Shown here: piece by piece, positions 1 through 64,000 of the stretch
Position numbering within the stretch: the stretch's first letter is position 1
Layout of the letters: each line of letters begins with the position of its first letter
Virus record (IMG/VR): IMGVR_UViG_3300037010_002844
Location: 186,001 to 250,000 of that record
Length of the DNA stretch: 64,000 nt
Direction: 5' to 3' (one strand)
Translations under genes and position numbers: made by a program
The notes under the pieces: generated by a model
Seen by the model: only the letters and a program-made list of their open reading frames with translations
Told to the model about the DNA's origin: nothing
Database searches by the model: none

Positions 1-1
1 C

Positions 2-1777
2 ACCCTCCACGTCTTCAAAGGCGCTGCCAAACAAGATGGAGGCAGTAGACAGCATGTTGCCTAGGTGAACGTAGCTCAGTTCTTCGACCCCGTCGTCACC
101 GACCATGATGGTCCTAAGGCTCTCGCTCGCCAACAGTTCATAGGCAGGGATAAAGTTGCCATCGTCGCACGGCAGGATCAGCAAGTTCCTAGCACGGACC
201 TTGGGATCATCGTACAGAAAATCGTTGGCGGCTCGAGCCTCTGTGGTGTAGTCAATGACCGACGCCGACAGATCGTGAGCCCGAGGGAAGACGTCGCTCG
301 CAAAGTCACGCAGGTAATTTTCAATGTTGATGTAGTGACCATTGACGCCGAACGACATGGCCACGTTGAACGGTGACTGCGTGGTGCCGTCGACCTCAAA
401 GAAGGGCGTCTGCATGATGCCACCGTGAGTGCCGACGAACTGCCTGAAGGGCGATTCCTGAATGAAGAACGGAGGCAAATAGAAGGCGACCAGGTTCCAG
501 TCGAGCAACTTGGGCCCCTGAGACGCAGAAAACACGATGTCATCGTTGCTCATGTAGAAGCGCTTGAGCGCCACGTCATGAAGTTCAGCATTCAACGGGT
601 GATTGAAGGCTACCGCAGCTGAGATTGGCGCGTCGATTCCAACCGTGCCATTGAGTTGCGTCAGACCCTCACGGAGGGCCGGATCTGCCGCAAAGAACAA
701 TGATTGCTCATTGTTGCCTTTGTTGGTCCCCTCCCAATAGTTGCCAACGCACAGAACCGATGGCATGCCCTGGGCAGGGTCGCCAAACAACAAGGGCGCC
801 ACTGTGCCGCTTGGAATGACGAACAACCCCTTGTCAACGCCGTCAATGTTGAAGCTGCCAGTTCCTTGGTTGATGAGACTCGTGCCCCAGCGAACCACCA
901 CGTGGTGCCAGCGATTCCACTGCAACGAGTTATCGTCAGACAAGAACACAAGATCGTTCGGATAATTTCCTGGCAATGCCTCTGACGGCCGCGTGTCTGC
1001 GCTATGGCTCAACTGGAGCAATAGACGATAGCCAAGAGGCCGACCATTTTGGTCCTTCGCTGAGCCAGTGACCAACGACAAGGCATAGCACGATGAAACG
1101 TGCATGATGGTGCCAGCCTTGAACTGGCCATTGGGCTCCTCTGTCTGGTAACGTGGATTGATGTAGAAATCGAACGAGAATGAACCACTCAATGAGTAAT
1201 TGAGCGCCACGTAACCCTCGTGAGCCTGGTCGCTCATAGAGACATCGTAGTTCGGATACAACAGCACTGAACTCGTCGGAACAGAAGATGCGGTGAAGAA
1301 GTTCAGGGAGTTGTAGTTGGAGTAGGCCCAGTGCGCCGACGGGTACGACGTCCTGTAGTATTTCATCAAGATGTCCTTGACGATCAACTTCCTCGTGGTG
1401 TTTGAGCTGAAGTTGACGGAAGGCGTGAACCTGATGATGTCGAGAATCTTCTGCTTACGCGCTGAGATCGCCTGGCTGTCGACCTTGGACAAGTAGTCAT
1501 CCAGCATCCCAGGAAACTTCTCTGCGATGGTACTGACGTACTTAGCCAGACGCCCCAGCATCGTCAACTGACCGATGGTTGCGTTGAGGTCAGAATCGTC
1601 TTTCGTCGCATCAACGAACCCGGGTAGGGAGGTGACGTCTTTTTCGATCGACGACCGTCGAGCAAAAACGTGAACTGACCCAGTCACGCCCATCGACGAC
1701 GAGGAATATTGCCTAATCGGATTGGCGATGACGCTGAACGACTCTAGGTCGTTCTGGCTAACGGGGGTGAGTGACAT
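2..1777 (-). CDS. LamG/concanavalin-like domain virion structural protein (partial, runs off the window edge)
   Basis: Not in the ORF track. Hand translation from ATG at 1777 (AGGAG upstream): MSLTPVSQNDLESF...FSFDFYINP...WNRWHHVVVRW...FNIDGVDKG...ELHDVAL, a LamG-type pattern. Confidence 0.7.
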   Translation of the reverse strand, partial: MSLTPVSQNDLESFSVIANPIRQYSSSSMGVTGSVHVFARRSSIEKDVTSLPGFVDATKDDSDLNATIGQLTMLGRLAKYVSTIAEKFPGMLDDYLSKVDSQAISARKQKILDIIRFTPSVNFSSNTTRKLIVKDILMKYYRTSYPSAHWAYSNYNSLNFFTASSVPTSSVLLYPNYDVSMSDQAHEGYVALNYSLSGSFSFDFYINPRYQTEEPNGQFKAGTIMHVSSCYALSLVTGSAKDQNGRPLGYRLLLQLSHSADTRPSEALPGNYPNDLVFLSDDNSLQWNRWHHVVVRWGTSLINQGTGSFNIDGVDKGLFVIPSGTVAPLLFGDPAQGMPSVLCVGNYWEGTNKGNNEQSLFFAADPALREGLTQLNGTVGIDAPISAAVAFNHPLNAELHDVALKRFYMSNDDIVFSASQGPKLLDWNLVAFYLPPFFIQESPFRQFVGTHGGIMQTPFFEVDGTTQSPFNVAMSFGVNGHYINIENYLRDFASDVFPRAHDLSASVIDYTTEARAANDFLYDDPKVRARNLLILPCDDGNFIPAYELLASESLRTIMVGDDGVEELSYVHLGNMLSTASILFGSAFEDVEG

Positions 1778-1827
1778 TCCTGCTCCTCATCATAACTATA
1801 CCCCGTTGCATCGGGGGCCTCAGTCCG

Positions 1828-1965
1828 TCAGATGTTGCAGATGACACACTGGTTGGTCACCTGGCCATGTCGTGCCGTGGAACATTTGACTGAACAGAAC
1901 TTCTTGTCCTTCTTGTAAGACTCGAAGGGCTTTAAACACGTTTGGCATGTGTATTGATAACGCAT
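1828..1965 (-). pseudogene. Zn-finger remnant of a homing-endonuclease-type gene (45 aa)
   Basis: MRYQYTCQTCLKPFESYKKDKKFCSVKCSTARHGQVTNQCVICNI*; same CxxC..F..KFC..C pattern as the N-terminus of 44412..45059. Confidence 0.5.
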
Positions 1966-2014
1966 GCCAAATCGTACAACTTTCTGTTTGACTGCTTACC
2001 AGTCGAGAATCATC

Positions 2015-3283
2015 CTAGAAGTCAAGTCTGACACGGAGCGTGAGATCCCTCTCAGGCGACTTCTCCACCGGCCTCGACAGCTTAGCCACCGCCAACAGGT
2101 TATCGTTGGCATCGTAGAGACCAACTGAAGTGATGAAGGTGAACGTCTGCTGCGTGTCTTCCTGACCCGGGTCAATGACGACGATTCGATTGTCAGCGTC
2201 AGTGAACGTCGGGTTGGACGAGTAGTTGAACTCGTCGGCGCCGGCGCGGCAGAAGATCAAAGTGCTGTTGATATTCGTCACGTTTTGGAACGTGATTGCT
2301 GACTGTGAGCCAGAACCAAATCGACACGCGGCGATGTGGTCGACGATGTTATCGATCGACGCAGAGACGACAAAGTCAGGAATGAACTTCTCGGCAAAGT
2401 TGGCCTGCCGGCCCGTCTCGGTGTGCGGGTCACCCAGTGTGATCCTACCCAACGGGTGCATTGCGTCGATGACGCCCGACATGAACTGTGAGCCAGACGT
2501 GATCTTGGCCATGTCAAGGACCATGATGCCACGGTCGTAGAACATCAGGCCGACTGACCGATTGGTGTTTGCAGAATCGACAATATTACCGACCTGACCG
2601 CCAAACGCCGTCAACTTGTTGGTCGACGCACCGATGTCGGTGTAAATCGCTGACCCTGAGGTCGAGGTGACATTGAGATTAGTGACGCCCGGATTATCGC
2701 CGTAGCCATTGAGCTGCGGTGGCACGTCAATGCTGGAGCCATTAGGACCGACCGCGACGAACGAGGCCGACTGATAGAACCGCATCGCCATCGTCTCACG
2801 TTTGATCTGATCGCGTGCAAACAAACGCTTGAAGGCGATGAACAACGCCACGTCCATCGAGTCCGACACGCCAGTCGAATCAAAGGGCGCCTTGAACGTC
2901 TGTGTCGAATCACCCAACAAAGCTTGCGAGAACTGACGATAGACGTCCAACTTTTCACGCATCATCAGTGAAGATGATGGGAACAGTTCCTTACCCGCTG
3001 CGTCGGTGCCCAACTGGCTCGACCGTGCCGTGGTGCCGCCAGGCAAGATTCCCAGCGTCATGTCGAAGATCGGGTTCGCTGTCTGCAGACTGAAGTCCTG
3101 ATCATAGACGGTCTGAAACAGCGAGCTGGTCACGCCAGGACCAATGCCGCCAGTGACGAAGACCTGGTACTTGCGCCGCGAAACTGAACCGCTGATGTCC
3201 TCCTGAAGGACGTCGATGAGCTGGTTCAGAAATGAGCGTGCCGTCTTGATGTCGCTCGGAAGGATTTCCTTGAAAATTGCCAT
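2015..3283 (-). CDS. Putative baseplate/tail structural protein with tail-collar-like C-terminal motif
   Basis: 422 aa; C-terminal ITSVGLYDANDNLLAVAKLSRP...RLDF motif typical of large myophage tail/baseplate proteins; structural operon context. Confidence 0.6.
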   Translation of the reverse strand: MAIFKEILPSDIKTARSFLNQLIDVLQEDISGSVSRRKYQVFVTGGIGPGVTSSLFQTVYDQDFSLQTANPIFDMTLGILPGGTTARSSQLGTDAAGKELFPSSSLMMREKLDVYRQFSQALLGDSTQTFKAPFDSTGVSDSMDVALFIAFKRLFARDQIKRETMAMRFYQSASFVAVGPNGSSIDVPPQLNGYGDNPGVTNLNVTSTSGSAIYTDIGASTNKLTAFGGQVGNIVDSANTNRSVGLMFYDRGIMVLDMAKITSGSQFMSGVIDAMHPLGRITLGDPHTETGRQANFAEKFIPDFVVSASIDNIVDHIAACRFGSGSQSAITFQNVTNINSTLIFCRAGADEFNYSSNPTFTDADNRIVVIDPGQEDTQQTFTFITSVGLYDANDNLLAVAKLSRPVEKSPERDLTLRVRLDF

Positions 3284-3300
3284 GGGTCAGTGGGCTCCGA

Positions 3301-4017
3301 TCACAGATTCTTGTCGATGATGACGGTGATGTCCTTGACGGCACCTGACTGGACGCCTGTGATCTTGATGTAGGTCTTGATCTTCGACTTGTTGGCCGTG
3401 CTGCCGTAGACCGAGAACAAGGCGTCGGTCAGTGACTTGACCGAGAGGGTGAACTGGACGCTCGACCCGCCATATGCGTTCTCAGTCGGTGAACGGGTGA
3501 GGATGTAGGTCGCACGCTGCTGGCCGTCGACATTTTCAGGCGTGTTGCGGAGGACCTGGCAGAAGAGGTTCGGCACCTCAATGATGAACGTTTGGTCGCG
3601 GAGTTCAACGTCGATCGAAGTCTCGTTCTTGATGACCTGTTCCAACGTCATGGTCGACGTCTTCTGCTGATTACGACCCAGGGTCACCACAGCATTCAGA
3701 CCGTCAACGTTAGCATCGCCAGACAGGCTCAACGCAGGCAGCCTCAACAGGTTGGGGTTTGAGACGCTGATCAACTTGAACTTCTGCGAGTGTTGCTGAT
3801 TAGTCAACGCCTCGAAGATCGGCGTGTTCTTCTCGATCTTTTCACGGCCAACGGTACGACCATACTTCGAGATGATCCCATAGTTTACCTCATCGTCACC
3901 AAGAGCAAACTTGTGTAGTGAAAAGCTGCCGTCATTGCGGGCCAGGAACTGGCGCCCTACGTCAGTTAGCACAGCGTCGAGGATGATATTGTTAGTTGAA
4001 TGATCAAGGAACCCCAT
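3301..4017 (-). CDS. Conserved phage structural protein (MGxLD...LTxxGR..LA...FALGDDE family)
   Basis: 238 aa; N-terminal motif shared with the paralog at 12696..13736. Confidence 0.6.
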   Translation of the reverse strand: MGFLDHSTNNIILDAVLTDVGRQFLARNDGSFSLHKFALGDDEVNYGIISKYGRTVGREKIEKNTPIFEALTNQQHSQKFKLISVSNPNLLRLPALSLSGDANVDGLNAVVTLGRNQQKTSTMTLEQVIKNETSIDVELRDQTFIIEVPNLFCQVLRNTPENVDGQQRATYILTRSPTENAYGGSSVQFTLSVKSLTDALFSVYGSTANKSKIKTYIKITGVQSGAVKDITVIIDKNL

Positions 4018-4020
4018 GCG

Positions 4021-4206
4021 TCACCGTGCCTCTTTTTGTTCTTCTGCGTAACGCCAGAAATAGCCAGCGTGTGATTCTCGTATACCTCGGCAACAATCAC
4101 CAGTGCGATCCTTGTGACCGTTAACGGCTTGTGCAGCTTCTTTCATTGAAGCGTAAGTAGTTAGCGCAGTCCCGTTCAGAACATTGCGAACCTCATACAC
4201 GATCAT
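4021..4206 (-). CDS. Mini NUMOD1-domain protein (homing endonuclease remnant)
   Basis: YASMKEAAQAVNG....DCCRGIRESHAGYFWRY is NUMOD1-like; it begins with MIVYEVRNVLNG, resembling a GIY-YIG first strand. Confidence 0.6.
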   Translation of the reverse strand: MIVYEVRNVLNGTALTTYASMKEAAQAVNGHKDRTGDCCRGIRESHAGYFWRYAEEQKEAR

Positions 4207-4293
4207 GGTGATCTAGCCTTTACGTATTGCTCTATGGCGAGAAACTGCCCATCGACATCTGAATCCTACTTTTCACAGTGCGTCCGTAAACGA

Positions 4294-6201
4294 TCATCCC
4301 TTGACTTGCTTAGGCACGTTGAAGACGAACTTGGGGAACGTCAGTTTGGGCTGCGCCGCCCTAACGCGGTCATCGATGGCGACAGTCAGTTTTTGACTCT
4401 TCTGATTGTCAGCATTGATGAATTGAAAGACGTATGATCCATGTGTCTGCTTGGTCGACAAGATCCGATGTGCACGTTCCTGATCATCCTCAAGGATGTA
4501 GTACTCAGGGTTGAAGAACAAACGCAGTGTTTTAGAGTGAGGACCTGAAACACGAGCCACGTTGACAAAGCCTTCTCCTTCCAGATAGAGGTTCGGATAA
4601 GGCTTGGGAGCACCAGCGTGAGAAATCAGCGACTTCACCAACTGGTTTTTGAAGACATCGAACGACAGCTGAAACTGTGCTCCATAGCACGAGGTTAGAC
4701 CGTGAGCGTCAATGCAACAGACGGTGTAGATGTACTTCGAAGACTTAGTGAAGTCATCGTCAACATAGAACCTACACGGTGAAGTCAGGTGTTCAACGAG
4801 GTGTGGCTCAGGTCGCTCGTGATCGTCAGCCCTGACTGCAGAATCATCGAAGTCGTATTCCTTCAACAACTCAAAGGGTTGATCTGTCGTCACACGGCGG
4901 AAAACTTGAAACCTCTTGACGTCACGCTGCGAATTGGGTGGGAATGCCCAGTGCATCATCAACTTCTCGGTCTCATAGTTCCAGACGAAGTTGATGTCAG
5001 ACGGTGGCGGTGGTGCTGTGTCATCAACGATCTTGATGTCAACCTTGTTAGAAGGCTTCGACGACACCAGTACTTGAATCGTGGCAATATCACCCGTATC
5101 ATGATCAATGGCCGGAAGGTGGAACAGCGCAATCGTCCTGATCGTGTACGAGTACTGCTGATTGTACTTGACGGCCACGTCCAGCGCCCTGTGCACCTCG
5201 GGGTGCTCAACGATGATGGGTTGAAGTTGCTTGACTGACCCGTCGTCAGCAATCTCGTACTTGTCAATAATGAAGCCTACCAGTTCAGCGTTCATGCGCT
5301 GCACGTGGTGCGACGTTGGGTCGACACGAAGGTTAACGTACGGGACGATGACCTTGAACTCCTCGTCATTGATCGTCAAGTTAAGGCGCTTCTTGACAGA
5401 GTTGCCGAGCTTGCGACTGACAAAGTGCAACGATCCTGCATCCAATGGGAAAGGTGAGTGTGGGTCCTTGATGACGCGGTTGGTTACGTCATGGAACAAC
5501 TTCGAATTGATCTGCGAGTGCAGGTAGACGTGCTTCAGACGATTGAAGTACTGCCGATAGAGAACCTGAGCACCTGGAATAGTATGCATTGTGACGCCGC
5601 CAGCGGCGTCATAGTGTCGGGCTCCGAACGCACTGTGCGGCTGGATCATGGCCCGTGAGATGAAGTGAGGATTGATCCTGCTGGGCACTTGACGTTGTAG
5701 GGCCAACGAGGCCTTGTGAACGCTGAGGCCAGGGTCCTTCGGCGTCTCGAGAGTCAACTGTTCATAGCTGCCCGAGACAAAGTTGTAGACCTTGTCGTCA
5801 ATCGAACCATCGTGAAACGTGACAGCCAGATAGTTGTATGACGAGAAGTGATCCTCGTCAACGATTTTGTCAAGATTGTCAGCAATCAGCCTGGGCAGCG
5901 TCGGCGGGCGCTGACTGTGTTTTCGGACATCACTCTCGATAAGTTGTCCGCCAGGCGCCTGAAGCCTCGGCTTGTTCCAACTGAATGCCACGTATCGCGG
6001 GACCCGCGTCGTCAAGTATTGTGAATTGAATGCGTCCACGCTGTCATCTGCAATGCGCTGCAATTCAAGCTGTGGAATGCCACTACTCTCCTTGACCTGC
6101 TCGTCAGGAGTGAAGAAATTGTAGTGAAACGTTGCCTTGAAGTTTTTGACCTCAGGAACGTCAACTGTGTAGATTTCCTTTGAAGGCAACGAAACTGACA
6201 T
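4294..6201 (-). CDS. Hypothetical protein with fibronectin-III/Ig-like segments, probably structural
   Basis: 635 aa; beta-rich segments (PPSDINFVWNY..LMMHW, FQVFRR, YIYTVCCID); coupled to the upstream gene. Confidence 0.55.
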   Translation of the reverse strand: MSVSLPSKEIYTVDVPEVKNFKATFHYNFFTPDEQVKESSGIPQLELQRIADDSVDAFNSQYLTTRVPRYVAFSWNKPRLQAPGGQLIESDVRKHSQRPPTLPRLIADNLDKIVDEDHFSSYNYLAVTFHDGSIDDKVYNFVSGSYEQLTLETPKDPGLSVHKASLALQRQVPSRINPHFISRAMIQPHSAFGARHYDAAGGVTMHTIPGAQVLYRQYFNRLKHVYLHSQINSKLFHDVTNRVIKDPHSPFPLDAGSLHFVSRKLGNSVKKRLNLTINDEEFKVIVPYVNLRVDPTSHHVQRMNAELVGFIIDKYEIADDGSVKQLQPIIVEHPEVHRALDVAVKYNQQYSYTIRTIALFHLPAIDHDTGDIATIQVLVSSKPSNKVDIKIVDDTAPPPPSDINFVWNYETEKLMMHWAFPPNSQRDVKRFQVFRRVTTDQPFELLKEYDFDDSAVRADDHERPEPHLVEHLTSPCRFYVDDDFTKSSKYIYTVCCIDAHGLTSCYGAQFQLSFDVFKNQLVKSLISHAGAPKPYPNLYLEGEGFVNVARVSGPHSKTLRLFFNPEYYILEDDQERAHRILSTKQTHGSYVFQFINADNQKSQKLTVAIDDRVRAAQPKLTFPKFVFNVPKQVKG

Positions 6202-9200
6202 CAGGCCTGGTCCTCTCCAACTGTCTCGACAGAGACAATGTACTTCTCGAAGATCAAGTCGCCCTCTGCGTTATCGCGGCGCCGCTGGACATACGTCAGT
6301 TCCGGTCTGAGGCTGGCGTTTCCCAACCTGAGACTAGTCATAGAAGCCGTGGGCTCAATTTCGCCTTGCTTGATCATCAGTTCCAGCGCCTGCTTCCCAT
6401 GGGGTGTGGCCTGCGTCTTTGACACGTCAATCTCGAACGAATAAGGATCGACCAAGAGGTTGAACACTCGATCGAACTGTTTCGGATTGATGATGCGCTG
6501 CGAAATTGCCAGAGGGTCTGCAAGAGGCGTGGTCATCCGCGAAAACTCATTCAGAACACCGAAAGAGTTCACCAGCAGCGGAGCGTCAGACTCCGGCAGG
6601 CCCGCCAGCACCGTGTCTGTCGACGACAACAACGTGTTTTCAGATGACCTCACGTTGGGCGTCAAGTCAGAAAATCCTGACAATGCGACAGTAGTAGACA
6701 GCCCGGCAATTCCCGCAGAATTTGCTAGGTACCTCTGTGTGCCTCCTCCCGCAGCCCGAGACACGAACCCGCCTTTGGCAGAACCCTTCGATGCACCCTG
6801 GGTCGAGCCGAAAAAGATTCCACTGCGGTTGATTCCATCGAGTCCCTGTTGTTTGATCGCTGAAACGTGATTGACGTAGTGGTTGAGCAACAGGTTGACG
6901 AAGTCGGACTCCACCTGCGGCGGTGGATCGACCATGTCGAAGTGATAATCAGCGGTCGAAATGCCAGTCATTGTCCGCAGGTAAACCTCCAACAAATAAC
7001 TGAACACGTGATTGACGTAGAGTTGATCCTTCTCTTGGCGCGTCAAGAAGTCATAGTCTTCGCCGTCCAACGCCTCAACCTCGTTGTCAGAACTACGAAT
7101 GTACTGCACACTGCCGCCCGATGAAAATGCCTGGCTGGCGTCTCGTGTCGGGAATCTTGAGACAATGTCGAACTTGGACACTCCCGGACTGTCTTTGACA
7201 TAGACATCATTCCTGACAGGAAACCGTGACAGCTCAAACATGAACCGCTGCGGTTTATAGACAATGTCGGGATTCTGCATGTCGACCTTGTAGACGGCGA
7301 TATTCACCACGTCGTTCTGGCGGACATCAAACGAGGTCTTCTTCAACTTCTTGATGTCGACCTTCTGCTGCAGGTGTCTGGAGAAGCCTAGTGGGATTCC
7401 GACAGTCAAGATCTTTCTCGAGGCTGCTGATGCCTGCGTGAACTCATCAGTCGACAACATGTCGTCGATCGCCCGTCTGATCTTGGGAGTGATCTCAGCA
7501 TCATCGAGGGCGATCAATTCATCGTCTGAGTCAAATTCACCGTCACCGTTGATGTCGCCAGGTTCGTTGCCCGTCCTCGAGTGACCCGCCAACGCAGACC
7601 TAAGGTCAGCAACGTTACTCGACAGCAACCTGATCTGTTGCTCGCTCAGCAACATATGCAACATGCTGGGGTCACTAAGTAGCCCAGTGACCTTCTGCAA
7701 TTCCGCCAGCGACTCAGGACCGTTCAGATAGTTGATGACATTGTTAACAGAATTAATCAACTTCGTCAAGCTATTCATGACGGTGAAGCTGCACGTCTCT
7801 GACAACATGATCTCGCGACCCAAGCGTTGATCGACCTCCAGGACTGAGTTCGTGTGACTCACGTGACGTGCATCAATGATCAATTGCGTCTGGCCTTGGT
7901 CAATGTGCTGACCCACCACGTGACGATCGCCATAGAGGTCGATGAATGACGTGAAGATGTCAACGATCGACATAAAGATGACGGTATCAGGGTGACCGCC
8001 GTACCTCGTGACCGAACCATTGAAGACTGCATTGTTCCTCTTGAACGTTGCCAACAGGCGACCCATCATCGAGATCACGGCAGCCAAGAAGTGGCCACTG
8101 CCCGTCTTCAACGCAGTCCTGACGGTCTCAATGTTGACAGTACGCTGATCCTTTCCCGACGTGGGCTTGCGGGCGGCGTGGCTCTGATTCGTTGTTCCCA
8201 ACAAGGTCGTAGACGTCTGCTTGGTTGCAGAGATGAGCTGCTTCACGATCAGATCGACCAAGGCATCAGATGTGGGAGTGTTGTCCTGATCAAGCGCCGC
8301 ATCGAAGAACTCTACGTTGTGAAGGTAAGCTTTCGACATCTTGGTGACCACGTAGAGCAACAGCAGTGAACGTAGTCGAGTGTCTGACTGAGCGACTGTA
8401 AACAATGGTAGCAGTGGATCATTTGCGATTTCAGGCGTCAAGCCCACCGCATCCGACGTCATCATCTCAGCGCGAATCTCATCAAACAACGAACGAGGAT
8501 TTGCGATCAGCGACGCAAACTTGCCTGCGCTGTTGGAGTACTGATCGACGTACTCAGACTGCAGTAGATCAAGACCGTCGACGATGACATTGAAGTTCGT
8601 CAGTGCGTTCTGCAGTACATCACGAAACTCAATCAACCTAGTCACATCATAGCGATTCCCATGTGTAAGCAATACAGAATCGACATAGTAGCTGCTGCCC
8701 GGGGTCAACGTGCCGGTGTCACCTTCCACGTACCGCGACTCAAAAGGCAACACCGCCACATTTTGTGCAACTTGTTGCTGCGCAAGAGAGGCTAGCGTCT
8801 TGGACTGAAGTGCCGGAAAGTCTGTGATGTTGCTACCAAACTGTCCGACCACCCGATCGAACATCTGCAGATTGCCTTGCGGGCTGACCTGATAACCGTA
8901 GTAGCTCTGCAATGATTTCTGAACCTCGGGCTTCGACAGACCCAAAGAATACCTGTGCTCCCGCGACAGGGCATTGATCAAGCATGCCAGTTGCATCTCA
9001 CGGTGCTTGAACGACACGCCTTGATAAATTGTGTTGTAGCTCGAAATTAGAGAGTTGACGTACTGCGGGATCTGCGGCGGCTGCATCTGCGTGATTGAGT
9101 CGAGGCTTGGCAGCGTTGGGAGGACCGCGGTGTAGTCGAAGCGCTTGATTGACGGCGTCTGAGTGATAGCAACGGGTGATGAATCATTCCGCTGCGGTGC

Positions 9201-10235
9201 AGGATCGATGTCCAGCATGTTCAAGGAGTGCGTCTGCAGGACGTGCTTGTACTCCAGCATCAACTGCATCCACAGTTTGCTCGAGGTATACGTGTGCTTA
9301 GCGTTTTCCTCAGTGTAGCCGTACAATGTCAGAGCATGAGGCACATCATACTGTGGCGGGAAGTATGTTGTCAGTGCTGGGGTCAAGAAGTTCAATAGGC
9401 TCAAGGCTCGTACTGAACTAAAGGTGCTGAGATGAAGCCTCAACGTCTCGTGTGGATCGACAATGTGAACGTCATCACGGAGATCTAGTTGTTGCTTCAA
9501 CTTCTCTAGCGTCCGCATGACTGTCCAGAGGTACAGAGAAAGCGACTCGAGTTCACTCAAAGCCTGTGACATTGCCGAAGATCGATCAGCGGTCTGCGCA
9601 CGTAGGTACATGTAACGACGCTTGACCTGAGTCAACAAATGTTTGACCTGATGCACGCGGAGGCTACGAACGTCAACTTGCGTATTGAAGAACTCTCCAG
9701 CGTCTGTAGTCTGCGGACGCTGGCCGGCCAACGTGTACCGCAAGATGCTGTTGTTGGCAGTCGAGATCGTCTTTTTGTAAAGCGGCAGGAAGTTCGTCAT
9801 CATGACGACCTCGGGCCGTTCCTGTGAAATGCCTGTCTGCAGCTCGTAAGGCTCGAACTTCTTGGTCGTCACCGCCAGAGCGTCTGACGAGGATGGCAGG
9901 ACCACGGACGGGTCAATATCGATGTGAAAACTTGGGATAAGCTTTGATGCTCCGCCGCCGATGGTGGGCAGAATAAAGTTCTTAGCTGTGATCGAGCTGG
10001 CCAACGATGATAGCGTCGGGTTGACGATTGACTTGAGCGACGTGGTCTGACTCGAGGCCGCGGGCGCAGCAATGACCGCTGAGACGCCGGCAAGAGGAAC
10101 TTGATTCGGAGGCGGCTTCGTGTTGTTGGTCGACGTGCCGCTATTGCTGTTGGCACGAGCGGGCTGAGCGGGCTGAATTTGAACCAATCCCGTCTTGATC
10201 GCCGTGTCATTCGCTACCTTAAAAGTCTTGATCAT
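6201..10235 (-). CDS. Large hypothetical protein
   Basis: 1344 aa intact ORF with ATGA overlap to the upstream gene; no recognisable catalytic motif. Confidence 0.75.
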   Translation of the reverse strand: MIKTFKVANDTAIKTGLVQIQPAQPARANSNSGTSTNNTKPPPNQVPLAGVSAVIAAPAASSQTTSLKSIVNPTLSSLASSITAKNFILPTIGGGASKLIPSFHIDIDPSVVLPSSSDALAVTTKKFEPYELQTGISQERPEVVMMTNFLPLYKKTISTANNSILRYTLAGQRPQTTDAGEFFNTQVDVRSLRVHQVKHLLTQVKRRYMYLRAQTADRSSAMSQALSELESLSLYLWTVMRTLEKLKQQLDLRDDVHIVDPHETLRLHLSTFSSVRALSLLNFLTPALTTYFPPQYDVPHALTLYGYTEENAKHTYTSSKLWMQLMLEYKHVLQTHSLNMLDIDPAPQRNDSSPVAITQTPSIKRFDYTAVLPTLPSLDSITQMQPPQIPQYVNSLISSYNTIYQGVSFKHREMQLACLINALSREHRYSLGLSKPEVQKSLQSYYGYQVSPQGNLQMFDRVVGQFGSNITDFPALQSKTLASLAQQQVAQNVAVLPFESRYVEGDTGTLTPGSSYYVDSVLLTHGNRYDVTRLIEFRDVLQNALTNFNVIVDGLDLLQSEYVDQYSNSAGKFASLIANPRSLFDEIRAEMMTSDAVGLTPEIANDPLLPLFTVAQSDTRLRSLLLLYVVTKMSKAYLHNVEFFDAALDQDNTPTSDALVDLIVKQLISATKQTSTTLLGTTNQSHAARKPTSGKDQRTVNIETVRTALKTGSGHFLAAVISMMGRLLATFKRNNAVFNGSVTRYGGHPDTVIFMSIVDIFTSFIDLYGDRHVVGQHIDQGQTQLIIDARHVSHTNSVLEVDQRLGREIMLSETCSFTVMNSLTKLINSVNNVINYLNGPESLAELQKVTGLLSDPSMLHMLLSEQQIRLLSSNVADLRSALAGHSRTGNEPGDINGDGEFDSDDELIALDDAEITPKIRRAIDDMLSTDEFTQASAASRKILTVGIPLGFSRHLQQKVDIKKLKKTSFDVRQNDVVNIAVYKVDMQNPDIVYKPQRFMFELSRFPVRNDVYVKDSPGVSKFDIVSRFPTRDASQAFSSGGSVQYIRSSDNEVEALDGEDYDFLTRQEKDQLYVNHVFSYLLEVYLRTMTGISTADYHFDMVDPPPQVESDFVNLLLNHYVNHVSAIKQQGLDGINRSGIFFGSTQGASKGSAKGGFVSRAAGGGTQRYLANSAGIAGLSTTVALSGFSDLTPNVRSSENTLLSSTDTVLAGLPESDAPLLVNSFGVLNEFSRMTTPLADPLAISQRIINPKQFDRVFNLLVDPYSFEIDVSKTQATPHGKQALELMIKQGEIEPTASMTSLRLGNASLRPELTYVQRRRDNAEGDLIFEKYIVSVETVGEDQA

Positions 10236-12691
10236 GTATCCTCAACAAGTAGCGAGTTGGTAGTAATCGACGAACCGTACTTGTACGTGCTCAACATGGG
10301 CACGATCACGTAGTTGAACTCTCCACGATCGTGAGAAGACAATTTGTGCAGCCACTGGCATACGCCTCCTTGAAAGGTGGTGTGCGCCGTCCCAAGCACA
10401 GTCCGAAGACCGTGAACTTCCTTCATGATGATGAAGTGATCGATCATCTCCATGGGTCCCTCGACCCGCCAGTTGACAATTGCTAGTTCTTTGTTGAATC
10501 TGACGACAGATCCGTCGATGATCCTGGGCTCTGTCTCATCGAGAGAGACGTCGACGATAGTCGTTGACCCCAAGACGCCGTGTTCGAACGTGGTCTTCGA
10601 GTACTTTGTTTTCAAACCCGCAGGTGAAACAATGATCCCGCGCCGCAGTGTCAGTGGATGCAGAAATTTGGACGGCATGAAGCTGTATGGCTTCTTCGTC
10701 ACTGTATCAACTGCATTCTTCTCAAGCTTCTCGAGCACCGTCTCAGCGCTTCGAGCGACCGCGGTGATGACGTAGCGATACTTGTGGCCGTATTGCAACG
10801 ACTGTGTGGCAAACTTCTTACGCACCTCAGAATCATCAAAGTCAGGCTGCGTGATGACGCCTAGGTCCTCCCGTTCGCCCGTCATCAAATTGATCCTGTG
10901 GATCGAGTAGGCGAGCAGAGCCTTGAGCTCATCACGTTGCTTCGCAATGTCTCCATCAAAGTACGACTTGATGCCCTGTTGCTCCAGCAAGGCCTTGACG
11001 GCGTCAATGTTTGAATCGACGATGTCAAGAGACACGCTAAACGTCACGTTGGGTTCAGTATCGTGAGAAACGTTGATACCGCTGACCTTGATGTCGACCT
11101 TGCCTGGCGTGGCTAGAATGTACTCCAAAAGTTCTCCAGTGATTGTTTCCTGCGTGCCGCTGCGGAAGAACATTTTGGCCGCAAACTCATAGACGTTGTT
11201 GTCAAGCACATTCTGAGTGACGACTGCAACGTGGTCTGCCTGCCTGACGGCATCGTCGATCAACTGTGGGTCAGAGATGGGAGAAAATTCATCCTCAAAT
11301 GTCGTCTTGTTGCGCTGTAGGAATTGCAGCGCGATTACGTCAGGTGGAATGCGTCGAGCCTCGACTGAGACTCCATTCTCAATGATCGACGTGGTCAATG
11401 CCAATGCCCTGACAGGGCGGTACTTCTTGGGAGGAATGACGACGTTGGTGTACGTGAAGCCGACGATGCCCGAGTATGCTGGGACCACACGGTAGATTGC
11501 AGCATCATACGTTGGAGAATCAACCTGAACAATCGTCTTGTGACCTGAGCTCAGTTGCTGCACGTCGATCAAGACGTAGTCATCGTCATTGACCACTGCG
11601 GTGTTGATCGACTTCTTAAAGATGTGAACCTCGTTCGCACGAGGGTCTACCTGCACGATCTCTAGGTTAGCTCTTGACGAAATGTCTGACCTGACGCGTT
11701 GAACGTTGGGCTGTAGGAACGGGACCTTGAAGATGCGGACGTGCGTCGGAACATCGAGCGTCCGCGTGACAGTGTCGATGGCATGGTTGGTCGTGGTATC
11801 CAACAGTTCAAACTTAACGAACACGTCGGATGAGTCCCTCGAGCCCACCTTCTTAGACGGCGGCTTGAACTTGACGCGGACGGGCACCTCAACGTTGTCG
11901 ACGGGTTCAGTTGTCACGATGTTGACGAGACGATTTTCTTCGACCTGGTCAATCGTCTTGACGGGATCTAGCAGGCCCGGGTGAATCGTCAACTGGTTGC
12001 GCAACCGTGCCAATGTTCCATGCTCGGGTTCATAGCGTTGGATTGGTTCGTTGGTTCCTTGAAAGGCTCGCTGCGAGTAGATGTTGGAAGATGGCAGTTC
12101 AGAAACAGCCGATGGGTCGATCCCACGTTGCAGAATCAAGCGGTGAGCCAGGCGTTGCGTGTCTTCGCTGACCGACGAAGAGACCACACCGTGAATGTCG
12201 TTGACCTGTAGCTTAGTGACGTCAATGATGGGCTTCTTGTCGTTGGCGCTGATGAGTTCTCCTGCTGGGACCGCCTTGACGTATGCCTCGTGCAGCGCCT
12301 GAATTGCTGCCGGTCGCGTTCCCCTGAGGAACAGCGGGACCGCCTCGTTGTCGACCTTCGACGATGCGTCGCTCTTCTTGGAAACCAGAACGTGGTCCTC
12401 GCGGCTCTTGATGGCGCTCTTGGCGGCGGGCATGTCGGTGATGACGTTCTGAATCACTTCTTTGGCGTCGATCTTACCGAGACGTCCTCGGCCGACAATG
12501 GGCCGCTTCTTGACTGTCTTGGTGAAGACGCTGACGTTGACGGTCACGGTTCCCTGCTTCACCAGGTCGCTCTGCGCCGCTGTGTAGCGAAATTCAAAGT
12601 CTAGTGTGCCGTCCTGAAGAATGTCCTTCAGCGTTGCATACGCATCGGAGACCTGCAGAACGTTGTAGCGTCGGTTTACTCGATAGTACAT
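10232..12691 (-). CDS. Large hypothetical protein, probably structural
   Basis: Start moved to MYYRVN (12691), just downstream of the upstream gene's stop; beta-rich C-terminal Ig/FN3-like part. Confidence 0.7.
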   Translation of the reverse strand: MYYRVNRRYNVLQVSDAYATLKDILQDGTLDFEFRYTAAQSDLVKQGTVTVNVSVFTKTVKKRPIVGRGRLGKIDAKEVIQNVITDMPAAKSAIKSREDHVLVSKKSDASSKVDNEAVPLFLRGTRPAAIQALHEAYVKAVPAGELISANDKKPIIDVTKLQVNDIHGVVSSSVSEDTQRLAHRLILQRGIDPSAVSELPSSNIYSQRAFQGTNEPIQRYEPEHGTLARLRNQLTIHPGLLDPVKTIDQVEENRLVNIVTTEPVDNVEVPVRVKFKPPSKKVGSRDSSDVFVKFELLDTTTNHAIDTVTRTLDVPTHVRIFKVPFLQPNVQRVRSDISSRANLEIVQVDPRANEVHIFKKSINTAVVNDDDYVLIDVQQLSSGHKTIVQVDSPTYDAAIYRVVPAYSGIVGFTYTNVVIPPKKYRPVRALALTTSIIENGVSVEARRIPPDVIALQFLQRNKTTFEDEFSPISDPQLIDDAVRQADHVAVVTQNVLDNNVYEFAAKMFFRSGTQETITGELLEYILATPGKVDIKVSGINVSHDTEPNVTFSVSLDIVDSNIDAVKALLEQQGIKSYFDGDIAKQRDELKALLAYSIHRINLMTGEREDLGVITQPDFDDSEVRKKFATQSLQYGHKYRYVITAVARSAETVLEKLEKNAVDTVTKKPYSFMPSKFLHPLTLRRGIIVSPAGLKTKYSKTTFEHGVLGSTTIVDVSLDETEPRIIDGSVVRFNKELAIVNWRVEGPMEMIDHFIIMKEVHGLRTVLGTAHTTFQGGVCQWLHKLSSHDRGEFNYVIVPMLSTYKYGSSITTNSLLVEDT

Positions 12692-12695
12692 GTGA

Positions 12696-13736
12696 TCATC
12701 CGAAGAACAACGTAAACAGGTGAACAAAGGCGTGCGTTTGAGTGTCCGGCTTGGTCACCAGCTTGCCAACGAAGAAGATCTGACACACTGGTCCTGGGTC
12801 ATTCGGATCTGTCAACGCGGAATTTTTCACCATTGGCGTGTTCCAGGTACCAAAATCAATGATGTCCAGCTTGAACATCGTGTCATTGGTCACCTCAAAT
12901 GCCTGGATGAACAGGTTGTTGGCCCGAGATGTTGGATCAATGTTGATCTTTTTGGAATAGCCCATCGAGCCGAAATGCATCAGCTCACGGTGCAGGTCAA
13001 CGTGATTGAACTTGAACACATGTGACCGGCCCCAGGGGTGATAGTCGCCCAATGCAAATGCTTTGACGACGCGGTGATCAGACTTGTCAACGTTATCATG
13101 TTCAACCTTGTTGATCGGCGGCAGGAACTTGAAGTTCGGCAGATGACTCAACCGAGGATCAGCAAACACATCTTCGAGGTGATTGATGTTAGTTGAGTAA
13201 CCCGATTGCGCCGGAATGGGCCTGTCATTGTGAATGACGAACTCGATCTCATTGTTTCCGAGTGCAAAGCCCTCATCGTCAAAGATCGGATCCCTAGAAC
13301 CGATCAACATCTGTTTAGCGAAGTTGTCGATGGCACCCGTCAGGATCCCATGGGCCGCTTCGTTCATGACGTCTCCACGCAAGGTAGTTCCTTGCAGCGC
13401 CGAGCCCGTCAATGTCAACGTTGAGGGTGCAACAAATGAGTAGTCAATGATCTGACCGGACCTGACGACCTGATCACCCGAGGCATCAAATGGCAGCACT
13501 CGACCCAAATCGTCGGCCTGAAAGGTCACCTGATCCTGTGGCAGGTGACACGATTCGAGGTAAAGCCTGGCTGTCGCATCAGTTGAACCCGAGACCAGGT
13601 CGGCGGCGTAGAACGTCGCGCCGTCCGTGAAAGACACGTACTTGATGTTGATGCCACCATTGGCCAGTTGCTTGCGGCCTTCCAACGTTACGATGGTATC
13701 GAGAATGCGTGTCTTGCTGTCGAGTATTCCCGCCAT
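12696..13736 (-). CDS. Conserved phage structural protein, paralog of 3301..4017
   Basis: Start moved to MAGILDSKTRILDTIVTLEGRKQLA (13736). Confidence 0.65.
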   Translation of the reverse strand: MAGILDSKTRILDTIVTLEGRKQLANGGINIKYVSFTDGATFYAADLVSGSTDATARLYLESCHLPQDQVTFQADDLGRVLPFDASGDQVVRSGQIIDYSFVAPSTLTLTGSALQGTTLRGDVMNEAAHGILTGAIDNFAKQMLIGSRDPIFDDEGFALGNNEIEFVIHNDRPIPAQSGYSTNINHLEDVFADPRLSHLPNFKFLPPINKVEHDNVDKSDHRVVKAFALGDYHPWGRSHVFKFNHVDLHRELMHFGSMGYSKKINIDPTSRANNLFIQAFEVTNDTMFKLDIIDFGTWNTPMVKNSALTDPNDPGPVCQIFFVGKLVTKPDTQTHAFVHLFTLFFG

Positions 13737-13788
13737 GTCAACAGCAAATATACGGCAGCCGTGAATCAGCGGCCACCGGACATGCGAG

Positions 13789-13810
13789 TCGGGCCGGTTT
13801 CCCGGCCCGA
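13789..13810 (-). terminator. 9-bp GC stem with GAAA tetraloop after phoH (terminator or RNA-stabilising hairpin)
   Basis: TCGGGCCGG-GAAA-CCGGCCCGA on the minus strand; no clear U-tract. Confidence 0.4.
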
Positions 13811-13823
13811 TCATCAGAAGATC

Positions 13824-15209
13824 TCAGAGGATCTTGGAAGCGAGTGTCGCCAATTCGCTGCGCTCGCCCTTCAACATCGTCACGTGACCTGCAATCGGGT
13901 ACTCCTTGAAACGCTCGACGGCGTACGTCAGGCCATTGGAATACGCGTCAACATGAACATTGTCGATCTGTTCAATGTCGCCCGTCAGGACGATCTTGGT
14001 CCCGTCGCCAACACGAGTGATGATGGTTTTCAACTCATGCATCGACAGGTTCTGTGCCTCGTCGATGATGATGAAGGCATTCGGAATTGATCGACCACGA
14101 ATGAACGTGATCGCCTCGATCTCGATGAGGCCTCTGTCCTGCATTAGCGACAGATAGTACTCCTCCCGGTCAGACCCCTTGCGGCCCCTCGATGACTTCC
14201 GTGAACCCATCAAGAAATTGAGATTATCGCGGATTGGAGCAATCCACGGTTCCATCTTTTCTTCTAGGGTGCCCGGCAAGAAGCCGATGTCATGGCCCAA
14301 CGGTTGGACTGGACGGGTGACAATCAACTTTTCATACTTCGCCTTGCTCGGGTCGCCGACACCCTTCAACTGTTCGAGGGCAGCCGCAATTGCCAGCAAC
14401 GTCTTGCCGGTGCCCGAGGGTCCGACCAACGTCAACAACTTGATGTTCTCATCGAACAGTAGGTCCAACGAGAAGCTCTGCTCCTTGTTACGAGGCTTCA
14501 GCTTGAACGCCTGGTCGATCTTTGCAACAGGGATTAGTGGCTTATCATGAGAGATGCACTTGGTGATGGCAGACTTTGTCGTCTTGCCGTCCTGAGTGTT
14601 CTTGATGATGACGATCTGGTTCGGGTAGAGGCGATGTTCAGCCTTGACTTCAAGAGGAAGCTCGAGGTTACCTTCCATGTAGAACTTGTCGACCAAGGTC
14701 TCCGGGACCTCGATCACGTCGACGCCGCGATAGAACTGCTTGGGATCGTTCGTCACCCGCATCTTGAGGTAATCCTCGCAGCGAATGTTCAACGAATCGC
14801 ACTTCAGACGAACATTGATGTCCTTCGACACCAGGATCGCCGCGTCCTCATCGCTGTTCTTGAACTGCATCATGAAGGCGATGATCATGTTGTCGACCTT
14901 AGGATTCGGCGAGCGCAGCTCGAACGGCAGATCCTTAGCCTTGTCAGCCTGGATCGTTGCCACACGAAGCTTGCCACCCTGTGCGAGAGTCACTCCCTCA
15001 AAGAGGCTGCCTTTCACTCGCATGTCGTCAAGCGACCTACTGACGGTACGGGCATTCCTGCCGACCTCGTCCTGCCTGCTCTTGTGGTGATCGAGTTCCT
15101 CGAGAACCACCATTGGAACGACCACGTCATTTTCCTCAAACGAAAAGATCGAGTTGGGGTCGCTCAGCAAGACATTGGTGTCAAGAACGTACGTCTTCTT
15201 TTTACTCAC
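13824..15209 (-). CDS. phoH: PIN-domain PhoH-family ATPase (PhoH2-like)
   Basis: N-terminal PIN YVLDTNVLL...ELD; Walker A GPSGTGKT; GFLPG, RGRS, IIDEAQN and GDIEQID motifs. Confidence 0.93.
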   Translation of the reverse strand: MSKKKTYVLDTNVLLSDPNSIFSFEENDVVVPMVVLEELDHHKSRQDEVGRNARTVSRSLDDMRVKGSLFEGVTLAQGGKLRVATIQADKAKDLPFELRSPNPKVDNMIIAFMMQFKNSDEDAAILVSKDINVRLKCDSLNIRCEDYLKMRVTNDPKQFYRGVDVIEVPETLVDKFYMEGNLELPLEVKAEHRLYPNQIVIIKNTQDGKTTKSAITKCISHDKPLIPVAKIDQAFKLKPRNKEQSFSLDLLFDENIKLLTLVGPSGTGKTLLAIAAALEQLKGVGDPSKAKYEKLIVTRPVQPLGHDIGFLPGTLEEKMEPWIAPIRDNLNFLMGSRKSSRGRKGSDREEYYLSLMQDRGLIEIEAITFIRGRSIPNAFIIIDEAQNLSMHELKTIITRVGDGTKIVLTGDIEQIDNVHVDAYSNGLTYAVERFKEYPIAGHVTMLKGERSELATLASKIL

Positions 15210-15278
15210 AGTGTGTATCTCCGGGGCTCTCTTCCTGTCGTCACCGTTACCACTACCTCAGTAGTACGATCGGATCGG

Positions 15279-15294
15279 ATTCTTGTACAAGAAT
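15279..15294. promoter_or_regulatory. Perfect 16-bp palindrome, candidate operator
   Basis: ATTCTTGTACAAGAAT in the divergent gap between phoH and the HTH gene. Confidence 0.4.
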
Positions 15295-15337
15295 GCCTCC
15301 TCACGTTACTGTATACCACAAGAGGAGATATGTGGTG

Positions 15338-15616
15338 ATGCAGAATGGAAAGAGGCGCCTCAACGTTGTCCAAGAAGGAACCATCGTCGAAGGCGCCACG
15401 TGTTTTTCAGTACTCTCAAGACACGACATTGATTGTCAACGGAAGCGGTGTCCGCACTGGATCTCATATCCTGATGGTCACAATTGTGTCATGATCGCAG
15501 CGTCTGAAGGTCCTCATACATTGCAAGAGATCGGAAAGATCTACGGCCTGACAAGGATGAGGATTTGTCAGATTGAAAAGGGAATCTACGAGAAAATCCG
15601 CCGAGCCAGCCGTTAG
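15338..15616 (+). CDS. Cys/His-rich protein with sigma-70 region-4-like HTH
   Basis: AGAGGAG upstream; HTLQEIGKIYGLTRMRICQIEK resembles the sigma4 HTH; N-terminal Cys cluster. Confidence 0.75.
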   Translation: MQNGKRRLNVVQEGTIVEGATCFSVLSRHDIDCQRKRCPHWISYPDGHNCVMIAASEGPHTLQEIGKIYGLTRMRICQIEKGIYEKIRRASR

Positions 15617-15978
15617 GCCTTTTCCGCAGCCTTCTTGCCACCGCGCTTCTTGGCCGTCTCTTCGGTCTCGGCATGTTCCGCGACCTTCTCGACGGTCTTT
15701 TCTTCGACAACAGCCGCCTTTGTCTCTTCAACCGGCGCCTTTACCTCGACCGCCTTGGGCGGTTCAGGGGCGGGCAGTGGTGGAGGCGAAGGCGTTGCTG
15801 CTTCGACCTTCTTCGGTTCAGGCTTTGGTTCCGGCTTCTTATGTTCCTCGACCTTGACGACAGGCTGATGACCAGCGGGCTTAGCCAGACGGCCAGTCCC
15901 GTGAATGGTGGTGTGTGCGACCGTTGGATCAAGCTTAAAGTCAGTGATGTCGGCGAGTACTGCTCGAGGTGAAGGCAT
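15613..15978 (-). CDS. Pro/Lys/Glu-rich low-complexity protein
   Basis: GGAG upstream; KPEPKPEPKK and PSPPPLPAPEPP tracts. Confidence 0.65.
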   Translation of the reverse strand: MPSPRAVLADITDFKLDPTVAHTTIHGTGRLAKPAGHQPVVKVEEHKKPEPKPEPKKVEAATPSPPPLPAPEPPKAVEVKAPVEETKAAVVEEKTVEKVAEHAETEETAKKRGGKKAAEKA

Positions 15979-16019
15979 GTTTTCTCCTGTGATGCTAAAT
16001 ACAACCTCAGAAACGAGAA

Positions 16020-16041
16020 TGCCCCGGCGATGACCGGGGCA
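16020..16041 (-). terminator. Putative intrinsic terminator after the Hc1-like gene
   Basis: TGCCCCGG-6 nt-CCGGGGCA stem followed by a weak T-rich tail on the minus strand. Confidence 0.45.
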
Positions 16042-16071
16042 ACCTCTGACACACTGCTGCGCAGTTGATGA

Positions 16072-16323
16072 TCAGGACTTCTTGGGCGCCTTGCCGGGAG
16101 CCTTCGAGGCCTTTGCCGACTTCTCAGTCTTCTTGACCTTGTCGAGTTCGACCGTCAGCTTGACGAGCTCCGTCGCCTTGATCTTCAGAGTCCGCAGACC
16201 CTTCCGGGCACGCACGCCGGCCGCTGCGGTGCCGCGGGCGTTCTTCGCCACATCAAGCTCGATCGACGACATGACTTCCTTGATCTCATTCCACTTAGCA
16301 AGCACCTGATTGTCGGTATCCAT
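16072..16323 (-). CDS. Histone H1-like (Hc1-type) nucleoid protein
   Basis: GTAAAGVRARKGLRTLK motif plus Lys/Ala-rich tail; AGGAGG upstream. Confidence 0.7.
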   Translation of the reverse strand: MDTDNQVLAKWNEIKEVMSSIELDVAKNARGTAAAGVRARKGLRTLKIKATELVKLTVELDKVKKTEKSAKASKAPGKAPKKS

Positions 16324-16401
16324 TCTTAGTGTCCTCCTAGAATAGGTATACGCCTCACAGGCAACCAGTAAAGGAAAGGTGATGTGGGTGTGCGTAGAGC
16401 A

Positions 16402-18063
16402 CTATGACAACGCCTTTGAAAACTCTTCAGGGAACATACGCCCGTTCATCCTGTAGAACCTTTCCCAGTCTGCGTCGAGAATGTACGAGACAGCGTGGTC
16501 AGTCTCATTGCGAACTGATCGACCCATCGCCTGGATGATCGACTTGACCGTCTGATACGTGTACCATGCCTTGTTCTTGGCCATTCGCTTCTTGATGACT
16601 GCGTCGCCGAGGTACGGAAACGGGACCTTACACAAGATCTGGAACCTGCTCGCTTCATCAGCGAGGTCAACGCCTTCCATCATCGACGGCGACAGCAACA
16701 CCGTTGGGTCGGTACCCTCGAGGTGCTGATGCAACACTGCATCGCGGTTGGTCGAATCGTGGTTCAACAACCTGTTTGACTTAACGTGGTCCTTGACATA
16801 CTGAGCGATACGATAGTTGACGCAGTGAATGATGCCCTTCTCATTCGGGTGTTGGTCGATCAACATCTTGACAGCCTCTGCAAGAGCGGGCAGTGTCTTT
16901 TCGATGTTGTCCATCGACATTGACCCAGCTGGGATGTAGTGCACTGGCCTATTCTCGGGTGGGAAAGGCGACGGAATGCTGAGGAACGCCACGTCGACCG
17001 GATCGAGGCCAATCGACTTGCAAAAGACGTCCTTGTCAACAACTGTCGCTGACATCATCAACGTCCGCCCGCCCATCCTGAACAGCGAATCGTAACTGAA
17101 CTCTGAGACATCGATGGTTTTGAACTCGAACTTTCGCATGCCTCGAGCCCCAGCGGGCGGCCGCACCACGTTCATCACCCAGTTGTCGGGCTTGTATGCC
17201 GTTAAGAAGCGATTGACCTTGCAAATGTGCTTGTCGAGCATCTCGTACTGCTTGCTGAGGTCGTCAAAGCCTGACCCAGAAGAGTCGAACTTTGACTGCA
17301 ACTCCTTCTCAACGTTGCGGATATACTTACCCAAGGCCGTCTTATACGTCTTTGAGATCCACTCGTAGACGGCCTCCTGAGTGTTCAGGACTGGCACGCG
17401 GCACTTCAGCACCTGCTTAGCAAACTTCTCAGAGAAGGTGACCTCGATGAACTTGCCGAGCTCTTGCTCGGTATTGTGACACTCGTCGACGATCAACAAT
17501 GCCCTGGGCTTCAGTTGCTTGCCGTACGTCGTCTCAGAGAGGAAGTACGAGAAGTTGGTGATGGAGATGGGCGACTCCAGAAAGTCAGCCTTGTCTTTGG
17601 CGTACCTACAGCAGCCGCCCTTGCCACAGTGCTTCTGAAACTCGGTCCCGAAGATTCGCTTTCCGAGCTGCTTCAGCACACGTCGGGATTCAGCACACGT
17701 CTGGTCTTGATAGAACCCGCACTGGTAGTTGGTCGACGACTTGATGCTGCGCATCAGGTTACGAGCTGGGCCAACGCCTGGGCCAAAGTCATCGAGATAC
17801 TGCTGCTGCAACACCTTCTGCGTCGTCAGGATGTAAGCACCCGACAGAGGCATGTTTTCCTCATCGAGTGTCACCTCACCGTGTGCTTCAAGGTAACGAG
17901 CGATACAGACGCCGGTCGCGGACTTGCCACAACCCGTGCCCATCTCGAGGATGACATAGCGCTTGCCGGACTCGTAGGCATCGAGTGCAAACTCAATTGC
18001 CTTCCGTTGTTCATCACGGATATTAGAGAACGGAAAATACCGCACGTAGTCATGCTTAGGCAT
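16402..18063 (-). CDS. DinG/XPD-family SF2 helicase
   Basis: Q motif (RDEQ), GTGCGKS, DECH, SAT, MMEGVD, QAMGRSVR; Fe-S-type Cys cluster. Confidence 0.9.
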   Translation of the reverse strand: MPKHDYVRYFPFSNIRDEQRKAIEFALDAYESGKRYVILEMGTGCGKSATGVCIARYLEAHGEVTLDEENMPLSGAYILTTQKVLQQQYLDDFGPGVGPARNLMRSIKSSTNYQCGFYQDQTCAESRRVLKQLGKRIFGTEFQKHCGKGGCCRYAKDKADFLESPISITNFSYFLSETTYGKQLKPRALLIVDECHNTEQELGKFIEVTFSEKFAKQVLKCRVPVLNTQEAVYEWISKTYKTALGKYIRNVEKELQSKFDSSGSGFDDLSKQYEMLDKHICKVNRFLTAYKPDNWVMNVVRPPAGARGMRKFEFKTIDVSEFSYDSLFRMGGRTLMMSATVVDKDVFCKSIGLDPVDVAFLSIPSPFPPENRPVHYIPAGSMSMDNIEKTLPALAEAVKMLIDQHPNEKGIIHCVNYRIAQYVKDHVKSNRLLNHDSTNRDAVLHQHLEGTDPTVLLSPSMMEGVDLADEASRFQILCKVPFPYLGDAVIKKRMAKNKAWYTYQTVKSIIQAMGRSVRNETDHAVSYILDADWERFYRMNGRMFPEEFSKALS

Positions 18064-18106
18064 TTGGGTTTCATCGTACCCAACGCCTTGAGCGGTCTAC
18101 ACGGTC

Positions 18107-18745
18107 TCAGTCGCTGTCACCGACAATTTTGTCAACGATTCCGAGCTTGATGGCCTCGTCTGGGGTCAAATAACAGTCGTGCCCGACCTTCATGATCTCC
18201 TGCACCTTCTTCTTGGAGATCTTCGTCTCCTTGACCAAGGCGTCCATCATCAACTCCTGCAGTCGAGCGTGTTCCTTGGCCTCATTCATCACGTCAAAGA
18301 CGGTGCCGATGGCTCCACCTGAAATGGGATGAATCATGATACGCGCGGAGCGGCCAATCATGCGCTTGCCTTTGACACCGCTCGCGAGCAGGAGCACGCC
18401 TGCGGACATTACCTTGCCCAAGGCGATGGTGTGGACCGGGCACGGCAGGAACTTGATAGTATCGTAGAGGCTAAACATCTCATCGACGGAACCGCCGTAC
18501 GTGGAGATGACCAGGTGAATGGGCTTGTGATTCTGGTTCGCCAGGTCCAACAGTTGGACGATGACAGCAGAGATGGTGTGCTCTGTCACGTCACCGTGCA
18601 GCACCACGATTCTTGCTGACGATTGCTGCTGGAATGCGAGCGATTGCAACAGCATCTCTTCCGGCGACGCCGTGGGTGCAGTGCTGACTGCGGTGGGCAC
18701 GTTCTTTCTCTCACCGATCGATCGACCCATCTGGTTCCTCTCCAT
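18107..18745 (-). CDS. clpP: ClpP-like serine protease subunit
   Basis: STYGGSV, VMSAG (Ser), MIHP (His), D in HDCYL, EAIKLGIVD. Confidence 0.9.
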   Translation of the reverse strand: MERNQMGRSIGERKNVPTAVSTAPTASPEEMLLQSLAFQQQSSARIVVLHGDVTEHTISAVIVQLLDLANQNHKPIHLVISTYGGSVDEMFSLYDTIKFLPCPVHTIALGKVMSAGVLLLASGVKGKRMIGRSARIMIHPISGGAIGTVFDVMNEAKEHARLQELMMDALVKETKISKKKVQEIMKVGHDCYLTPDEAIKLGIVDKIVGDSD

Positions 18746-18962
18746 CAGAAAGGAAGACGTCCTTTCCGCAACGTTCTTTGATGATACTCGTGAAGGCCTT
18801 GAGGTTCTCCACGTTCTCTAGCTCCATAGCAAGAAGATACATGATGAGCACTCGCTGACGCTCATTGACGCCGAAGTTACCAATCTCGCTGACGATCTGA
18901 CGAGCGACTTGGTTTTCTTCCGCACGGCGGTCCGACTCAGACTTTCCGTACAGCTGATTCAC
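18711..18962 (-). CDS. Hypothetical protein
   Basis: 83 aa, coupled to its neighbours. Confidence 0.7.
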   Translation of the reverse strand: MNQLYGKSESDRRAEENQVARQIVSEIGNFGVNERQRVLIMYLLAMELENVENLKAFTSIIKERCGKDVFLSDGEEPDGSIDR

Positions 18963-19447
18963 CTTGCGTACTCCTCGCGTGAGAATGCATTGACCTTGAA
19001 AAGATTCTCTCCCAAGATCTGAACGTATTTGCCTTGGCGCGTGCCTTCTTCAACGTCGGTGGCCAACACCACAAACTCGCCCCAGCGCTTGTTCTCATAG
19101 ATAAATTGTGCTGCCTCCCAGGTTGGCAGGTCGGCGCCATTGACGTCCAGGATGTTGGCTAGGTTTGCTGGCAGTGATGCCTTGACATCATCGATCGTCA
19201 TGACAGAGCTGAAGGCCTCACGGCCAGTGACCTCTGACTTACAGACGTCAATGACCTTGTGAATGCGTCCGCAGTTATTGCACTGCGCATATTTCACGAT
19301 CAACTTGTCGTCATCGCCCATGATCGAAAAGACGACGAACTGATGCGGCGGCGGCTCCGGCAAGTTCTTGAACTGCGGCATCACGCACCGGCAACGGATG
19401 AGGTGTTTCAGACCTGATGGCATGTCACCCGACCCTAAACCTGACAT
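18959..19447 (-). CDS. Hypothetical protein with possible Zn-binding Cys motifs
   Basis: CRC and CNNC..H motifs; overlaps the downstream gene. Confidence 0.7.
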   Translation of the reverse strand: MSGLGSGDMPSGLKHLIRCRCVMPQFKNLPEPPPHQFVVFSIMGDDDKLIVKYAQCNNCGRIHKVIDVCKSEVTGREAFSSVMTIDDVKASLPANLANILDVNGADLPTWEAAQFIYENKRWGEFVVLATDVEEGTRQGKYVQILGENLFKVNAFSREEYAR

Positions 19448-19471
19448 CCTTGATGAATTTGGACCACCAGC

Positions 19472-19726
19472 TCACTTTTTTTTCGTAGTTGGGCGGTGAT
19501 CCTTTGCGGCTTCCCCCAACGCTGCATCAACTTCCTTGTCAAAGACGCTGAAACCTTTGTGATAACCAGCTTCGATTGAGGCAGAAATGAGGTTCAACAG
19601 CTGCTGAGCTGTCGCTGCCTCAACCTTGCCGTCACGGATTGCATCGGCGACGTCCTTGACCACTGAGTCCCTCATGGCCTGCATCTGATTCCAGGCCGCC
19701 TTGCCGATCTTGTCTTTGGGTTGCAT
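19472..19726 (-). CDS. Hypothetical helical protein
   Basis: 84 aa ORF co-directional with its neighbours. Confidence 0.65.
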   Translation of the reverse strand: MQPKDKIGKAAWNQMQAMRDSVVKDVADAIRDGKVEAATAQQLLNLISASIEAGYHKGFSVFDKEVDAALGEAAKDHRPTTKKK

Positions 19727-19790
19727 GAATGTGGATCCTATGATGAAGGTAACACACCTACTTACCTAGTAAAAGGTGAGGAACAATAAA

Positions 19791-20849
19791 ATGGCCATTA
19801 CGCTCAAAGAGAAGTACGAGGCTCGCAGGTTGCAGCGCCTTCAGGAAAAAGTCTCACGGATCAATGCTGAATTGCTCGAAGAGCACCGCGTAGCCCGCTT
19901 GATCGTTGAGGCGATGGACGAAGAGGAGCTCAACAAGGCATCCGCCGTCCTCGACAAGCTCGAAAATCTCGTGTCAAAGCTGCCCAACGCCAAGTCCTTG
20001 AAGGCCGCAGTCGACGCAGCAACCAACGACATCAACAAATACACGGGCGGTGGAAGCATCGGTCGAGCCTGGCAGAAGATGAAGTCGAAGCTGTCAGGCG
20101 GCGAAAATCCGATTGTCAAGGCGATGGCTCTTGCGAGCGCACTGGAACGTGGGTTTCAGCTGCTGCCAAAGATTGTCAAGAATTTGAAGATCGAAAAGGC
20201 AGAAGGCGACAGCCTCAAGGACCGCCTTGGCGGCGACAACGTTGCCGCTGGCACGCCGGGAGCAAATGACAAAATTCAAGCTGCTCAAGGCATGCTGATA
20301 AAGGCATTCACGCCTGGTGGCCTCTTTGGAGCCTTCAAGAAACTGCCTTACGCAGACGTTCAAGGTCTCGTCAACGACATCATGACGTCGCCCATCGCGG
20401 CCTTGACGCAGGCGCAGCAGACGATCGAGGCCGGTCCCAAGACCGCTGACATTGCACCAGAACTGAAAGACGATTTGAAAAAGGGTGCCAACGTCAGTGG
20501 AGAGAAAAAATCTGGCGAGAGCAAGTCAGGCGAGGCTCCCAGCGGAGCAAAGACCGCATCACCGACGACCTCAGGCGAAACTCCTGCCGCCAAGAGCAAC
20601 GAGAAGCCCGCTGAGGCACCCAAGGCCGGTGGTGAGGGCCTAAACGACGATCAAGTCAAGGACCTCGCTGGTCGATTGGCGGCCCGTTTGCCCAACAAGA
20701 TCAAAGCTGACGATGCGGCTAGGGTCATTGCTGCCATCCGCGACCTGGGCAAGAAGATGGGCTACAGTATTCGCAAAGAAGGGTTGAACCTCTACGATGT
20801 GGAGCGTGTGCTCGCTGAAATCAAAAAGTCAGACAAGCAGCGCACCTAG
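19791..20849 (+). CDS. Hypothetical protein with low-complexity linker
   Basis: Start moved to MAITLKEKY (GAGG upstream); lone plus-strand gene whose 3' end overlaps the chaperonin-like gene. Confidence 0.75.
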   Translation: MAITLKEKYEARRLQRLQEKVSRINAELLEEHRVARLIVEAMDEEELNKASAVLDKLENLVSKLPNAKSLKAAVDAATNDINKYTGGGSIGRAWQKMKSKLSGGENPIVKAMALASALERGFQLLPKIVKNLKIEKAEGDSLKDRLGGDNVAAGTPGANDKIQAAQGMLIKAFTPGGLFGAFKKLPYADVQGLVNDIMTSPIAALTQAQQTIEAGPKTADIAPELKDDLKKGANVSGEKKSGESKSGEAPSGAKTASPTTSGETPAAKSNEKPAEAPKAGGEGLNDDQVKDLAGRLAARLPNKIKADDAARVIAAIRDLGKKMGYSIRKEGLNLYDVERVLAEIKKSDKQRT

Positions 20850-22079
20850 CGAGGCCAAGGTCTCGTAGCACTTCTGCGCATGCACCGCGGCCGCCACCCT
20901 GGCGGCCGTCGGCATTTCGGCTGTCACACCATGATCGACCAATGATTTGATGGTTCTCAGCGCCACGTCAATCGACTGTGAGACTCTGACAAAGTCTTTG
21001 TTGTCTGGCAGGCGCATCACCACGTGACTCGGTGATAGAGAGCGGATTCGTTTGTCATAGAGCTTGCCAACGTCTTCGATCACGTTCGACTTGCTGCGTT
21101 TATCACGAAGAAATGCCACGTGTTCTGCAACACGAGCTCGAGTGGCTGAGTGCTGCAACACCACCTTGTTGGGATAGACGAGGGCAGCCTCGATCCGTGG
21201 TGCTGACTCGAACTTGATGGCAGAGATGAGGTCACCCTTATTGCTGGAAATGAGGTCACAGCCCGTGACGATCGCTAGATCGTTGACAGAGTTAATTCCC
21301 TCGAGGTCGAACTTGACGATGATTGGAACGACCTTCAAAGAACCTCTGTCGAAGTTGACCTTCAGAGTGTGAAGTACCTCCTGTGACAGGCCTCTGACGA
21401 ACATGATGATGGGTTCTTTGGCCTCATTGGCCGCCTCGAGGAGGTGATGAATCTCTGAGACCTGTTCGATGTAACCATCGATAACGAGAGCCCTGGGTTG
21501 CTCGAGACGAGCTGTCAGCTGCCAGGCAGCCACCGTGTCAAACGAATATCCACGCGATAGTTCGACAGACGGCATCAATGCATGCGTCTTCTCTACGATG
21601 ATACGCCCGCCGAAACCCGCAAGTTCCAACGCATCTGTCAACATGTCGCCGGCGACCTTGTCGACCTTCTTAACACGATCAATGACACACCTTCGAATAT
21701 CGTCTGCGGTCGCCGGCCTCGAGATGACATTCTGATTTATTTGAAAATCAAGTGGCGTAATACCCTTCAAGAACAGTTCGATGATTTCTAGCAGCCTCTC
21801 GAGAGTCATGTCGAAGGCACCGGGTCCCATCTTCTCAGCCGCTACCGCATGGCCGATGATGATTTCTAGTAGCCTGGCCTCGAGTGGATCAGCCAAACGC
21901 AGGTTGAACAACATCTGGAACCGGGTATGGATAAGGCTACGATCATCCCTAGAGACTAGAACATCATCCTGAACTTTCTGCGTTAGTAGCCGCAGACGTC
22001 CAACGAGGCGGTGCAATGCCGCTCTAACGTCGTCCTGGAGGTAGACTTGGGTCCCAGAGTTCACGGGACCATAGTACAC
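20829..22079 (-). CDS. Highly divergent GroEL/Cpn60-like protein
   Basis: ALELAGFGGRIIVEK, GYSFD, LHHLLE..KEPIIMF..GLSQEVLHTLKVN, DLAIVTG resemble GroEL intermediate/apical domains; no GDGTTT; start uncertain. Confidence 0.7.
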   Translation of the reverse strand: MYYGPVNSGTQVYLQDDVRAALHRLVGRLRLLTQKVQDDVLVSRDDRSLIHTRFQMLFNLRLADPLEARLLEIIIGHAVAAEKMGPGAFDMTLERLLEIIELFLKGITPLDFQINQNVISRPATADDIRRCVIDRVKKVDKVAGDMLTDALELAGFGGRIIVEKTHALMPSVELSRGYSFDTVAAWQLTARLEQPRALVIDGYIEQVSEIHHLLEAANEAKEPIIMFVRGLSQEVLHTLKVNFDRGSLKVVPIIVKFDLEGINSVNDLAIVTGCDLISSNKGDLISAIKFESAPRIEAALVYPNKVVLQHSATRARVAEHVAFLRDKRSKSNVIEDVGKLYDKRIRSLSPSHVVMRLPDNKDFVRVSQSIDVALRTIKSLVDHGVTAEMPTAARVAAAVHAQKCYETLASLGALLV

Positions 22080-22082
22080 CGC

Positions 22083-22619
22083 TCACTTCCAGTGTGTCGT
22101 CAATACATCATACAGGATCTTGAAAAGCAAAGTGACAGCGCCACCGCCGAATCCCATACCGATCCATGCACCGACCTTTGAAACTGTGGCCTTCCACTGT
22201 GTCAATTGCTCGATGACTTTCTGCTGCTCTTCGACTTTCTTGACCAGAGCTTCATCTGACGTTTTGTCTTCCTGGGCTGACTTCTCGGTCTGTGCCTTCC
22301 AGGTGTTTAGCTCGATCAACTGCTTCTCAAGTTCGCCATTTTCTTTGGACGCTGTGGCTTGCACGGTGTTGATCCTGGAGAAGAGGCCCGTGTCAGGTTC
22401 ATAGATCGCCGCGTGGATCTTGTCGACAGTCGAGACGATTTTGCCCTGCGACTCTTCGATCTTGTCAACCTTGTACAGAAGGGTGTCGAACCCGCCGTTG
22501 AGTGCCGGAGAGGAGTTCACCTTCTGTTGAATCTCTGCAAGGACTCGGGTCGTGTCTAGGTCTGTTCCAATCAAACGAGCTGCAGATCCTCGTGCACTTC
22601 CTGGCTTTTTGGTGGGCAT
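22083..22619 (-). CDS. Coiled-coil protein with C-terminal transmembrane helix (holin-like architecture possible)
   Basis: Heptad-rich body; VGAWIGMGFGGGAVTLLFKILY hydrophobic end. Confidence 0.6.
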   Translation of the reverse strand: MPTKKPGSARGSAARLIGTDLDTTRVLAEIQQKVNSSPALNGGFDTLLYKVDKIEESQGKIVSTVDKIHAAIYEPDTGLFSRINTVQATASKENGELEKQLIELNTWKAQTEKSAQEDKTSDEALVKKVEEQQKVIEQLTQWKATVSKVGAWIGMGFGGGAVTLLFKILYDVLTTHWK

Positions 22620-22660
22620 CAGTTGGTCCTTCTCGCGTCGACGAATCGCGGGTATACGCC

Positions 22661-22830
22661 CGATTAAGACTTAAGATTAAGAGCTATTAAGCAGTCTTAA
22701 GCTAGACGTTAAATTTAAGAGCAGTCCACAGTTCGATTAAGAGTTCTTAAGCAGATCTAAACTAGATGTTGAAATTTAAGAGCAGTCCACAGTTCGATTA
22801 AGAGCTAAGGAGCAGTTCCGCAATTAAGTA
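22661..22830. repeat. AT-rich ~60-bp imperfect tandem repeat (2.5 units), candidate origin/regulatory region
   Basis: 33-bp exact repeat AAATTTAAGAGCAGTCCACAGTTCGATTAAGAG at 22711-22743 and 22772-22804; more than 10 TTAA motifs. Confidence 0.85.
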
Positions 22831-22913
22831 ATACGTCGCGCGCATCATTCACGGGTTCGAAGACTTGAACACTGGGACACACCATGGGGTAGAGTCTCGC
22901 AAAGAGGCACACA

Positions 22914-24821
22914 GTGTTCGACGAACAGATCTTCAAATCCCCAGTCGCTCGCATCGCAGATGACGCAAAGGTCGTCTTTGTCTCAGACATGTTCGTCGAA
23001 GACTACGTCGGAGGTGCGGAACTCACATCGCAGGCACTCATCGATTCCAGTCCCGTCAAGGTGCAGAAGTTGCACACTCGTGACCTGACGCTGCAGACCC
23101 TTGAACAGGGAGCTGACAAGTTCTGGATCTTCGGCAACTTCGCTGACATTAATCCCCAGTTGATCCCCAGCATCGTTGCCAACCTGAAGTACACGGTCCT
23201 CGAGTACGACTACAAGTACTGTCGCTTCCGTTCTCCAGAGAAGCACTTTGACGCCACGAAGACTCCTTGTGACTGTCACAACCAGAACAACGGCAAGCTG
23301 GTCTCCGCGTTCTACTATGGTTCCTTGGGGCTCTGGTGGATGTCAGAGAAGCAGAAGGAACGCTACCACGCAGTATTCCCATTCTTGGCAGAAAAGGACA
23401 ACGTCGTCCTCTCTAGCGTCTTTTCACCTGAAACCTTGGGCCTCATCGAGAAACTGCGTGCCAACGCACCTGCGGAACGCAAGGGGTGGATTGTCCTGGG
23501 TTCGAACTCTTGGGTCAAGGGTGCCGGTGCTGCTGAGAAGTGGTGCATGGACAACGGCAAGGACTACCACGTGGTCTGGAACGTTCCCTACCACGAGCTA
23601 CTCGAGCAACTCTCGAAGGCAGAAGGCTTTGTCTACCTGCCGAATGGGGCAGACACCTGCCCTCGCATGGTCATTGAAGCCAAGCTATTGGGTTGCAAGC
23701 TACACCTCAACGACCACGTCCAACACAAGGACGAGGAATGGTTCAACACCGATGATCTCGAAAGCATCAAGGATTATCTGTTTGCAGCCCGCGCCATGTT
23801 TTGGAATGGTGTCAAGCACATGATGGACTACAAGCCCACCATCTCGGGCTACATGACCGTCTACAACTGCGTCACCCAAAAGTACCCGTGGAAGGAGGCT
23901 ATCTTGTCGATGGCAGAGTTCTGCGACGAGATTTGCGTAGTCGACGGTGGTAGCACTGACGGTACCTGGCAAGCGTTGCAGTTCTTGGCTTCGACTGATC
24001 CGATCCTCAAAGTCAAGCAGGTTCCGCGAGATTGGTCTCATCCACGTCACGCGGTCTTTGACGGCATGCAAAAGGCCGAAGCCCGAGCAATGTGCACCAG
24101 TGAGTACTGCTGGCAGATGGACTCCGACGAGATCGTTCACGAGGACGACGCAGCAAAGGTGATCGACTTGTGCCGTAAGATTCCCCGCGAGGCAGACGTG
24201 TTGTCACTGCCCGTCATCGAGTATTGGGGCGGACCCGAAAAGGTTCGCGTTGACATTCAGCCGTGGAAGTGGCGGCTGTCGCGTAACAAGCCCAACATCA
24301 CTCACGGGATTCCCCGTGAACTACGAACCACTGATGCAGACGGGCACCCGATGGCGCTGCCTGGCACTGATGGTTGCGACATGATCGACAAAGAGACTGG
24401 CGAGCGTCTGCCTCACGTGTCGTTCTACACACCTGACGTGGAACGCGTCAGACAATTTGCGATCATGGGCGACAACAACGCCCTCCTCCAGTATCAGTTG
24501 TGGTTCAACGCTGCAGTGAACCGACTGCCTTGCGTCTTCCACTACTCATGGTACGATCTTCCTCGTAAGATCCGCCTCTACCGTGACTACTGGCAGAACC
24601 ACTGGAACGGCCTGTGGGGCAGGGACACTTCCGACGTTGCAGAGAATAACATGATGTTCGATGTCCCGTGGTCACAGGTCACCGACGAGATGATCGAAGC
24701 TCGTGCAAAGGAGCTCAAGGACAAGCTCGGTGGCTGGATCTGGCACCGCAAATGGGACGGCAAGGTCAAGATTCCTCACATCTCTGTCGCCCGTACGCAA
24801 CCCAAGGTGATGTTGAAGTGA
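22914..24821 (+). CDS. Two-domain glycosyltransferase (GT-B/GT4-like + GT-A/GT2)
   Basis: GGAEL...DTCPRMVIEAKLLG (GT4-like), then ICVVDGGSTDGT and DSDE (GT2). Confidence 0.85.
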   Translation: MFDEQIFKSPVARIADDAKVVFVSDMFVEDYVGGAELTSQALIDSSPVKVQKLHTRDLTLQTLEQGADKFWIFGNFADINPQLIPSIVANLKYTVLEYDYKYCRFRSPEKHFDATKTPCDCHNQNNGKLVSAFYYGSLGLWWMSEKQKERYHAVFPFLAEKDNVVLSSVFSPETLGLIEKLRANAPAERKGWIVLGSNSWVKGAGAAEKWCMDNGKDYHVVWNVPYHELLEQLSKAEGFVYLPNGADTCPRMVIEAKLLGCKLHLNDHVQHKDEEWFNTDDLESIKDYLFAARAMFWNGVKHMMDYKPTISGYMTVYNCVTQKYPWKEAILSMAEFCDEICVVDGGSTDGTWQALQFLASTDPILKVKQVPRDWSHPRHAVFDGMQKAEARAMCTSEYCWQMDSDEIVHEDDAAKVIDLCRKIPREADVLSLPVIEYWGGPEKVRVDIQPWKWRLSRNKPNITHGIPRELRTTDADGHPMALPGTDGCDMIDKETGERLPHVSFYTPDVERVRQFAIMGDNNALLQYQLWFNAAVNRLPCVFHYSWYDLPRKIRLYRDYWQNHWNGLWGRDTSDVAENNMMFDVPWSQVTDEMIEARAKELKDKLGGWIWHRKWDGKVKIPHISVARTQPKVMLK

Positions 24822-25180
24822 GAAAGCCTTTTCCCAAGATGATCCGCGTCATCATCGAGTCGCCCTATGCTGGCGACATTGACAAGAACATGCGGTACGT
24901 CAGGGCCTGCATGCGTGACTGTCTAGCGAGAGGTGAGAGTCCATACGCGAGCCACGCACTGTACACTCAGGAAGGCGTCCTCCGCGATGACGTCACTGAC
25001 GAGCGAATGCACGGCATCGCCGCTGGCTTTGCATGGCGTGAGGCCTCAGATAAGACTGTCGTGTACACTGACCTCGGCATGAGTAAGGGCATGGAGTACG
25101 GCATCGCTCATGCCCAGGAGCTCGGTCACCCGATCGAGTATCGCAAGTTGGAAGGCGAGTGGTCGAATGGCAGCGCCTAA
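24818..25180 (+). CDS. DUF4406/nucleoside-2-deoxyribosyltransferase-like small protein
   Basis: VIIESPYAGD..N..Y.RAC...G..PYASH...GI..G..W...D..VVY.D.G.S.GM..GI motif; GTGA coupling. Confidence 0.65.
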   Translation: MRKPFPKMIRVIIESPYAGDIDKNMRYVRACMRDCLARGESPYASHALYTQEGVLRDDVTDERMHGIAAGFAWREASDKTVVYTDLGMSKGMEYGIAHAQELGHPIEYRKLEGEWSNGSA

Positions 25181-25262
25181 AGACAGTCGTGGCAGTTGCT
25201 GCTATGATGTTGATGACTGCCAGTGTTGACCCACCAAGATTGAGATTCCGAGGAAACCAAAG

Positions 25263-25988
25263 ATGAAGAAGATCACGATCCAGCAAAAGCTCGAATCACT
25301 CGGAGTCGATCCGGGGTCAGTGGTGATGGGCGACTTCGACTACATCGGTCGATTCACTGCTGAACGTCAGCGTGGTCTGGATGACCCCAACTACAAGAAG
25401 TACGGCGCGTTCTACCGTTCAAACTATGAGCGTGGCATCCTGATCTATCATCTCATCCGATCATTGGGCATCACGTCAATGCTCGAGATCGGATTTGGCC
25501 GCGGCTACGGAACCTTCTGTGCGGCTCGGGCCTTCTCAGATGCAGGCGTCGAAGGCAAGATCATCACCATCGATCCTGCCCTCAATGAGGACTACATCAA
25601 GATGCTAAGCCAGGTCTTTCCTCATGATTGGTTCAAGCACGTGCAGTTCATGAAGGGAACCTCGGGAGACCTCATTCCGAAGCTCGAGGGTTCCTTCGAC
25701 TTCGTCTACATCGATGGCGACCACTCGTATGCCGGCACGCGGCTGGACTGGGAGCTGACCAAGGATCGCTGGAACAAATGCCTTCTCTTTGACGACTATC
25801 ATCTGCCGTCGAAGAACGACCCAGGCATCCAGTGCCGCGACCTGATCGACGAGGTTGATGACCCGTCGAAGGAACTGATCATCATGGATCGCAGGATGTT
25901 TTTCGACGATCGTCGGTTCACTGACGATCAGGTCGACTACGGTCAGGTCCTCCTGACAAAGGGCGGTGTTTCCCGTGACGACTGGTGA
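25263..25988 (+). CDS. Class I SAM-dependent methyltransferase (Methyltransf_24-like)
   Basis: MLEIGFGRGY, FDFVYIDGDHSY, LFDDY. Confidence 0.88.
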   Translation: MKKITIQQKLESLGVDPGSVVMGDFDYIGRFTAERQRGLDDPNYKKYGAFYRSNYERGILIYHLIRSLGITSMLEIGFGRGYGTFCAARAFSDAGVEGKIITIDPALNEDYIKMLSQVFPHDWFKHVQFMKGTSGDLIPKLEGSFDFVYIDGDHSYAGTRLDWELTKDRWNKCLLFDDYHLPSKNDPGIQCRDLIDEVDDPSKELIIMDRRMFFDDRRFTDDQVDYGQVLLTKGGVSRDDW

Positions 25989-26122
25989 CAATAAGCCTTT
26001 CTTCGATCAAAGAGGCTGCCATGAAAATGGGCGTCAGCAGATCAATGATCTTGCAAGTTTTGAATGGTCATCGTGAATCTGCAAAAGGGTACGTGTACCA
26101 TCATGCCAGAACACCAAAATAG
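25985..26122 (+). CDS. Hidden mini-ORF with NUMOD1-like domain (45 aa)
   Basis: GTG overlaps the methyltransferase TGA; VTISLSSIKEAAMKMGVSRSMILQVLNGHRESAKGYVYHHARTPK*. Confidence 0.5.
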   Translation: MTISLSSIKEAAMKMGVSRSMILQVLNGHRESAKGYVYHHARTPK

Positions 26123-26891
26123 GTTTTGTTTTGTGGCACCGATGTTCAATGCATCGGAAACATTGCCCAGGATGCTTTACAGCATCTATGGGCAGTCATA
26201 TGACAACTGGAAGATCGTCCTGATCGATGATGTGTCCGATTCTGTGCATGTAGCCAACGCAAAAGACTGGCTGCAACGCTTCGATCACCTCAATTCTGGC
26301 CGTGTCACTACAATCTGGAACGCTGAGAAGAAGTGGGAGGTTGCCAACGTCCTCAGAGGTCTGCAGGAGTGTGAGGACAGCGACATCGTCTGTCGCATTG
26401 ACGCGGACGATTGGTTGACAGAGCTCGATGCTCTGACGTACCTAAACGTTCTCTACAACCAGAGCGGCGCAGACGCCCTGTGGACGGCACATCGTTGGGG
26501 TTTTACTGACAAGAACATCTCAGCTCCGATGCCCGGAGATGCTGACCCGTACAAATACCCGTGGGTCTCCAGCCACCTAAAGACCTTTCGTAAGAGCCTT
26601 CTGAATGGCGTACCTTACGAAAACTTTACCAATATGAATGGTGATCTTGTTCGTAGGGCCGGCGACCAAAGCCTTTATCTCCCGGTGTTGCATAATGCAA
26701 AGAGGCGTGGATTTGTTCCACGCGTCATGTATCACTATACCATTGATGAGCGCGGCGGTGCTGTTTATCAGACTGATGACGCAAAGTTTCAAAAAGCAGA
26801 AGCTGACTTCTTGCGCGGAAGAGGTTACGTTGCCCAAGGAAAACCGTGGGAAGAAGGTCTACAGACGTCATCACACAAAGCATCCACCTGA
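26103..26891 (+). CDS. GT2 glycosyltransferase
   Basis: Start moved to MPEHQN; VAPMFNA, IVLIDDVSD, RIDADD, AGDQ. Confidence 0.88.
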   Translation: MPEHQNRFCFVAPMFNASETLPRMLYSIYGQSYDNWKIVLIDDVSDSVHVANAKDWLQRFDHLNSGRVTTIWNAEKKWEVANVLRGLQECEDSDIVCRIDADDWLTELDALTYLNVLYNQSGADALWTAHRWGFTDKNISAPMPGDADPYKYPWVSSHLKTFRKSLLNGVPYENFTNMNGDLVRRAGDQSLYLPVLHNAKRRGFVPRVMYHYTIDERGGAVYQTDDAKFQKAEADFLRGRGYVAQGKPWEEGLQTSSHKAST

Positions 26892-27587
26892 AGTGTGTCA
26901 GTCAATTGTTGACATGTACGTCAATGAAAAGCTGTCGTCAGTTGGCATCCTGGAACGCCTTTAGGGCGCGGGTGTTGACATCAGTTACTCTGGCGTTATC
27001 AATCTGATTCATGCAGCAGGTGTGATGCGGTCACGAAGTGAAACAACGAAACACATCACGTTCACAGACACTAAAAAGTGTAAACACGGTACGTCAGATG
27101 ACGTGTGGCGGCGGGAGGTGTTGGCACGGGTCGAAACGTTCGAAGAAGCAAAACGACTCGAAGTTAAGTTCATTGCTGAATATAACACCTGTGCACTTGT
27201 TGGCGGCTTTGGGTATAACATGACCCTGGGCGGTGATGGTGGCACTTTGTCGGGCGTAGCAAACCCGTTCTATGGTCACAACCACACTCCAGAATCTGTC
27301 GAGAAAATTCGACGTACCATCGGTGACCGCCTCTCCGGATAGAACAACCCACAATGGGGTCGAAAAGGTGTGTTGAGTCCGGCATGGGGGTTAAACATTC
27401 GGAAGAGTCTCGACGTAAACGTAGTGAAAAATTACGTGGTCGTACGATCAGCGAACAAGCAAAGAACAACATGAGACAAACGTCTCAGAATCCTGAAACC
27501 AAGCGTCGTCGTAGCGAAGCACAAAAGCTTCGTCGACAGAAAGAGCGAGAAGCACGTGCGAGTCTACATCAATCGTCGACCGATTAG
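26881..27587 (+). pseudogene. Decayed homing endonuclease (HTH + partial GIY-YIG + NUMOD3)
   Basis: One frame with TAG at 26962 and 27340, then a frameshift at the G-run 27386-27390; E.KFI.EYNT..GYNMT.GGDG, NPFYGHNHTPES, KHSEESRRK; boundaries approximate. Confidence 0.8.
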
Positions 27588-28491
27588 GGGACCTTGGGGA
27601 GGTGGCGCACACTTCATTAATGCTGCCTACGAACACATTCCTGAATTGGGCCATGAAGTGGTTCCCGCTGATGAGCGTCAGGTGGCACCCGATATCATCC
27701 TGCTCGCGGGCCTTGACAGCGAGGCTGGTGGCATCTCAGCTGAGCAGGCGGTCATGTACAAGCTACACATGACGGGTCACCGCGACATTCGCATCGTCCT
27801 CCGCGTCAACGAAAATGATGCCCGGAAGGGGACTACGGGGGTCGACGAATACCTTTTGAAGCTCTCGGAGTACGTCGACGGCACGGTGTTTGTCTCGAGA
27901 TGGCTGCAGAAATATTTCGAGAAAAAAGGATGGAATTGCTCCAACAACACCGTCATCAAAAATGGGGTCGATTCAACCATCTTTGCCCCTGCGAACAAGT
28001 TCAACGACGGCAAGGTGCACATCGCGGCCCATCACTGGTCAGACAACCCGTTGAAGGGTGCCGACATCTACGAAGAAATTGATCGCTTCGTCGGAGCTCA
28101 ACCCAAGAAGTTCGCCTTCACGTACATCGGTCGACACAAGTGCGACTTTAAGCACACCACGGTTGTGAGGCCGCTGTACGGCAAGAAACTCGGTGAAGAA
28201 CTGGGTCGCCATGATGTCTATGTGTCAGCATCCAGGTTCGATCCTGGTCCCAACCACATCTTGGAATCGATTGCCTGTGGCTTGCCAACCTACGTGCACA
28301 AGGACGGCGGCGGCGCGGTCGAGTTCGCTTGTGGAGATGAGTACGTCTACCAGGACTGGAATGAGCTGCGCTTCATCCTCGAAAAAGGCGTTTTCCGACC
28401 GAATCCTGCTGCAACGGGCGATTGGAAGACATGCATCGAGGAGTATGTTAGATTCATGCAGGCCACTAGCCTACGCACGGAGAACCCATGA
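27556..28491 (+). CDS. GT4-family glycosyltransferase
   Basis: GGGAHF, NGVDS..F.P, ASRFDPGPNHILESIACGLP. Confidence 0.88.
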   Translation: MRVYINRRPIRGPWGGGAHFINAAYEHIPELGHEVVPADERQVAPDIILLAGLDSEAGGISAEQAVMYKLHMTGHRDIRIVLRVNENDARKGTTGVDEYLLKLSEYVDGTVFVSRWLQKYFEKKGWNCSNNTVIKNGVDSTIFAPANKFNDGKVHIAAHHWSDNPLKGADIYEEIDRFVGAQPKKFAFTYIGRHKCDFKHTTVVRPLYGKKLGEELGRHDVYVSASRFDPGPNHILESIACGLPTYVHKDGGGAVEFACGDEYVYQDWNELRFILEKGVFRPNPAATGDWKTCIEEYVRFMQATSLRTENP

Positions 28492-28871
28492 GTGACAAGA
28501 AGGTCGGAATCCACGAGGCCGTGTCCCAGCTGTTGGGTGAGAAGTTGAAGAAGTACATCAAACCTGAGGGTTCAGAGGAGGGCCTCAATCCCTACGTCTG
28601 CACTCAGATCTATGGTGACATCTTTGACGCGCTCGTCGAGGTCTTCACCGCCGCGCAGGTCGAGATCACCAATGAGTCGATGAACTACGTGGCGCAGCAG
28701 TACTACGATAGCATCCTCATCAACAATCGCTATGAGCTCGATCCCAACATCTTCTCGCAGCGTGCCAGGCTGGAGAACATCGAGACCAAGGAGCTGGCAT
28801 TGTTGCGCATGATGCTCCATGGGACCGACTTTTCGTTGCCGATCATTCAGGAGATCAAGCGTCGATCATGA
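28488..28871 (+). CDS. Hypothetical protein
   Basis: 127 aa, ATGA-coupled on both sides. Confidence 0.75.
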   Translation: MSDKKVGIHEAVSQLLGEKLKKYIKPEGSEEGLNPYVCTQIYGDIFDALVEVFTAAQVEITNESMNYVAQQYYDSILINNRYELDPNIFSQRARLENIETKELALLRMMLHGTDFSLPIIQEIKRRS

Positions 28872-29800
28872 AGGTGCACTTCGACGGTGTCAATTTCAAC
28901 TCTTTGTCCGGCCCCAACACCTTCGCAGGCCGCCTAGCCCGTGGGTTGTTCGAGAGCGGACACGAGGTGACGCTCTCGGTAGCCGAGGCCGACGTTTCAC
29001 TGGTCTTCATCGAACGCAGTGGGGCACCCCTTGCCAAGAAAGTCGTCCAGCGCCTAGACGGCGTCTGGTTCAAACCCGAAGAGTTTCACACCAAGAACTC
29101 GAACATCAAGGCGTTGTACGGCGCCGCCGACGCCGTCGTCTTTCAGTCGGAATTTGATCGCAACTTCGTTGAGAAGTGGTGGGGAGGCGTCACCCGGCAC
29201 ACCGTCATCCGCAACGGGATCGACACGGTGCCTCTCAAGGAGTTGACCATTCCGGCGCTGAGCAAATTGGTGCATGATTATGAGCGCATCTACGTCTGCA
29301 GCTCGAATTGGCACCCACAGAAGCGCCTCAAGTCAAACGTTGAACTCTACATGCACCTCCGCGAGAAGCGGCCCAACAGCGCCCTGATCATTATGGGTAA
29401 GGACCCTGACGTGCGTGTGGCAGACCCACACGTCTTCTACACTGGTCCTGTTGGTCCCGATGTCTACATGCAGGTGTATGCTGCAGCCTCATGGATGCTG
29501 CATCTAGCGTGGGCTGACCATTGCCCCAACGTTGTCGTAGAAGCTCTGTCACAAGGAACTCCCGTGGCATGCGCATCCGTGGGTGGAACCAAGGAACTCA
29601 TCGGCTCTTATGGCCACGTCCTACAGGAGCAGCCGTACGACTACACGCTTGAGGACTACGATAATCCACCCATGATCGATGTGAGGCAGGTCGAAGACCT
29701 GCCAGACCGTCGCGATCTCGACTATACCAGCATCGCCGACATCGACATCAAGAATGTCACGCGGCGCTACATTGAACTGTTCGAATCGGTACTCGCATGA
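28868..29800 (+). CDS. GT4-family glycosyltransferase
   Basis: IRNGID, DHCPNVVVEALSQGTPV..VGG..E. Confidence 0.88.
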   Translation: MKVHFDGVNFNSLSGPNTFAGRLARGLFESGHEVTLSVAEADVSLVFIERSGAPLAKKVVQRLDGVWFKPEEFHTKNSNIKALYGAADAVVFQSEFDRNFVEKWWGGVTRHTVIRNGIDTVPLKELTIPALSKLVHDYERIYVCSSNWHPQKRLKSNVELYMHLREKRPNSALIIMGKDPDVRVADPHVFYTGPVGPDVYMQVYAAASWMLHLAWADHCPNVVVEALSQGTPVACASVGGTKELIGSYGHVLQEQPYDYTLEDYDNPPMIDVRQVEDLPDRRDLDYTSIADIDIKNVTRRYIELFESVLA

Positions 29801-30714
29801 ACAAGGTTTACGTGCTGCCTCCCAAAGAAGACTGGATCGTCGACCGCTTCGTCAAGGAATGGAACGAAGACAATGCCGACATCAGCGTCTATCATCCCAA
29901 GGACGCTCACGTTGTTTGGTTGTTGGCCGACTGGTGTTGGGAAGGTCTATCGAACGCGGGATTGTTGCGTTACAAAAAGGTGATCACCACAGTTCATCAC
30001 ATCACACCAGAGAAATTTGGGTTCAAGGAACTCGATGATTTCAGGCAACGCGACCTGGTGACCACAGCCTATCACGTTTACAACGAACGGACGCACTCGT
30101 TCATTAGACCCTTGACTGAAAAGCCTATCCATCTCATCAAGTACTGGGCCAACCAGAAGATCTGGCTGCCGACGTTGGACAAGGGATTGCTGCGGCAGAA
30201 GTACGGGATTCCGACAGATGCCTACGTCATCGGTTCATTCCAACGTGACACAGAAGGTAAGGACCTGAAGAGCCCAAAGCTCGAAAAGGGCCCTGATCTA
30301 CTCGCAGATTTCATCATCCGGAAGCATCGCCAACGAGGCATCATCGGCGACGATAAGGTACACGTGGTCCTGGCAGGTTGGCGACGTCAGTACCTGATTG
30401 GACGTCTAGAAGAGGCGGGCGTCCCGTACACTTACCTGGAACGGCCCCCGCACGAGACGGTCAATGAACTCTACCAGACGCTTGACCTTTACCCGGTCAC
30501 CGCACGTCACGAGGGAGGCCCGCAGTCATTGATCGAGTGTGGCCTGCTCAATGTGCCAGTAGTCTCCAGGCCAGTCGGCATCGCAGAACAGGTGTTGCCT
30601 TCCTCTGCAATTGCTGATGATGTCTTCAACGCTACGCCGGCAATTCCCAACGTAGAGGCATGGAAACTTCCCGCGGGTTATGAGCCCTATAGAAAATTGA
30701 TCGAGTCGCTATGA
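29797..30714 (+). CDS. GT4-family glycosyltransferase
   Basis: EKGPDLL, RHEGGPQSLIEC..LNVPVVSR.VG. Confidence 0.88.
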   Translation: MNKVYVLPPKEDWIVDRFVKEWNEDNADISVYHPKDAHVVWLLADWCWEGLSNAGLLRYKKVITTVHHITPEKFGFKELDDFRQRDLVTTAYHVYNERTHSFIRPLTEKPIHLIKYWANQKIWLPTLDKGLLRQKYGIPTDAYVIGSFQRDTEGKDLKSPKLEKGPDLLADFIIRKHRQRGIIGDDKVHVVLAGWRRQYLIGRLEEAGVPYTYLERPPHETVNELYQTLDLYPVTARHEGGPQSLIECGLLNVPVVSRPVGIAEQVLPSSAIADDVFNATPAIPNVEAWKLPAGYEPYRKLIESL

Positions 30715-30965
30715 ACTACGAAGAACTGGCTGAGAAAGTCCGTCACACCCTCGAAACATGGGAGAAAGGCCACATATCGAACGGTGAGTTCCACAGTCGG
30801 ATCTACGATCTAGTCTGGGACCCACGAGAGTTTGAGGCACTCGAGGCCGGTGAGACTGTCATGGCATTTGGCTCGTGTTGCTGCAGCGAACATCCACCTG
30901 ACAGGACATTCAAGTGCGAGATCACGATTCAACCTCACGGATACACCATCAAGAGGTGCGAGTGA
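30711..30965 (+). CDS. Hypothetical protein
   Basis: 84 aa, coupled on both sides. Confidence 0.6.
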   Translation: MNYEELAEKVRHTLETWEKGHISNGEFHSRIYDLVWDPREFEALEAGETVMAFGSCCCSEHPPDRTFKCEITIQPHGYTIKRCE

Positions 30966-31774
30966 GTGTCAAATTCTTGATGGTGACGTGTTGCCTGGAG
31001 CCGACCCGCGTCGAGATCCTGAAGTCTGTCATCAAGAACATTCAGGAACAGGCGCCAGAGCTTGTCACTGATCTCACGGTCTTCGACAATGCCTCAAACC
31101 AACCAGACGTTCACGAGTTGCTTTACGGAGCCTTCAAGAACGTCTATGTGGCAGACTCCAACGTGGGTTATTGGACCGCCATCGACTGGTGGCTGCGTTC
31201 GTTAGAGTCAGATCCTCCGAAGTACACGTACATCATCGAATCAGACATGATGCACTATGACTTCAACAAGATCTGGACCGCAGCCTCCTACCTCGACACC
31301 CACCCAGAGATCGGTGCAGTTCGACTCCATGAATACGACTACGATAACAGGCACCTTTACGACAAAGACCGGCCACTACCAGAATCACGGCGTAACATCT
31401 GGCAGTCGCACACCAACAAGGTCAACGGCAAGCGCGTTTCATTTGAAGAGTCAGAACAACCCGGCATCCTGAAGACAACGTTCCTGACACAGCTGCCTGC
31501 CCTCAATCGTTATTCAGCCATGGTCGAGTCATTCAGAAGGCTGCGCGGGATGCCCAAGTTTTCTGAGCTAGATTTCCAGCGGGCGTATTACGTGCAGTAT
31601 CCCATCAATGCCATCCTCGATGGTGGCATCTTCAATGCTGACGCGGCGAGCTGGGGAACCAAGACTGTGACGGGCTCGTGGTCAACGCCTGAAGAACTTG
31701 CCAAGATTGGTTACAAGAGCACCCGCTATGCCAACATCGTGGGTCCCGAAGGGTACAAAGTCACCAGGCTGTGA
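30962..31774 (+). CDS. GT2-like glycosyltransferase
   Basis: GTG start coupled to the upstream stop; TVFDNAS, SNVGY..A, YIIESD. Confidence 0.75.
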   Translation: MSVKFLMVTCCLEPTRVEILKSVIKNIQEQAPELVTDLTVFDNASNQPDVHELLYGAFKNVYVADSNVGYWTAIDWWLRSLESDPPKYTYIIESDMMHYDFNKIWTAASYLDTHPEIGAVRLHEYDYDNRHLYDKDRPLPESRRNIWQSHTNKVNGKRVSFEESEQPGILKTTFLTQLPALNRYSAMVESFRRLRGMPKFSELDFQRAYYVQYPINAILDGGIFNADAASWGTKTVTGSWSTPEELAKIGYKSTRYANIVGPEGYKVTRL

Positions 31775-32802
31775 TAGAATGGCCACAGATGTCGCGGTAC
31801 CTCATTTTCGGTGGAACGGGCTCCCTGGGCAAAAAGCTGATCGAACGGTTGTCGCCGCCCGATCAAGTTGCTGTCTATTCACGGGACGAGGCTAAACACT
31901 GGACGATTCGCAATGAGCTTGCGGCCCGTCCTCGTGCCTCTGATCTCAAGTTTTACGTTGGCGACATCCGTGATCCTTCCCGTGTCAAGGACGTCATTCG
32001 CCAGACTCAACCCACCCACATTATCATCGCCGCTGCGTTGAAGCAGGTCGATACCTGCGAACTGTCGCCCACTGAGGCGATTGCCACAAACCTGCAAGGC
32101 ACTGTCAACGTTGTCAATGCCTTGAATGAGTTGCGTCCAACGTGGCTCGAGGCTTGCCTCTTCGTCTCTACCGACAAGGCGTGTGCACCCGTCAACGTCT
32201 ACGGCATGTGCAAGGCCGCCTCAGAACGTGTCGTGACCAGTCAGTCAATGACGGGTCACCAGTGGATACGCTATCTGGCAGTTCGCTATGGAAACGTCCT
32301 GGAATCACGCGGCAGTATCATTCCGCTGTTCAAGTACCAAGCCGAGACTCAGCCTTACCTGACTGTCACCGATCCGAATATGACGAGGTACGTCATGACA
32401 CTCGACGATTCTGTCGATCTGATTTTGACTGCTTTCAAAAAGGGTGAGTCGGGTGAAACCTGGATCCCGCGGCTGCCTGCCATGAAGATCGGCGACCTCG
32501 CGGAAATCTTTGCCGAGCGCCACGGGAAACAAGTGAAGATCATCGGCCTGCGTCCAGGTGAAAAGATGCACGAAGACCTGATCAATGCATCTGAATCAGT
32601 GCGCACCACATTGAGCAACGACAAGCAGAACTACATCATCGGACCAGCGCACCTCGCAGGCAAAAATGATGCGTTCACATACTCCAGCAATCACCAGGTC
32701 TTCACCAAGAACCAGCTGAAAGAACATTTGACACGCTTGGGCATCATCGACAAGTCGTCGGATGAGTTTGAGGGTCGTTCAATCGAGGAGATTCGCAAGT
32801 GA
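31771..32802 (+). CDS. UDP-GlcNAc 4,6-dehydratase (PseB/CapD-like, Polysacc_synt_2)
   Basis: GGTGSLG, YSRDE.K, AAALKQV, STDKA..PVNVYG..K, VRYGNV..SRGS, GLRPGEKMHE. Confidence 0.92.
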   Translation: MIEWPQMSRYLIFGGTGSLGKKLIERLSPPDQVAVYSRDEAKHWTIRNELAARPRASDLKFYVGDIRDPSRVKDVIRQTQPTHIIIAAALKQVDTCELSPTEAIATNLQGTVNVVNALNELRPTWLEACLFVSTDKACAPVNVYGMCKAASERVVTSQSMTGHQWIRYLAVRYGNVLESRGSIIPLFKYQAETQPYLTVTDPNMTRYVMTLDDSVDLILTAFKKGESGETWIPRLPAMKIGDLAEIFAERHGKQVKIIGLRPGEKMHEDLINASESVRTTLSNDKQNYIIGPAHLAGKNDAFTYSSNHQVFTKNQLKEHLTRLGIIDKSSDEFEGRSIEEIRK

Positions 32803-33944
32803 GCAAGACGTACCCACTGTTCAAGGTTCACGTGGACAAGCCCCGGGCTCTTAACGAGATCGAAAAGGTCTTTGCTTCGGGTTTCATCAACGAAGGCCTC
32901 GAGGTCACCAAGTTGACCGCGGCCATGAAGCACGAGCTGCAGGCCGAGAATCTGATTCTCGTCAACAGCTGCACTTCAGCACTGACGCTGGCACTGCACC
33001 TCTCTGGCGTCGATCATCGCTGTAACGTCGTCTCAACGCCAATGACGTGTGTGGCGACTAACACGCCGATCGTAGCCGCGGGCGCGCGGATCAACTGGGC
33101 CGACGTGGACCCTGAAACAGGCATGCTCACTCCTGAGACAGTCGAGGCCGCCATCGATGACGACACTCGAGCTGTAATGGTTGTGGCCTGGGCAGGCACG
33201 CCGCCCGACTTGAGAGGCATCCGTGAGGTGTGCAATGCTCACAGCGTTCCAATGATCCTGGACGCAGCGCACGCATTTGACGCCGGCTTCGGCGGCATGC
33301 CTGTTCACACCTGGGCCGACTATGCCTGTTACTCATTCCAGGCCATCAAACACTTCACCACCGGCGACGGCGGCGCCCTAATCTGTCGGGCGCCCAATGC
33401 TTACCGCAGAGCCAAGGCACTGAAGTGGTTTGGCATCGACCGTGACCGTGCCAAGGATGAGAACGGCAACTGGAAGGGCCAACAGTGGGACGTCGACATC
33501 CTCGAGAGCGGCTTCAAGTTCAACATGAACAACGTGGCGGCAGCCATTGGCCTGTCGCAACTGCCTCACATCGATGAGATTTTGGGCGCTCACCGCGCAA
33601 ATGCGTCAGTCTATGACCAGGTCTTCCGCGATTCAAAGACAGTGCGGCCGGTCAAGCGTCACCCCGAAGCGTTCTCTAGTCACTGGGTTTACACCATGCG
33701 TGTCAATCACGAGTATTCGAGGTTGACGCGCGATGAGTTGTTGAAGGCCCTCAATGAAGAAGGAATCAAGGCTGGCGTGGTTCATGTGCCCAATGATGAC
33801 TACTCGGCATTCGCGCACTTCTACAAGAGCCTGCCTGGCGTCCGTGGATTTGCTGCTGAGCAATTTTCGCTGCCATGTGGCTGGTGGATCACGGAAGACG
33901 ACGTTCACCACATCGCCAAGCGCGTCCTCGAGTTGACTCGATGA
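32799..33944 (+). CDS. DegT/DnrJ/EryC1/StrS sugar aminotransferase
   Basis: VNSCTSAL, DAAHA, YSFQAIKH (PLP Lys), GDGG, GFKFNM. Confidence 0.93.
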   Translation: MSKTYPLFKVHVDKPRALNEIEKVFASGFINEGLEVTKLTAAMKHELQAENLILVNSCTSALTLALHLSGVDHRCNVVSTPMTCVATNTPIVAAGARINWADVDPETGMLTPETVEAAIDDDTRAVMVVAWAGTPPDLRGIREVCNAHSVPMILDAAHAFDAGFGGMPVHTWADYACYSFQAIKHFTTGDGGALICRAPNAYRRAKALKWFGIDRDRAKDENGNWKGQQWDVDILESGFKFNMNNVAAAIGLSQLPHIDEILGAHRANASVYDQVFRDSKTVRPVKRHPEAFSSHWVYTMRVNHEYSRLTRDELLKALNEEGIKAGVVHVPNDDYSAFAHFYKSLPGVRGFAAEQFSLPCGWWITEDDVHHIAKRVLELTR

Positions 33945-34660
33945 GCACTCCGCGCGTCTTTGTTGGGACCCTCTATTGCAAAGAGGGCGATTTTCAGGAA
34001 CACTGCAAGATGATTAGTTTGCAGCGAGATGTCAACATTTCACACCATGTGATTGCTGACCTGCCTGAAAAGGACGCGCACAATTCCCTGTGGGACGCCT
34101 GGAACAGATCGAAGACGGAATATGACCTCTTCGTCAAGATCGATGCTGACACCGTCCTCCGTGACGAAGAGACCATAAAGCGAATTTGGGCCTTGTTCGA
34201 AGGCAATCCACGGCTCACTGGCATCCAGGCTCCACTGCACGACTACATGACTGATGGCCTAATCAATGGCCTCAACTGCTTTTCGCCGAAGGTGATTTTC
34301 AACCCGACGAATGATGGTCTGTATTGTGACCGCGGCGTCGACACGGGCCACGATCAAGTCCTGCGTCAAGGACAACTGCCTCCCGAGCTCGAGCCCGCGG
34401 GCTATCACTGTCATCACGCAACAGACAAGCAAGCATTTCACTATGGCCTTCACCGGGCCCTGAAGGGTCAGGCTGACATCATGTTGCGTGTGCAAAAGGC
34501 GTGGCTGACACATCGTGATCGAATCCGTGGCCTCGCCTTGGCGGGCACCGCAGCGGCGCCCTACCTGTGGAATCACAACTACAACGATCCTGAATTTGAG
34601 TCCGAATACCAGCGACTAGTGAAGGAGTTCGATGCGTCCCACGATCATCCAGCTCGTTGA
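33941..34660 (+). CDS. Putative GT-A fold glycosyltransferase
   Basis: Start moved to MSTPRV (ATGA coupling); DLFVKIDADTV DxD motif. Confidence 0.65.
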   Translation: MSTPRVFVGTLYCKEGDFQEHCKMISLQRDVNISHHVIADLPEKDAHNSLWDAWNRSKTEYDLFVKIDADTVLRDEETIKRIWALFEGNPRLTGIQAPLHDYMTDGLINGLNCFSPKVIFNPTNDGLYCDRGVDTGHDQVLRQGQLPPELEPAGYHCHHATDKQAFHYGLHRALKGQADIMLRVQKAWLTHRDRIRGLALAGTAAAPYLWNHNYNDPEFESEYQRLVKEFDASHDHPAR

Positions 34661-35549
34661 CTCAGTTCAATACGTTGAGACCAACTGCTTTCAACACCAA
34701 CTGCTGTCGGCACTGCGTCGCAAGGCTGAAGTGGTTCAGGTGCCCGCTGATCAACTGCCCAGATTTCGCGTTCCAGAAGGAACGCATCACGTGCTCAGCT
34801 GCCTCAAGATGAGGACGCTACACAGGCTTAAGGACCAGCTTAGGGCCGCCCTGGGCAATTGTCAACTCGTACATTATGAGCAAGATCCTTGGCATGGCTA
34901 CATGGACGACAGCCCGTGGCAAGGAATTTTTGCAGATATAAAACAAAGACTTAATCTGTCGTTCGTTGCAGTCACCACGCGATGGTGGGCTGACTACATG
35001 GAGGCCGACGGGATCCCGGCACGCTTCGTCAAGATGTGGATGATGCCAGAGTACTGCGACCGCGGGCCAGCGTACCTCGAGAGACCCATTGACCTGGGAT
35101 TCGTCGGCAGTCTACATCCTTACCGCAGAAAACTGTTCGACCTGATTGAAGACAGCGGCTATTCCATCAACACTTCAGGAGGTTACGACTACTCGGGTTA
35201 CCTCAAAGCGTTGCATGGAATCAAGGTCTATCTTCACTCTGAAGACTGTCCGATCAAAGTCAATGGTGTGTTCCACAATCTCAATGACGGACTGTGGGCC
35301 CGTGAGATCGAGGTCGCCGCACGAGGTTGCATCTCGATTCGCAACTGGGGGTCTGAGTCTGACTCGTACCTGGGAAGCGATATTCGCACTGCGTTCCTCT
35401 ACCGTGACCCTCAAGATGTCCCTGGAATAATCCGGTCAATTGAGCAGATGGATCCAACAGAACGCCAGAAAAGAATTGACGACACTTTGGAGTACATTCG
35501 TTCAGCAGATGAGTGGGGTCGGACTGCAGAAGTTCTGATCAGAGGTTGA
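34632..35549 (+). CDS. Putative glycosyltransferase (CgeB/Glyco_trans_1_2-like)
   Basis: IDLGFVGS...R, REIEVAARG; cluster context. Confidence 0.65.
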   Translation: MRPTIIQLVDSVQYVETNCFQHQLLSALRRKAEVVQVPADQLPRFRVPEGTHHVLSCLKMRTLHRLKDQLRAALGNCQLVHYEQDPWHGYMDDSPWQGIFADIKQRLNLSFVAVTTRWWADYMEADGIPARFVKMWMMPEYCDRGPAYLERPIDLGFVGSLHPYRRKLFDLIEDSGYSINTSGGYDYSGYLKALHGIKVYLHSEDCPIKVNGVFHNLNDGLWAREIEVAARGCISIRNWGSESDSYLGSDIRTAFLYRDPQDVPGIIRSIEQMDPTERQKRIDDTLEYIRSADEWGRTAEVLIRG

Positions 35550-36343
35550 TGATGACTTATAAAGCAGGTCACTACACGCACGTTTCACAGAAGGCAGAGA
35601 TCGGACTCGGCGTCGAACTGGAACTCGGTGATTGCAGCTACATCGGCCCGGGCGTTCGGTTCACCGGCCGCGGGCGAGTCAAGTTTGGTGACTACTGTAA
35701 GGTCCACGCGGGTTGCTTCATCAACGCTGGTGACGGTGGTTACGTAGAGTTCGGCCACAACTGCTGGTTCGGCGAGCGCACCGTCCTGGACGGCACCGGT
35801 GGCCTGTTGGGTGGCAACAACATCGGCGTCGGTATTGCCTCACACCTCTACACTCACATTGCCCACGGCGACGTCATCGAAGGCTGCCGATTCATGAGCA
35901 CCAAGCAGATGTTGTTGGAAGACGACGTTTGGTTCGTCGGCCAGTGCCTCGTCTCGCCGATCCACGCCAAGGCCAAATCGATGGCCATGTTGGGTTCTGT
36001 GGTGACGAAGGATATGGAGGTGAACCACGTCTATGCAGGCACCCCAGCCAAAGACATCACTGACAAAGTTGGCCCTCCTTGGATTCCTCGGACTGACGAG
36101 GACAAGCTGCGGTTGCTGCAAGAGACCAAGGCACGTTACCTGTCGCTGCACGAGCCCGATTACACGGGTTCCGCACAGCACACCATCGTGCCTTGCGTTG
36201 GCCTGCCGGACAAGGCCTTGCGGGCCCAAGGTGTGACCTACATCGACGTGGTCTCAAGGAAGTACACGAAGAATTTGTCTGAGGATGAACGTCGATTCAT
36301 GTCATGGCTCATCTCATATAAAGGTCGCTACGTCCCAGAATGA
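35549..36343 (+). CDS. Left-handed beta-helix (hexapeptide) sugar O/N-acyltransferase
   Basis: Hexapeptide repeats (IGPGVR, FGDYCKV, FGHNCWF), GSVVTKD....YAGTPAK. Confidence 0.85.
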   Translation: MMTYKAGHYTHVSQKAEIGLGVELELGDCSYIGPGVRFTGRGRVKFGDYCKVHAGCFINAGDGGYVEFGHNCWFGERTVLDGTGGLLGGNNIGVGIASHLYTHIAHGDVIEGCRFMSTKQMLLEDDVWFVGQCLVSPIHAKAKSMAMLGSVVTKDMEVNHVYAGTPAKDITDKVGPPWIPRTDEDKLRLLQETKARYLSLHEPDYTGSAQHTIVPCVGLPDKALRAQGVTYIDVVSRKYTKNLSEDERRFMSWLISYKGRYVPE

Positions 36344-36382
36344 ATTGAACAAGGACCCCGGTGAGGGGTAAAGTAAGGTAAC

Positions 36383-37342
36383 ATGAAGAGCGTTGCAGTT
36401 ATTGGGCAAGGGTTTGTCGGTGGATCGCTGACCACTGTGTTCGCTGAACGAGGGTTCGACGTCTATGTCTACGATAAGGCTGGTAAGACTGCCACAGGAG
36501 CGCAGTACTCGAAGTTCGTCCGCGGCGTGGCACAACCGTGCGAGTCGGTGGCAGACCTGGTCTCCTCCTGTGAGGAAAAGAAGAATTTTTCAGGCGTCTA
36601 TTTTGTCGCCCTGCCGACGCCGATGTACGAGGACGGCACTGCCGACCTTTCGATTGTAGAGGGCGTGCTCGATGAGCTGGCGGCCTGTACTGGCAATCGC
36701 ATCGCTGTCGTCAAATCAACGGTGCCACCGGGCTCGACAGAACGTTGGAACAAGAAGTACGAAGGCACTGGACTCCGCGTGATCTTCAATCCCGAGTTCC
36801 TGACTGAAGCCAATGCCCTCGATGACATGCGTAATCAGGATCGTATCATCCTTGGTGGACCTCGTCCGTGGATCAACACCGTCAAGTTGATCTTCCAGAC
36901 GGCCTTTCCGAAGGTGACGCTCATCAAGACGTCTTCCACCACGGCTGAGATGGTGAAGTACACCATCAACTGCTTCCTGGCCACCAAGGTGTCCTTCGCC
37001 AACGAGATGGCACAGGTGTGTGAGGCGCTCGATAAGCGTGGACTGAACATCGACTACGATAAGGTCGTGGAATATGCTAGGCTCGACAAGCGCCTTGGCA
37101 ACTCTCACTGGGCCGTCCCGGGTCCGGTGCCCACCCACGATGGCCGCTACGTTCGTGGCTTTGGAGGACACTGCTTCCCAAAGGACATGAACGCATTGAT
37201 CGCTGTGGCCAAGGACTTGGGCGTTGACCCGAAGGTGATGGCCGCGTCTTGGGCCAAGAACCTCGAGGTTCGTGGTCCTGAGGATCGTGACTGGGAACAC
37301 ATGCAGGGCCGCGCTGTTAGCAAGAAAGGAGGCAAGAAGTGA
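36383..37342 (+). CDS. ugd: UDP-glucose/GDP-mannose dehydrogenase family (lacks C-terminal UDP-binding domain)
   Basis: IGQGFVG, ALPTP, KSTVPPG, FNPEFL, GFGGHCFPKD. Confidence 0.88.
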   Translation: MKSVAVIGQGFVGGSLTTVFAERGFDVYVYDKAGKTATGAQYSKFVRGVAQPCESVADLVSSCEEKKNFSGVYFVALPTPMYEDGTADLSIVEGVLDELAACTGNRIAVVKSTVPPGSTERWNKKYEGTGLRVIFNPEFLTEANALDDMRNQDRIILGGPRPWINTVKLIFQTAFPKVTLIKTSSTTAEMVKYTINCFLATKVSFANEMAQVCEALDKRGLNIDYDKVVEYARLDKRLGNSHWAVPGPVPTHDGRYVRGFGGHCFPKDMNALIAVAKDLGVDPKVMAASWAKNLEVRGPEDRDWEHMQGRAVSKKGGKK

Positions 37343-37734
37343 TCAAGTTCTATTGGAGCCGATTGCCCGGCAAGTTCGTCAACAAGACCATTTGCGAGAC
37401 TTTTATGCTCGCGGAAGGTCTGAACGCTGAATCTAAGTTCACCGGCACCGTCCGCGAGTGGTACGAGACGTTGGTGGAGACCTGTATTGACGCGCACAAC
37501 ACGGCAATCCATAAAGGCCTTGCCTCGTCTGAGTGGAAGCCAAACTCCATTGAGTTGCTGGTGGGCCCTGACGTGCACACTATGCTAGAGGCATCGGTGC
37601 TGTACAGGTCCGACGGTCGCCTTGGAGCGCATTTCACCGTGAAGAAAGACAAGGGTCTGACGAACCGTGTCATAATGCGACATCGCGGCGAGGTGATCGG
37701 TGACGTGACCGTCCTCGACCTGCCTTGCCGCTGA
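37339..37734 (+). CDS. Small protein resembling an isolated segment of a gp23-type major capsid protein
   Basis: YWSRLPGKFVN...FTGTVREWYETLVET...VGPDV..MLE matches, from memory, a segment of major capsid proteins of large myophages; not searched. Confidence 0.55.
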   Translation: MIKFYWSRLPGKFVNKTICETFMLAEGLNAESKFTGTVREWYETLVETCIDAHNTAIHKGLASSEWKPNSIELLVGPDVHTMLEASVLYRSDGRLGAHFTVKKDKGLTNRVIMRHRGEVIGDVTVLDLPCR

Positions 37735-37753
37735 ATAAATTCAGCAGTGAATC

Positions 37754-37853
37754 ATCACGCCCGGTGCGATAAACAAATCCGACCGGGCGTGATACCTAAC
37801 CGCATGTGGCAATGCCGCCACCCCTGGCGAGAAACCCAGTGAGGGTTTGCCGG
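37754..37853 (+). promoter_or_regulatory. Structured leader upstream of the NAD salvage genes
   Basis: 12-bp perfect inverted repeat 37754-65/37782-93; bulged hairpin 37826-37851 with AGTGA loop. Confidence 0.5.
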
Positions 37854-37872
37854 AACCAACACGGAGAGTGTC

Positions 37873-38883
37873 ATGCGCGAGTTTGGCGTCTACATTGGGC
37901 GATTTCAGCCCTTTCACAATGCGCACCTAGAGATGGTGCGTTTCGCTCTTAAGCAGGCCAAGCGCCTCATCATCGTCGTCGGTAGCGACAACCAGGCAAG
38001 GAACGTCAAAAACCCCTGGACGACTGCGGAACGAATCAACATGATTCGTGGACCGCTCACTGACGAAGAGCGAGCGCGGGTTGATTTCATCCCCGCCAAG
38101 GACTACCTCTACAACGACAACCTCTGGATCACTGCGGTACAGCGCTCAATCGATGAGGTCACTGACGGGTCAAAGGATGTCATCTTGGTCGGTCACAAGA
38201 AGGACGCCTCGAGCTTCTACTTGAAGCTGTTCCCACAGTGGGACTTCGTGGAGACCGGAATCACAATGGATGTCGATGCAACTCATATCCGTGAGTTGAT
38301 GTTCACGCAGGACAAGATCGGCATTAAGAACCTGGTGCCCGAGGCTGTTTACGGCCAACTTCTGGCGTTCATGGCAACGTCCGAGTTCCAGCGACTCCAC
38401 GAGGAGTACCACCACATCGCGGCGTACAAGGCCTCGTGGGACGGTGCACCCTTCCCTCCGACGTTCAATACCGTCGATGCCATCGTGGTCTGCAGTGGTC
38501 ACGTCCTCGTCGTCCGCCGCCGTGGTGCTCCGGGCAAGGGTTTGATCGCCCTGCCAGGAGGATTCCTGAACGTCAACGAAAAGATCGTCGATGGGATGGT
38601 CCGTGAGCTCAAGGAAGAGACAGGCATCAAGGTTCCGCCCCTCGAGTTGAAGAAGGTCATCGTCGATCAGCGGGTCTTCGATCATCCTGGTCGCTCGCTC
38701 CGCGGACGCACCATCACGCATGCCTTCTGTATCAAGCTTCCCGACGGGGAGCTACCGCAGGTCAAAGGCATGGACGATGCCGACAAGGCCTGGTGGATGC
38801 CTCTGCGAGACGTCTTCTCTCGGGAAGATCAGTTCTTCGAGGATCACTTCCACGTCATCAATTACTTCGTCAACCGCTTCTAA
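37873..38883 (+). CDS. nadM: Bifunctional NMN adenylyltransferase / ADP-ribose pyrophosphatase (NadM-Nudix, NatV-like)
   Basis: GRFQPFHNAH (HxxH), GHKKD.SS.YL, Nudix box GGF...E....MVRELKEETG. Confidence 0.93.
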   Translation: MREFGVYIGRFQPFHNAHLEMVRFALKQAKRLIIVVGSDNQARNVKNPWTTAERINMIRGPLTDEERARVDFIPAKDYLYNDNLWITAVQRSIDEVTDGSKDVILVGHKKDASSFYLKLFPQWDFVETGITMDVDATHIRELMFTQDKIGIKNLVPEAVYGQLLAFMATSEFQRLHEEYHHIAAYKASWDGAPFPPTFNTVDAIVVCSGHVLVVRRRGAPGKGLIALPGGFLNVNEKIVDGMVRELKEETGIKVPPLELKKVIVDQRVFDHPGRSLRGRTITHAFCIKLPDGELPQVKGMDDADKAWWMPLRDVFSREDQFFEDHFHVINYFVNRF

Positions 38884-38935
38884 ACCGCCACGATCGGACC
38901 AGAGAGGTCAGCGTGGCACTCACGGAGAGTGAATC

Positions 38936-40324
38936 ATGTGCAACACCGACTACAACATCATACTAGATTGTGACAGTTACAAGGCTTCGCACTGGCTGCA
39001 ATACCCGCCCAAGACGACCAGCGTCTTCTCGTACATCGAGAGCCGTGGCGGCCGCGACAGCGAGACAGTCGTCTTCGGCCTGCAGTACTTCCTGAAGCGC
39101 TACCTCTCGAGGCCCGTTACCCAGGACAACGTCGATGAGGCCGCCGCGTTCTACGCAGCTCATGGTGAGCCCTTCAACAAGGAAGGTTGGGATCACATCG
39201 TTAAGGACCACGGGGGCAAGTTGCCTCTGCGAATCCGAGCAGTGCCAGAAGGGACCGTCGTCCCGACGTTGAACGCACTGGTCACGGTCGAAAATACCTG
39301 CCCACAATGCTTCTGGACCACCTCGTGGATCGAGACGATGTTGCTCCGCGTCTGGTACCCGATCACGGTGGCGACCGAGAGCCGACACATCAAAAAGCTC
39401 ATCATGAGCTTCCTGGAGAAGACCTCGGATGACCCCAGGGGTGAGATCAACTTCAAGTTGCACGATTTCGGGGCTCGTGGAGTCTCGAGCCAAGAATCGG
39501 CAGCAATCGGTGGCGCCGCGCACCTGGTCAACTTCATGGGCAGCGACACTGTCGTTGGCGTGATGACCGCGAATCGTTACTACAAGACGCCAATGGCCGC
39601 GTTCTCAATTCCAGCTGCTGAGCACTCGACCATTACCTCGTGGGGCAAGGAGAACGAGGCGGAGGCCTACCGCAACATGCTACGGAACTTCGCTAAGCCT
39701 GGAGCACTGGTCGCGGTGGTCAGCGACTCGTACGACATCTACAATGCCTGTGAGCACATCTGGGGCGAGACCCTGCGTCAGGAGGTCAAGGATTCGGGCG
39801 CCATCGTGGTGGTACGTCCGGATTCGGGTCACCCGCCAACCGTGGTGCTCAACTGTCTGCGACTCTTGGAGTCCAAGTTCGGTTCAACTGTCAACTCGAA
39901 GGGCTACAAGGTCCTGAACAACGTTCGCGTCATCCAAGGTGACGGAATCAACCGTGACAGCATCTATGCGATCCTGGACGCGGCGGTGAAGGCCGGCTTC
40001 TCGGCGACCAACATCGCCTTCGGCATGGGAGGCGCGTTGTTGCAGCAACACAACCGCGATACGCAGAAGTTCGCCATGAAGTGTAGTCATATTGTGGCAG
40101 ACGGCCTTGAGATCGACGTCTTCAAGGAACCAGTGACCGACTCGGGCAAGCGCTCGAAGAAGGGGCGTCTGGACCTCGAGGTCTTTGAGGGGCGATTCAC
40201 CACGGGCCGAGTCCCAGTTGGCAAAGAGAAGCTGCCGTACTCAATCATGGAGACGGTGTTCCTGGACGGTGAGGTCCTGAAAGAATACACCCTCGATGAG
40301 GTGCGAGCCCGCGCAGCCCTGTGA
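38936..40324 (+). CDS. nadV: Nicotinamide phosphoribosyltransferase (NAMPT)
   Basis: DSYKASH..QYP, LHDFGARG, SIPAAEHS, VVSDSYD, VRPDSG, IQGDG, FGMGGALLQ. Confidence 0.95.
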   Translation: MCNTDYNIILDCDSYKASHWLQYPPKTTSVFSYIESRGGRDSETVVFGLQYFLKRYLSRPVTQDNVDEAAAFYAAHGEPFNKEGWDHIVKDHGGKLPLRIRAVPEGTVVPTLNALVTVENTCPQCFWTTSWIETMLLRVWYPITVATESRHIKKLIMSFLEKTSDDPRGEINFKLHDFGARGVSSQESAAIGGAAHLVNFMGSDTVVGVMTANRYYKTPMAAFSIPAAEHSTITSWGKENEAEAYRNMLRNFAKPGALVAVVSDSYDIYNACEHIWGETLRQEVKDSGAIVVVRPDSGHPPTVVLNCLRLLESKFGSTVNSKGYKVLNNVRVIQGDGINRDSIYAILDAAVKAGFSATNIAFGMGGALLQQHNRDTQKFAMKCSHIVADGLEIDVFKEPVTDSGKRSKKGRLDLEVFEGRFTTGRVPVGKEKLPYSIMETVFLDGEVLKEYTLDEVRARAAL

Positions 40325-40800
40325 GGGTTGACATGGACGACGATCCGGATTACGATGACATCATGAACGTATTGGACATCAACAACATCCACGGTACCCT
40401 TTGGCAGGGTGCCATTCCGCCGGCAGGCAGCCTGCTGCGTGATAAGGGTTTTGATGTCGTGGTGCTCGCAGCAAGTGATCACCAGGACGCCTCATGGTAC
40501 CCGGGTCTTCATGTCATCCTCGCACCGGGCGATGACGATGAACGTCCACATCGACTTATGAACTTCTTGCCGACATGGCAGGCGGCCGCCCGAGAGGTAG
40601 CCAGCCACGTCAGGTCAGGCAAGAAGGTCCTAGTCACATGCATGTCAGGGTACAATCGCAGCGGGATTGTGACCGCGATGGCCCTTCATGAGTTGACAGG
40701 TTGGAATGGCCACGTCTGCGTCGAGACGATCAAACGGCGCCGTCAGTATGCCTTGTCGAACAAGACATTTGTGGCTTGGGTCCACGACAACCTCAAGTAG
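40321..40800 (+). CDS. Dual-specificity/protein-tyrosine phosphatase-like protein
   Basis: CX5R motif VTCMSGYNRSG; acidic loop GDDD. Confidence 0.8.
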   Translation: MRVDMDDDPDYDDIMNVLDINNIHGTLWQGAIPPAGSLLRDKGFDVVVLAASDHQDASWYPGLHVILAPGDDDERPHRLMNFLPTWQAAAREVASHVRSGKKVLVTCMSGYNRSGIVTAMALHELTGWNGHVCVETIKRRRQYALSNKTFVAWVHDNLK

Positions 40801-40942
40801 GTTTAAGCCCTCTGTGTCAATCTTTGTACATAAAAGACGAATTTGACATCAACATGTGTCCTTTATGTGCAAAGATTACAGAAGTTTTAGGGACCTGTAC
40901 AAGACGCCACCTGTGTTGTATTTACAATACAAAGGCATCGCC

Positions 40943-40996
40943 ATGTACGTCATGTATACGCAGAACTATCCACAGATGATTCTCCGCGAGCATTAG
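40943..40996 (+). CDS. Putative leader peptide (17 aa, ends TAG)
   Basis: MYVMYTQNYPQMILREH*; AAGG upstream; continues in frame as LPRGPP into the next gene. Confidence 0.55.
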   Translation: MYVMYTQNYPQMILREH

Positions 40997-41006
40997 CTGC
41001 CGCGAG

Positions 41007-41071
41007 GTCCTCCTTTTCGCGCTCTTACCTCACCCGTGATTGAGTGCACTTTCAGAAAGAAAAGAGAGGAC
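41007..41071 (+). promoter_or_regulatory. Anti-SD/SD attenuator hairpin
   Basis: GTCCTCCTTTTC (41007-18) pairs GAAAAGAGAGGAC (41059-71) as 12 bp with one bulge; nested GCGCTC/GAGTGC helix. Confidence 0.65.
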
Positions 41072-41074
41072 ATC

Positions 41075-41422
41075 ATGAAGAACATCTATTTGCGCGTACT
41101 TCGCGCCAAGATCCGCGGTCTGCAGGCCACCGGCGTTTCGATCCACAATCGTATCCGCAAGACGAGCGGCAAGCGACGTGATTCGCTGTGGCAGGAAAAG
41201 CGAAGGATTGGAACCTTCAACAGGGAGCACCTGATTGCTTACGGTTTGCTTCGCGGCATCCCGTATGAGAGGATTGAACATTGCTCAAACGTAAATCGAC
41301 CCAGTCCCGCAAGGATTCACGAGCTGATGCTCGCCCACATGCCTCCTTGGGAGGCAAAAAAGCTCACGGTGGAGGCGGTGCAGGCCCTTCTCGAGCCCAC
41401 GGAAAAAAGGCTCGAAAAATGA
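41075..41422 (+). CDS. Basic hypothetical protein
   Basis: GAGAGGA SD; R..HLIAYGLLRG.PYE.IE motif; coupled to the PTH2-like gene. Confidence 0.75.
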   Translation: MKNIYLRVLRAKIRGLQATGVSIHNRIRKTSGKRRDSLWQEKRRIGTFNREHLIAYGLLRGIPYERIEHCSNVNRPSPARIHELMLAHMPPWEAKKLTVEAVQALLEPTEKRLEK

Positions 41423-41778
41423 GTGGTGGAAACCACAAGGTTAAGACGGGGGATAAATTGTACCTCGTCACGCGGCGAGACATTGCGCCTGGTTACCAGG
41501 CCGTGCAGTCTTGCCATGCCATTCGACAGTTCACGGCTGATCATCCTGATCGCGATGGTGAGTGGTTTACCAACTCTAACTACCTCGCGTTGCTGTCAGT
41601 GGCCGATGAGGTAGAGCTGATGCGTCTTATCACCGCTGCCAAGGACCATGGCCTGCGTTGGAGTGCTTTCCGTGAACCTAACGTGGGAGGCGCCATCACG
41701 GCGATCGCCATCGAGCCACATCCCAAGACGGCAGAGCTCTGTAAGAACCTGCCACTGGCGCTCAAGGAACTGTCATGA
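41419..41778 (+). CDS. Peptidyl-tRNA hydrolase II (PTH2)-fold protein
   Basis: Start moved to MSGGNH; KLYLVTRRDI..G..AVQSCHA, L.LSV.DE.EL, FREP...GAITAIAIEP. Confidence 0.7.
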   Translation: MSGGNHKVKTGDKLYLVTRRDIAPGYQAVQSCHAIRQFTADHPDRDGEWFTNSNYLALLSVADEVELMRLITAAKDHGLRWSAFREPNVGGAITAIAIEPHPKTAELCKNLPLALKELS

Positions 41779-42131
41779 GCGACGAACACAAGGCGCCCGA
41801 CACAATCACCTTCGATGACTTCTTGAAGGTCGATATTCGTGTGGGCGAAATCACTAAGTCAGAGGCAGTGCCCAAGAGCGACAAACTTGTCAAGCTCGAG
41901 GTCTACTTTGGATCCGAGATCGGCTATCGCACCATTATGGCCGGCATCGCTAAGAGCTACCACGTGGAGATGTTGGTCGGCACTCGGGTGTTGGCCGTGG
42001 TCAACCTTGCGCCTCGCAAGATGATGGGCGTTGAATCACACGGAATGCTTCTAGCAGGACATGACCCGGTGACGGGCACAGTTACACTTGCCACGTGTAT
42101 GGGAGTTCCCTGGGGAGAACGAATCGGTTGA
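41775..42131 (+). CDS. tRNA-binding OB-fold protein (Trbp111/CsaA/MetRS C-terminal-like)
   Basis: ITFDDF.KVDIRVG.I..E.VP.SDKL, VVNL.PRKMMGVESHGMLLA. Confidence 0.9.
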   Translation: MSDEHKAPDTITFDDFLKVDIRVGEITKSEAVPKSDKLVKLEVYFGSEIGYRTIMAGIAKSYHVEMLVGTRVLAVVNLAPRKMMGVESHGMLLAGHDPVTGTVTLATCMGVPWGERIG

Positions 42132-42138
42132 GCAAGGG

Positions 42139-42165
42139 CGGGCGGTGAAATTCACCGCCCGTTTT
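42139..42165 (+). terminator. Intrinsic terminator
   Basis: CGGGCGGTG-AAATT-CACCGCCCG followed by TTTT. Confidence 0.75.
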
Positions 42166-42172
42166 GCTTGCC

Positions 42173-42781
42173 ATGAATCATGGCAACGGAAATCGCGAAA
42201 GTTTCTTCAGGCATTTGGATTCGTTCCTAGCCCCGAGCGTCATCCTCAACGTGCAGCATGCCTACACGATGGCAAAGTATGGCAACCGCGCGTAGGTTCG
42301 AAAGGAATTGGACGACCACGGTGATCCCGTCAGGTACTTCGAGCACGTGCGCCAAGTGGCCATCGTCCTGATCGACAAGGCCAAGATCGTCAAGTCAGAG
42401 ATGATAATCTCTGCGTTGCTCCATGACGTGGCGGAAGACGCTCCCAACCTGCCGCCCGTGTTGATCGAGCGCTGCTTCGGCACCGATGTCATCGAGATCA
42501 TCAAGACTTTGAACAAGGTGCCCGAGGAAGGTTATTTTGAGTGCTTCAACATGTCGACCGACTGGCGTCCGTTCATCAAGGCACGTGATCGGCTCGACAA
42601 TCTCAGGACGTTGGGGGCAGCCTCTAAGGAGTTCCGTGTCAAGCAGGTCGCAGAGACCCGCGAGAAGTACTTTCCGTTGTTCGACGTCATGATGACTCTG
42701 ACGCCCGCACCTATCTCAATCACCCCCAGACGCTGCGTGACCTGGTCCGAGCCGAGACGGAGAAACAAGTGCTGCTACTGA
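42173..42781 (+). pseudogene. HD-domain (RelA/SpoT hydrolase, Mesh1-like) gene interrupted by in-frame TAG
   Basis: ATG 42173, TAG 42293-95 in A*VRK; ALLHDVAED and DRLDNLR motifs; C-terminus looks degenerate. Confidence 0.8.
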
Positions 42782-42800
42782 CCGTACAATTTTGAGGTTT

Positions 42801-42873
42801 GCCTCGGTAGCTTAGCGGGCTAAAGCTGCGGTCTCTAAAACCGCGATCGTGGGTTCGACTCCCACTCGGGGCA
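42801..42873 (+). tRNA. tRNA-Sup, anticodon CUA (amber suppressor)
   Basis: Acceptor GCCTCGG/TCGGGGC, D arm GCTT/AAGC, anticodon stem GCGGT/ACCGC with loop CT-CTA-AA, T arm GTGGG-TTCGACT-CCCAC; CCA not encoded. Confidence 0.9.
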
Positions 42874-42875
42874 CT

Positions 42876-42947
42876 GCTCCTGTAACTCAATGGCAGAGTG
42901 ACGGATTCTAACACCATGCGTTGAGGGTTCAAGTCCCTTCGGGAGCG
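42876..42947 (+). tRNA. Second tRNA with CUA anticodon, anticodon stem degenerate (possibly pseudo)
   Basis: Acceptor GCTCCTG/CGGGAGC, D arm ACTC/GAGT, loop TT-CTA-AC, stem ACGGA/ACCAT with 2 mismatches, T arm GAGGG-TTCAAGT-CCCTT. Confidence 0.75.
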
Positions 42948-43016
42948 TCATGGAAACTGCCTTTATCTGTGATCACTGCGGCAAGCGTTGTAGCCTCGAG
43001 CAAATGCTTGAGCTCC

Positions 43017-43250
43017 GTGAGTGATCCAGCCTTCTACAACAACTCTGGTCTAGAGAGGCTCGCTGAATAGTTTCGACTCCGGCGCGATGAGCCAGAAGAA
43101 CCGCTTCAACGTTATCATCTGTGTCATGAGTATCATCGCTATGGCGGTACATGGCGCATGGTGCCCTGTGGACCGATGTATCACGAGACAGAGCAGGAGT
43201 ACTTCATTCACTGGGTTGGTGGCTCGATGAACTTCGCGCAGAAACGTTGA
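43017..43250 (+). pseudogene. Small ORF interrupted by in-frame TAG
   Basis: GTG..17 codons..TAG(43068)..TGA; 77 aa if read through; fills the gap before 43263. Confidence 0.4.
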
Positions 43251-43262
43251 TACATTGTTGGA

Positions 43263-44093
43263 ATGAGCGACAGCGGCCTGGATGAGGCGAAGCCCATTTT
43301 CGAGAACCTTCCCACCGGGAAGCCTCACATTTCGTTTTCTGAACTGCGCGACTGGCAGGATTGCTCATATCGTCACAAGCTGAAGTACATCGACAAGATC
43401 GGCGTCTTCGAGCCTGTTCCCATCATCGACTTTGGGACCGCGGTCCACTCGGCCTGTGAGAAGTTCCTAGAGACGCGTGTGATGGAACCCGAGATTGCCC
43501 ATATTTCTCTGAGGAAGTTCTTCGAGACGCACAAGGCCCGTCCTGCATACACGCCTGAGCTCCTGCAACAGATGTTGGCTGAGGCCACCTCGATTTGTGC
43601 AGACGTGCCGGCATTCATGGACGAGAACTTCCCGGATTGGGAATACGTTGACGCCGAACACGAGCTCTACGAGTCGATGGAAAAGCATCCACATGCCTTC
43701 AAGGGCTTCATCGACGGCATCATCAAGGCCAAAGGCAAGCGTGGTGAACCCGTCTATTGGCTGATCGACTGGAAGACAACCGCATGGGGATGGACAGCCG
43801 ACAAGAAGTCTGACCCACGCGTGCTGCAGCAACTGGTCTTCTACAAGAACTTCTGGTCATCCAAGACAGGCACCGATCCCAAGCACGTCCGCTGTGGCTT
43901 CGTCCTGTTGAAACGCAGTGCCAAGGTAGGCAGTCACTGCGAACTCGTCAAGGTGTCAGTGGGTGACGTCACCACTGGTAGGTCGCTGAAGGTCCTCAAC
44001 AATGCGGTGGTTTCCATCCGCCGTAAGATCTTCATCAAGAACAGGGACTCTTGCACCTATTGCGACTACAAGAATACCGAGCACTGCACTTGA
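43263..44093 (+). CDS. PD-(D/E)XK nuclease, Cas4/RecB/AddB-like with Fe-S Cys motif
   Basis: DCSY, FGTAVH, GFIDGII, LIDWKT, QLVFY, CTYCDY....C. Confidence 0.88.
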   Translation: MSDSGLDEAKPIFENLPTGKPHISFSELRDWQDCSYRHKLKYIDKIGVFEPVPIIDFGTAVHSACEKFLETRVMEPEIAHISLRKFFETHKARPAYTPELLQQMLAEATSICADVPAFMDENFPDWEYVDAEHELYESMEKHPHAFKGFIDGIIKAKGKRGEPVYWLIDWKTTAWGWTADKKSDPRVLQQLVFYKNFWSSKTGTDPKHVRCGFVLLKRSAKVGSHCELVKVSVGDVTTGRSLKVLNNAVVSIRRKIFIKNRDSCTYCDYKNTEHCT

Positions 44094-44431
44094 TAACACC
44101 GATCAAGCCCGGCTCAACTATAAATTTCATTGTCAGCCACCTAGACGGATCTTTGCCTCCGACAGTTGCTTACCGCACATTTGAAGGCTTGAAGCGCAAA
44201 GACGAAGATGACGTAGCGTATCTGGATTTCGAAACGATCGGTCTTGTCGTTGCGTGCCTTCAACTTGATGATGACAAATTTGCTGTGAAGGTTCTGTTAA
44301 GTGAACCGCCTCGACGGGTGTGTGACGCAATGTGTGTAGCTTCATTCACTCCCTGGGGTGCCTGTATTGCTACGCTTTACAGATTCAATGGACCAGATAC
44401 ATCTGGTCTGGATGTTCATCCGAACATGTGA
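44090..44431 (+). CDS. Hypothetical protein
   Basis: TTG start overlapping the nuclease stop; C-terminus overlaps the next ORF. Confidence 0.45.
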   Translation: MITPIKPGSTINFIVSHLDGSLPPTVAYRTFEGLKRKDEDDVAYLDFETIGLVVACLQLDDDKFAVKVLLSEPPRRVCDAMCVASFTPWGACIATLYRFNGPDTSGLDVHPNM

Positions 44432-45059
44432 GCGTTGTCAACGACCCTTTGAGGCCGCAGTCGCCAGCAAGCGGTTTTGCGGCCCGATGTGTTTCTCTGA
44501 GCACCGCAAGGAGTACGGCGCCAAGAACATCGAGTCTCATAAGGTCGAGCGGACGTGTCGACAGTGTGGTAGAACGTATTTTGGACGCAAGTTCATGGGT
44601 TCTGGCAATCCTATGTTCGGTCGCAAAAACAGTGAAGAAGTCCTCGACAAGTCTAGACGAACATTGTTGCAGAACCACGGCGTAACCAACGCATTCTTTC
44701 TGAGCAAGCACCGTACGGTTTCAAAAGCCCAGCAGGAAATCATCGATCACCTATCCAGCAGCATACCTGCAGCACAGTTTGAAGGTGAGAAACTGTTCCA
44801 TGGAGGCACACACAAGTACTGCATCGACATCTTCAGCGACAAAGCCAAGATGGTCGTTGAGTACAACGGCGACTACTGGCACTGCAATCCTATCAAGTAC
44901 AGCGGTTCCTTCTACCATCCACTGAAGAAGAAGTACGCAGAACAGATTTGGGCTGAAGACGCAGAACGAATGAGCGTGATGCAACAAAAGGTTGCTACAC
45001 GATCACAGTGTGAGAGAGTGAGTACTATTCTGACAAGCAGAACGTGTTTCAAAGGTTAA
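44412..45059 (+). pseudogene. Zn-finger/NUMOD3/Vsr-DUF559-like homing endonuclease with damaged C-terminus
   Basis: CERC..F..KRFC, GNPMFGRK, IDIF...VVEYNGDYWH; the expected ...YTITVWESEY tail is in another frame with W changed to TGA (45011). Confidence 0.7.
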
Positions 45060-45089
45060 CTGAGACAGCACTTTCGTGCAGCAAAAGAG

Positions 45090-46343
45090 ATGCAAGTGGT
45101 TGAAAAGAAAAAGATTTTGATGCTAAGTGACCATCCTCTTAGCACAAGTGGCGTCGGCACGCAAGCCCGCTGGTTGATCAATGGACTGATCGGAACCGGC
45201 AAGTACAGCTTTCGCGTCTTCGGCGGCGCCATTCGTCACGAGAACTACGACGAGATCGCTGTCAGTGAGGACTTCATCATCAAGCCGACTAACGGCTTTG
45301 GTGACAAGAATCTCCTTCGCAAGGCCCTGGTTCAGGTGAAGCCAGACGCCTTGTTGCTTTTCACCGACCCACGGTTCTTCATCTGGGTCTGGGAGATGGA
45401 AGACGAGGTTCACCAGATCTGTCCGATCACCTACAATCACCTGTGGGACAATCCGCCTTGGCCTGAGTTCAACAGAACGCTGTACGACAGCACCGACTTG
45501 ATTAACTGCATCAACTACCCAACGTACGAGATGGTCAGCAAGCGATTTCCGGAGAAGACCAACTACATTCCACATGGAGTGCCCAAGGATCTATTCCGCC
45601 CGCTGCCGCCCGCGGATGTTGCGCGGTTCAAGAAGTCGTTGTTGGGCCCGGCCCGCGAGGACCACTTCATTGTGTTGTTTGTCTCCAGAAACGCCCGCCG
45701 CAAGATGCCGGGTGACATCCTGGTCTCCTGGCGCATGTTCATTGAACAGCTCCGCGCTAAGTATGGTCACACCAAGGCCACGCTGGTCATGCATGCCGAT
45801 CCGCTCGATCCAGAAGGTGCCAACCTGCACCATGTGCTCGACGTCCTACAGTTGAAGGAACATGTGGTCTTCTCGAAGGACAGAGTCGGGTTCCCGGAGA
45901 TGGTGGGTCTCTATAACATGAGCGATGTCATCATCAATCGTTCGTGCAACGAGGGCTTCGGTCTCGGCACCCTTGAGGCCATGATGTGCGGCAAGCCGAT
46001 CATTGCCTTGAAGACGGGAGGTTTGACTCGGCAGGTCGAGGACCATGAGACTGGTGAACAGTACGGCATCGCCCTTGAGCCCGAGGTCAAGTCGCTGGTC
46101 GGCAACCAACTGGTACCCTACATTTTCGAGGATTTTGTCTCTCATGAGACAGTTGCCAATGCATTCATGAAGATGTATGAATTGGGCCCTGAGGCTCGTG
46201 CCGAGTTGGGCCAGAAGGCATTGGCGCATGCTCACAGGGACTATGACCTGCAGACGATCATCAATCGTTGGGACGAAACGCTGACCGACACCATTGATAA
46301 TTGGCGCACACGACATAAGCGCTGGGAACACGTGGAGCTTTGA
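45090..46343 (+). CDS. GT4-family glycosyltransferase
   Basis: SDHP..TSGVG, YIPHGV, SRNARRK, NEGFGLGTLEAMMCGKPII..TGGL. Confidence 0.92.
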   Translation: MQVVEKKKILMLSDHPLSTSGVGTQARWLINGLIGTGKYSFRVFGGAIRHENYDEIAVSEDFIIKPTNGFGDKNLLRKALVQVKPDALLLFTDPRFFIWVWEMEDEVHQICPITYNHLWDNPPWPEFNRTLYDSTDLINCINYPTYEMVSKRFPEKTNYIPHGVPKDLFRPLPPADVARFKKSLLGPAREDHFIVLFVSRNARRKMPGDILVSWRMFIEQLRAKYGHTKATLVMHADPLDPEGANLHHVLDVLQLKEHVVFSKDRVGFPEMVGLYNMSDVIINRSCNEGFGLGTLEAMMCGKPIIALKTGGLTRQVEDHETGEQYGIALEPEVKSLVGNQLVPYIFEDFVSHETVANAFMKMYELGPEARAELGQKALAHAHRDYDLQTIINRWDETLTDTIDNWRTRHKRWEHVEL

Positions 46344-46347
46344 TCAG

Positions 46348-47508
46348 ATGAAGACTGTGATTCTTCGGGGTCCAACGTTGACCCAATCAGGATACGGCGT
46401 TCACGCTCGCCAGGTTGCACGTTGGTTGCTCGACAAGCCCGGTATCGATGTCAAATTTCACTTGCTGCCTTGGGGTGACACGCCTTGGTTGCTCGACAGC
46501 AACGCACATGAAGGTCTGGTGGGCGAAGTGATGAAGCGCTCGGTCGGCCCTGACGCCCATAGTGACGTGTCATTTCAGCTGCAGTTGCCCAATGAGTGGG
46601 ACCCAAAGGTTGCTGCTTGGAACGTAGGCATGACAGCCGGTGTCGAGACAGATCGCTGCAACCCATCGTGGATTGAATACTGCAACAGGATGTCACAGAT
46701 CATCGTTCCAAGTCAGCACGTGTTGGCCAACCTGACAAGCACGGGCAAGGTGTCGACGCCCATCGCAGTGGTTCCTGAGTCGTTCGTTGATTCGGTGCTG
46801 TTGGACGACGACAAGCTGCCTAAGTTGCCCGAGTTCTCAACCAAGTTCAACTTCTTGGTTTTTGGTCAGTTGACGGGTAACAACCCGTTCAACGATCGCA
46901 AGAACACCTTCTTCACCCTGAAATGGCTGTGTGAAGCATTCAAGGATGACAAGGACGTGGGCATCGTCATCAAGACCAACGCCGGGCGTAATACAAAGAT
47001 CGACAGGAACATCATCAAGAATGTCCTGTCGGGCGTCCTGGCTGAGGCTCGCAAGGGTCCGTATCCCAAGGTTCACCTGCTTCACGGTGACATGGATGAC
47101 CTTGAGGTAGCAGCGTTGTACCGTCACCCACAGATCAAGGGCCTGGTCACCTTGACGCGGGGCGAAGGCTATGGATTGCCGATCCTCGAGGCAGCTGCCA
47201 GTGGCCTACCAGTCATCGCAACCGGATGGTCAGGGCACCTCGATTTTATGAAGCTGGGCAAGTACGTTAGCATCTACTATCAACTCGGTGAGGTACACCC
47301 GTCCAGGATCGATGGCCAGATCTTCGTGAAGGGCTCCAAGTGGGCCAATCCTTCCGAGGAGGACTTCAAGAAGCGAATCGTCAAGTTTCGCAACTCTCAT
47401 ACCATCCCGAAGGAGTGGGCCGACGAGCTAGCCACTCGCCTGCGAGGACACTTCAGTTTCCCGGAGATCGCCAAACAATATGACGAACTCCTGAAAGACG
47501 TGCTCTGA
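46348..47508 (+). CDS. GT4-family glycosyltransferase
   Basis: Start moved to MKTVILRG; QSGYG, DRKN, TRGEGYGLPILEAAASGLPVIATGWSGHLDF. Confidence 0.92.
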   Translation: MKTVILRGPTLTQSGYGVHARQVARWLLDKPGIDVKFHLLPWGDTPWLLDSNAHEGLVGEVMKRSVGPDAHSDVSFQLQLPNEWDPKVAAWNVGMTAGVETDRCNPSWIEYCNRMSQIIVPSQHVLANLTSTGKVSTPIAVVPESFVDSVLLDDDKLPKLPEFSTKFNFLVFGQLTGNNPFNDRKNTFFTLKWLCEAFKDDKDVGIVIKTNAGRNTKIDRNIIKNVLSGVLAEARKGPYPKVHLLHGDMDDLEVAALYRHPQIKGLVTLTRGEGYGLPILEAAASGLPVIATGWSGHLDFMKLGKYVSIYYQLGEVHPSRIDGQIFVKGSKWANPSEEDFKKRIVKFRNSHTIPKEWADELATRLRGHFSFPEIAKQYDELLKDVL

Positions 47509-47816
47509 TGATTACGACGATTGTCATACTGTCGCTGCTCTGTCTGACACTTGCGTTCTTCATCTACGTTAGCGTAAAGAGGAACCTCGAGTACCAAGAC
47601 AAGATGCAGGAAATCGTCGATCAGACAGAGGTAGCGCTTGACGTGTTGAACACGTGCTATCAACGAGCGGCCGCACGGGCAGAGCTCGAGGTCATGAGCG
47701 ACGAACCCGTCGTCCGTGAGCTCGTGCAGGACATCAAAATGTCCCGTGACGCCATACTGCTTGTTGCAAACTTGATTGTCGAGCCGATTCAGGACGACGA
47801 GGAAGGCAACAAATAG
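47508..47816 (+). CDS. Small membrane-anchored protein
   Basis: N-terminal TM helix ITTIVILSLLCLTLAFFIYV; ends TAG immediately before the next ATG. Confidence 0.75.
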   Translation: MITTIVILSLLCLTLAFFIYVSVKRNLEYQDKMQEIVDQTEVALDVLNTCYQRAAARAELEVMSDEPVVRELVQDIKMSRDAILLVANLIVEPIQDDEEGNK

Positions 47817-48629
47817 ATGGCCGCCCGCAAAAAGACGACCCAGAAATCACCCGCAAAGAAGGCAGCACTCGCCGCAATCGTCCCATCTTCTCCCCCTGAG
47901 AAGGAAGAGCCCAAGACGGAGGAACAGAAGAAGGCTGCGAAGCAGTCGAGGATGTACTTCAATCAAAATACGCAGGCCGCGATCTGCGCCTACCAGAAGG
48001 AAACTGACAGGAAGGAACGCGAGAGGCTCTACGTCAATGAAATCATGCCAGCGTTTGAGAAGTTGACAGAGAACCTGATCAACATTCACAAGTTCACCAG
48101 CCTGCACGACACCTACGATGATTTGAAGAACGACTGCGTCAACTTCCTCTTTGAGACGATTCACAAGTTCGACGGCACGCGAGGGACCAACGCTTTTTCG
48201 TACTTCAACGTGGTCGCCAAGAACTGGTTGATCATCAGGACAAAGCAGAAGGCACAGCGCGTCAAGCGTTCGGTGTCGCTGGACGATCCCAACTCGCTGA
48301 ATGCTCATGAGTTCAACATCGTCGAAGAGCACAACATGGTCCCGTCTGCTGAGATGATCATGGAGAATGAGACCAGCGCAGCTGGCGTCCTGAAGATGTT
48401 GTACGAAATCAGGACCCGCGTCAAGACAGAGAATGAGCTGGCGTGCATCAACTCCATCATCACCATCTTCGAAAACGTTGATGATGTTGACTTGTTGAGC
48501 AAGAGTGCCATCCTGCTCTACATGCGTGAACTGTCGGGCCTGAGTCCTAAGCAGTTGACAACGACGATGCAGATGGTCAAGAAGCACTATCGCAAGTTGA
48601 AGGGCGACGCTAAGTTTCGCCTGTTCTGA
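47817..48629 (+). CDS. Putative phage late sigma factor (T4 gp55-like)
   Basis: YFNQ..Q.AI..Y, DL.NDCV.FL.ETIHKFDGTRGTNAFSYF resembles sigma region 2 and gp55. Confidence 0.65.
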   Translation: MAARKKTTQKSPAKKAALAAIVPSSPPEKEEPKTEEQKKAAKQSRMYFNQNTQAAICAYQKETDRKERERLYVNEIMPAFEKLTENLINIHKFTSLHDTYDDLKNDCVNFLFETIHKFDGTRGTNAFSYFNVVAKNWLIIRTKQKAQRVKRSVSLDDPNSLNAHEFNIVEEHNMVPSAEMIMENETSAAGVLKMLYEIRTRVKTENELACINSIITIFENVDDVDLLSKSAILLYMRELSGLSPKQLTTTMQMVKKHYRKLKGDAKFRLF

Positions 48630-48637
48630 GGAAGATC

Positions 48638-49015
48638 ATGGCGGTCGAAGAAAAGAATGATCTGGTTGAAGTCGAGGATCGCACCGTCGAGGAGCGCATT
48701 AAGGACTTTTCTGGCCTACTCAACCAGATCGAAAGCCTAAACGACAAGAAGCGCAAGCTGTGGTTGGAGATCTACGAGAATGCAATCTCAGATCGCCAGA
48801 ACTCCTACGCCATGTTCGCTCGCCTGGTCAAAATCGTGTCGGACAAGAGTTCCGAACACGCCGTTCACGGTAAGACAATCGCCACCTATATCGAACGCAT
48901 GAGCAAGGCTAACGATCAACTCATCAAGCTGGCGGAGTTGATTGCCAAGGCTGAACGTGCTGATGAAGAGATCGATCCTGAAGATATGTTCGAGCGCATC
49001 AAGAAGGGTGGCTGA
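48638..49015 (+). CDS. Conserved hypothetical helical protein
   Basis: GAGGA SD; 125 aa. Confidence 0.75.
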   Translation: MAVEEKNDLVEVEDRTVEERIKDFSGLLNQIESLNDKKRKLWLEIYENAISDRQNSYAMFARLVKIVSDKSSEHAVHGKTIATYIERMSKANDQLIKLAELIAKAERADEEIDPEDMFERIKKGG

Positions 49016-49044
49016 ACGCACTGGGTCGATTAGGTACGTAGGAC

Positions 49045-50499
49045 ATGACAGACTATGCCAAGCTAACGAAGCACATCGTCGAGGGCGAAGCCGGCCGCAT
49101 CATGCGGGACCGGTCGGCCCTGGAACACGGCACACACGCTCAGTTTCCAGCGTTCTATCGCTATGTTGTCCTGGACGTGGTCTTCGACCCAACGATCATT
49201 GACAAGGCTAAGCTCGACTTCTGGGAGCACGGCATCGGCGTCGCCAACATGGAGTACGCTGCCGTGCTACCGCGCAATGCCATCATCGCTCAACGGATAC
49301 TGGACGGAGCCACCGAGGCACCCGTCTTTCTGTTTCCATTCTTCTCGAGTCACTTGGCAATGCCATGTAAACCAGGTGAACACGTTTGGGTGATGTACGA
49401 GGCTCCGGGAACCGTTGAGACCTCATTGGGTTACTGGTTTTGCAAGATCACCGAGTTGGGTCACGTTGACGATGTCAACCACACTCATGGGCCGCGGGCC
49501 TGGGACCCATCATTTACGCCCAAGATCAAAGACGTCTTTGACGGAACTGCCGAGGCCAAGTACGAGTTCCGCAACGGCCGCGTCGATATCCAAGAAGGCG
49601 AGCGTTACACCGTGGCCAGCAGCCACGTGGTGCCCAGTGATGACGAGGCGATCTACGAAAAATTGTTGACAAACTCAGATGGTAGCCAGGTGATGAAATA
49701 CGAGGCAATTCCCAGGTACCGTAAGAGGCCCGGGGACCTTGCTTTTGAGGGTAGCAACAATACGTTGATCGTCCTGGGCACTGACCGCGTGGGACCCGCT
49801 GCCGACCTGACGAGGCCCGCTGATCCAAAGAAGGGGACGGTGCCCGCTAAGCTTGACTCTGACATGGACGGCGATGCAGGCATGATCGACCTGGTCGCTG
49901 GCCGTGGACAGACAGACGACACGCGAGGCAAGGAGGTCACCAACAAGAAACTCGACAAGTCAGACTTCAATAAGGAGTTGGGCAAATCAGGCGCGGAGCT
50001 CTCTGAAAAGGAGGGCGACCCGGACCTCAAGAACGACCGCTCTCGGGTCCTCATTGTCCAGCGCACCATGATCGACAAGAACATTGGACTCGATGGCTAC
50101 AATGCCAGCAACTTTCCAGACGTCAAGGATCCGAGCAAGGGTGCCGGCGCCGTGTTGATTCGCACCGACAAGGTCAGGATCGTGGCTCGAATGGACGTCG
50201 AAATTCTCGTCTCGGGCTACGAGACCGACGCAAGAGGCAATGCCAAGGCGCTGAACGACCCTGACAACTATGCCGCCATCGTGATCAGAAGCAACGGAGA
50301 CATCATCCACAGGCCTTCGAAGAAGGGCTACGTCAAGTTGGGCGGCGATGATGCGAATCTTGCGGTCCTGTGTCAGGACAGTCCGACGCCCATCGACGGC
50401 CAAGTGTCCGCGATTCCAATCACGGACTCCATGGGTGGGCAGCAGGGAACAGGCGCGCCAGGTCAAGGCCAATACGCCAAGAAAGTTTTGATGAAATGA
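49045..50499 (+). CDS. Putative baseplate hub/central spike protein (gp5/gpV-like)
   Basis: OB-like PCKPGEHVWVMYE, RPGDLAFEGSNNTLIVLG; upstream of the gp25-like gene. Confidence 0.6.
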   Translation: MTDYAKLTKHIVEGEAGRIMRDRSALEHGTHAQFPAFYRYVVLDVVFDPTIIDKAKLDFWEHGIGVANMEYAAVLPRNAIIAQRILDGATEAPVFLFPFFSSHLAMPCKPGEHVWVMYEAPGTVETSLGYWFCKITELGHVDDVNHTHGPRAWDPSFTPKIKDVFDGTAEAKYEFRNGRVDIQEGERYTVASSHVVPSDDEAIYEKLLTNSDGSQVMKYEAIPRYRKRPGDLAFEGSNNTLIVLGTDRVGPAADLTRPADPKKGTVPAKLDSDMDGDAGMIDLVAGRGQTDDTRGKEVTNKKLDKSDFNKELGKSGAELSEKEGDPDLKNDRSRVLIVQRTMIDKNIGLDGYNASNFPDVKDPSKGAGAVLIRTDKVRIVARMDVEILVSGYETDARGNAKALNDPDNYAAIVIRSNGDIIHRPSKKGYVKLGGDDANLAVLCQDSPTPIDGQVSAIPITDSMGGQQGTGAPGQGQYAKKVLMK

Positions 50500-51335
50500 A
50501 GTCACAGGAAGCGGCAGGCATCCTCGACGCAAAGGAAAAACTGACGCAATCTGCAAAGGACTCCTTCATCAAGGAGGTCAAGAGCATTCTCGTCAATGGC
50601 GTCACTGGCATCGATGATGGCAAGTTGCTGTGTTTTGAAGTGCCACCCACGCCTGGATCTGACTCGATTCCTCTCGAAGATGCCTCGAAGTTCCCAGAGT
50701 TCCACCGATACGTCTTCAACCTCTACGAGTCGATCGCAAGAGGCCTGAACCTTGATAGCGACTTCAAGTTTCTACCCGTCGTTGATCCGATCGCGCTCGG
50801 CCTCAAGCTGGGAATCGACTTTGACATTGACGTGTCACTGCCTCCCGATATTCCAGCATGGTCGCCCAAGATCGCTGCTAAACTAGCCCTTCCAGAAATC
50901 GTGGCAAAGTTGCCCTCGCTGGACATCCAGTTCCCGCCTCCGGTGTCGCCTGCTATCCCGATGCCAAAGTTCGAGCTGCCTCAGATTGATGATTCCAGGC
51001 TATCGTTTACCCTGACGGCGGTGTTCGACCTTGTCCCGAAGCTGCCCGAAGTCTTCCTGAATTTCACGCTTAGTATTCCGACGGCCATCCTACAATTTCC
51101 CAAGATGGGACTCTGCAAGGCATTTACCGACGCATTGGGCCCGCTCGTCCTGGGTAATCCGGCCTTCAAGCTGACGCCCATGCCGACAATGATGGCAACT
51201 GTTGCGTTGGTTCTACTGCGTAAGACTGCAAATTGCATCGTCTATGCCGCCATCGGATCAACATTGGGTGCTGCGCCCGGTGGGATGGTGGGTGCCGTGG
51301 CTCGGTCAAACGGAGAGACGCCTCCGGCGGCTTGA
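50496..51335 (+). CDS. Pro-rich hypothetical protein in baseplate operon
   Basis: Start moved to MKSQEA (ATGA coupling). Confidence 0.65.
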   Translation: MKSQEAAGILDAKEKLTQSAKDSFIKEVKSILVNGVTGIDDGKLLCFEVPPTPGSDSIPLEDASKFPEFHRYVFNLYESIARGLNLDSDFKFLPVVDPIALGLKLGIDFDIDVSLPPDIPAWSPKIAAKLALPEIVAKLPSLDIQFPPPVSPAIPMPKFELPQIDDSRLSFTLTAVFDLVPKLPEVFLNFTLSIPTAILQFPKMGLCKAFTDALGPLVLGNPAFKLTPMPTMMATVALVLLRKTANCIVYAAIGSTLGAAPGGMVGAVARSNGETPPAA

Positions 51336-51351
51336 GGATGGTAGATAGATC

Positions 51352-51825
51352 ATGGCCGTGTATTCATTCAAGAGCTCTGGCAAGACGCAAGAGCAAAAGC
51401 TCGTCGAGACACTCGAGAGCAGCAAGACGCCCATTGGCATCCGAACGCCTCTACAATTGAACGAAGGCGACGGGACCGAGATCGTGGCCACCTACGACAA
51501 TCTGGCTGACACTGTACACGATAACCTGCGCAACCTGTTGTTGACCAACTGGGGCGAGCGCTTGGGCCTCTACGATTTTGGTGGGAACTTGCGACCTCTG
51601 ATGGCAGAGTTCGTCTCACTCGATGATTTCGACGGCAAGGCGATTGACAGAATCTCCAACGCGGTCTCGCGGTGGATGCCCTACGTCTCCCTCGAGAACT
51701 ACCTGTCCAACACGGATCGCACTGACAACAAGAACACTGCTCACGTTAACATCAAGATCACCTACAGCGTCCCAACGTTGAACATCGTCAATAAACTGCT
51801 TGAGATCAATCTCTACGCGATGTGA
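51352..51825 (+). CDS. Baseplate wedge protein gp25/GPW-like
   Basis: V.DNLRNLLLTNWGERLG..DFG..LR, I..AV.RWMPYV. Confidence 0.9.
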   Translation: MAVYSFKSSGKTQEQKLVETLESSKTPIGIRTPLQLNEGDGTEIVATYDNLADTVHDNLRNLLLTNWGERLGLYDFGGNLRPLMAEFVSLDDFDGKAIDRISNAVSRWMPYVSLENYLSNTDRTDNKNTAHVNIKITYSVPTLNIVNKLLEINLYAM

Positions 51826-51874
51826 GCGGTAGCCCACGCGTTAGGATACGATACTTACGGTTGACGGTGAACCA

Positions 51875-53716
51875 ATGGCGCTAAAGCGTGACGACATCGT
51901 GCCTGTCAGGCAACGGAAGTATTTGGGCAAAGACTTTGACAGTCTGCGCGCGCAGCTGTTGGAGTACGCTCGGTTGTACTACCCTGACAGGTTGCGTGAC
52001 TTTTCAGAGGCGTCACTGGGTGGCTTGTTCCTTGACATGGCGGCCTACGTGGGCGACAACATGTCGTTCTACCTCGATCACCAGTACTCGGAACTGAATC
52101 CCGAGACTGCAGTCGAGACAAACAACATTCAGCGTCACCTCAGAACAGCAGGCGTCCCGATCACTGGAGCAGCACCCGCGTTGGTTCCTGTCACAGTCTA
52201 TATCCAGGTTCCGGCTGCCGCCATCGGCAACTCAATCGGCCCGCGGCCCGACTGCATCCCGGTGATGCAGATGAACACGATCTTCACCGCTGATAACGGA
52301 ACTGAGTTCATCCTCCTCGAGGACATCGACTTCGGCGCGCGACGCGCCGATGGATCACTCAAGGCCACCGTCAAAGTGGGAAACAAGTCTCCGGCCGGCG
52401 TGCCTCGAACTTTCATCATGGCCCAAACAGGCCTCTGCGTTTCAGGCAAGGTTGGACAGGACGCCTTTCCGATCAGTCAAGCGTTTGTCCCGTTTAGGCA
52501 GTTGACGTTGAGCAACGCTAACGTCACTGACATTATCAACGTCACAGACACGCTGGGCAACATCTACTACCAGGTCTCGGCCCTGAGCCACGATGTCGTT
52601 TACCGCAACGTCCTGAACACCGCCAGTGACAATGACATCGTACCAGAATCGATCAAGGTCATTCCGGCGCCTTACAGGTACACCTCTGACGTCGATTTGG
52701 CAACACGGCGCACAGTGCTAACGTTCGGCGGCGGCAGCGCTGACAGTCTAGAAGACGACGTCATTCCCGATCCCTCAGAGTTTGCGATCTCGTTTCCGTA
52801 CTCTCGCACCTTCTCGCGGATTTCAGTCAATCCGCAGCAGTTGCTGCAGACCAAAACTCTGGGCGTGGCTGCTGTCAACACGACAGTGACCGTCGACTAT
52901 CGCTACGGCGGCGGCCTGAATCACAACGTCTCTGCAGGTAGCATCAAGACGATCAAGATCGCCAACCTCTTTTTTCCCGGCAATCCGCCTGCTGCCATCG
53001 CGGCGCAGGTCCGCAACACGATGGAGTGTGCCAACCTGATCCAAGCATCTGGCGGTGAGGACGCGCCCTCGGCGGACGACCTGAAGGCCTTGATCCCGTC
53101 GGTCAGGAACAGCCAAGAGCGCATCGTTTCCCGTGAGGATCTGGTCGCTCGAGTCTACACGATTCCATCCAACTTCGGTCGCGTCTTTCGCGCATCTGTC
53201 AAGTCGAATTCGAACAACCCACTGGCCACGCAGCTGTTCATCGTCTCGCGGTCACCAGAACAGAAGCTAATCACGTCGCCTGACACTCTGAAGACCAACC
53301 TGCAGAAGTATTTGAATCCCTACAGGATGATCTCAGACGCCATCGACATCCTGGATGCTCGGATCATCAACTTGACGTTGGACTTTGAGGTCGTCGTTGA
53401 TCCTGCCTTGAACAAGAGCACGGTGCTGCAAAACGTCCTGACCAAGTTGCAGTCGACGTTCAACATCAAGAACTACCACATCGATCAGCCTTTGATCGTC
53501 TCTGACATCGTCAACACGATCTTCTCGGTTTCTGGCATCGTTGCGGTCGACCGCGTGCAGTTCAACAGCATCACGGGCACCGTCAACAACCGAACTTACA
53601 GCAACGACACCTTTGACGTGGCCAGCAACACGGTTAGGGGAATCATTTTGCCGCCTCCTGGCGGAATCTTCGAGGTACGTTACCCCGAAGTCGACATTCT
53701 GGGTAAGGTGGTCTGA
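51875..53716 (+). CDS. Baseplate wedge protein gp6/baseplate-J-like
   Basis: KDFDSLR..L..YA..YYP...DFSE.S.G..F.DM.AYVGD..SFYLD; YRYGGG; Q.RIV..ED. Confidence 0.88.
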   Translation: MALKRDDIVPVRQRKYLGKDFDSLRAQLLEYARLYYPDRLRDFSEASLGGLFLDMAAYVGDNMSFYLDHQYSELNPETAVETNNIQRHLRTAGVPITGAAPALVPVTVYIQVPAAAIGNSIGPRPDCIPVMQMNTIFTADNGTEFILLEDIDFGARRADGSLKATVKVGNKSPAGVPRTFIMAQTGLCVSGKVGQDAFPISQAFVPFRQLTLSNANVTDIINVTDTLGNIYYQVSALSHDVVYRNVLNTASDNDIVPESIKVIPAPYRYTSDVDLATRRTVLTFGGGSADSLEDDVIPDPSEFAISFPYSRTFSRISVNPQQLLQTKTLGVAAVNTTVTVDYRYGGGLNHNVSAGSIKTIKIANLFFPGNPPAAIAAQVRNTMECANLIQASGGEDAPSADDLKALIPSVRNSQERIVSREDLVARVYTIPSNFGRVFRASVKSNSNNPLATQLFIVSRSPEQKLITSPDTLKTNLQKYLNPYRMISDAIDILDARIINLTLDFEVVVDPALNKSTVLQNVLTKLQSTFNIKNYHIDQPLIVSDIVNTIFSVSGIVAVDRVQFNSITGTVNNRTYSNDTFDVASNTVRGIILPPPGGIFEVRYPEVDILGKVV

Positions 53717-55215
53717 TGTTCAAGTCACTGCGCGCTGACAAAGATGCCTACATCAATGATCGCGTGGTCAAGGGTGTTCGGGCCTACGGGTCAAACACTG
53801 GCATCGCTGGCACCCTCGATGTCTTCAAGCTGTATGGCGCGACCTCGTCAGGCAGCGTTCCCAATACAGAGTTGTCGAGGTTGCTGGTTCACTTCGACCT
53901 GACGGCCCTCAAACAGGCCGTCACCGCAGGTTCAATTGATCCAACTGACAGCAGCTTTTGGGCCAAACTTCACCTGTTCGACGTTTACGGTGGCCAACCG
54001 ACGCCCGACAACTTCACCTTGTCGGTAACACCGTTGTCGCAGTCGTTTGATGAAGGTCGTGGCAAAGACGTGGTCTACTACAGTGACTACGACGAATGTA
54101 ACTTCTTGACAGCCTCACGCGGTAACCCATGGTTGGGAGCTGGTTGCACAGCCTCTGGTACGCTGCCCGGACCCTGTGACTACTTCACAGATCTCGAGGC
54201 CACACAGTCATTCGTCACGGGCGAAGAGGACCTGCTGGTCGACGTCACTCCTATCATCAAAGGTATCCTGTCGGGAACAGTTCCAGATGCTGGATTCCGC
54301 ATCGCATTCACTGCAGCCGAAGAAAATGATGAATACACCCGCTTCGTCAAGAGGTTTGCTTCACGGCACGCCTACGACGACTCGAAGCGGCCGCGGCTAC
54401 TTGTAGGATTCGATGACTCAATCCGCGATGATTCCGAGGGATTGACGTTGGATTCTAACAGCAACCTGTTCATGTGGAACTATGACAAGGGAAGGCCTGC
54501 CAACCTGATGTCAGGCAGCTCACCGGTCACTGGCTCCAATTGTCTGATCGTGAAGCTGCAACTGCCCGTCTCGGGCGGCGTCTATGAGCTGGTGTTCACG
54601 GGCAGCCAACACAGTGCTGGCGTAAATCCTGTTGTCGGTGAGTATGATGTCAACGTCTTCATCCCATCATCAGATCCTGTAATCGCAGCGGCGATGGTTG
54701 CCTCTGGCTCGAGCATCAACTTGACACCGATCTGGGGTTCACTCGATGGCACGCTGGCGTTCTTGACTGCATCATCTGCCATCACAGTCTATCCACCTAC
54801 GCGTGGTTCGAGAAACCTGGCACCCAAACACTTTGTCGTCACTGTCAACGGTTTGAACTCTGAGCACGATGCAGACGAGATCGTGGCCTGCCGCGTCAAC
54901 CTGTTCGACTACACCTCTCCTCGCATCACAGCGGTCAAGATTCCAGTCGAATCGCCTGGTGGTCTGCAGGGCGTGGCCTCCGATGCCTTCTATTCAGTTC
55001 GCGATGTTGCAACTGACAGGGTCGTCATCCCGTACGATACTTCAAAGGGATCGACGCGGTTGTCGTCCGACGGTTCTGGCATGTACTTCGCACTGGACAT
55101 GAGCAATCTGGACCCTGGGCGCAGCTACGTCGTCGACGTCATGGTCATCGTGGGAGGCACGCAGCAGCGGCACCCAGCAGCGTCCGGAGTTTTCAAAGTC
55201 AACCCAGTACAGTAA
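53716..55215 (+). CDS. Baseplate-associated structural protein (DNRLRE-like N-terminus)
   Basis: ADKDAYI..SNTG..SRLLVHFDL..L pattern; operon context. Confidence 0.6.
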   Translation: MFKSLRADKDAYINDRVVKGVRAYGSNTGIAGTLDVFKLYGATSSGSVPNTELSRLLVHFDLTALKQAVTAGSIDPTDSSFWAKLHLFDVYGGQPTPDNFTLSVTPLSQSFDEGRGKDVVYYSDYDECNFLTASRGNPWLGAGCTASGTLPGPCDYFTDLEATQSFVTGEEDLLVDVTPIIKGILSGTVPDAGFRIAFTAAEENDEYTRFVKRFASRHAYDDSKRPRLLVGFDDSIRDDSEGLTLDSNSNLFMWNYDKGRPANLMSGSSPVTGSNCLIVKLQLPVSGGVYELVFTGSQHSAGVNPVVGEYDVNVFIPSSDPVIAAAMVASGSSINLTPIWGSLDGTLAFLTASSAITVYPPTRGSRNLAPKHFVVTVNGLNSEHDADEIVACRVNLFDYTSPRITAVKIPVESPGGLQGVASDAFYSVRDVATDRVVIPYDTSKGSTRLSSDGSGMYFALDMSNLDPGRSYVVDVMVIVGGTQQRHPAASGVFKVNPVQ

Positions 55216-55230
55216 GTTCGAGTCGCCAGC

Positions 55231-58200
55231 ATGCCGAACACAGCTTCACCCTACATTCCCTCTTTCCTGAGGTCAGCGCTCGAGGACAACAAACCCGTTC
55301 AGTTGACGTTCAGCGAGGTGAAGCATACCAACATACAGAGTACCTCGTCATTTCTCTATGATCCGACGAATGCGCCGCTGAAGAACACGCAGCAGCTCAA
55401 CATCGACTGGTCGAAGTTCGAGAATCACACCTTTTTCTCGTCGGCCGAGGCAAAGGTCAATCTAGCGTTTGACCAGGTCATCAACGGTTACCCGTTCGAC
55501 GGTTCTCGGGCCGAGATCGAAGCCTTCTTTGAGCGTCTGACGGGCTTTGATAGGTGGGTCTTCGATCAGTTTCCGAAGTTCAAGGGCCAGTTGATGTTCT
55601 CAGGTACGCAGTACGGAGAGGACGTCGACGGAACGTTGGGCAGCTGGATCAAGCTCAACGATTTCGCTGGCGCGTTGTACCCAGAAATCTCCAAGAAAAA
55701 GTCGGGTGAAGGCGTCATCAATCCCAAGGATGGCGTCTCGTTCACCCTAGAGCTCAACGTTTTCCTGCCGCCTAAGACAAATAGCGTCTCGACAATTTTT
55801 CAGAAGTTGTCGGGTTCGCAGCAAGGCCTGTCGCTGTACCTTGAGAAGTCAATCTCGACGGGTTCATGTGTGGCACGATTTGCTGTCGTCTCTGGCAGCA
55901 GCTATGTCACAGCAGCTGCAACCCTCCGCAAGGGTTGCTTCAATCACGTCTGCGTGACGTTGAACCGCGAGTCGACCACCGACTTCGTCGACTTCTACGT
56001 CGATGAGGTGTTGCAGGAACGCTCACGTATGAGCAGTAACATCGGAGAGCTCGACATCGACGCCTCTGACGTGCTGATCGGAACGGGCACCATGATCTCG
56101 TTGGGTGCCACTGACGTCATTCCCAAGACGACGTTCAGCGGTTCTCTTGATGAGCTGCGTGTCTTTCACTCGGCTCGGACAGTCAATCAACAGGAGCTCT
56201 ATGCCAAGAAGGCGATCTACGCAACGCCTGACCTGAAGCTCTACTACCGTTTCAATGAGCCACCTCCTCCGCTGACGCCTGATCCCAACGACCCGGTCAA
56301 TGCCATTGTTCTAGATTCGAGCGGCAACTCGTTGCATGCTTTGATCACAAATTTCGAGCCCACGTTGAGGCATGACGCTAGTCAGGATCCTGCGAGCTTG
56401 ATGATCTATGAGAAGCCAGAGACGTACCCCGTCTTGTTCCCGGCCTATCCAACGACAGTCAACCTAAACACCCAACTTCTGGCGTCTGCGTCTGAATACG
56501 ACAAGCACAATCCAAATTTGATCACCAGGCTGGTTCCACAGCATTACCTCCTCGAGGGCGATGCACAGGATGGAACTGTCGACTGGACAGAACCACTGGC
56601 GCCCTACGGGGGCACGGGCATGCCGGGCCAAAGCAAGGCCTCGTCGCAGCAGATCGTCCTGTCGTTCCTTTACATCTGGGCACGCTTCTTCGATGAGATG
56701 AAGCTGTACCTCGATTCGTTCAGCGCCCTGCGCTACCTTGACTACACGGGTCACGATAACTCTCCCAACAACTTCTTGTATGACTTTGTCCGTGCATACG
56801 GGTTCCACCTGCCTCCCCTCTTCGGCGGTGCGACGATTGACCAATACGTCAACGCCGAGAACGTAGGCTACGAGATCGCGACTTCCGCATTTCCGTTGAA
56901 GGTTGTTCAGAACGAGCTACTGCGCCGCGTGTTGATCAACATGCCCCAAGTCGTCAGGTCAAAGGGCACGCAGCACGCGATCAAGTCATTCCTCCGCGCC
57001 ATGGGCATCGACCCCGAGAACTCGCTGCGGATCCGCGAGTACGGCGGGCCCACTGAACGCCCACTGTCATTCTCCCGTGAACGCAAGTTCGATTCTGGCG
57101 CCATGGTGCAGTTCGTCACCTCATCATTGGCAACGTCTCCCTTTCTTTCAGCATCACGTGTTGAGGTCGGATTTCCCAAACCCGCGGGCTCGATGGTTCA
57201 GCAGGACCTCTACCCGCCGCATGGCATTTCGCAGAATCAGAACGATGGGCTGCTGACGAGCGGCTCGTGGACCGTTGAGGGCATTTTCAAGTTCACACCT
57301 CAGAACATTGCACTGATGACGTCTGCGACACAGTCGTTGGCTCGCCTCGCGGTCGGTGACGCTCCGGGCACGTCAGGTAGCTTTGTGGCCAACCTGCTGG
57401 CAATCTCGTCGTCATTTGATCCCAAGGTCCTGCTCTACGTACGTCCTGGCAATGCATCGACGTCACCGCTGCTGCGCATGGAGATCGATCTGCCACCAGG
57501 CGGCATCTTCAATTACGATCGTTGGAACATCTCGTTCGGTCGCTACCGCAACGACGAGGTGAAGTCTAACGTTTCCTCGAGCTACTTCCTCCGCGTTGCC
57601 ACACAGAACGATGGTGATGTCACTTGGTTCGCCAGCACCAGCAGCTTCTTCCTCGAGAATCCTGCTGGAGAAGCAAATGTCTGGCAAGCCATCACGCTCG
57701 AGGCACCGTCTGGCAGCTACCTAGCAATTGGCGAAAACCAGGCTTCAGTATCCAGCAGTCTGTTTTTGGCAGATATTCTAGCAGTCCCTGAGGAGGCCCG
57801 GACGACGGCATTTACTGGTCGTGCGTCTAACCTTCGATTCTGGTCAAAGGCCGTGTCCGACGCAGAGTTCCGTGAGCACACTCGAAACTACAAGTCACTG
57901 GGCGTTGAGAACCCGCTGGTCAACTACAACTTTAACCAGACGAGCACGGGCTCCTGGAACCGCGTCCGCATTGATGCACTGCAGAAACAGGTGGATCGCG
58001 CGGCGGTGACGAGCTCAATGGGAATCTCGGGCAGCATCACCTTCATCGACTTCTCGCTCAATGGCCTTCACTTGACAGGATCTGGTTTTCCACCGGGCGT
58101 CAATTCGGTGGTGGGCGAGATCTTTGATCACTCCTACCTGTCGCCTTACTTTGACGAGGCAGCAACAGACGAGAAGATCCGCGTTCGAGGCTACCAGAAT

Positions 58201-58704
58201 CAAGACCTGGTTGACGCAACTCCTTGGGCATCGGTGGCACCCGTTCACGAGATCGTCAGGAGCGAGCGCCCGACCGACGACACGCGGCTGAGCATTGAGT
58301 TTTCACTGGTCGACGCCTTGAACCGCGACATCGTCACTCTGTTTTCCACCTTCGATGCACTGGACAACGCTTTGGGCGCACCGGAGCTGGTGTATTCACC
58401 TGATTACCCGAACCTCGATCACCTGCGTAACGTATACTTCAACAGGATCACCCGTAGGCTGAACTTTCAGGACTTCTTCGAGTTCTTCAGGTGGTTCGAC
58501 AAGACGCTGGGAACCTTCATCGAGCAATTGATTCCCCGCAAGACGCGGTTCAAGGGGACCAACTTCACCATCGAGTCGCACATGTTGGAGCGTGCAAAGT
58601 TGGAACACCTCTCCTCCGAGATTTATCTCGGCGAAGAAGACCGCAGCCGCATCCGCGACGTGTTGCTGGTGCAGCAAGTGACCGGCATCATAAGGAAATA
58701 CTAA
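55231..58704 (+). CDS. Baseplate gp7/tail-I-like protein with LamG domains
   Basis: FNHVCVT..FYVDE..FSGSLDELRVFHSART..LKLYYRFNE (LamG); RSKGT..AIK.FLRAMGI motif. Confidence 0.75.
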   Translation: MPNTASPYIPSFLRSALEDNKPVQLTFSEVKHTNIQSTSSFLYDPTNAPLKNTQQLNIDWSKFENHTFFSSAEAKVNLAFDQVINGYPFDGSRAEIEAFFERLTGFDRWVFDQFPKFKGQLMFSGTQYGEDVDGTLGSWIKLNDFAGALYPEISKKKSGEGVINPKDGVSFTLELNVFLPPKTNSVSTIFQKLSGSQQGLSLYLEKSISTGSCVARFAVVSGSSYVTAAATLRKGCFNHVCVTLNRESTTDFVDFYVDEVLQERSRMSSNIGELDIDASDVLIGTGTMISLGATDVIPKTTFSGSLDELRVFHSARTVNQQELYAKKAIYATPDLKLYYRFNEPPPPLTPDPNDPVNAIVLDSSGNSLHALITNFEPTLRHDASQDPASLMIYEKPETYPVLFPAYPTTVNLNTQLLASASEYDKHNPNLITRLVPQHYLLEGDAQDGTVDWTEPLAPYGGTGMPGQSKASSQQIVLSFLYIWARFFDEMKLYLDSFSALRYLDYTGHDNSPNNFLYDFVRAYGFHLPPLFGGATIDQYVNAENVGYEIATSAFPLKVVQNELLRRVLINMPQVVRSKGTQHAIKSFLRAMGIDPENSLRIREYGGPTERPLSFSRERKFDSGAMVQFVTSSLATSPFLSASRVEVGFPKPAGSMVQQDLYPPHGISQNQNDGLLTSGSWTVEGIFKFTPQNIALMTSATQSLARLAVGDAPGTSGSFVANLLAISSSFDPKVLLYVRPGNASTSPLLRMEIDLPPGGIFNYDRWNISFGRYRNDEVKSNVSSSYFLRVATQNDGDVTWFASTSSFFLENPAGEANVWQAITLEAPSGSYLAIGENQASVSSSLFLADILAVPEEARTTAFTGRASNLRFWSKAVSDAEFREHTRNYKSLGVENPLVNYNFNQTSTGSWNRVRIDALQKQVDRAAVTSSMGISGSITFIDFSLNGLHLTGSGFPPGVNSVVGEIFDHSYLSPYFDEAATDEKIRVRGYQNQDLVDATPWASVAPVHEIVRSERPTDDTRLSIEFSLVDALNRDIVTLFSTFDALDNALGAPELVYSPDYPNLDHLRNVYFNRITRRLNFQDFFEFFRWFDKTLGTFIEQLIPRKTRFKGTNFTIESHMLERAKLEHLSSEIYLGEEDRSRIRDVLLVQQVTGIIRKY

Positions 58705-58705
58705 A

Positions 58706-59638
58706 ATGGGCGTCAACCTGAACTTCTTCCGAAATCCAGGCTTTCAGGAGCCCGATTGGTTCGATGAGGGACCTCTCGTCACTGCTAAGTCCAACGTCAA
58801 GTACGAGTACACATACTTCAGCGCATCAGTTTTGATTAACGGCATGATTGTCAATAAGATTGACACGATCGCCACTGCTGTGCAGCAGGGCCACGATACG
58901 TCGCAAATCGACGGTTACCGTCAGGGCGTTGAGCTGACACAGATGAAACACTTTGACGCTGGTCTCGTCAAGATTCACGCTGGTGAGCCCGGGCACGTGC
59001 TTCGCAAGAACAACTTTGGTGAAGACAAGAACTTCTTCCCGGACCCACGTTACGGGGACCTCGACCTGTTCAACCCAGTGCGCTTCCTGGAGGCACAAGA
59101 ACACATTTCGTACCTTGACAAGGAAATTCTGACGTTCCCGATCGTTACTGGCGACTCTGACCAACTCGAGTCGTTCAACACCAACGGTGTCATTGAACCA
59201 TTGGCGATCCGCGCACCTGCTGCTTTCTACTCGATGGACATTCCCTTCGAGAGTCACAGCATCAAGGGTTCTTTCATGGGTGGCAGCGAGGATCAATCGC
59301 GGGCCTCATGTCAGATCGTCGGCATTGATGACTTTGATCCCGAATCACGCATCGTCGAGTACCTGGATGACGTCGACATGCTTGGGACCATGGGCGTCTC
59401 GACGGGCTTCTTCCGCTACGACAAGGTCTACCTCAAACCCTTCAAGGATGAGCGTTATCCGAGAAATGTAGCCTCTTCTTCACGCGGCAGCGACATGGAT
59501 GCCGCGTTGTCACTGATGTCAGGCTCGACCGACAACTACGTGTCGAGCAAACAGAGGTCACAGGCGACGGGTTGGGATTATGATACTGCGGCGGCGGTCG
59601 GCACCGACTCGATCGCTTTCGGAGGCATGACATACTGA
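58706..59638 (+). CDS. Hypothetical structural protein
   Basis: 310 aa; coupled within the baseplate operon. Confidence 0.7.
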   Translation: MGVNLNFFRNPGFQEPDWFDEGPLVTAKSNVKYEYTYFSASVLINGMIVNKIDTIATAVQQGHDTSQIDGYRQGVELTQMKHFDAGLVKIHAGEPGHVLRKNNFGEDKNFFPDPRYGDLDLFNPVRFLEAQEHISYLDKEILTFPIVTGDSDQLESFNTNGVIEPLAIRAPAAFYSMDIPFESHSIKGSFMGGSEDQSRASCQIVGIDDFDPESRIVEYLDDVDMLGTMGVSTGFFRYDKVYLKPFKDERYPRNVASSSRGSDMDAALSLMSGSTDNYVSSKQRSQATGWDYDTAAAVGTDSIAFGGMTY

Positions 59639-62600
59639 TGCCGGCTTCATCGACCCAACTTCGTAAAGCACCTCAGCGCAGATTTGAGGACTACACCCTC
59701 AATCGAATCGTCAGTCCTGAGGTGGGCCTGTATCCGATCGCAACTTCTGCGATGACGGAAGTTCCGGGCTGGACAACCTCGGGACCGACGGGCGGGGCTC
59801 CTGGCGCTGATGACGGTCCGTCGATCAATCTCGACCTGGGATTTGTCTTTCACTTCGACGGCATCGACTACACTCAAATTGAGGTGACCCCCAACGGCGT
59901 CGCCGTGTTGATCGATCCGGCCACGAGCCCGATATCAGGTACAGTCATCGGTGACTGTACGTTTGTCACCTACGACAACTCTTCGATCAGGTCGCCTTTC
60001 AACGCCACTGCCAATCACGTGTTGCTGTGTGTCTGGTTTGACGACCTTCGCAACCTGTACAAGACAGGAAAAGATTTCCGCGATGATTTTCCGTCTCAGA
60101 TCACGGATCAGCAACTGCTATATCAGCAGCGTGGCCTTGATCTGCCGAACGAGCGTTACAATGCCGTCGAGTACGGCATCAAGTATGCCTATGTCACGAC
60201 GAAGGAAGGCATCCGGGCGACGGTATTTCGTTGGAACTCATTGAGCAACTTTTCGTTCGCAGGTTCAAAGCTGCGCTTTGATCTTGTCATCTACGAAAAC
60301 GGCGTCATCGAGTATCGCTACCACACGCGCATCGGCATCTACAAGACCGACCCAGTGCACCTAGAGTCTGCGACCATCGGCGTCTTCCTGAACAACGATC
60401 CCAATTCGCCGAGTTACTGGCGATTCCGCGACTTCACGGTCGGGATGGGTTACCGTGACCAGGATCGCACGCCGTACAGGTTGGGCGGTTACGTGTACGA
60501 TTCAACGTATGTCGATGGCCTATCGTCAGTGCCGTACACCGTCAACCTGACGCCGGAACTTCACTGGCCCGGTCTCAACAGTGAAGGCTGCGTAATGCGG
60601 TTCACACCGCCGCAGAACCGTCGCAAGATTCTGCCCCGTAGAGAGCTCGCTCAGCGTGACGCAAGAACCTCGTATCCTCTGGCGGCCAGGACTGGCGACG
60701 GGGACAGGTTGGGCACGCGTTTGAGTGCGTTCGATGATCGTCGAACGTTGACCTACGTTCCCGGCGTGGTCGTCGACTATCCGACGACAATTCCTCGTCG
60801 TTATGCTGACTCTGAACCAGGAGCACCTGACAGGATCAACCTGTTCGGTAGCATGGAGGTCACTGGCAGCATCATCAAAGGAAATGCTGACACGTTCATT
60901 GGCAATGAACCCAAGCAATTCATCACGCCATTTTCTGACCATGAACGACCCGAGCAGTCCAGGTCGAGCCAGGTATACTATGCCACGGGCTCAAACGTCG
61001 ACATCTTCGGCGATAACCTGAAGGAACCGCTGTCAGCCAAGACTCAGATTAAACTCGAGCTACCGATTGAATATGCGACCTGGATGTTTGAGACAACGTC
61101 CAGCATCTATTACTACAATGTGCAGTCACGCGGGTGGTACGTTCCTCGAAACGTTGTCACGAATCTTGGACACGGAAATTACGACCTGAGTGATCCGCTG
61201 GCGGCGCTCGATTACCTCGTCAATCCTGAAGATGCTCGAGGTTTCGGTGCGCTCGGCAACTCCATCTCATCTGGATCACACAACCAAAATCTGGGACAGC
61301 AGACAGACGCCGTGTTGGGATTCAGTAGCCCACCACCGTTCAATCTCAACCTCGACAAGCTAAGCAGCATTCTGTCAAGGCAGTACCCGAATAGTGTCCA
61401 GACGAATCCGAAATACCTTGCGACCTCAGACGAGCAGTTTGAACTGCCCATCAACCACCCATTCTTGATCGAGAAGGTCATCTTCGAGATTCCGATGACA
61501 ATGGGTCCTGGCTGGTTCAACGATAGAACGACCACAAGCGTTCCGATTACTTCAGCCTATAACGGTGGCATCAACTTCTATACGTACGACTTCGCTGGCC
61601 CTGCAATCACGGTCTCGCTCTTCAACCAACAGCAAGCCGGGCCCAACACGTACCGCGACCTGATCACGTCAGGAACCGTCATCCCGTTGGGTGATAACTA
61701 CGCAAACGTCAAGGCGACCAAGGTCTACTACTATACCGGCATAGGCATTCTGCCAGCCTGGATCTTCTCTCCTGAAGGCTTCGTCTCATACAACGCCACG
61801 CCCTCGAGCGTTGTGCGACCTGATGGTGACAACTACTTCACGGGTAGCATCGAGATTCCGACCATCGCGGGCGTTTCAAATGGAATTATTGCAGAGTACA
61901 CGTCTATCTTTGCAGACCCTGACATCGAAAGCAACCGCGTCAATGTGTTGAAGTGGTTGACGAGCCCAACCGTCGACGTCAATTCGACGACCGAGATCTT
62001 CGAAGGCGGTAGCGGCATCACTGTCGTCAAGGACGTTGATCCATTTGGTCGAGCCGCGACCGGGTTCAACCCCTCGGGACGCTCAGTATTCGGAAAAGAG
62101 TTCGTTACCACTCAGACGTCTATCAACTCACGAGGACAGTTCAAGAATCCCCTCTTCATCTCTGCCTCGACCACCTCATCGACGAGCTCACTGCCGCAGA
62201 ACTACCAAAACGCGATCAATGATCCCAACTTCGTTGCCGCAGTCATCTCTGCCATCAACGTCGGCAGCACCTACCCGTCACCCTATCTGGTCCTGCCTGG
62301 CGATAAGTTGACGTTGGCGCTTTCCAAGATGCGACCGTCGATCTTCACAAACGGTCAGGACAATTTGACGTCGTCGTTGCCGGTGGATTACTTCACCGCA
62401 TCACTACGTCACGATGTGACACTGCCGACGGGGACCATCAAGATCACGTTGTACGGCACGTTGCTGCGGGAATCAAGGGAACGACACAGCACATTGAACC
62501 AGCCACTGAGTTCTGACACAATTCACGAGACGATCGGCGATGATCCTGTACTCGATCAGTACAACGTAGAGTACCCTGGTTCGTACTGGGGGACGTACAC

Positions 62601-63906
62601 GGACGACTACATCACCGGAAGCATGTTGTCGATCGTCTCGTCAGGAGGCAGCCGCTACTTTGTGACCGGCTCGCGGGGCAAGGTCTTTCAGAGGTTGGAT
62701 GCTCGTTCGCAGCCCGCGCCCGCCTCTTCTCCAATCACCTCGTACGAGGTTCAGCAGAACAACTCGAAGTCATTCAGATTGCAGCCGTGGTACGAGCGAG
62801 CAAACCGGCCCATTGTCACTCAGCTCCTGTCTGATTCTGAGACATACTATGATTCTATGGTTCCAGACCTCGCGCAGTGCCTCAAGGCAAGTGGCAATGG
62901 AATCTGGATCTTGAAGAATGGCGACGTTCCACCCGCGCCGTTTGACTCGACGAAAGTCAAGGTAGGTCCAACAGTGGGCTACCTCTATTTCAACAATCAA
63001 GTGGACTCGGCTAGCGAGACAATCGAATCCCTCGCTAACGGCGTTTGGACGTGGTCTTATCCATTTGAGCCGCGCTACAGCGACATTCCTCGCTCAATAG
63101 GCATGTCAAAGTCGCTGGTGGCTGAGCGCGAATACTCGAGTGGGTCAAACATGATCTCTCCGATCACCCCGCACGAAATCGACACGTTCTATCCAATCTT
63201 TGTTGGCACTACGCCTCACGTTGGATTCTTTGAAGATTATCTACACTTGGCATTGAATCAGTTCGCCATCTCCTGGCAGATCGCTGCTGACGTTGACCTT
63301 CGAAGATCGTCGCCCTATTACCTCACCAGCTCACTGTCGCCAGATGATATGATCAGGGTCATGTATGGCTATGGTGACATCAACACCATGGTGCCCCAAA
63401 AGGTCACCGGAAGTTGGCCTAACGTCACGCCAGATTATACGTCATCGTCAGTGGCGGGTTGCAACAATCAACCTGCTTGGCGTGACCAAGAAATTGCAAA
63501 GGGCCTATACGCAACGTACCTGGTCGGTCCGATCATCAGAGGTTGGAAATACGGGCTCTATAACGGACTGCCGGTCAAGAGCCACGCTACGTTCCGTCGT
63601 GATCGTTACGGTCAAAACCGTGATATGCTCGAGCAGCGCCCGTTCACCAAGTACTACCAGGCGACCGACACCGCCGACAATAAGGCTGGAGTTCTACGCA
63701 GTGCGGTGCAAGTTACCTTCGTCGACTCACAAGGCAGGATCACACCGCCAGAAAACACCTGGTCGCAGAACTTGAGCACTGAGGCTACATCGTCGATGCC
63801 GTACTTTGACGGTCAAGCCGTGAATCGCCCAGACCCCAACCCGGCGGCGCTAAACCAGTCGATCATCACGTTCACGTCCAATGTCTTTGGCAACTTGACG
63901 GTCTAA
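59638..63906 (+). CDS. Large virion protein with N-terminal NIDO-like domain
   Basis: LGFVFHFDG.DY..IEVTPNG...VWFDDL; C-terminal GWKYGL...FR.DRYGQ.RDMLEQR; Ser/Thr-rich. Confidence 0.65.
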   Translation: MPASSTQLRKAPQRRFEDYTLNRIVSPEVGLYPIATSAMTEVPGWTTSGPTGGAPGADDGPSINLDLGFVFHFDGIDYTQIEVTPNGVAVLIDPATSPISGTVIGDCTFVTYDNSSIRSPFNATANHVLLCVWFDDLRNLYKTGKDFRDDFPSQITDQQLLYQQRGLDLPNERYNAVEYGIKYAYVTTKEGIRATVFRWNSLSNFSFAGSKLRFDLVIYENGVIEYRYHTRIGIYKTDPVHLESATIGVFLNNDPNSPSYWRFRDFTVGMGYRDQDRTPYRLGGYVYDSTYVDGLSSVPYTVNLTPELHWPGLNSEGCVMRFTPPQNRRKILPRRELAQRDARTSYPLAARTGDGDRLGTRLSAFDDRRTLTYVPGVVVDYPTTIPRRYADSEPGAPDRINLFGSMEVTGSIIKGNADTFIGNEPKQFITPFSDHERPEQSRSSQVYYATGSNVDIFGDNLKEPLSAKTQIKLELPIEYATWMFETTSSIYYYNVQSRGWYVPRNVVTNLGHGNYDLSDPLAALDYLVNPEDARGFGALGNSISSGSHNQNLGQQTDAVLGFSSPPPFNLNLDKLSSILSRQYPNSVQTNPKYLATSDEQFELPINHPFLIEKVIFEIPMTMGPGWFNDRTTTSVPITSAYNGGINFYTYDFAGPAITVSLFNQQQAGPNTYRDLITSGTVIPLGDNYANVKATKVYYYTGIGILPAWIFSPEGFVSYNATPSSVVRPDGDNYFTGSIEIPTIAGVSNGIIAEYTSIFADPDIESNRVNVLKWLTSPTVDVNSTTEIFEGGSGITVVKDVDPFGRAATGFNPSGRSVFGKEFVTTQTSINSRGQFKNPLFISASTTSSTSSLPQNYQNAINDPNFVAAVISAINVGSTYPSPYLVLPGDKLTLALSKMRPSIFTNGQDNLTSSLPVDYFTASLRHDVTLPTGTIKITLYGTLLRESRERHSTLNQPLSSDTIHETIGDDPVLDQYNVEYPGSYWGTYTDDYITGSMLSIVSSGGSRYFVTGSRGKVFQRLDARSQPAPASSPITSYEVQQNNSKSFRLQPWYERANRPIVTQLLSDSETYYDSMVPDLAQCLKASGNGIWILKNGDVPPAPFDSTKVKVGPTVGYLYFNNQVDSASETIESLANGVWTWSYPFEPRYSDIPRSIGMSKSLVAEREYSSGSNMISPITPHEIDTFYPIFVGTTPHVGFFEDYLHLALNQFAISWQIAADVDLRRSSPYYLTSSLSPDDMIRVMYGYGDINTMVPQKVTGSWPNVTPDYTSSSVAGCNNQPAWRDQEIAKGLYATYLVGPIIRGWKYGLYNGLPVKSHATFRRDRYGQNRDMLEQRPFTKYYQATDTADNKAGVLRSAVQVTFVDSQGRITPPENTWSQNLSTEATSSMPYFDGQAVNRPDPNPAALNQSIITFTSNVFGNLTV

Positions 63907-63909
63907 ACG

Positions 63910-64000
63910 ATGCCGACGAAGGACGACGCAGCGCACTCATTCTTTGTGTTCGTCAAGGACGTCAACACGGGCAAGATCTCGCGTGTTGCCTTTCCGGGCG
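63910..64000 (+). CDS. Hypothetical protein (partial, runs off the window edge)
   Basis: ATG 4 nt after the previous TAA; MPTKDDAAHSFFVFVKD... Confidence 0.55.
   Translation, partial: MPTKDDAAHSFFVFVKDVNTGKISRVAFPG

What the first reader, a model, noticed from the sequence alone, without database searches (positions are those of the whole stretch)
22914..37342. Phage-encoded rare amino-sugar pathway with about 9 glycosyltransferase genes (plus 2 more at 45-47.5 kb)
A 4,6-dehydratase, a DegT aminotransferase and a hexapeptide acyltransferase are the established trio for 4-acylamido-4,6-dideoxyhexoses (bacillosamine, viosamine, pseudaminic acid precursors). A UDP-sugar dehydrogenase and a methyltransferase are also present. 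There is no Wzx/Wzy/ABC export gene, so this does not look like a host O-antigen locus. Inference: glycosylation of the Ser/Thr-rich virion proteins (as in giant-virus fibrils) or of DNA as a shield.
Basis: partly seen in the sequence, partly recalled or inferred. Interest (0 to 1): 0.6.

Follow-up and report, generated by a model that had tools for sequence, protein, structure and literature searches.

The report
Jumbo-phage copy of bacterial glycan cassette
A 309-kb sediment/microbial-mat jumbo phage carries an operon-like block of about 15 genes (amino-sugar enzymes plus eight to ten soluble glycosyltransferases) that is the sister of a bacterial LPS-type glycan cassette with its membrane exporter removed, so it builds a complex sugar chain inside the infected cell on a target that sequence alone cannot name.

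Summary
Window 22914-37342 (+) is a tightly packed run of glycan genes: 8 glycosyltransferase genes (4 GT-A, 4 GT-B), a PseB/Mg534-type UDP-GlcNAc 4,6-dehydratase, a DegT 4-aminotransferase, a Methyltransf_24 methyltransferase, a hexapeptide acetyltransferase and a UDP-sugar-dehydrogenase-like protein. Two more GT4 genes lie at 45090-47508.

Corrections:
- The acetyltransferase looks O-acetyltransferase-like and occurs in only 2 of 7 related phage loci.
- The dehydrogenase lacks its C-terminal UDP-binding domain.
- Pseudaminic/legionaminic acid is excluded: the genome has no NeuB and no CMP-sugar synthetase.

New findings:
- The cassette is conserved in order in six other huge-phage contigs.
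- Its closest cellular relatives are syntenic bacterial LPS-type loci that also carry a GNAT, an ABCB-type exporter, GT9 or Wzy_C genes. The phage copies lack all of these.
- The phage also encodes a T4-type dCMP hydroxymethylase, so it probably has 5hmC DNA. That gene sits 120 kb away beside its own epimerase and a far more widespread GT-B, which is the likelier DNA-glycosylation module.

The acceptor is unresolved: virion proteins about 0.45, host lipid-linked glycan about 0.3, DNA about 0.1. This is a new variant of a known kind, of moderate interest.

The parts
22914..24821 (+). 635-aa glycosyltransferase. The C-terminal half is a GT2 (GT-A) domain. The N-terminal ~327 aa has no family assignment; GT-B-like motifs were seen by eye only.
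   Evidence: Pfam Glycos_transf_2 at residues 328-436, E 1e-9. Conserved at 61-75% in L004 and L008. hhalign of the N-terminal domain against two GT-B families was not significant.
24839..25180 (+). DUF7768, a nucleoside 2-deoxyribosyltransferase-like protein. It is an accessory insert with no homologue found in the related loci that cover this position.
   Evidence: Pfam DUF7768 E 8e-30; PHROG 355 and 24212; no homologue in the loci.
25263..25988 (+). SAM-dependent methyltransferase (Methyltransf_24, TylF-like), a probable sugar O-methyltransferase.
   Evidence: Pfam E 9e-14. Conserved at 59-73% in relatives. The Polynucleobacter locus carries a TylF/Methyltransf_24 gene.
26064..26891 (+). 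GT2 glycosyltransferase.
   Evidence: Pfam Glycos_transf_2 E 5e-13; conserved at 48-72%.
27556..28491 (+). GT-B glycosyltransferase (weak GT1/GT4 match), counterpart of the ~340-aa gene of the bacterial cassettes.
   Evidence: Pfam E about 1e-3; PF00534 genome scan, 19.9 bits; 30-36% identity to bacterial cassette genes.
28488..28871 (+). Conserved 127-aa protein of unknown function, joined to both neighbours by 4-nt overlaps.
   Evidence: Present in all related phage loci that cover this position, at 29-69% identity. No Pfam or PHROG hit.
28868..29800 (+). GT4 glycosyltransferase.
   Evidence: Pfam Glyco_trans_1_4 E 9e-11 and Glycos_transf_1 E 5e-10; about 25% identity to bacterial cassette GT4 genes.
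29797..30714 (+). GT4 glycosyltransferase.
   Evidence: Pfam E 2e-5; 34-38% identity to bacterial cassette GT4 genes over ~140 aa.
30711..30965 (+). 84-aa ORF of unknown function.
   Evidence: One homologue found, in L004 at 43%; no family hit.
30980..31774 (+). GT-A (GT2-like) glycosyltransferase. The true start is probably near 30980, although the ORF opens at 30914.
   Evidence: Atlas features score 0.98 to viral GT2 clusters, and its atlas model matches GT2 models at TM 0.60-0.67. DNAS and ESD motifs are invariant in alignment A2. 30-36% identity to bacterial cassette genes.
31771..32802 (+). UDP-GlcNAc 4,6-dehydratase of the short soluble PseB/FlaA1/Mg534 (inverting) class.
   Evidence: Polysacc_synt_2 E 7e-78. 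PseB model 258 bits, below its 408-bit cut-off. Best PDB hit 4TQG (Megavirus Mg534) at 244.8 bits over the full length. TDK and YxxxK motifs present.
32799..33944 (+). PLP-dependent NDP-4-keto-sugar 4-aminotransferase (DegT family).
   Evidence: DegT E 2e-76. PseC model 226 bits, below cut-off. Best PDB hits are 4XAU/4ZWV (deposited as putative aminotransferase) and CalS13 (4ZAS), then ArnB.
33941..34660 (+). GT-A glycosyltransferase (239 aa), with its start overlapping the DegT stop.
   Evidence: Atlas features score 0.97 to GT2 clusters; its atlas model (pTM 0.87) matches GT2 models. A DAD motif is invariant in A1. 33-50% identity to bacterial cassette genes.
34632..35549 (+). GT-B glycosyltransferase (305 aa).
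   Evidence: Homologues carry PF13524 Glyco_trans_1_2; 29-40% identity to bacterial cassette genes.
35549..36343 (+). Left-handed beta-helix (hexapeptide) acetyltransferase, an accessory gene.
   Evidence: NCBIfam WcaF-like E 4e-12; NeuD/PglB/VioB model only 22 bits against a 161-bit cut-off. Best PDB hits are 8VR6 and maltose/galactoside O-acetyltransferases. Present only in the window and L004.
36383..37342 (+). UDP-sugar 6-dehydrogenase-like protein with the NAD-binding and central domains only.
   Evidence: Pfam N-terminal domain E 6e-26 and central domain E 4e-23; no C-terminal domain. GGHCFPKD Cys motif kept. 316-353 aa in the five relatives that show it. About 30% identity over ~240 aa to the full-length bacterial enzyme in L041/L095.
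37339..37734 (+). 131-aa ORF of unknown function. It is possibly, but not shown to be, the missing dehydrogenase C-terminal domain.
   Evidence: No family hit; a homologue only in L004.
45090..46343 (+). GT4 glycosyltransferase, first of a pair downstream of a PD-(D/E)XK nuclease gene.
   Evidence: Pfam Glycos_transf_1 E 3e-13. In the distant phage L010 its homologue lies two genes upstream of a PseB-like gene.
46294..47508 (+). GT4 glycosyltransferase, second of the pair.
   Evidence: Pfam E 3e-5. Its L010 homologue is 677 aa, with a C-terminal part that gives a sub-threshold MptE/Maf-like match and sits directly beside the PseB-like gene.

Best explanation
The region is a polycistronic glycan-assembly cassette. 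A clade of huge phages shares it with a bacterial LPS-type cassette through a common origin, and the phage version has no membrane parts.

Proposed mechanism:
1. Host UDP-GlcNAc is converted by the PseB/Mg534-type dehydratase to a UDP-2-acetamido-2,6-dideoxy-hex-4-ulose. This step is inferred from homology and motifs.
2. DegT aminates C4, giving a UDP-4-amino-4,6-dideoxy-HexNAc. The stereochemistry is not known.
3. The amine or a hydroxyl is acylated by a variable acyltransferase: the hexapeptide enzyme here, a GNAT with or without a ketoreductase in sister phages.
4. The truncated dehydrogenase-like enzyme and the methyltransferase add further diversity.
5. Eight soluble glycosyltransferases, plus probably the GT4 pair at 45-47.5 kb, add sugars one after another in the cytoplasm.

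Every phage copy examined lacks the exporter, and the genome has no priming transferase or ligase. The most likely acceptor is therefore something that stays in the cytoplasm until lysis. I favour virion proteins, giving a glycan coat like the fibril glycans of giant viruses or the capsid and tail glycans of mycobacteriophages.

Shown: gene identities, operon-like packing, conservation in phages, sister relation and synteny to bacterial cassettes, and absence of membrane components.
Inferred: the sugar structure and the acceptor.
For: - Family assignments.
- Operon-like packing. Eight gene junctions between 28488 and 37342 are 4-nt start/stop overlaps, and two more overlap by other lengths (coordinates). 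Only one terminator-like site lies on the + strand, and site counts are not above shuffled expectation.
- The same genes in nearly the same order occur in six IMG/VR huge-phage contigs, mostly at 40-76% amino-acid identity, and in two further assemblies.
- In the DegT tree the phage sequences form a supported group (SH-aLRT 96) that also holds two MAG contigs. This group lies in a 99-supported clade with the bacterial-cassette group.
- Bacterial loci hold dehydratase, DegT, GT-A, (GNAT), GT-A, GT-B, (ABC exporter), GT-B, GT4, GT4 in the same relative order.
- No phage version examined has the exporter.
- The genome has no Bac_transf, no GT9, no NeuB and no CTP_transf_3. No cluster protein has a hydrophobic segment and the genome has no polytopic transporter-like protein.
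- The dehydratase is nearest to Megavirus Mg534, which makes fibril sugars.
- The cassette lies on the same strand as, and just upstream of, baseplate and large structural-type genes at 49-64 kb.
- A separate hmC-linked epimerase and GT-B module can account for DNA glycosylation.
Against: - Nothing ties any of these glycosyltransferases to a protein acceptor. No enzyme recognisable as a protein O- or N-glycosyltransferase was found.
- No Ser/Thr-rich tracts occur in putative virion proteins.
- The nearest cellular homologues work in LPS-type, lipid-linked pathways. Peripheral glycosyltransferases of such pathways also lack membrane segments, so a host-lipid acceptor using host flippase and ligase fits the gene content equally well.
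- The timing of expression is unknown.
- The phage probably has 5hmC DNA, so a DNA acceptor cannot be excluded.
- Sugar identity rests on sub-threshold matches to PseB and PseC models.
Confidence: 0.42

Rival explanations
1. Host-envelope remodelling. The phage enzymes act as peripheral membrane glycosyltransferases on a host lipid-linked acceptor, either undecaprenyl-PP-sugar or lipid A-core. The host's own priming enzyme, ABC flippase (MsbA/PglK/Wzk type) and ligase finish the job. The infected cell's LPS or glycoprotein glycan is thereby changed or maintained, for example to block superinfection or to stop progeny adsorbing to debris.
For: - The closest cellular relatives are syntenic cassettes inside LPS-type loci. 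These contain RmlC, ManC, full-length UGDH, GT9 heptosyltransferase-family genes, Wzy_C and an ABCB-type exporter.
- Six glycosyltransferase types are shared one-to-one between phage and bacterial cassettes. This argues for a similar oligosaccharide and possibly a similar acceptor.
- LPS-related glycosyltransferase and nucleotide-sugar genes are commonly reported in environmental phage genomes and are read this way (PMC10980836).
Against: - All phage copies examined have lost the exporter that sits in the middle of the bacterial cassette.
- The genome has no priming transferase, ligase or polytopic membrane protein of that kind.
- The cassette is a stable, syntenic part of a lytic-type jumbo-phage genome rather than a variable island.
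- The host is unknown, so it cannot be checked that it offers a compatible acceptor and flippase.
Confidence: 0.3
2. DNA hypermodification. The glycosyltransferases build or extend a complex glycan, containing the 4-amino sugar, on 5-hydroxymethylcytosine in phage DNA as a shield against restriction and CRISPR nucleases.
For: - The genome encodes a T4 gp42-type dCMP hydroxymethylase: 257.7 bits to PDB 1B49, with the cytosine-specifying Asp and the Asp169-equivalent kept (residue logic from PMC13326640).
- No T4 alpha- or beta-glucosyltransferase family member was found, though the beta-glucosyltransferase search had no positive control.
- Phage DNA glycans of up to three sugars, built by GT-A and GT-B enzymes related to LPS and teichoic-acid enzymes, are known (10.1101/2023.12.21.572611; PMC13326640).
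- A nucleoside 2-deoxyribosyltransferase-like gene sits in the cluster.
Against: - The hydroxymethylase is 120 kb away. It is flanked by its own GalE/TviC-like epimerase and a 445-aa GT-B (AF2 pLDDT 92.6; Foldseek hits to MshA, BshA and glycogen synthases at E about 1e-12).
- That trio is conserved in more than 415 relatives, far more widely than the cassette, whose 305-aa glycosyltransferase has 25 relatives.
- Ten glycosyltransferases exceed any known DNA glycan.
- The cassette's nearest relatives are bacterial LPS-type genes.
- The nucleoside-transferase-like gene has no homologue in the relatives that cover its position.
Confidence: 0.1
3. The cassette makes a soluble or small-molecule glycoconjugate, such as an oligosaccharide, a glycosylated metabolite or a glycosylated host protein, used for host takeover. 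Alternatively it is a largely passive, recently captured bacterial block.
For: - No acceptor-specific feature is detectable.
- Two cluster proteins conserved among the phage loci have no assignable function: the 127-aa protein and the N-terminal half of the 635-aa protein.
- The nearest solved relatives of DegT are natural-product enzymes such as CalS13.
Against: - Conservation at mostly 40-76% identity with kept gene order across a phage clade argues against a passive passenger.
- Ten glycosyltransferases are unusual for a small-molecule product.
Confidence: 0.1

Closest known systems
Unnamed bacterial LPS-type cassette: Polynucleobacter victoriensis MWH-VicM1, Rhizobiales isolate AFS038290, Thalassospira lucentensis HF2, and Bdellovibrionales, Hyphomicrobiaceae, Xanthobacteraceae and Rokuibacteriota MAGs
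   Same: PseB-like dehydratase, DegT and six glycosyltransferase types (two GT-A, two GT-B, two GT4) occur in the same relative order at 24-64% identity. A Methyltransf_24/TylF methyltransferase, a UGDH and a hexapeptide or GNAT acetyltransferase lie nearby. In the DegT tree the bacterial-cassette group and the phage group share a 99-supported clade.
   Different: In the three cassette loci annotated in full, the bacterial versions carry a GNAT (directly after the GT-A that follows DegT in two of them) and an ABCB-type exporter among the glycosyltransferase genes. They sit among GT9, Wzy_C, RmlC or ManC genes. The phage versions have none of these, have a C-terminally truncated dehydrogenase, and add a 635-aa two-domain glycosyltransferase and a 127-aa protein.
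Megavirinae fibril-glycosylation clusters (Megavirus chilensis Mg534-Mg539; Mimivirus viosamine/bacillosamine genes)
   Same: A virus-encoded, bacterial-like amino- or deoxy-sugar pathway starting from UDP-GlcNAc, together with several soluble glycosyltransferases and no export genes. Mg534 is the closest solved homologue of the phage dehydratase.
   Different: After the dehydratase, Megavirus uses a reductase and an epimerase (giving RhaNAc and QuiNAc) rather than a 4-aminotransferase. The host there is a eukaryote, and the target (capsid fibrils) is proven there but not here.
Mycobacteriophage virion glycosylation (Freeman et al. 2023, cited in PMC12619734)
   Same: Phage-encoded cytoplasmic glycosyltransferases that decorate virion proteins.
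   Different: As cited in PMC12619734, the glycans sit at the C-termini of the capsid and tail-tube subunits. From my own recollection, not checked here, those phages carry far fewer glycosyltransferase genes and no nucleotide-amino-sugar pathway. No comparable acceptor tail is visible in this phage.
Phage DNA glycan hypermodification clusters (T-even glucosylation; RB69/DLP3 arabinosylation; 5mYOX- or ThyA-homologue-linked glycosyltransferase clusters)
   Same: The genome has a ThyA-family dCMP hydroxymethylase with an adjacent epimerase and GT-B. This is the architecture called 'epimerase plus neighbouring GT' in 10.1101/2023.12.21.572611.
   Different: That module is 120 kb from the finding. 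The finding's cluster is not adjacent to any base-modifying enzyme and has many more glycosyltransferases than any described DNA pathway (one to three sugars).
Pseudaminic acid (PseBCHGIF) and di-N-acetylbacillosamine (PglFED) pathways
   Same: The first two steps (4,6-dehydratase, then 4-aminotransferase acting on UDP-GlcNAc) are the same chemistry. PseB and PseC are the best-scoring NCBIfam models.
   Different: Scores are below the equivalog cut-offs. This genome has no PseH-type GNAT, no PseI/NeuB, no PseF and no PglD-type acetyltransferase. A more distant phage (L010) does have NeuB twice, with a CMP-sugar synthetase.

Membership tests
Pseudaminic acid biosynthesis (PseB, C, H, G, I, F) | [quoted passage not shown] | tested here: inconclusive
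   TIGR03589 scores 258.5 bits against a 407.75-bit cut-off. TDK and YxxxK motifs are present. The best solved relative is the inverting enzyme Mg534.
Pseudaminic acid biosynthesis (PseB, C, H, G, I, F) | PseI (NeuB-family condensing synthase) and PseF (CMP-sugar synthetase) | tested here: not met
   No PF03102 and no PF02348 match anywhere in the 309-kb genome; the controls rang.
Pseudaminic acid biosynthesis (PseB, C, H, G, I, F) | PseH-type GNAT N-acetyltransferase following the aminotransferase | tested here: not met
   No GNAT in the window's cluster. One is present in the sister phage loci L005 and L101 and in bacterial cassettes.
Di-N-acetylbacillosamine pathway (PglF, E, D) | PglD/NeuD-type hexapeptide N-acetyltransferase | tested here: not met
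   TIGR03570 NeuD/PglB/VioB scores 22.4 bits against a 160.8-bit cut-off. The best matches are WcaF and maltose/galactoside O-acetyltransferases.
Di-N-acetylbacillosamine pathway (PglF, E, D) | Retaining PglF-type dehydratase | tested here: inconclusive
   PglF (WlaL, 5BJU) scores 106 bits against 245 bits for the inverting Mg534. Stereochemistry cannot be read from sequence.
Bacterial O-antigen / LPS glycan locus | Nucleotide-sugar enzymes plus multiple glycosyltransferases, syntenic with bona fide loci | tested here: met
   Synteny with loci in isolate genomes and MAGs that also hold GT9, Wzy_C, ABC exporter, RmlC and ManC genes.
Bacterial O-antigen / LPS glycan locus | Priming phosphoglycosyltransferase, flippase or ABC exporter, polymerase or ligase | tested here: not met
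   No Bac_transf, no GT9 and no polytopic membrane protein of that kind in the genome. No exporter in any phage copy examined. WecA, Wzx and Wzy were tested only through my hydrophobicity scan, not with their own profiles.
Phage DNA glycosylation gene cluster | Base-hydroxylating or hydroxymethylating enzyme (ThyA homologue or 5mYOX) in the genome | tested here: met
   T4 gp42-type dCMP hydroxymethylase at G000:63595-64254, 257.7 bits to 1B49.
Phage DNA glycosylation gene cluster | Glycosyltransferases adjacent to the base-modifying enzyme | tested here: not met
   The finding's cluster lies about 120 kb from the hydroxymethylase. A different GT-B and an epimerase are the adjacent genes, and that trio is conserved independently.
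Phage DNA glycosylation gene cluster | Modified nucleosides in virion DNA | not testable with these tools
   Needs LC-MS of virion DNA; no isolate exists.
Virus-encoded virion glycosylation (giant-virus fibrils, mycobacteriophage capsid and tail) | Virus-encoded soluble glycosyltransferases and sugar pathway without export machinery | tested here: met
Virus-encoded virion glycosylation (giant-virus fibrils, mycobacteriophage capsid and tail) | Glycan demonstrated on virion proteins, or a recognisable acceptor motif | tested here: inconclusive
   No S/T-rich tracts in large ORFs. A direct test needs virions.

The most novel reading that the evidence does not exclude
The cassette extends the 5hmC-linked sugar, laid down by the conserved hydroxymethylase, epimerase and GT-B module, into a long heteroglycan containing a 4-amino sugar on the phage DNA. 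That would be by far the most complex DNA glycan known, and the first with a cationic or acylamido dideoxy-hexose.
Probability: 0.1. Interest if true: 0.9.

Novelty: new variant of a known kind. Interest (0 to 1): 0.55.

Why it matters
Phage-borne glycosyltransferases and nucleotide-sugar genes are usually listed as 'LPS auxiliary genes' without further analysis. Here a complete assembly line with about ten transferases is a stable, syntenic part of a clade of 300-kb phages. Its bacterial sister cassette can be identified, and the difference between the two is specific: the exporter is gone from every phage copy examined, and here the GNAT is gone too.

This gives a concrete, testable case of a bacterial surface-glycan pathway turned into a cytoplasmic one by a phage. 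It parallels what giant viruses did for their fibrils. If the product coats virions, it would be the most elaborate glycan coat known in a phage and possibly mimics host LPS. If it goes to host LPS or DNA, it is an unusually large counter-defence or exclusion investment.

The genome also links probable 5hmC DNA, a widespread uncharacterised GT-B family (more than 415 members, no Pfam domain) and NAD salvage in one phage.

Tried and rejected
- Pseudaminic or legionaminic acid end product: rejected. The genome has no NeuB and no CMP-sugar synthetase.
- T4-type DNA glucosyltransferases: none found, though the PF09198 control rang nowhere, so that blank is weak.
- Profile searches of the two unassigned GT-A families and of the 445-aa family against PDB sequences: nothing.
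- First AF2 model of the 445-aa protein, from 4 sequences: pLDDT 53, discarded. It was redone with 41 sequences.
- N-terminal half of the 635-aa protein as a GT-B: motifs by eye only. hhalign against two GT-B families was not significant and Pfam was blank even at E 5.
- Isoelectric points of the glycosyltransferases as a hint of DNA binding: not discriminating.
- Ser/Thr-rich acceptor tracts: none found.
- Promoter and terminator consensus scans: not above shuffled expectation.
- Intergenic 9-mer enrichment for phage promoters: only tRNA T-loops came up.
- Stop-codon recoding, prompted by suppressor tRNAs: no sign in ORF structure. Everything was read with table 11.
- Cultured-phage relatives: no DNA match. 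There was no protein match for the 305-aa or 445-aa glycosyltransferases, and only distant DegT and dehydratase hits.
- Co-occurrence of the cassette with the hmC trio. Both near-complete relatives carry the cassette and the 445-aa GT-B, but only G001 has a gp42-type hydroxymethylase. G002 has a divergent ThyA homologue. The other contigs are fragments, so this does not discriminate.
- Not used: read laying, complex prediction and the large representative-protein search. No claim needed them.

Full report
**Setting**

The window is positions 186001-250000 of a 309,433-bp IMG/VR virus record rated 91% complete. The same genome was assembled from a second sample with different ends (309,481 bp), which suggests a circularly permuted, essentially complete genome. 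It also occurs in four sediment and microbial-mat metagenome runs.

The window carries several phage-type genes:
- PhoH, a phage-type helicase and a baseplate wedge protein.
- NMNAT-Nudix plus NAMPT NAD salvage, PTH2, and a PD-(D/E)XK nuclease.

The genome has 49 tRNA genes and a tmRNA. The nearest cultured phages (Tunturiibacter phage Tunturi_5, Bacillus phage G, Xanthomonas and Ralstonia jumbo phages) share only about 28-32% identity in the helicase. There is no DNA-level match among 50,697 phage records. It is an uncultured jumbo phage.

**The observation**

The run from 22914 to 37734 is entirely on the + strand. Eight junctions between 28488 and 37342 are 4-nt start/stop overlaps, and two more overlap by other lengths (coordinates). 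Only one terminator-like site lies on that strand, and promoter-like and terminator-like counts are not above shuffled expectation. It reads as one or a few long transcription units.

Glycosyltransferases:
- Pfam finds five directly.
- Two ORFs without a Pfam hit (30980-31774 and 33941-34660) are GT-A enzymes. This rests on language-model features (0.97-0.98 to viral GT2 clusters), on their atlas structure models, and on invariant DxD-type motifs.
- 34632-35549 is a GT-B, because its relatives carry PF13524.
- That gives eight GT genes in the interval and two GT4 genes at 45090-47508.
- Genome-wide scans with PF00535 and PF00534 find only one further hit outside the window, at about 295 kb.

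**What sugar**

The dehydratase:
- It belongs to the short soluble Polysacc_synt_2 class and keeps the Thr-Asp-Lys and Tyr-x3-Lys motifs.
- It scores best against the PseB model, though below its equivalog cut-off.
- Its closest solved relative, over the full length, is PDB 4TQG (244.8 bits). [quoted passage not shown]

The DegT enzyme scores best against PseC (again sub-threshold). Among solved structures it is nearest to 4XAU/4ZWV, deposited only as 'putative aminotransferase', and to CalS13 (4ZAS), followed by ArnB.

The inferred product is a UDP-4-amino-4,6-dideoxy-HexNAc. Its stereochemistry is unknown.

The pathway does not continue to a nonulosonic acid, because the genome has neither NeuB nor a CMP-sugar synthetase.

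- The hexapeptide protein resembles WcaF and maltose/galactoside O-acetyltransferases rather than PglD/NeuD.
- It occurs only here and in L004.
- Sister phages L005 and L009 instead carry a short-chain reductase, a 305-aa protein (Acetyltransf_9 in one of them) and a GNAT directly after DegT.
- The acyl decoration is therefore the variable part of the cassette.

The 'UDP-sugar dehydrogenase' keeps the NAD-binding and central domains and the catalytic Cys motif but has no C-terminal UDP-binding domain. It is similarly short in the five relatives that show it. Its activity is open.

**Relatives in phages**

A scan of IMG/VR with the dehydratase found seven loci. In six of them, including contigs of 340 and 324 kb, the same genes occur in nearly the same order, mostly at 40-76% amino-acid identity. 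In three of them the NAD-salvage genes follow, as they do here. Two further assemblies (299 and 117 kb) show the same.

The gaps between conserved genes hold homing-endonuclease-like ORFs.

A more distant phage (L010) has homologues of the GT4 pair next to a PseB-like gene. That gene is followed by two NeuB genes, a class-III aminotransferase and a CMP-sugar synthetase. There are also sub-threshold MptE/Maf-like matches, one in the C-terminal part of the GT4 homologue. This ties the 45-47.5 kb pair to amino-sugar glycans, but in a different pathway.

**Relatives in bacteria, the main new result**

A scan of one genome per species, using the phage DegT alignment, returned 63 loci. In a dozen of them the neighbours match the phage cassette gene for gene:

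| Gene | Identity to phage counterpart |
|---|---|
| Dehydratase | 49-64% |
| DegT | 51-60% |
| GT-A matching 33941 | 34-50% |
| GT-A matching 30980 | 30-36% |
| GT-B matching 34632 | 29-40% |
| GT-B matching 27556 | 29-36% |
| GT4 matching 29797 | 34-38% |
| GT4 matching 28868 | 24-26% |

These loci lie on megabase contigs of isolates (Polynucleobacter victoriensis, Thalassospira lucentensis), on a 141-kb contig of a Rhizobiales isolate, and in MAGs of Hyphomicrobiaceae, Xanthobacteraceae, Bdellovibrionales and Rokuibacteriota. Apart from sugar-nucleotide enzymes, no other gene of the phage matches them. They are bacterial glycan loci rather than prophages.

Precomputed annotations show what else they hold:
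- A GNAT, in the three cassette loci annotated in full.
- An ABC exporter among the glycosyltransferase genes. Two of the three carry both ABC_membrane and ABC_tran domains (543-568 aa); the third shows ABC_tran only (565 aa).
- GT9 heptosyltransferase-family genes, a Wzy_C protein, RmlC, ManC, a full-length UGDH and TylF-type methyltransferases.

The exporter of the Rhizobiales locus is of the ABCB/MsbA class by sequence.

In a DegT tree the phage sequences, together with two MAG contigs, form a supported group (SH-aLRT 96). The bacterial-cassette group is supported at 99. Both lie, with the Thalassospira sequence, in a 20-row clade supported at 99. The branching order among the three was left unresolved, and the direction of transfer was not tested.

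That is true of the family but not of the phage copy. Every phage version examined lacks the exporter. The whole phage genome lacks a priming phosphoglycosyltransferase, GT9 and any polytopic membrane protein of the Wzx/Wzy/WaaL/ABC kind. No cluster protein has a hydrophobic segment.

**DNA as acceptor**

The genome encodes a T4 gp42-type dCMP hydroxymethylase at G000:63595-64254 (257.7 bits to PDB 1B49). Two residues bear on its product:
- It keeps the Asp that specifies cytosine.
- It keeps an Asp at the position equivalent to ThyA Asp169. Replacement of that residue by Asn marks 5-hydroxy-dCMP synthases (PMC13326640).

5hmC DNA is therefore likely.

Its neighbours are a GalE/TviC-like epimerase and a 445-aa protein without any Pfam domain. 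With a 41-sequence alignment this protein folds at pLDDT 92.6 into a GT-B. Foldseek matches MshA, BshA, GlgM and glycogen synthases at E about 1e-12. These are the same structural neighbours reported for DNA-modifying phage GT-Bs (10.1101/2023.12.21.572611).

How widely the module is conserved:
- The GT-B family has more than 415 members at 57-67% identity among those listed.
- The three genes lie together, with at most a few short ORFs between them, in most loci examined.
- Both near-complete relatives have the GT-B near a ThyA-family gene.

This trio is a self-sufficient candidate for DNA glycosylation. It is much more widespread than the cassette, whose 305-aa glycosyltransferase has only 25 relatives. 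That lowers, but does not remove, the chance that the cassette acts on DNA.

**Weighing the acceptors**

The gene content fits three readings.

*1. Virion proteins.*
- For: every membrane step has been lost, repeatedly across the phage copies. The cassette lies upstream of, and co-oriented with, baseplate and large structural-type genes. Giant viruses and mycobacteriophages provide precedents.
- Against: no protein-specific glycosyltransferase and no acceptor motif are visible.

*2. A host lipid-linked acceptor.*
- For: the homology to LPS-type cassettes. Peripheral glycosyltransferases never have membrane segments anyway, and the host could supply flippase and ligase.
- Against: the exporter is missing from every phage copy examined, and the host is unknown.

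*3. DNA.*
- For: the hmC pathway.
- Against: the points in the previous section.

I put these at about 0.42-0.45, 0.30 and 0.10, with the remainder for other products. The biochemical core is much firmer, at about 0.8. That core is UDP-GlcNAc converted to a 4-amino-4,6-dideoxy-HexNAc, which is then decorated and built into a hetero-oligosaccharide by soluble transferases.

**Novelty**

Phage glycosyltransferase and nucleotide-sugar 'auxiliary' genes are widely reported (PMC10980836; PMC12619734). Virion and DNA glycosylation by phages are both known.

Three things are new here:
- The scale: about 15 genes and ten transferases.
- The cassette's stable inheritance in a huge-phage clade.
- The identified bacterial sister cassette, with the exporter cleanly absent from the phage copies.

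I found no cultured phage with it and no paper describing it in the searches made. I rate it a new variant of a known kind.

**Method notes**

All translations used table 11. Suppressor tRNAs are present, but ORF structure gives no sign of recoding, so no other code was applied.

Noticed in passing
window 42801-42949; also G000:288775-288850: Two tandem tRNAs with a CUA anticodon (amber suppressors) lie in the window, and a UUA-anticodon (ochre suppressor) tRNA lies elsewhere in the genome. The genome uses TGA for 172 of 222 ORF ends. ORF structure shows no in-gene TAG or TAA recoding. The genome has 49 tRNA genes in all, plus a tmRNA.
   Followed up: partly
G000:63595-67891 (outside the window; L015:8595-12891): A T4 gp42-type dCMP hydroxymethylase, a GalE/TviC-like epimerase and a 445-aa GT-B with no Pfam domain lie together (AF2 pLDDT 92.6). 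The GT-B family has more than 415 members, and the three genes recur close together in huge phages. This is a probable 5hmC DNA glycosylation module of an uncharacterised transferase family.
   Followed up: yes
window 37873-40800: NMNAT-Nudix (NadR-like) and NAMPT NAD-salvage genes, followed by a dual-specificity phosphatase, sit directly after the glycan cassette. The two NAD-salvage genes follow the cassette in two of the related phage loci and one follows in a third.
   Followed up: partly
window 41281-42131: A PTH2-type peptidyl-tRNA hydrolase and a tRNA_bind-domain protein lie next to the suppressor tRNAs.
   Followed up: no
window 27022-27342 and 44358-45059: Small non-conserved ORFs give weak NUMOD3 matches. 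They are probably homing-endonuclease remnants in the gaps of the cluster. A relative (L101) has NUMOD3 and GIY-YIG/NUMOD3 genes in gaps of its cluster.
   Followed up: partly
window 24839-25180: A DUF7768 / nucleoside 2-deoxyribosyltransferase-like gene is inserted between the first glycosyltransferase and the methyltransferase. No homologue was found in the related loci that cover this position.
   Followed up: partly
G000:83873-87762 (L016:2873-6762): A DnaE-type PHP / Pol III alpha gene is interrupted by intein/HINT pieces.
   Followed up: no
G000:294443-295958: A 146-aa protein with five hydrophobic segments lies beside the only PF00534-family glycosyltransferase hit outside the window.
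   Followed up: no
L010:9974-19212: A more distant phage contig carries a full nonulosonic-acid set: a PseB-like gene, two NeuB genes, a class-III aminotransferase, a CMP-sugar synthetase and an oxidoreductase. Two of its proteins give sub-threshold MptE/Maf-like matches, one of them in the C-terminal part of the homologue of the window's 46294 GT4.
   Followed up: partly
L032 and L033 (MAG contigs labelled Hyphomicrobium and Leptospiraceae): Their DegT sequences fall inside the phage group in the tree. L033 (L100) has ordinary bacterial LPS genes around it. This points to more than one exchange between phages and bacteria, or to mis-binned contigs.
   Followed up: partly

What the first reader, a model, noticed from the sequence alone, without database searches (positions are those of the whole stretch)
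37339..37734. Stand-alone major-capsid-protein fragment outside the morphogenesis region
YWSRLPGKFVN and FTGTVREWYETLVET recall a segment of gp23-type capsid proteins of large myophages (recalled, not searched). It is an intact 131-aa ORF between the glycan cluster and the NAD anti-defence genes. Several bacterial immune systems (e.g. CapRel, Lit) are triggered by capsid protein, so it could be a decoy or antagonist. Alternatively it is an assembly modulator or a glycosylation-targeting adaptor.
Basis: inference. Interest (0 to 1): 0.6.

Follow-up and report, generated by a model that had tools for sequence, protein, structure and literature searches.

The report
Free-standing capsid A-domain protein family
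A huge uncultured phage carries, far from its head genes, a small intact gene that is a trimmed copy of just the central (axial) domain of its own major capsid protein; dozens of related phages keep such a gene, so it is functional, but what it does (immune decoy, assembly cap or enzyme partner) is still open.

Summary
Window 37339-37734 (+) is an intact 131-aa ORF. It has a Shine-Dalgarno site and a GTGA start/stop overlap with the upstream gene. It is 47% identical (E 4e-27) to residues 445-543 of the phage's own 633-aa gp23-type capsid protein (MCP), which lies 56.6 kb away.

Alignment and a confident AlphaFold model (pLDDT 91) show it is the HK97 axial (A) domain alone. Both excursions towards the P domain are cleanly removed. 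VIA-align gives T4 gp23 Z 8.2.

It belongs to a family found only in uncultured phages. About 50 members are short forms (125-180 aa) and 19 are long forms (about 235 aa). Residues 5-54 (strand, loop, helix) are as invariant as in the MCPs. The rest evolves 20-40 times faster than in the MCPs.

The gene is accessory. It always sits in non-structural modules: next to a truncated UDP-sugar dehydrogenase in five lineages, and after dUTPase in five others.

Function is not shown. My ranking:
- Soluble mimic of the MCP capsomer-forming face that antagonises capsid-sensing immunity: 0.35.
- MCP-binding cap or assembly modulator: 0.25.
- Enzyme partner like the Family 4 "A-domain encapsulins": 0.2.

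The same genome also encodes small proteins that carry other MCP pieces, including the region equivalent to the T4 Gol peptide.

The parts
37339..37734 (+). ORF of 131 aa (GTG start, TGA stop): free-standing copy of the axial (A) domain of the phage's gp23-type major capsid protein
   Evidence: ORF; 47% identity, E 4e-27, to own MCP residues 445-543. AF2 pLDDT 91.4, pTM 0.85. VIA-align Z 8.2 to T4 gp23 residues 315-521 and Z 8.0 to gp24. Of the top 50 hits, 48 are HK97-fold capsid or encapsulin proteins; the other two are PF0899 (2PK8) and a de novo designed protein.
37325..37332 (+). Shine-Dalgarno-like AAAGGAGG, six bases before the GTG start
   Evidence: Read directly from the sequence.
37339..37342 (+). 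GTGA overlap of this ORF's start with the stop of the upstream dehydrogenase-like gene. This suggests translational coupling and a shared operon.
   Evidence: The same kind of overlap with the upstream gene is seen in relatives L003, L096 and L100.
37351..37500 (+). Residues 5-54: first strand, long loop (RxPGKFVNK ... FxGTV) and most of the first A-domain helix (REWYETLxExxID). This segment is invariant both in the small proteins and in the MCPs.
   Evidence: W6 R8 G11 F13 F34 G36 E40 W41 Y42 E43 T44 L45 are invariant in 37 small proteins and 67 MCPs; synonymous sites vary freely, so selection acts on the protein.
37501..37731 (+). Residues 55-131: the rest of the A-domain (strand, second helix, three strands, C-terminal VLD motif). 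It is fast-evolving. It carries the two junctions where MCP segments are missing: after about residue 92 (MCP ~529-549, which aligns with the T4 gp23 residues 384-400 placed in the 'AP loop') and after about residue 117 (MCP ~575-621, the P-domain strands).
   Evidence: alignment to own MCP; positions invariant in MCPs are free in the small proteins; end branches 1.5-4.3 versus a median of 0.09 for the whole tree, set by the tightly clustered MCP rows; mapping to T4 residues 384-400 and 486-502.
37730..37872 (+). Strongly structured 143-nt spacer after the ORF. A small hairpin lies over the stop codon and a 12-bp GC-rich stem at 37754-37793. It is probably an operon boundary or RNA-processing site between the glycan operon and the NAD genes.
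   Evidence: minimum free energy -59.4 kcal/mol, z = -5.2, and 0 of 200 shuffles fold as well. There is no T tract, so the simple terminator scan did not list it.
36383..37342 (+). Conserved neighbour: a 319-aa UDP-glucose/GDP-mannose dehydrogenase-like gene with only the N-terminal and central domains (the C-terminal UDP-binding domain is missing)
   Evidence: Pfam PF03721 and PF00984 only. The same truncated gene lies within one gene of the small protein in L003, L095, L006 and L108.

Best explanation
What it is (well supported): a domesticated, free-standing copy of the axial (A) domain of the phage's own gp23-type major capsid protein. It begins where the MCP spine helix ends and stops at the MCP C-terminus. 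Both excursions that run into the P domain have been removed. It is a member of a conserved accessory gene family of uncultured large phages.

How it most likely works (inferred, not shown): it is made from a non-structural operon as a soluble look-alike of unassembled capsid protein. Selection holds only one part of it identical to the MCP: the first strand, the basic RxPGKFVNK loop and the acidic EWYETLxExxID helix. I infer that this part belongs to the capsomer-forming face of the A-domain. By presenting that face without the P domain, E-loop and N-arm, it competes for whatever recognises it.

I favour host immune sensors that bind the A-domain of free MCP. In that model it occupies them without giving the full MCP surface they need to switch on. 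The neighbouring NAD+-salvage pair would then be a second layer against NAD-depleting effectors.
For: Shown:
- Homology to the own MCP.
- A-domain-only architecture with precise domain boundaries.
- A family of about 50 short and 19 long forms that share 30-55% identity yet keep intact ORFs.
- Residues 5-54 are invariant and identical to the MCP motif, while synonymous sites vary. The remainder evolves 20-40 times faster than in MCPs. So the constraint is 'stay like, or complementary to, the MCP here'.
- Accessory distribution: ten IMG/VR records with the same MCP type (24-82% complete) have none. If the gene were universal and randomly placed, the chance of that is about 0.001.
- It always lies in non-structural modules. 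These are a glycan / NAD-salvage / phosphatase / PTH2 module or the PolA-RecA-dUTPase-RNaseH-DnaB module. In T4-type phages the replication genes are early or middle genes.
- NMNAT-Nudix and Nampt genes lie directly downstream here and near the copy in L095.

From the literature:
[quoted passage not shown] Avs7 additionally contacts the P domain and E-loop. The homologous Dsr1 sensor also recognises MCPs (bioRxiv 10.64898/2026.01.04.697583).
- The two main A-domain helices form the major inter-subunit interface of a pentameric facet (10.1101/2021.03.18.436031).

Consistent side observation: the same genome encodes small proteins that display other conserved MCP pieces, including the region aligned with T4 gp23 ~91-136, where by my recollection the Gol peptide lies.
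Against: - No sensor, host or binding partner is known, and nothing was assayed.
- Fragments of a trigger usually activate a sensor rather than block it. The T4 Gol peptide alone activates Lit.
- Expression timing is inferred from gene neighbourhood only. No RNA data exist and no promoter signal was found.
- Pairing with a truncated UDP-sugar dehydrogenase in five lineages and with dUTPase in five others points rather to an enzyme partner.
- Whether residues 5-54 are surface-exposed interface or simply the folding core could not be checked on coordinates.
- The complex prediction with the MCP gave no answer.
Confidence: 0.35

Rival explanations
1. MCP-binding cap or assembly modulator. The small protein keeps one of the two lateral faces that A-domains use in a capsomer. 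It therefore docks on free MCP or on open capsomers but cannot propagate the ring. It would act as a holdase that prevents premature or aberrant self-assembly, or as a minor capsid component at special positions.
For: The conserved part is identical to the MCP's own invariant segment. This is what one expects if the partner is the frozen MCP itself. A-domain helices form the main inter-subunit interface. In T4 an A-domain loop dominates A-A contacts in the prohead (PMC9546572). One family member (P0044) lies 2.3 kb downstream of its MCP gene.
Against: The gene is accessory. Except for P0044 it lies outside head modules. It evolves 20-40 times faster than the MCP, which is unusual for a stoichiometric assembly partner. 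A fragment that caps capsomers would also poison the phage's own assembly unless tightly regulated. The complex prediction gave no answer, which is not evidence either way.
Confidence: 0.25
2. Enzyme-associated A-domain scaffold, analogous to Family 4 'A-domain encapsulins'. The protein would oligomerise through its A-domain helices and bind the enzyme encoded next to it (truncated UDP-sugar dehydrogenase, or dUTPase), stabilising or organising it.
For: It has the same architecture as DUF1884 proteins, namely an A-domain alone. VIA-align to PF0899/2PK8 gives Z 7.0, 82 of 94 residues aligned, rmsd 2.6. It lies within one gene of a truncated UDPG_MGDP_dh in five lineages despite changes of gene order and of the other neighbours. 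It lies immediately after dUTPase, or one small ORF away, in five others. In Pyrococcus the A-domain protein sits downstream of GAPDH, DeoC, OsmC or hydrogenase and forms a stable complex with GAPDH.
Against: This does not explain why residues 5-54 stay identical to the MCP in every lineage while the rest drifts. The partner enzyme differs between lineages, and no identified enzyme gene lies directly next to it in three contexts (P0056, P0070, P0044). Tight gene packing with overlapping stops is the rule in phage genomes. The shared neighbourhoods may be inherited synteny. There is no sequence membership in PF08967.
Confidence: 0.2
3. Glycosylation adaptor or substrate mimic. The A-domain copy would recruit the phage glycan machinery to the capsid, or prime or regulate capsid glycosylation.
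For: It is the last gene of the glycan operon in the window, with translational coupling. It lies inside sugar-nucleotide clusters in L003, L006, L095 and L108.
Against: Five lineages keep it in the replication module with no glycan gene within the 5-7 kb of flank read on either side. There is no evidence that these phages glycosylate their capsid.
Confidence: 0.07
4. Functionless remnant of a partial MCP duplication.
For: The same genome holds other MCP pieces that tile the MCP without overlap. One relative lies beside a homing endonuclease next to the MCP gene. This suggests how such copies arise.
Against: Dozens of diverged homologues are all intact and share the same domain boundaries. They have protein-level invariant positions with free synonymous sites, a confident compact fold, and ribosome-binding and coupling signals.
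Confidence: 0.03

Closest known systems
Family 4 'A-domain encapsulins' (Pfam PF08967/DUF1884; e.g. Pyrococcus furiosus PF0899, PDB 2PK8)
   Same: A free-standing protein of about 100-130 aa that is the HK97 A-domain alone: two helices on a beta sheet. Structural match Z 7.0, 82 aligned residues. It is often encoded next to an enzyme gene. Its function is likewise unknown.
   Different: No sequence membership: no PF08967 hit in any of 37 members. This family is clearly derived from the gp23-type MCP of its own phage clade (47% identity) and is encoded by phages, not by thermophilic archaea or Bacteroidetes. It keeps an MCP-identical segment. It probably has an independent origin.
T4 gp24 vertex protein (MCP paralogue by gene duplication)
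   Same: A paralogue of the gp23-type MCP kept in the same phage genome. The model matches gp24 with Z 8.0.
   Different: gp24 is a full-length HK97-fold protein that forms the pentameric vertices and is encoded with the head genes. This protein is the A-domain only, is accessory, and lies in non-structural modules.
Trigger peptides and surfaces of capsid-sensing immunity (T4 Gol peptide/Lit; MCP A-domain face bound by Avs7, Avs8, Avs10; MCP sensing by Dsr1 and CapRel)
   Same: It consists of an invariant part of the MCP A-domain, the domain whose capsomer-forming face the Avs7/8/10 sensors are reported to bind. The genome also has a small protein carrying the region that aligns with T4 gp23 ~91-136.
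   Different: Those are parts of the real MCP that act as triggers. A phage-encoded separate copy acting as an antagonist has not been described in the papers I could search and is not shown here.
Satellite-encoded capsid-remodelling proteins, including MCP homologues of capsid-forming PICIs
   Same: Capsid-protein-related or capsid-binding accessory proteins that alter assembly of a phage's capsid. cf-PICI MCP appears among the structural matches (Z 5.9).
   Different: Those are encoded by satellites and are full MCPs or external scaffolds. This one is encoded by the phage itself and is a single domain.

Membership tests
Gp23-type major capsid protein (Pfam PF07068, HK97 fold) | Significant sequence similarity to Gp23-family capsid proteins | tested here: met
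   E 4e-27 and 47% identity to the own MCP, which scores 252.7 bits on PF07068. The PF07068 model itself does not reach P0001 and hits only 3 of the 37 family members.
Gp23-type major capsid protein (Pfam PF07068, HK97 fold) | Complete HK97 architecture: N-arm, E-loop or insertion domain, P domain with spine helix, and A domain | tested here: not met
   Only the A-domain is present. The protein starts after the spine helix and lacks MCP ~529-549 and ~575-621.
Gp23-type major capsid protein (Pfam PF07068, HK97 fold) | Encoded with the head-morphogenesis genes and forms the shell | tested here: not met
   It lies 56.6 kb from the MCP gene, at the end of a glycan operon. Shell formation itself is not testable here.
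Family 4 A-domain encapsulins (PF08967/DUF1884) | Protein consists of the HK97 A-domain alone | tested here: met
   AF2 model pLDDT 91.4. 2PK8 matches with Z 7.0, 82 of 94 residues, rmsd 2.6. T4 gp23 A-domain matches with Z 8.2.
Family 4 A-domain encapsulins (PF08967/DUF1884) | Sequence membership in PF08967 | tested here: not met
   No Pfam hit for P0001 at E <= 10. PF08967 does not appear for any of the 37 members at E <= 1.
Family 4 A-domain encapsulins (PF08967/DUF1884) | Conserved two-gene operon, immediately downstream of an enzyme gene | tested here: inconclusive
   It lies next to, or one gene from, a truncated UDPG_MGDP_dh in 5 lineages (twice upstream of it). It lies after dUTPase in 5 lineages. 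In 3 contexts no identified enzyme gene lies directly next to it.
Family 4 A-domain encapsulins (PF08967/DUF1884) | Physical complex with the neighbouring enzyme; self-assembly into facets | not tested
T4 gp24-type vertex protein | Full-length MCP paralogue able to form pentameric vertices | tested here: not met
   131 aa, A-domain only. A search of the genome with the whole MCP finds no second full-length paralogue.
Phage anti-defence mimic/decoy (functional class) | Presents the molecular pattern that a host sensor recognises | tested here: inconclusive
   It keeps an invariant A-domain segment identical to the MCP's. Sensors that bind the A-domain capsomer-forming face are described for other phages. 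Host and sensor are unknown here, and I could not show that the invariant segment is that face.
Phage anti-defence mimic/decoy (functional class) | Made before or with the trigger, and blocks a defined defence system | not testable with these tools
   No RNA runs hold the sequence. No promoter signal was found. The phage is uncultured.

The most novel reading that the evidence does not exclude
Large uncultured phages carry a repertoire of soluble capsid-protein mimics. One is a free A-domain that presents the capsomer-forming face. Others, in this genome, are small proteins that display the Gol-equivalent and spine-helix-adjacent MCP segments. Together they would act as competitive antagonists of bacterial capsid-sensing immunity (Avs7/8/10- and Dsr1-type sensors, Lit- or CapRel-type peptide sensors). 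This would be the first case of a virus decoying recognition of its own capsid with domain copies of that capsid.
Probability: 0.3. Interest if true: 0.9.

Novelty: new variant of a known kind. Interest (0 to 1): 0.65.

Why it matters
Capsid proteins are among the main patterns that bacterial immunity recognises, and phages cannot easily mutate them. Here a phage gene family keeps only the most constrained part of the capsid protein, as a separate soluble domain, outside the head genes. That makes it a concrete, clonable candidate for a counter-measure against capsid sensing. The test is simple: co-express it with MCP-sensing systems.

If it instead turns out to be an assembly cap or an enzyme partner, two things follow. 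It would be the first viral counterpart of the enigmatic A-domain-only 'Family 4 encapsulins', and it would suggest where those came from. In either case it shows that HK97-fold capsid genes are a source of new single-domain proteins in phage genomes. It also defines a family that current Pfam and PHROG models miss.

Tried and rejected
- Pfam and PHROGs on the ORF: no family. The only row was phrog_31962 at E 0.32.
- tblastn of the ORF and of a long-form relative against 50,697 deposited phage genomes: nothing except the MCP of one uncultured huge phage. Megablast of the locus: nothing.
- Profile of the family against PDB sequences: only chance rows, such as calpain at E 0.45.
- Foldseek against PDB: HK97 proteins, but all with E > 0.001. 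VIA-align was needed.
- ESM Atlas look-alikes: chance-level only.
- IMG/VR scan with the whole-family alignment: returned only full-length MCPs. A scan with a subfamily-specific C-terminal alignment found none.
- The genome search on loci from the look-up of encoding contigs: not held.
- Complex prediction, MCP (633 aa) plus small protein: 'no answer', score 0.00. This is not evidence for or against binding.
- Expression timing: no enriched upstream k-mer, no T4-type late promoter TATAAATA upstream of the MCP gene, and sigma-70 and terminator scans at shuffle level. No RNA runs. Contigs of four DNA runs show no polymorphism in the gene, so no within-population dN/dS was possible.
- Nucleotide-level constraint or gene conversion as the cause of the invariant motif: rejected, because synonymous sites vary freely across MCP genes and small-protein genes. 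A 24-nt run identical between this gene and the own MCP gene exists but fits shared codon bias.
- The residue range of the T4 'A loop' could not be found in the papers available. Equating it with the conserved loop is my inference only.
- The large representative-protein search was not used. The word search with the family profile already gave the relatives, and no claim here rests on absence in that library.
Full report
**1. The observation**

Window 37339-37734 (+) is an open frame of 131 codons. It starts with GTG and ends with TGA. An AAAGGAGG motif lies six bases upstream. The GTG overlaps the TGA of the preceding gene as GTGA, so it looks like the last, translationally coupled gene of an operon.

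The window is part of a 309,433-bp IMG/VR virus record, 91% complete by CheckV. Contigs of 74 kb and 68 kb from two sediment-metagenome runs span the stretch without a difference. Shorter contigs from two microbial-mat runs tile most of it. The four runs come from four studies, but three of the samples may be the window's own source.

**2. It is derived from this phage's own capsid protein**

A search of the whole genome with the 131-aa protein finds one other place. That place lies inside a 633-aa gene at G000:C1:164796-166697(-), 56.6 kb upstream of the ORF. That gene is the major capsid protein (MCP):
- Pfam Gp23, 252.7 bits.
- phrog_138 'major head protein', E 1e-70.
- T4 gp23 in the PDB, E 3e-30.

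BLASTP gives 47% identity over 104 residues, E 4e-27. ORF residues 4-101 match MCP residues 445-543. The recall was correct.

**3. Anatomy**

A multiple alignment shows the small protein is collinear with MCP 441-633.
- It starts directly after the spine helix.
- It ends at the MCP C-terminus: VTVLDLPCR versus VTVLDMNVI.
- It lacks two internal pieces, MCP ~529-549 and MCP ~575-621.

Through the alignment with T4 gp23, the first missing piece aligns with the gp23 residues 384-400 that the T4 structure paper places in the 'AP loop'. The second corresponds to the P-domain strands and the A-P linker at 486-502 (PMC9546572). What remains is the axial (A) domain with everything that reaches into the P domain cut out.

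AlphaFold2 with the family alignment gives a confident compact model, pLDDT 91.4 and pTM 0.85. Its elements are strand 2-7, helix 38-58, strand 71-75, helix 77-84 and strands 99-126.

An exhaustive structural comparison returns almost only HK97-fold capsid and encapsulin proteins. All are aligned through their A-domains:
- Jumbo phage S6 MCP, Z 10.4.
- T4 gp23, Z 8.2 (102 residues, chain 315-521).
- T4 gp24, Z 8.0.

**4. It is a gene family, not a remnant**

The word-based protein search found 82 relatives. About 37 of them are free-standing proteins of 125-177 aa without a Pfam domain. Some lie on contigs of 74-305 kb.

A second search with the family profile gave 491 hits in the length window. 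Among the 171 sequences retrieved I count roughly 50-60 short forms. I also count 19 long forms of 232-251 aa.

The long forms carry about 105 extra N-terminal residues. Their model has pLDDT 82.6 and matches T4 gp23 with Z 11.0 over residues 64-237. So the extension adds P-domain-like strands behind a new helix.

No deposited phage genome has either form.

Members share only 30-55% identity. Even so, W6 R8 G11 F13 F34 G36 E40 W41 Y42 E43 T44 L45 are invariant.

A position-by-position comparison with the MCPs shows two different regimes:
- Residues 5-54 are conserved in both sets, with the same residues.
- Residues 56-131 are invariant in the MCPs but free in the small proteins.

Synonymous sites in the GTVREWYETL codons vary freely in both sets, so selection acts on the protein.

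In a tree the MCP rows form a tight cluster with very short end branches (the median over all rows is 0.09). The small proteins have end branches of 1.5-4.3, and the window's copy is not sister to its own MCP. One origin is neither ruled out nor shown. P0044 nests inside the MCP clade and may be an independent, less reduced derivative.

The window's copy is atypical in the middle of the loop: I18, C19 and E31-S32 where the family has T, G and G-P. It keeps all invariant positions.

**5. Distribution and neighbourhood**

Ten IMG/VR records with the same MCP type (24-82% complete) contain the MCP but no small copy. If the gene were universal and randomly placed, the chance of that is about 0.001. 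The gene is therefore accessory.

I read thirteen genomic contexts.

- *Next to a truncated dehydrogenase (five lineages).* The gene lies within one gene of a truncated UDP-glucose/GDP-mannose dehydrogenase-like gene of 305-332 aa. That gene has N-terminal and central domains only.
  - Downstream of it: the window, P0003 and P0011.
  - Upstream of it: P0014 and the long form P0100.
  - All five sit inside sugar-nucleotide or glycan clusters.
- *Same auxiliary module, no glycan gene adjacent.* P0056 lies in a DSPc - x - x - gene - PTH2 - tRNA_bind - HD - PDDEXK arrangement.
- *Replication module (five lineages).* The order is PolA - gp32-like - RecA - dUTPase - gene - 5'-3' exonuclease - DnaB - RNR. 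The gene usually overlaps the dUTPase stop.
- *Other.* One copy lies among small ORFs 1 kb from a phage Cpn60. P0044 lies 2.3 kb downstream of its MCP gene, behind a NUMOD3 homing endonuclease.

In the window the ORF ends the glycan operon. A strongly structured 143-nt spacer (z = -5.2) separates it from an NMNAT-Nudix gene and a Nampt gene. By my knowledge these resemble the KVP40 NatV/NadV NAD+ salvage pair and the phage NAD+-reconstitution pathway described as a counter-defence.

**6. What the conserved part is likely to be**

On helix 38-58 the invariant E40, E43, E47, D51 and N54 fall on one helical face. W41, L45 and position 49 fall on another face and Y42, V46 and I50 on a third. This follows from helical periodicity, not from coordinates. 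The preceding loop carries invariant or near-invariant R8, K12 and K16.

According to Andreas and Giessen, the two main A-domain helices form the major interface between subunits of an HK97 facet. In T4 an extended A-domain loop dominates A-A contacts in the prohead. I could not find its residue numbers, so equating it with this loop is an inference.

My reading is that the small protein keeps one lateral, capsomer-forming face of the A-domain and lets the rest drift. A constraint that keeps it identical to the MCP in every lineage has two simple explanations:
- It binds the MCP, whose side of the interface is frozen.
- It must look like the MCP to something else.

Binding an adjacent enzyme alone would not explain the pattern.

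**7. Mechanism and rivals**

A 2026 preprint shows three things:
- Avs7 wraps the MCP with additional contacts to the P domain and E-loop.
- The homologous Dsr1 sensor, which by its name carries a sirtuin effector, also recognises MCPs.

Taken together, the following make a competitive mimic of free MCP my first choice, at 0.35:
- accessory distribution;
- non-structural, early-type neighbourhoods;
- fast evolution outside the MCP-identical face;
- NAD-salvage genes next door.

In this model the mimic occupies A-domain-binding sensors without providing the whole surface needed for activation.

The main objection is that trigger fragments often activate sensors. The Gol peptide alone activates Lit (PMC3014915).

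The rivals, with my weights:
- An MCP cap or assembly modulator, 0.25.
- An enzyme partner like the Family 4 A-domain encapsulins, 0.2. The recurrent pairing with the truncated dehydrogenase and with dUTPase supports this, as does the Pyrococcus GAPDH complex precedent.
- A glycosylation adaptor, 0.07.
- A dead remnant, 0.03.

The one complex prediction I could run, MCP plus small protein, gave no answer and is not used as evidence.

**8. Other capsid-protein pieces in the same genome (outside the window)**

A search of the genome with the whole MCP found two further places at G000:C1:16.5-17.7 kb. They lie in a tight array of small overlapping plus-strand ORFs. I label three of these ORFs F1, F2 and F3.

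| ORF | Length | MCP-derived part | Match to own MCP | Evidence |
|---|---|---|---|---|
| F1 | 111 aa | residues 45-111 (C-terminal end) | 346-412 | E 9e-15; Pfam Gp23 34.4 bits (residues 76-111) |
| F2 | 96 aa | C-terminal end | spine helix 415-437 | weak, E 0.049 |
| F3 | 119 aa | residues 69-114 | 82-127 | 54% identity, E 2e-15; Pfam Gp23 30 bits |

MCP 82-127 aligns with T4 gp23 ~91-136. By my recollection this region contains the Gol peptide (residues 93-122). The review I could read confirms only three points: it is a 29-residue region in the first quarter of gp23, it is the most conserved part, and it binds EF-Tu.

F1, F2 and the window's protein tile MCP 346-412, 415-437 and 445-633 without overlap.

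F3 has only a 97% identical variant elsewhere. However, another phage has a 114-aa protein (P0089) with the same peptide at its N-terminus, also in an array of small ORFs.

I cannot explain this pattern. It fits a repertoire of MCP mimics. It also fits a broken-up second MCP copy whose pieces were captured by a small-gene family.

**9. Comparison with what is known, and novelty**

The closest known kind is the Family 4 'A-domain encapsulin' (DUF1884; 2PK8 matches at Z 7.0). It shares the architecture, but this family is not a sequence member. It is phage-encoded and demonstrably derived from a gp23-type MCP.

T4 gp24 is the classical MCP paralogue but is full-length. I found no paper describing a phage-encoded free A-domain or a capsid decoy. 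The library searched is incomplete.

I rate it a new variant of a known kind, with interest 0.65. The identity is solid and the family is new to the databases. It also offers a direct experimental handle on capsid sensing. The function remains inferred.

Noticed in passing
Outside the window: G000:C1:16527-17684 (+); locus L105:1375-2532: Three adjacent small ORFs (111, 96 and 119 aa) in a tight array each end in a piece of the MCP. The pieces match MCP 346-412, the spine helix 415-437 (weak) and MCP 82-127. The last aligns with T4 gp23 ~91-136, where I recall the Gol peptide. With the window's ORF they tile the MCP without overlap. Two of the N-terminal parts are weakly paralogous.
   Followed up: partly
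L106:6001-6345 (protein P0089, 43-kb contig of another phage): A 114-aa protein whose first ~30 residues are the same conserved MCP peptide (DLVSVQPMSQPSGLVFYLDYKYG), fused to an unrelated C-terminal part. It lies in an array of small ORFs near YopX and PTH2 genes, not in an MCP gene.
   Followed up: partly
L108:8001-8723 (IMG/VR; protein P0100) and alignment A4: Long forms of the family (232-251 aa, 19 found) carry a ~105-residue N-terminal extension: a long helix plus P-domain-like strands. In L108 the gene lies between a UDP-galactopyranose mutase and the same truncated UDP-sugar dehydrogenase-like gene.
   Followed up: partly
L099:2837-7531: In one relative the small copy (P0044, 176 aa) is 46% identical to its own MCP and still has a loop-sized segment at the position of the first deletion. 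It lies 2.3 kb downstream of the MCP gene, behind a 469-aa NUMOD3 homing-endonuclease-like gene. This hints at how such partial duplications arise.
   Followed up: partly
window 36383-37342 (+): The UDP-glucose/GDP-mannose dehydrogenase-like gene has only the NAD-binding and central domains (319 aa). The C-terminal UDP-binding domain is absent. The same truncated form recurs next to the small capsid-domain gene in four other lineages.
   Followed up: partly
window 37873-40324 (+): A bifunctional NMN-adenylyltransferase/Nudix gene and a nicotinamide phosphoribosyltransferase gene form an NAD+ salvage pair of the kind known from phage KVP40 and described as a counter-defence. They are followed by a dual-specificity phosphatase (40321-40800), PTH2 (41281-41778) and a tRNA-binding-domain protein (41775-42131).
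   Followed up: partly
window 37730-37872: The spacer after the ORF folds far better than shuffles (-59.4 kcal/mol, z -5.2), with a 12-bp GC-rich stem at 37754-37793 and no T tract. I did not check whether it recurs elsewhere in the genome.
   Followed up: no
window 37450-37473 versus G000:C1 MCP codons 479-486: The codons for VREWYETL are identical over 24 nt between the small gene and the phage's own MCP gene. Other genomes use varied codons there. This could be shared codon bias or a short gene-conversion tract.
   Followed up: partly
Family members P0039, P0011, P0045, P0056 (alignment A1, columns ~155-190): Several relatives carry CxxC (in P0039 two CxxC pairs) in an insertion at the position of the deleted AP loop. 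They give weak zinc-ribbon Pfam rows, which suggests lineage-specific metal-binding tips on the variable side of the domain.
   Followed up: no
Outside the window: G000:C1:77815-79333 and 85495-85992 versus 86077-87762: Three small ORFs resemble the C-terminal ~90 residues of a 561-aa protein of the same genome (up to 48% identity). This is another case of domain-sized paralogues.
   Followed up: no
BFVD structural hits: Small uncharacterised proteins of cultured viruses gave weak structural matches to the model. Examples are Pseudomonas phage Phabio (139 aa), Halogranum tailed virus 1 (100 aa) and Flavobacterium phage lotta8-1 (104 aa). Free A-domain-like proteins may be more widespread than this family.
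   Followed up: no

Follow-up and report, generated by a model that had tools for sequence, protein, structure and literature searches.

Introduction

The known RAPP-type translational arrests are relieved by pulling force on the nascent chain. The RAPP-type peptides ApdA, ApdP and ApcA, together with SecM, whose core is RAGP, control secDF, yidC or secA through stem-loops that sequester the Shine-Dalgarno (SD) sequence (PMC12992588, PMC10951233, PMC7897499). RAPP and RGPP are the most robust arrest cores, working with varied upstream sequences and being refractory to EF-P (PMC12992588), and RGPP is the strongest in experiments (PMC12992588, PMC10951233, PMC7897499). In the arrested ribosome, the P site holds RAP-tRNA and the A site an accommodated Pro-tRNA, with no peptide bond formed (PMC10951233). 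RAPP/RGPP peptides are also found upstream of genes with functions other than localization (PMC12992588). A signal or transmembrane (TM) segment combined with a downstream localization gene is therefore a typical, not a strict, feature of the class.

Other systems couple expression to what happens at a stop codon. The RF2 gene, prfB, is autoregulated by a +1 frameshift at CUU UGA C, where P-site slippage, helped by an internal SD, allows the full protein to be made. In eukaryotes, ribosomes that move past the stop codon of AMD1 are reported to meet a conserved downstream arrest sequence (PMC13025110). Liu, Yanofsky and Arkin (2011) engineered a tna leader peptide with a UAG in it, so that downstream expression needs an amber suppressor tRNA, as described in PMC6412442. 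Recoded phages carry "code-change modules" made up of a suppressor tRNA, an aminoacyl-tRNA synthetase (aaRS) and a release factor (RF); the study that described them also raised the possibility of a phage response when suppressor tRNAs are made (Borges et al., bioRxiv 10.1101/2021.08.26.457843).

Here we describe a locus at positions 40943-41077 of the window, by which we mean the whole 64-kb stretch of phage DNA that was analysed; the leader elements, the genes from p115 to the HD_4 phosphohydrolase and the two tRNA genes described below are on its plus strand. Judging from its sequence and that of its relatives, the locus is probably a leader that acts at translation and reports how active the phage's own amber suppressor tRNAs are. 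Like ApdA, ApdP, ApcA and SecM, it has an R-G/A-P-P core, whose first and second Pro codons are predicted in the P and A sites, respectively, and the SD of the next gene lies in a hairpin that a stalled ribosome would, in silico, open. Unlike in the ApdA/ApdP/ApcA class, a stop codon separates the upstream open reading frame (uORF) from the core, which would be translated only after suppression (or, in relatives, after +1 four-base reading). The phage leader also lacks the signal or TM segment and the downstream Sec/YidC gene, and no counterpart of a pulling force on the nascent chain is visible there. The proposed input is a tRNA rather than force, and the output is a phage tRNA-related operon. 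We interpret the locus as an arrest-peptide leader with a new kind of input.

The likeness to prfB is that a release factor and an alternative decoding event would compete at an in-frame stop and that the TGA-class relatives end in the +1 frame. However, the slippery CUU U with an internal SD 3 nt upstream, as in prfB, is absent, and the stop in the window is a TAG, behind which RGPP lies in frame 0; the last sense codon of TGA-class leaders varies (CTC, TTC, GCC, GGC, TAT, TTG), with no SD upstream. The proposed competitor is a dedicated suppressor tRNA, and the product would be a stalling peptide acting in cis on another gene. As in AMD1, the arrest sequence would be met after stop-codon readthrough, but the AMD1 element is eukaryotic, with near-cognate readthrough, a 384-nt tail and inhibitory queuing, and with no SD hairpin or dedicated tRNA. 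The tna switch is synthetic and acts on Rho-dependent transcription termination, whereas the phage element is natural and, as we propose, translational and based on RGPP arrest. With code-change modules it shares the clustering of phage suppressor tRNAs with translation-related genes, but the standard code applies in the window and in the related loci, there is no aaRS or RF in the cluster, and no cis-acting sensor is described for those modules by Borges et al. Full-text searches of the literature brought up neither a description of a natural arrest leader gated by suppression nor one of UGAA-reading phage tRNAs.

Results

The leader uORF (40943-40996) starts with the ATG at 40943 and has 17 sense codons (MYVMYTQNYPQMILREH), none of them part of a TM segment, followed by TAG at 40994-40996. 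Immediately after the stop, positions 40997-41014 (CTG CCG CGA GGT CCT CCT) encode L-P-R-G-P-P, the last four codons (CGA GGT CCT CCT, 41003-41014) being the putative arrest core RGPP. There is no start codon between the TAG and RGPP in the leader sequence. Sequence and translation thus bear out the uORF-TAG-LPRGPP arrangement that a sequence-only reading of this DNA had put forward. The core is the single R-[G/A]-P-P coding site on the plus strand of the 64-kb window, where base composition leads us to estimate about five per strand, and no gene frame in the window encodes R[GA]PP. Homologues of the uORF peptide, M-Y/F-x-M-Y-T/S-Q-N-Y-P-Q-M-x-L-R-E-x, occur in other leaders (L017, L020, L029 and L034), TGA-class leaders among them.

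Upstream of the uORF is a putative leader promoter (40894-40924). It consists of a box (CCTGTACAAG) with a -35-like TGTACA at 40896-40901, a 17-nt spacer and a -10-like TATTTA at 40919-40924. The box, of which the 64-kb window holds two exact copies, aligns 5′ of the leader in most related loci, with TAnnnT 17-18 nt further down in each. The alignment suggests that the box is the promoter of the leader transcript, whose start would be placed by TGTACA-N17-TAnnnT.

RNA folding predicts a hairpin, present in both the minimum free energy (MFE) and centroid structures, in which the RGPP codons overlap the strand that sequesters the SD of the next gene, p115. The 5′ (anti-SD) arm spans 41001-41018 and the 3′ arm, GAAAAG-A-GAGGAC, spans 41059-41077, with the SD core GAGG at 41066-41069. 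Positions 41007-41018 pair with 41059-41064 and 41066-41071, giving 12 bp with A41065 bulged, and the outer pairs extend to the UG of the p115 start codon (AUG, 41075-41077). Enclosed by these arms is a nested helix (41019-41047), formed by pairing of 41019-41028 with 41036-41047, whose sequence differs among relatives. Folding therefore reproduced the 12-bp, one-bulge SD pairing and nested helix noted from the sequence. The leader fold has a free energy of -26.7 kcal/mol (z -2.3), and a 211-nt leader fold has a z of -3.7, with 0 of 200 shuffles as good. The pairing probability of the SD core is 1.0 in the ensemble, and the hairpin is the most stable local feature.

We gathered related loci through p115, through the PTH2 protein encoded downstream and through individual distant homologues. 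After removal of duplicates, 50 distinct leaders remained, the window included, from uncultured, mostly large phages. Every related leader has an ATG-started uORF, a stop, a spacer of 1-12 codons and R-x-P-P, and no relative has a start codon between the gating stop and the core. Each locus that contains the gene start has exactly one R-x-P-P coding site upstream of the gene; in the first set of loci, this site lies 85-108 nt before a conserved LRAK motif. The sequence-only reading had proposed to look for a stop plus RGPP upstream of homologues; all 50 distinct leaders have a stop followed by the core, which is RGPP in 47, RAPP in one (L048) and RDPP in two (L147 and L151). Retention of the same layout in 50 distinct related leaders is the strongest argument against its being due to chance.

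The leaders fall into classes by the stop codon and by the frame of RGPP relative to it. Measuring spacing as the number of nucleotides from the first base of the stop to the Arg codon, 11 distinct leaders, including that of the window, have TAG with RGPP in frame 0 (spacing 6, 9, 12 or 15 nt), and four have TAA, also in frame 0 (12, 15 or 33 nt). The largest class (33 distinct leaders) has TGA with RGPP in the +1 frame (19, 22, 25, 28, 34 or 40 nt), and the base after TGA is A in 33 of 33. One leader (L052) has TAGA with RGPP in the +1 frame (31 nt), and another (L150) has TAGG, with a possible +1 frame (37 nt); a search for further TAGA/+1 leaders found none. Spacer length has changed many times, always by whole codons.

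Both the peptide and the RNA appear constrained in these leaders. The cores use six Arg codons (CGA, CGT, CGC, CGG, AGA and AGG), all four Gly codons and all four Pro codons at each Pro. One variant (L018, with copies L019, L047, L074 and L075) has the core CGT GGG CCG CCC, which keeps RGPP without an anti-SD and without the SD hairpin. The use of all these synonymous codons, the RAPP and RDPP variants and the retention of RGPP without a hairpin in L018 argue for selection on the peptide. This one variant aside, the SD-sequestering hairpin is found in all 50 distinct leaders. Anti-SD/SD pairing was part of the MFE structure in 24 of 24 related leaders tested (median z -2.65). In these, the wobble base of the Gly codon and the base after GAGG are A-T in 15, T-A in 5 and G.T in 4, and thus paired in 24 of 24; these counts were anchored on RGPP and GAGG, as a MAFFT alignment of whole leaders set the 3′ arm out of register. 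The anti-SD covariation upstream of homologues that had been suggested as a check is therefore present, in the form of compensatory changes. On this comparative evidence, the leader core is under selection both as a peptide and as RNA.

The frame from the uORF beyond the TAG runs without a stop into the ATG at 41075, and the sequence-only reading had made this in-frame link part of its proposal. The link holds for the window but is not conserved. Some relatives have a stop right after the core, as RGPP* (L004) or RGPPR* (L007 and L038), and in others RGPP is in a different frame from the gene. Judged by these relatives, the in-frame link is a coincidence. Moreover, the p115 homologues all begin at the Met of 41075, and extra length, where present, is C-terminal. 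Since all homologues start there, the leader is not an N-terminal extension of p115.

The putative regulated gene, p115 (41075-41422), encodes a basic helical-hairpin protein of 115 aa with no sequence match in Pfam, PHROG or the PDB. Its AlphaFold model (pLDDT 90) is a long helical hairpin with small helices and, compared with PDB folds, gave no significant match and a weak likeness to helical hairpins (HisKA, SerRS arm). The family comprises 757 clusters at 50% identity, with 38 close homologues, and neither RGPP nor R[GA]PP is present in any of 184 p115-family proteins fetched. The p115 stop overlaps (ATGA) the start of a gene for a PTH2-like peptidyl-tRNA hydrolase (41419-41778; PF01981, E 6e-8), whose own stop overlaps the start of a gene for a tRNA-binding-domain protein (41775-42131; PF01588, E 2e-22). 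Given the ATGA overlaps, the three genes are probably translationally coupled. Wherever the locus extends far enough, PTH2 follows p115 directly, with three exceptions: gene calling gave no PTH2 in L148 and L151, and L150 has a further gene between the two. It is the best conserved gene of the cluster, with 60-89% identity versus 40-78% for p115; identity of PTH2 among loci is usually in this range and falls to 36-42% in the most divergent. The tRNA-binding-domain protein is encoded in a subset of related loci.

Further downstream in the window are a gene for an HD_4 (RelA/SpoT-type HD) phosphohydrolase (42308-42781, start codon uncertain; PF13328, E 4e-9) and two tandem tRNA-CUA genes, with which the gene cluster of the leader ends. 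The first amber suppressor tRNA (42801-42874) has the anticodon CUA in the 7-nt loop CUCUAAA (60 bits with Rfam RF00005), and the second (42875-42949) has CUA in the loop UUCUAAC (49 bits); both were found by ARAGORN as well as Rfam. These tRNAs are the only Rfam matches in the window at the gathering score, and there is none at the leader. A PD-(D/E)XK nuclease gene follows the tRNA pair, and the neighbours upstream of the leader are an NMNAT-Nudix gene, a NAMPT gene and a dual-specificity phosphatase gene. No relatives of the window at the DNA level were found among deposited phages.

Comparison of leaders with the suppressor tRNAs of the same cluster revealed that the stop matches the anticodon in 38 of the 38 leaders whose contig carries a tRNA, counting one TAA-class tRNA that is ambiguous. 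Nine TAG leaders accompany CUA anticodons, three TAA leaders (the ambiguous case among them) accompany loops containing UUA, and 25 TGAA leaders accompany 8-nt loops containing UUCA. The TAGA leader (L052) accompanies the 8-nt loop CU-UCUA-AU, which contains UCUA. On a tree of p115, the stop-class label changes about seven times, although the protein is short and many branches are weak; well-supported sister pairs include L046-TAA with L048-TGAA (99/96) and L049-TAG with L073-TAA (95/92). Together, the class changes on the tree and the stop-anticodon match indicate that stop and anticodon have been exchanged together repeatedly. Loops of 8 nt also accompany frame-0 leaders, namely L020 (ACUCUAAG), L046 (CGUUUAAU) and L147 (AUUUUAAC, stop context UAAA), so loop size alone does not predict frame.

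Discussion

The central idea of the sequence-only reading, that RGPP can be reached only past the leader stop and doubles as the anti-SD strand, gained support from the comparative evidence. In the mechanism that we propose, ribosomes would, without suppression, be released by RF1 at the end of the uORF, 11 nt short of the main stem. The hairpin would stay shut, leaving p115, the PTH2-like hydrolase and the tRNA-binding protein untranslated. If charged tRNA-CUA outcompetes RF1, the ribosome would continue past the TAG and arrest at RGPP, its P site predicted at CCT 41009-41011 and its A site at CCT 41012-41014. With a footprint of approximately 40995-41027, it would hold the whole anti-SD arm in its mRNA channel. 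The SD, some 50 nt further downstream and beyond this footprint, could then be used for initiation again and again. If the stall is long-lived and refractory to EF-P, even infrequent readthrough would give an ON state that lasts, and expression of the output, a tRNA-care module, would be coupled to working suppression. We infer an ON switch driven by suppression because a terminating ribosome would reach only the outer pairs, whereas a stalled one would cover the anti-SD arm. For the same reason, a ribosome lingering at the TAG, which had also been proposed as a trigger, finds no support.

The operon may serve to cope with by-products of suppression or to set the level of suppression. It is plausible that tRNA-care proteins are made in proportion to suppression, or that the tRNA is a dedicated trans-activator of the leader. 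If the leader works as proposed, it would be, to our knowledge, the first natural regulatory element that measures nonsense suppression, and it would give phage suppressor tRNAs a concrete role in standard-code genomes. RAPP/RGPP arrest peptides would gain a new input, a tRNA instead of secretion force.

A more far-reaching reading, which we put forward as a possibility and hold only tentatively, is that the suppressor tRNAs are private trans-activators rather than tools for genome-wide recoding, each being the key to a cognate lock made of a stop plus RGPP, with UGAA and UAGA read as four-base codons. Lock and key may have been re-cut together several times (UAG, UAA, UGAA and UAGA), and four-base reading by an 8-nt loop may keep leaky host readthrough from tripping the switch. 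By being translated, the operon might in addition shield the transcript that bears the tRNA genes, giving a self-reinforcing timer. The TGAA/+1 and TAGA/+1 relatives would provide genetic evidence from nature itself that tRNAs with 8-nt anticodon loops can decode four bases (or in +1). As the parts are small and portable, synthetic biology might use them as orthogonal switches or reporters, both for suppression and for quadruplet decoding.

Several other explanations of the locus have to be weighed against a suppression-gated leader. The hairpin might act as RNA only, for example as an operator for p115 or the tRNA-binding protein or as a thermometer, with RGPP a by-product of CCUCC and the uORF and its stop irrelevant. 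Pro-Pro written as CCU CCN is automatically an anti-SD, the hairpin is the most stable local feature, and it could bind a protein. However, an RNA-only element would not explain why Arg switches between the CGN and AGR families, why Gly uses all four codons and why RAPP and RDPP occur, nor why RGPP is always in a frame reachable from the stop despite 13 spacer lengths across three classes. L018 retains RGPP with codons that are not anti-SD, and the stop codon covaries with the tRNA anticodon. We therefore rejected an RNA-only motif on codon usage, frame conservation and the RAPP/RDPP variants and regard this explanation as very unlikely. It is also quite improbable, though a little less so, that the device has the opposite sign, with readthrough and arrest lowering operon expression, for example through mRNA cleavage or ribosome queuing, as negative feedback on the suppressor. 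As a suppressor is potentially toxic, homeostatic control of it would be sensible, and stalling after readthrough is reported to be inhibitory in AMD1 (PMC13025110). Yet arrest site and anti-SD strand coincide exactly, with the SD some 50 nt past the stalled ribosome, as in activating leaders such as secM-secA, and an inhibitory device would need no conserved SD hairpin.

Activation by readthrough might instead sense the termination capacity of the host (RF1/RF2 activity or translation stress), the tRNA setting only the baseline. Such a device would respond to any change in RF1, since the probability of readthrough depends on how tRNA and RF compete. Against this, readthrough of UAG by near-cognate tRNAs is rare without a suppressor, the leader stop and the phage anticodon switch together repeatedly, and for the +1 TGAA and TAGA leaders the tRNA loops carry matching four-base complements. 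The joint switching and the four-base complements make the tRNA the specific partner, and we consider a sensor of host termination unlikely. The sequence-only reading had offered amber suppression or a shortage of RF1 as the input; most likely, the leader would sense the phage's own tRNA-CUA in competition with RF1 rather than RF1 shortage alone. A suppression-gated leader acting through the phage's own tRNAs is thus the reading that we prefer.

Finally, the true gene might begin at 40943, with TAG read as a sense codon in a TAG-recoded genome. The frame is open over 40943-41422 apart from the TAG, and the phage encodes tRNA-CUA. However, the homologues start at Met 41075 with any extra length C-terminal, on which ground we rejected both an N-terminal extension and a recoded ORF from 40943. 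In addition, stops follow RGPP or RGPP is out of frame with the gene in relatives, and the window, which makes up 64 kb of a 309-kb viral contig (IMGVR_UViG_3300037010_002844), is 92% coding in the standard code versus 95% with TAG as sense, with 8 of its 63 ORFs ending in TAG. This coding fraction and the TAG-terminated ORFs also led us to reject genome-wide TAG recoding for the 64-kb window, and a recoded gene is extremely unlikely. At TGA-class loci, TGA ends 70% of ORFs, a quarter of those as TGAA. Since the phages' own genes still end in the cognate stop, suppression is probably weak, restricted or transient. Elsewhere in the window, we considered the idea that a late-sigma-like gene (47817-48629) depends on readthrough of the TAG that ends the ORF at 47508-47816, which directly precedes it in the same frame. 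We rejected it because the small upstream ORF lies in varying frames at homologous loci.

Leaders with a +1 arrest core and their tRNAs

In all 33 leaders of the TGA class, the stop codon of the uORF is TGAA and the R-G-P-P arrest core lies in the +1 frame (loci L005-L018, L023, L028-L041, L048, L051, L054-L069, L143-L146 and L151, related loci with leaders homologous to that of the window). The tRNAs encoded by the accompanying clusters have 8-nt anticodon loops containing UUCA, including AUUUCAAC, CUUUCAAU, ACUUCAAG and others. Together, the TGAA/+1 leaders and the UUCA loops provide indirect genetic evidence that phage tRNAs may naturally decode UGAA as four bases (or with a +1 shift).

The same pairing of leader and loop is seen with a different stop codon at L052, where the leader (L052:3170-3300) consists of ATG TTG TAGA, 27 nt and then CGT GGA CCT CCA in the +1 frame. 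The tRNA of this cluster (L052:4134-4208) has the loop CU-UCUA-AU, which complements UAGA. This leader is the sole representative of a fourth class, as a search for further TAGA/+1 members recovered none besides L052. The leader at L150:300-432 reads MTKEL-TAGG, followed by 11 codons in the +1 frame and then R-G-P-P. This leader may belong to a four-base class with UAGG; its contig contains no tRNA for comparison.

An enlarged loop is also found beside leaders that require ordinary triplet reading. Suppressor tRNAs at L020:2584-2657, L046:3043-3120 and L147:1634-1706 have the 8-nt anticodon loops ACUCUAAG, CGUUUAAU and AUUUUAAC, respectively, yet the arrest core lies in frame 0 in the leaders of all three clusters. 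This holds even when the stop context is UAAA.

Since a strong UGA(A) suppressor would strike the phages' own genes, suppression in TGA-class phages is presumably weak, timed or context-dependent: TGA ends 70% of ORFs in related TGA-class loci (213 ORFs), a quarter of those as TGAA.

Additional features of the leaders

Between UGAA and RGPP, TGA-class leaders contain a small 4-bp hairpin, approximately 10 nt past the U of UGA (alignment A3). It takes the form GCGG-loop-CCGC or GCGC-loop-GCGC, and its fourth pair covaries (GC in 9 leaders, CG in 5 and UG in 1) while the encoded peptide varies. This hairpin could promote recoding.

The leaders of the window (40943-40993), L017, L020, L029 and L034 share a uORF peptide, M-Y/F-x-M-Y-T/S-Q-N-Y-P-Q-M-x-L-R-E-x, that is conserved across the TAG and TGA classes. 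In other leaders, the peptide is only M-T-G-F-L.

A variant leader at L018:3942-4010, recovered again as L019, L047, L074 and L075, encodes MNVFL-TGAA and then R-G-P-P as CGT GGG CCG CCC. Only about 30 nt separate it from a non-ATG start downstream, and neither an SD nor an anti-SD hairpin is visible within it.

Other regions of the window

The largest apparent coding gap, 952-2014 (1063 nt), contains no ORF of at least 70 aa on either strand under the standard code. At 47508-48629, a 102-aa ORF with the stop codon TAG (47814-47816) directly precedes the gene of a 270-aa late-sigma-like protein (phrog_234), whose ATG lies in the same frame. As the frames of the two ORFs differ in homologous loci, a conserved readthrough fusion was ruled out.

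Genes for NMNAT-Nudix, NAMPT and a dual-specificity phosphatase (37873-40800) are located directly upstream of the leader, and many relatives show synteny between this group and the tRNA module; the group looks like an NAD-salvage/host-takeover island. Right after the phosphatase stop codon (40798-40800), and ahead of the leader's promoter-like box, is an inverted repeat (40819-40877) with 20-nt arms that are 90% complementary and a 19-nt loop containing TTGACA, which may be a terminator or operator.
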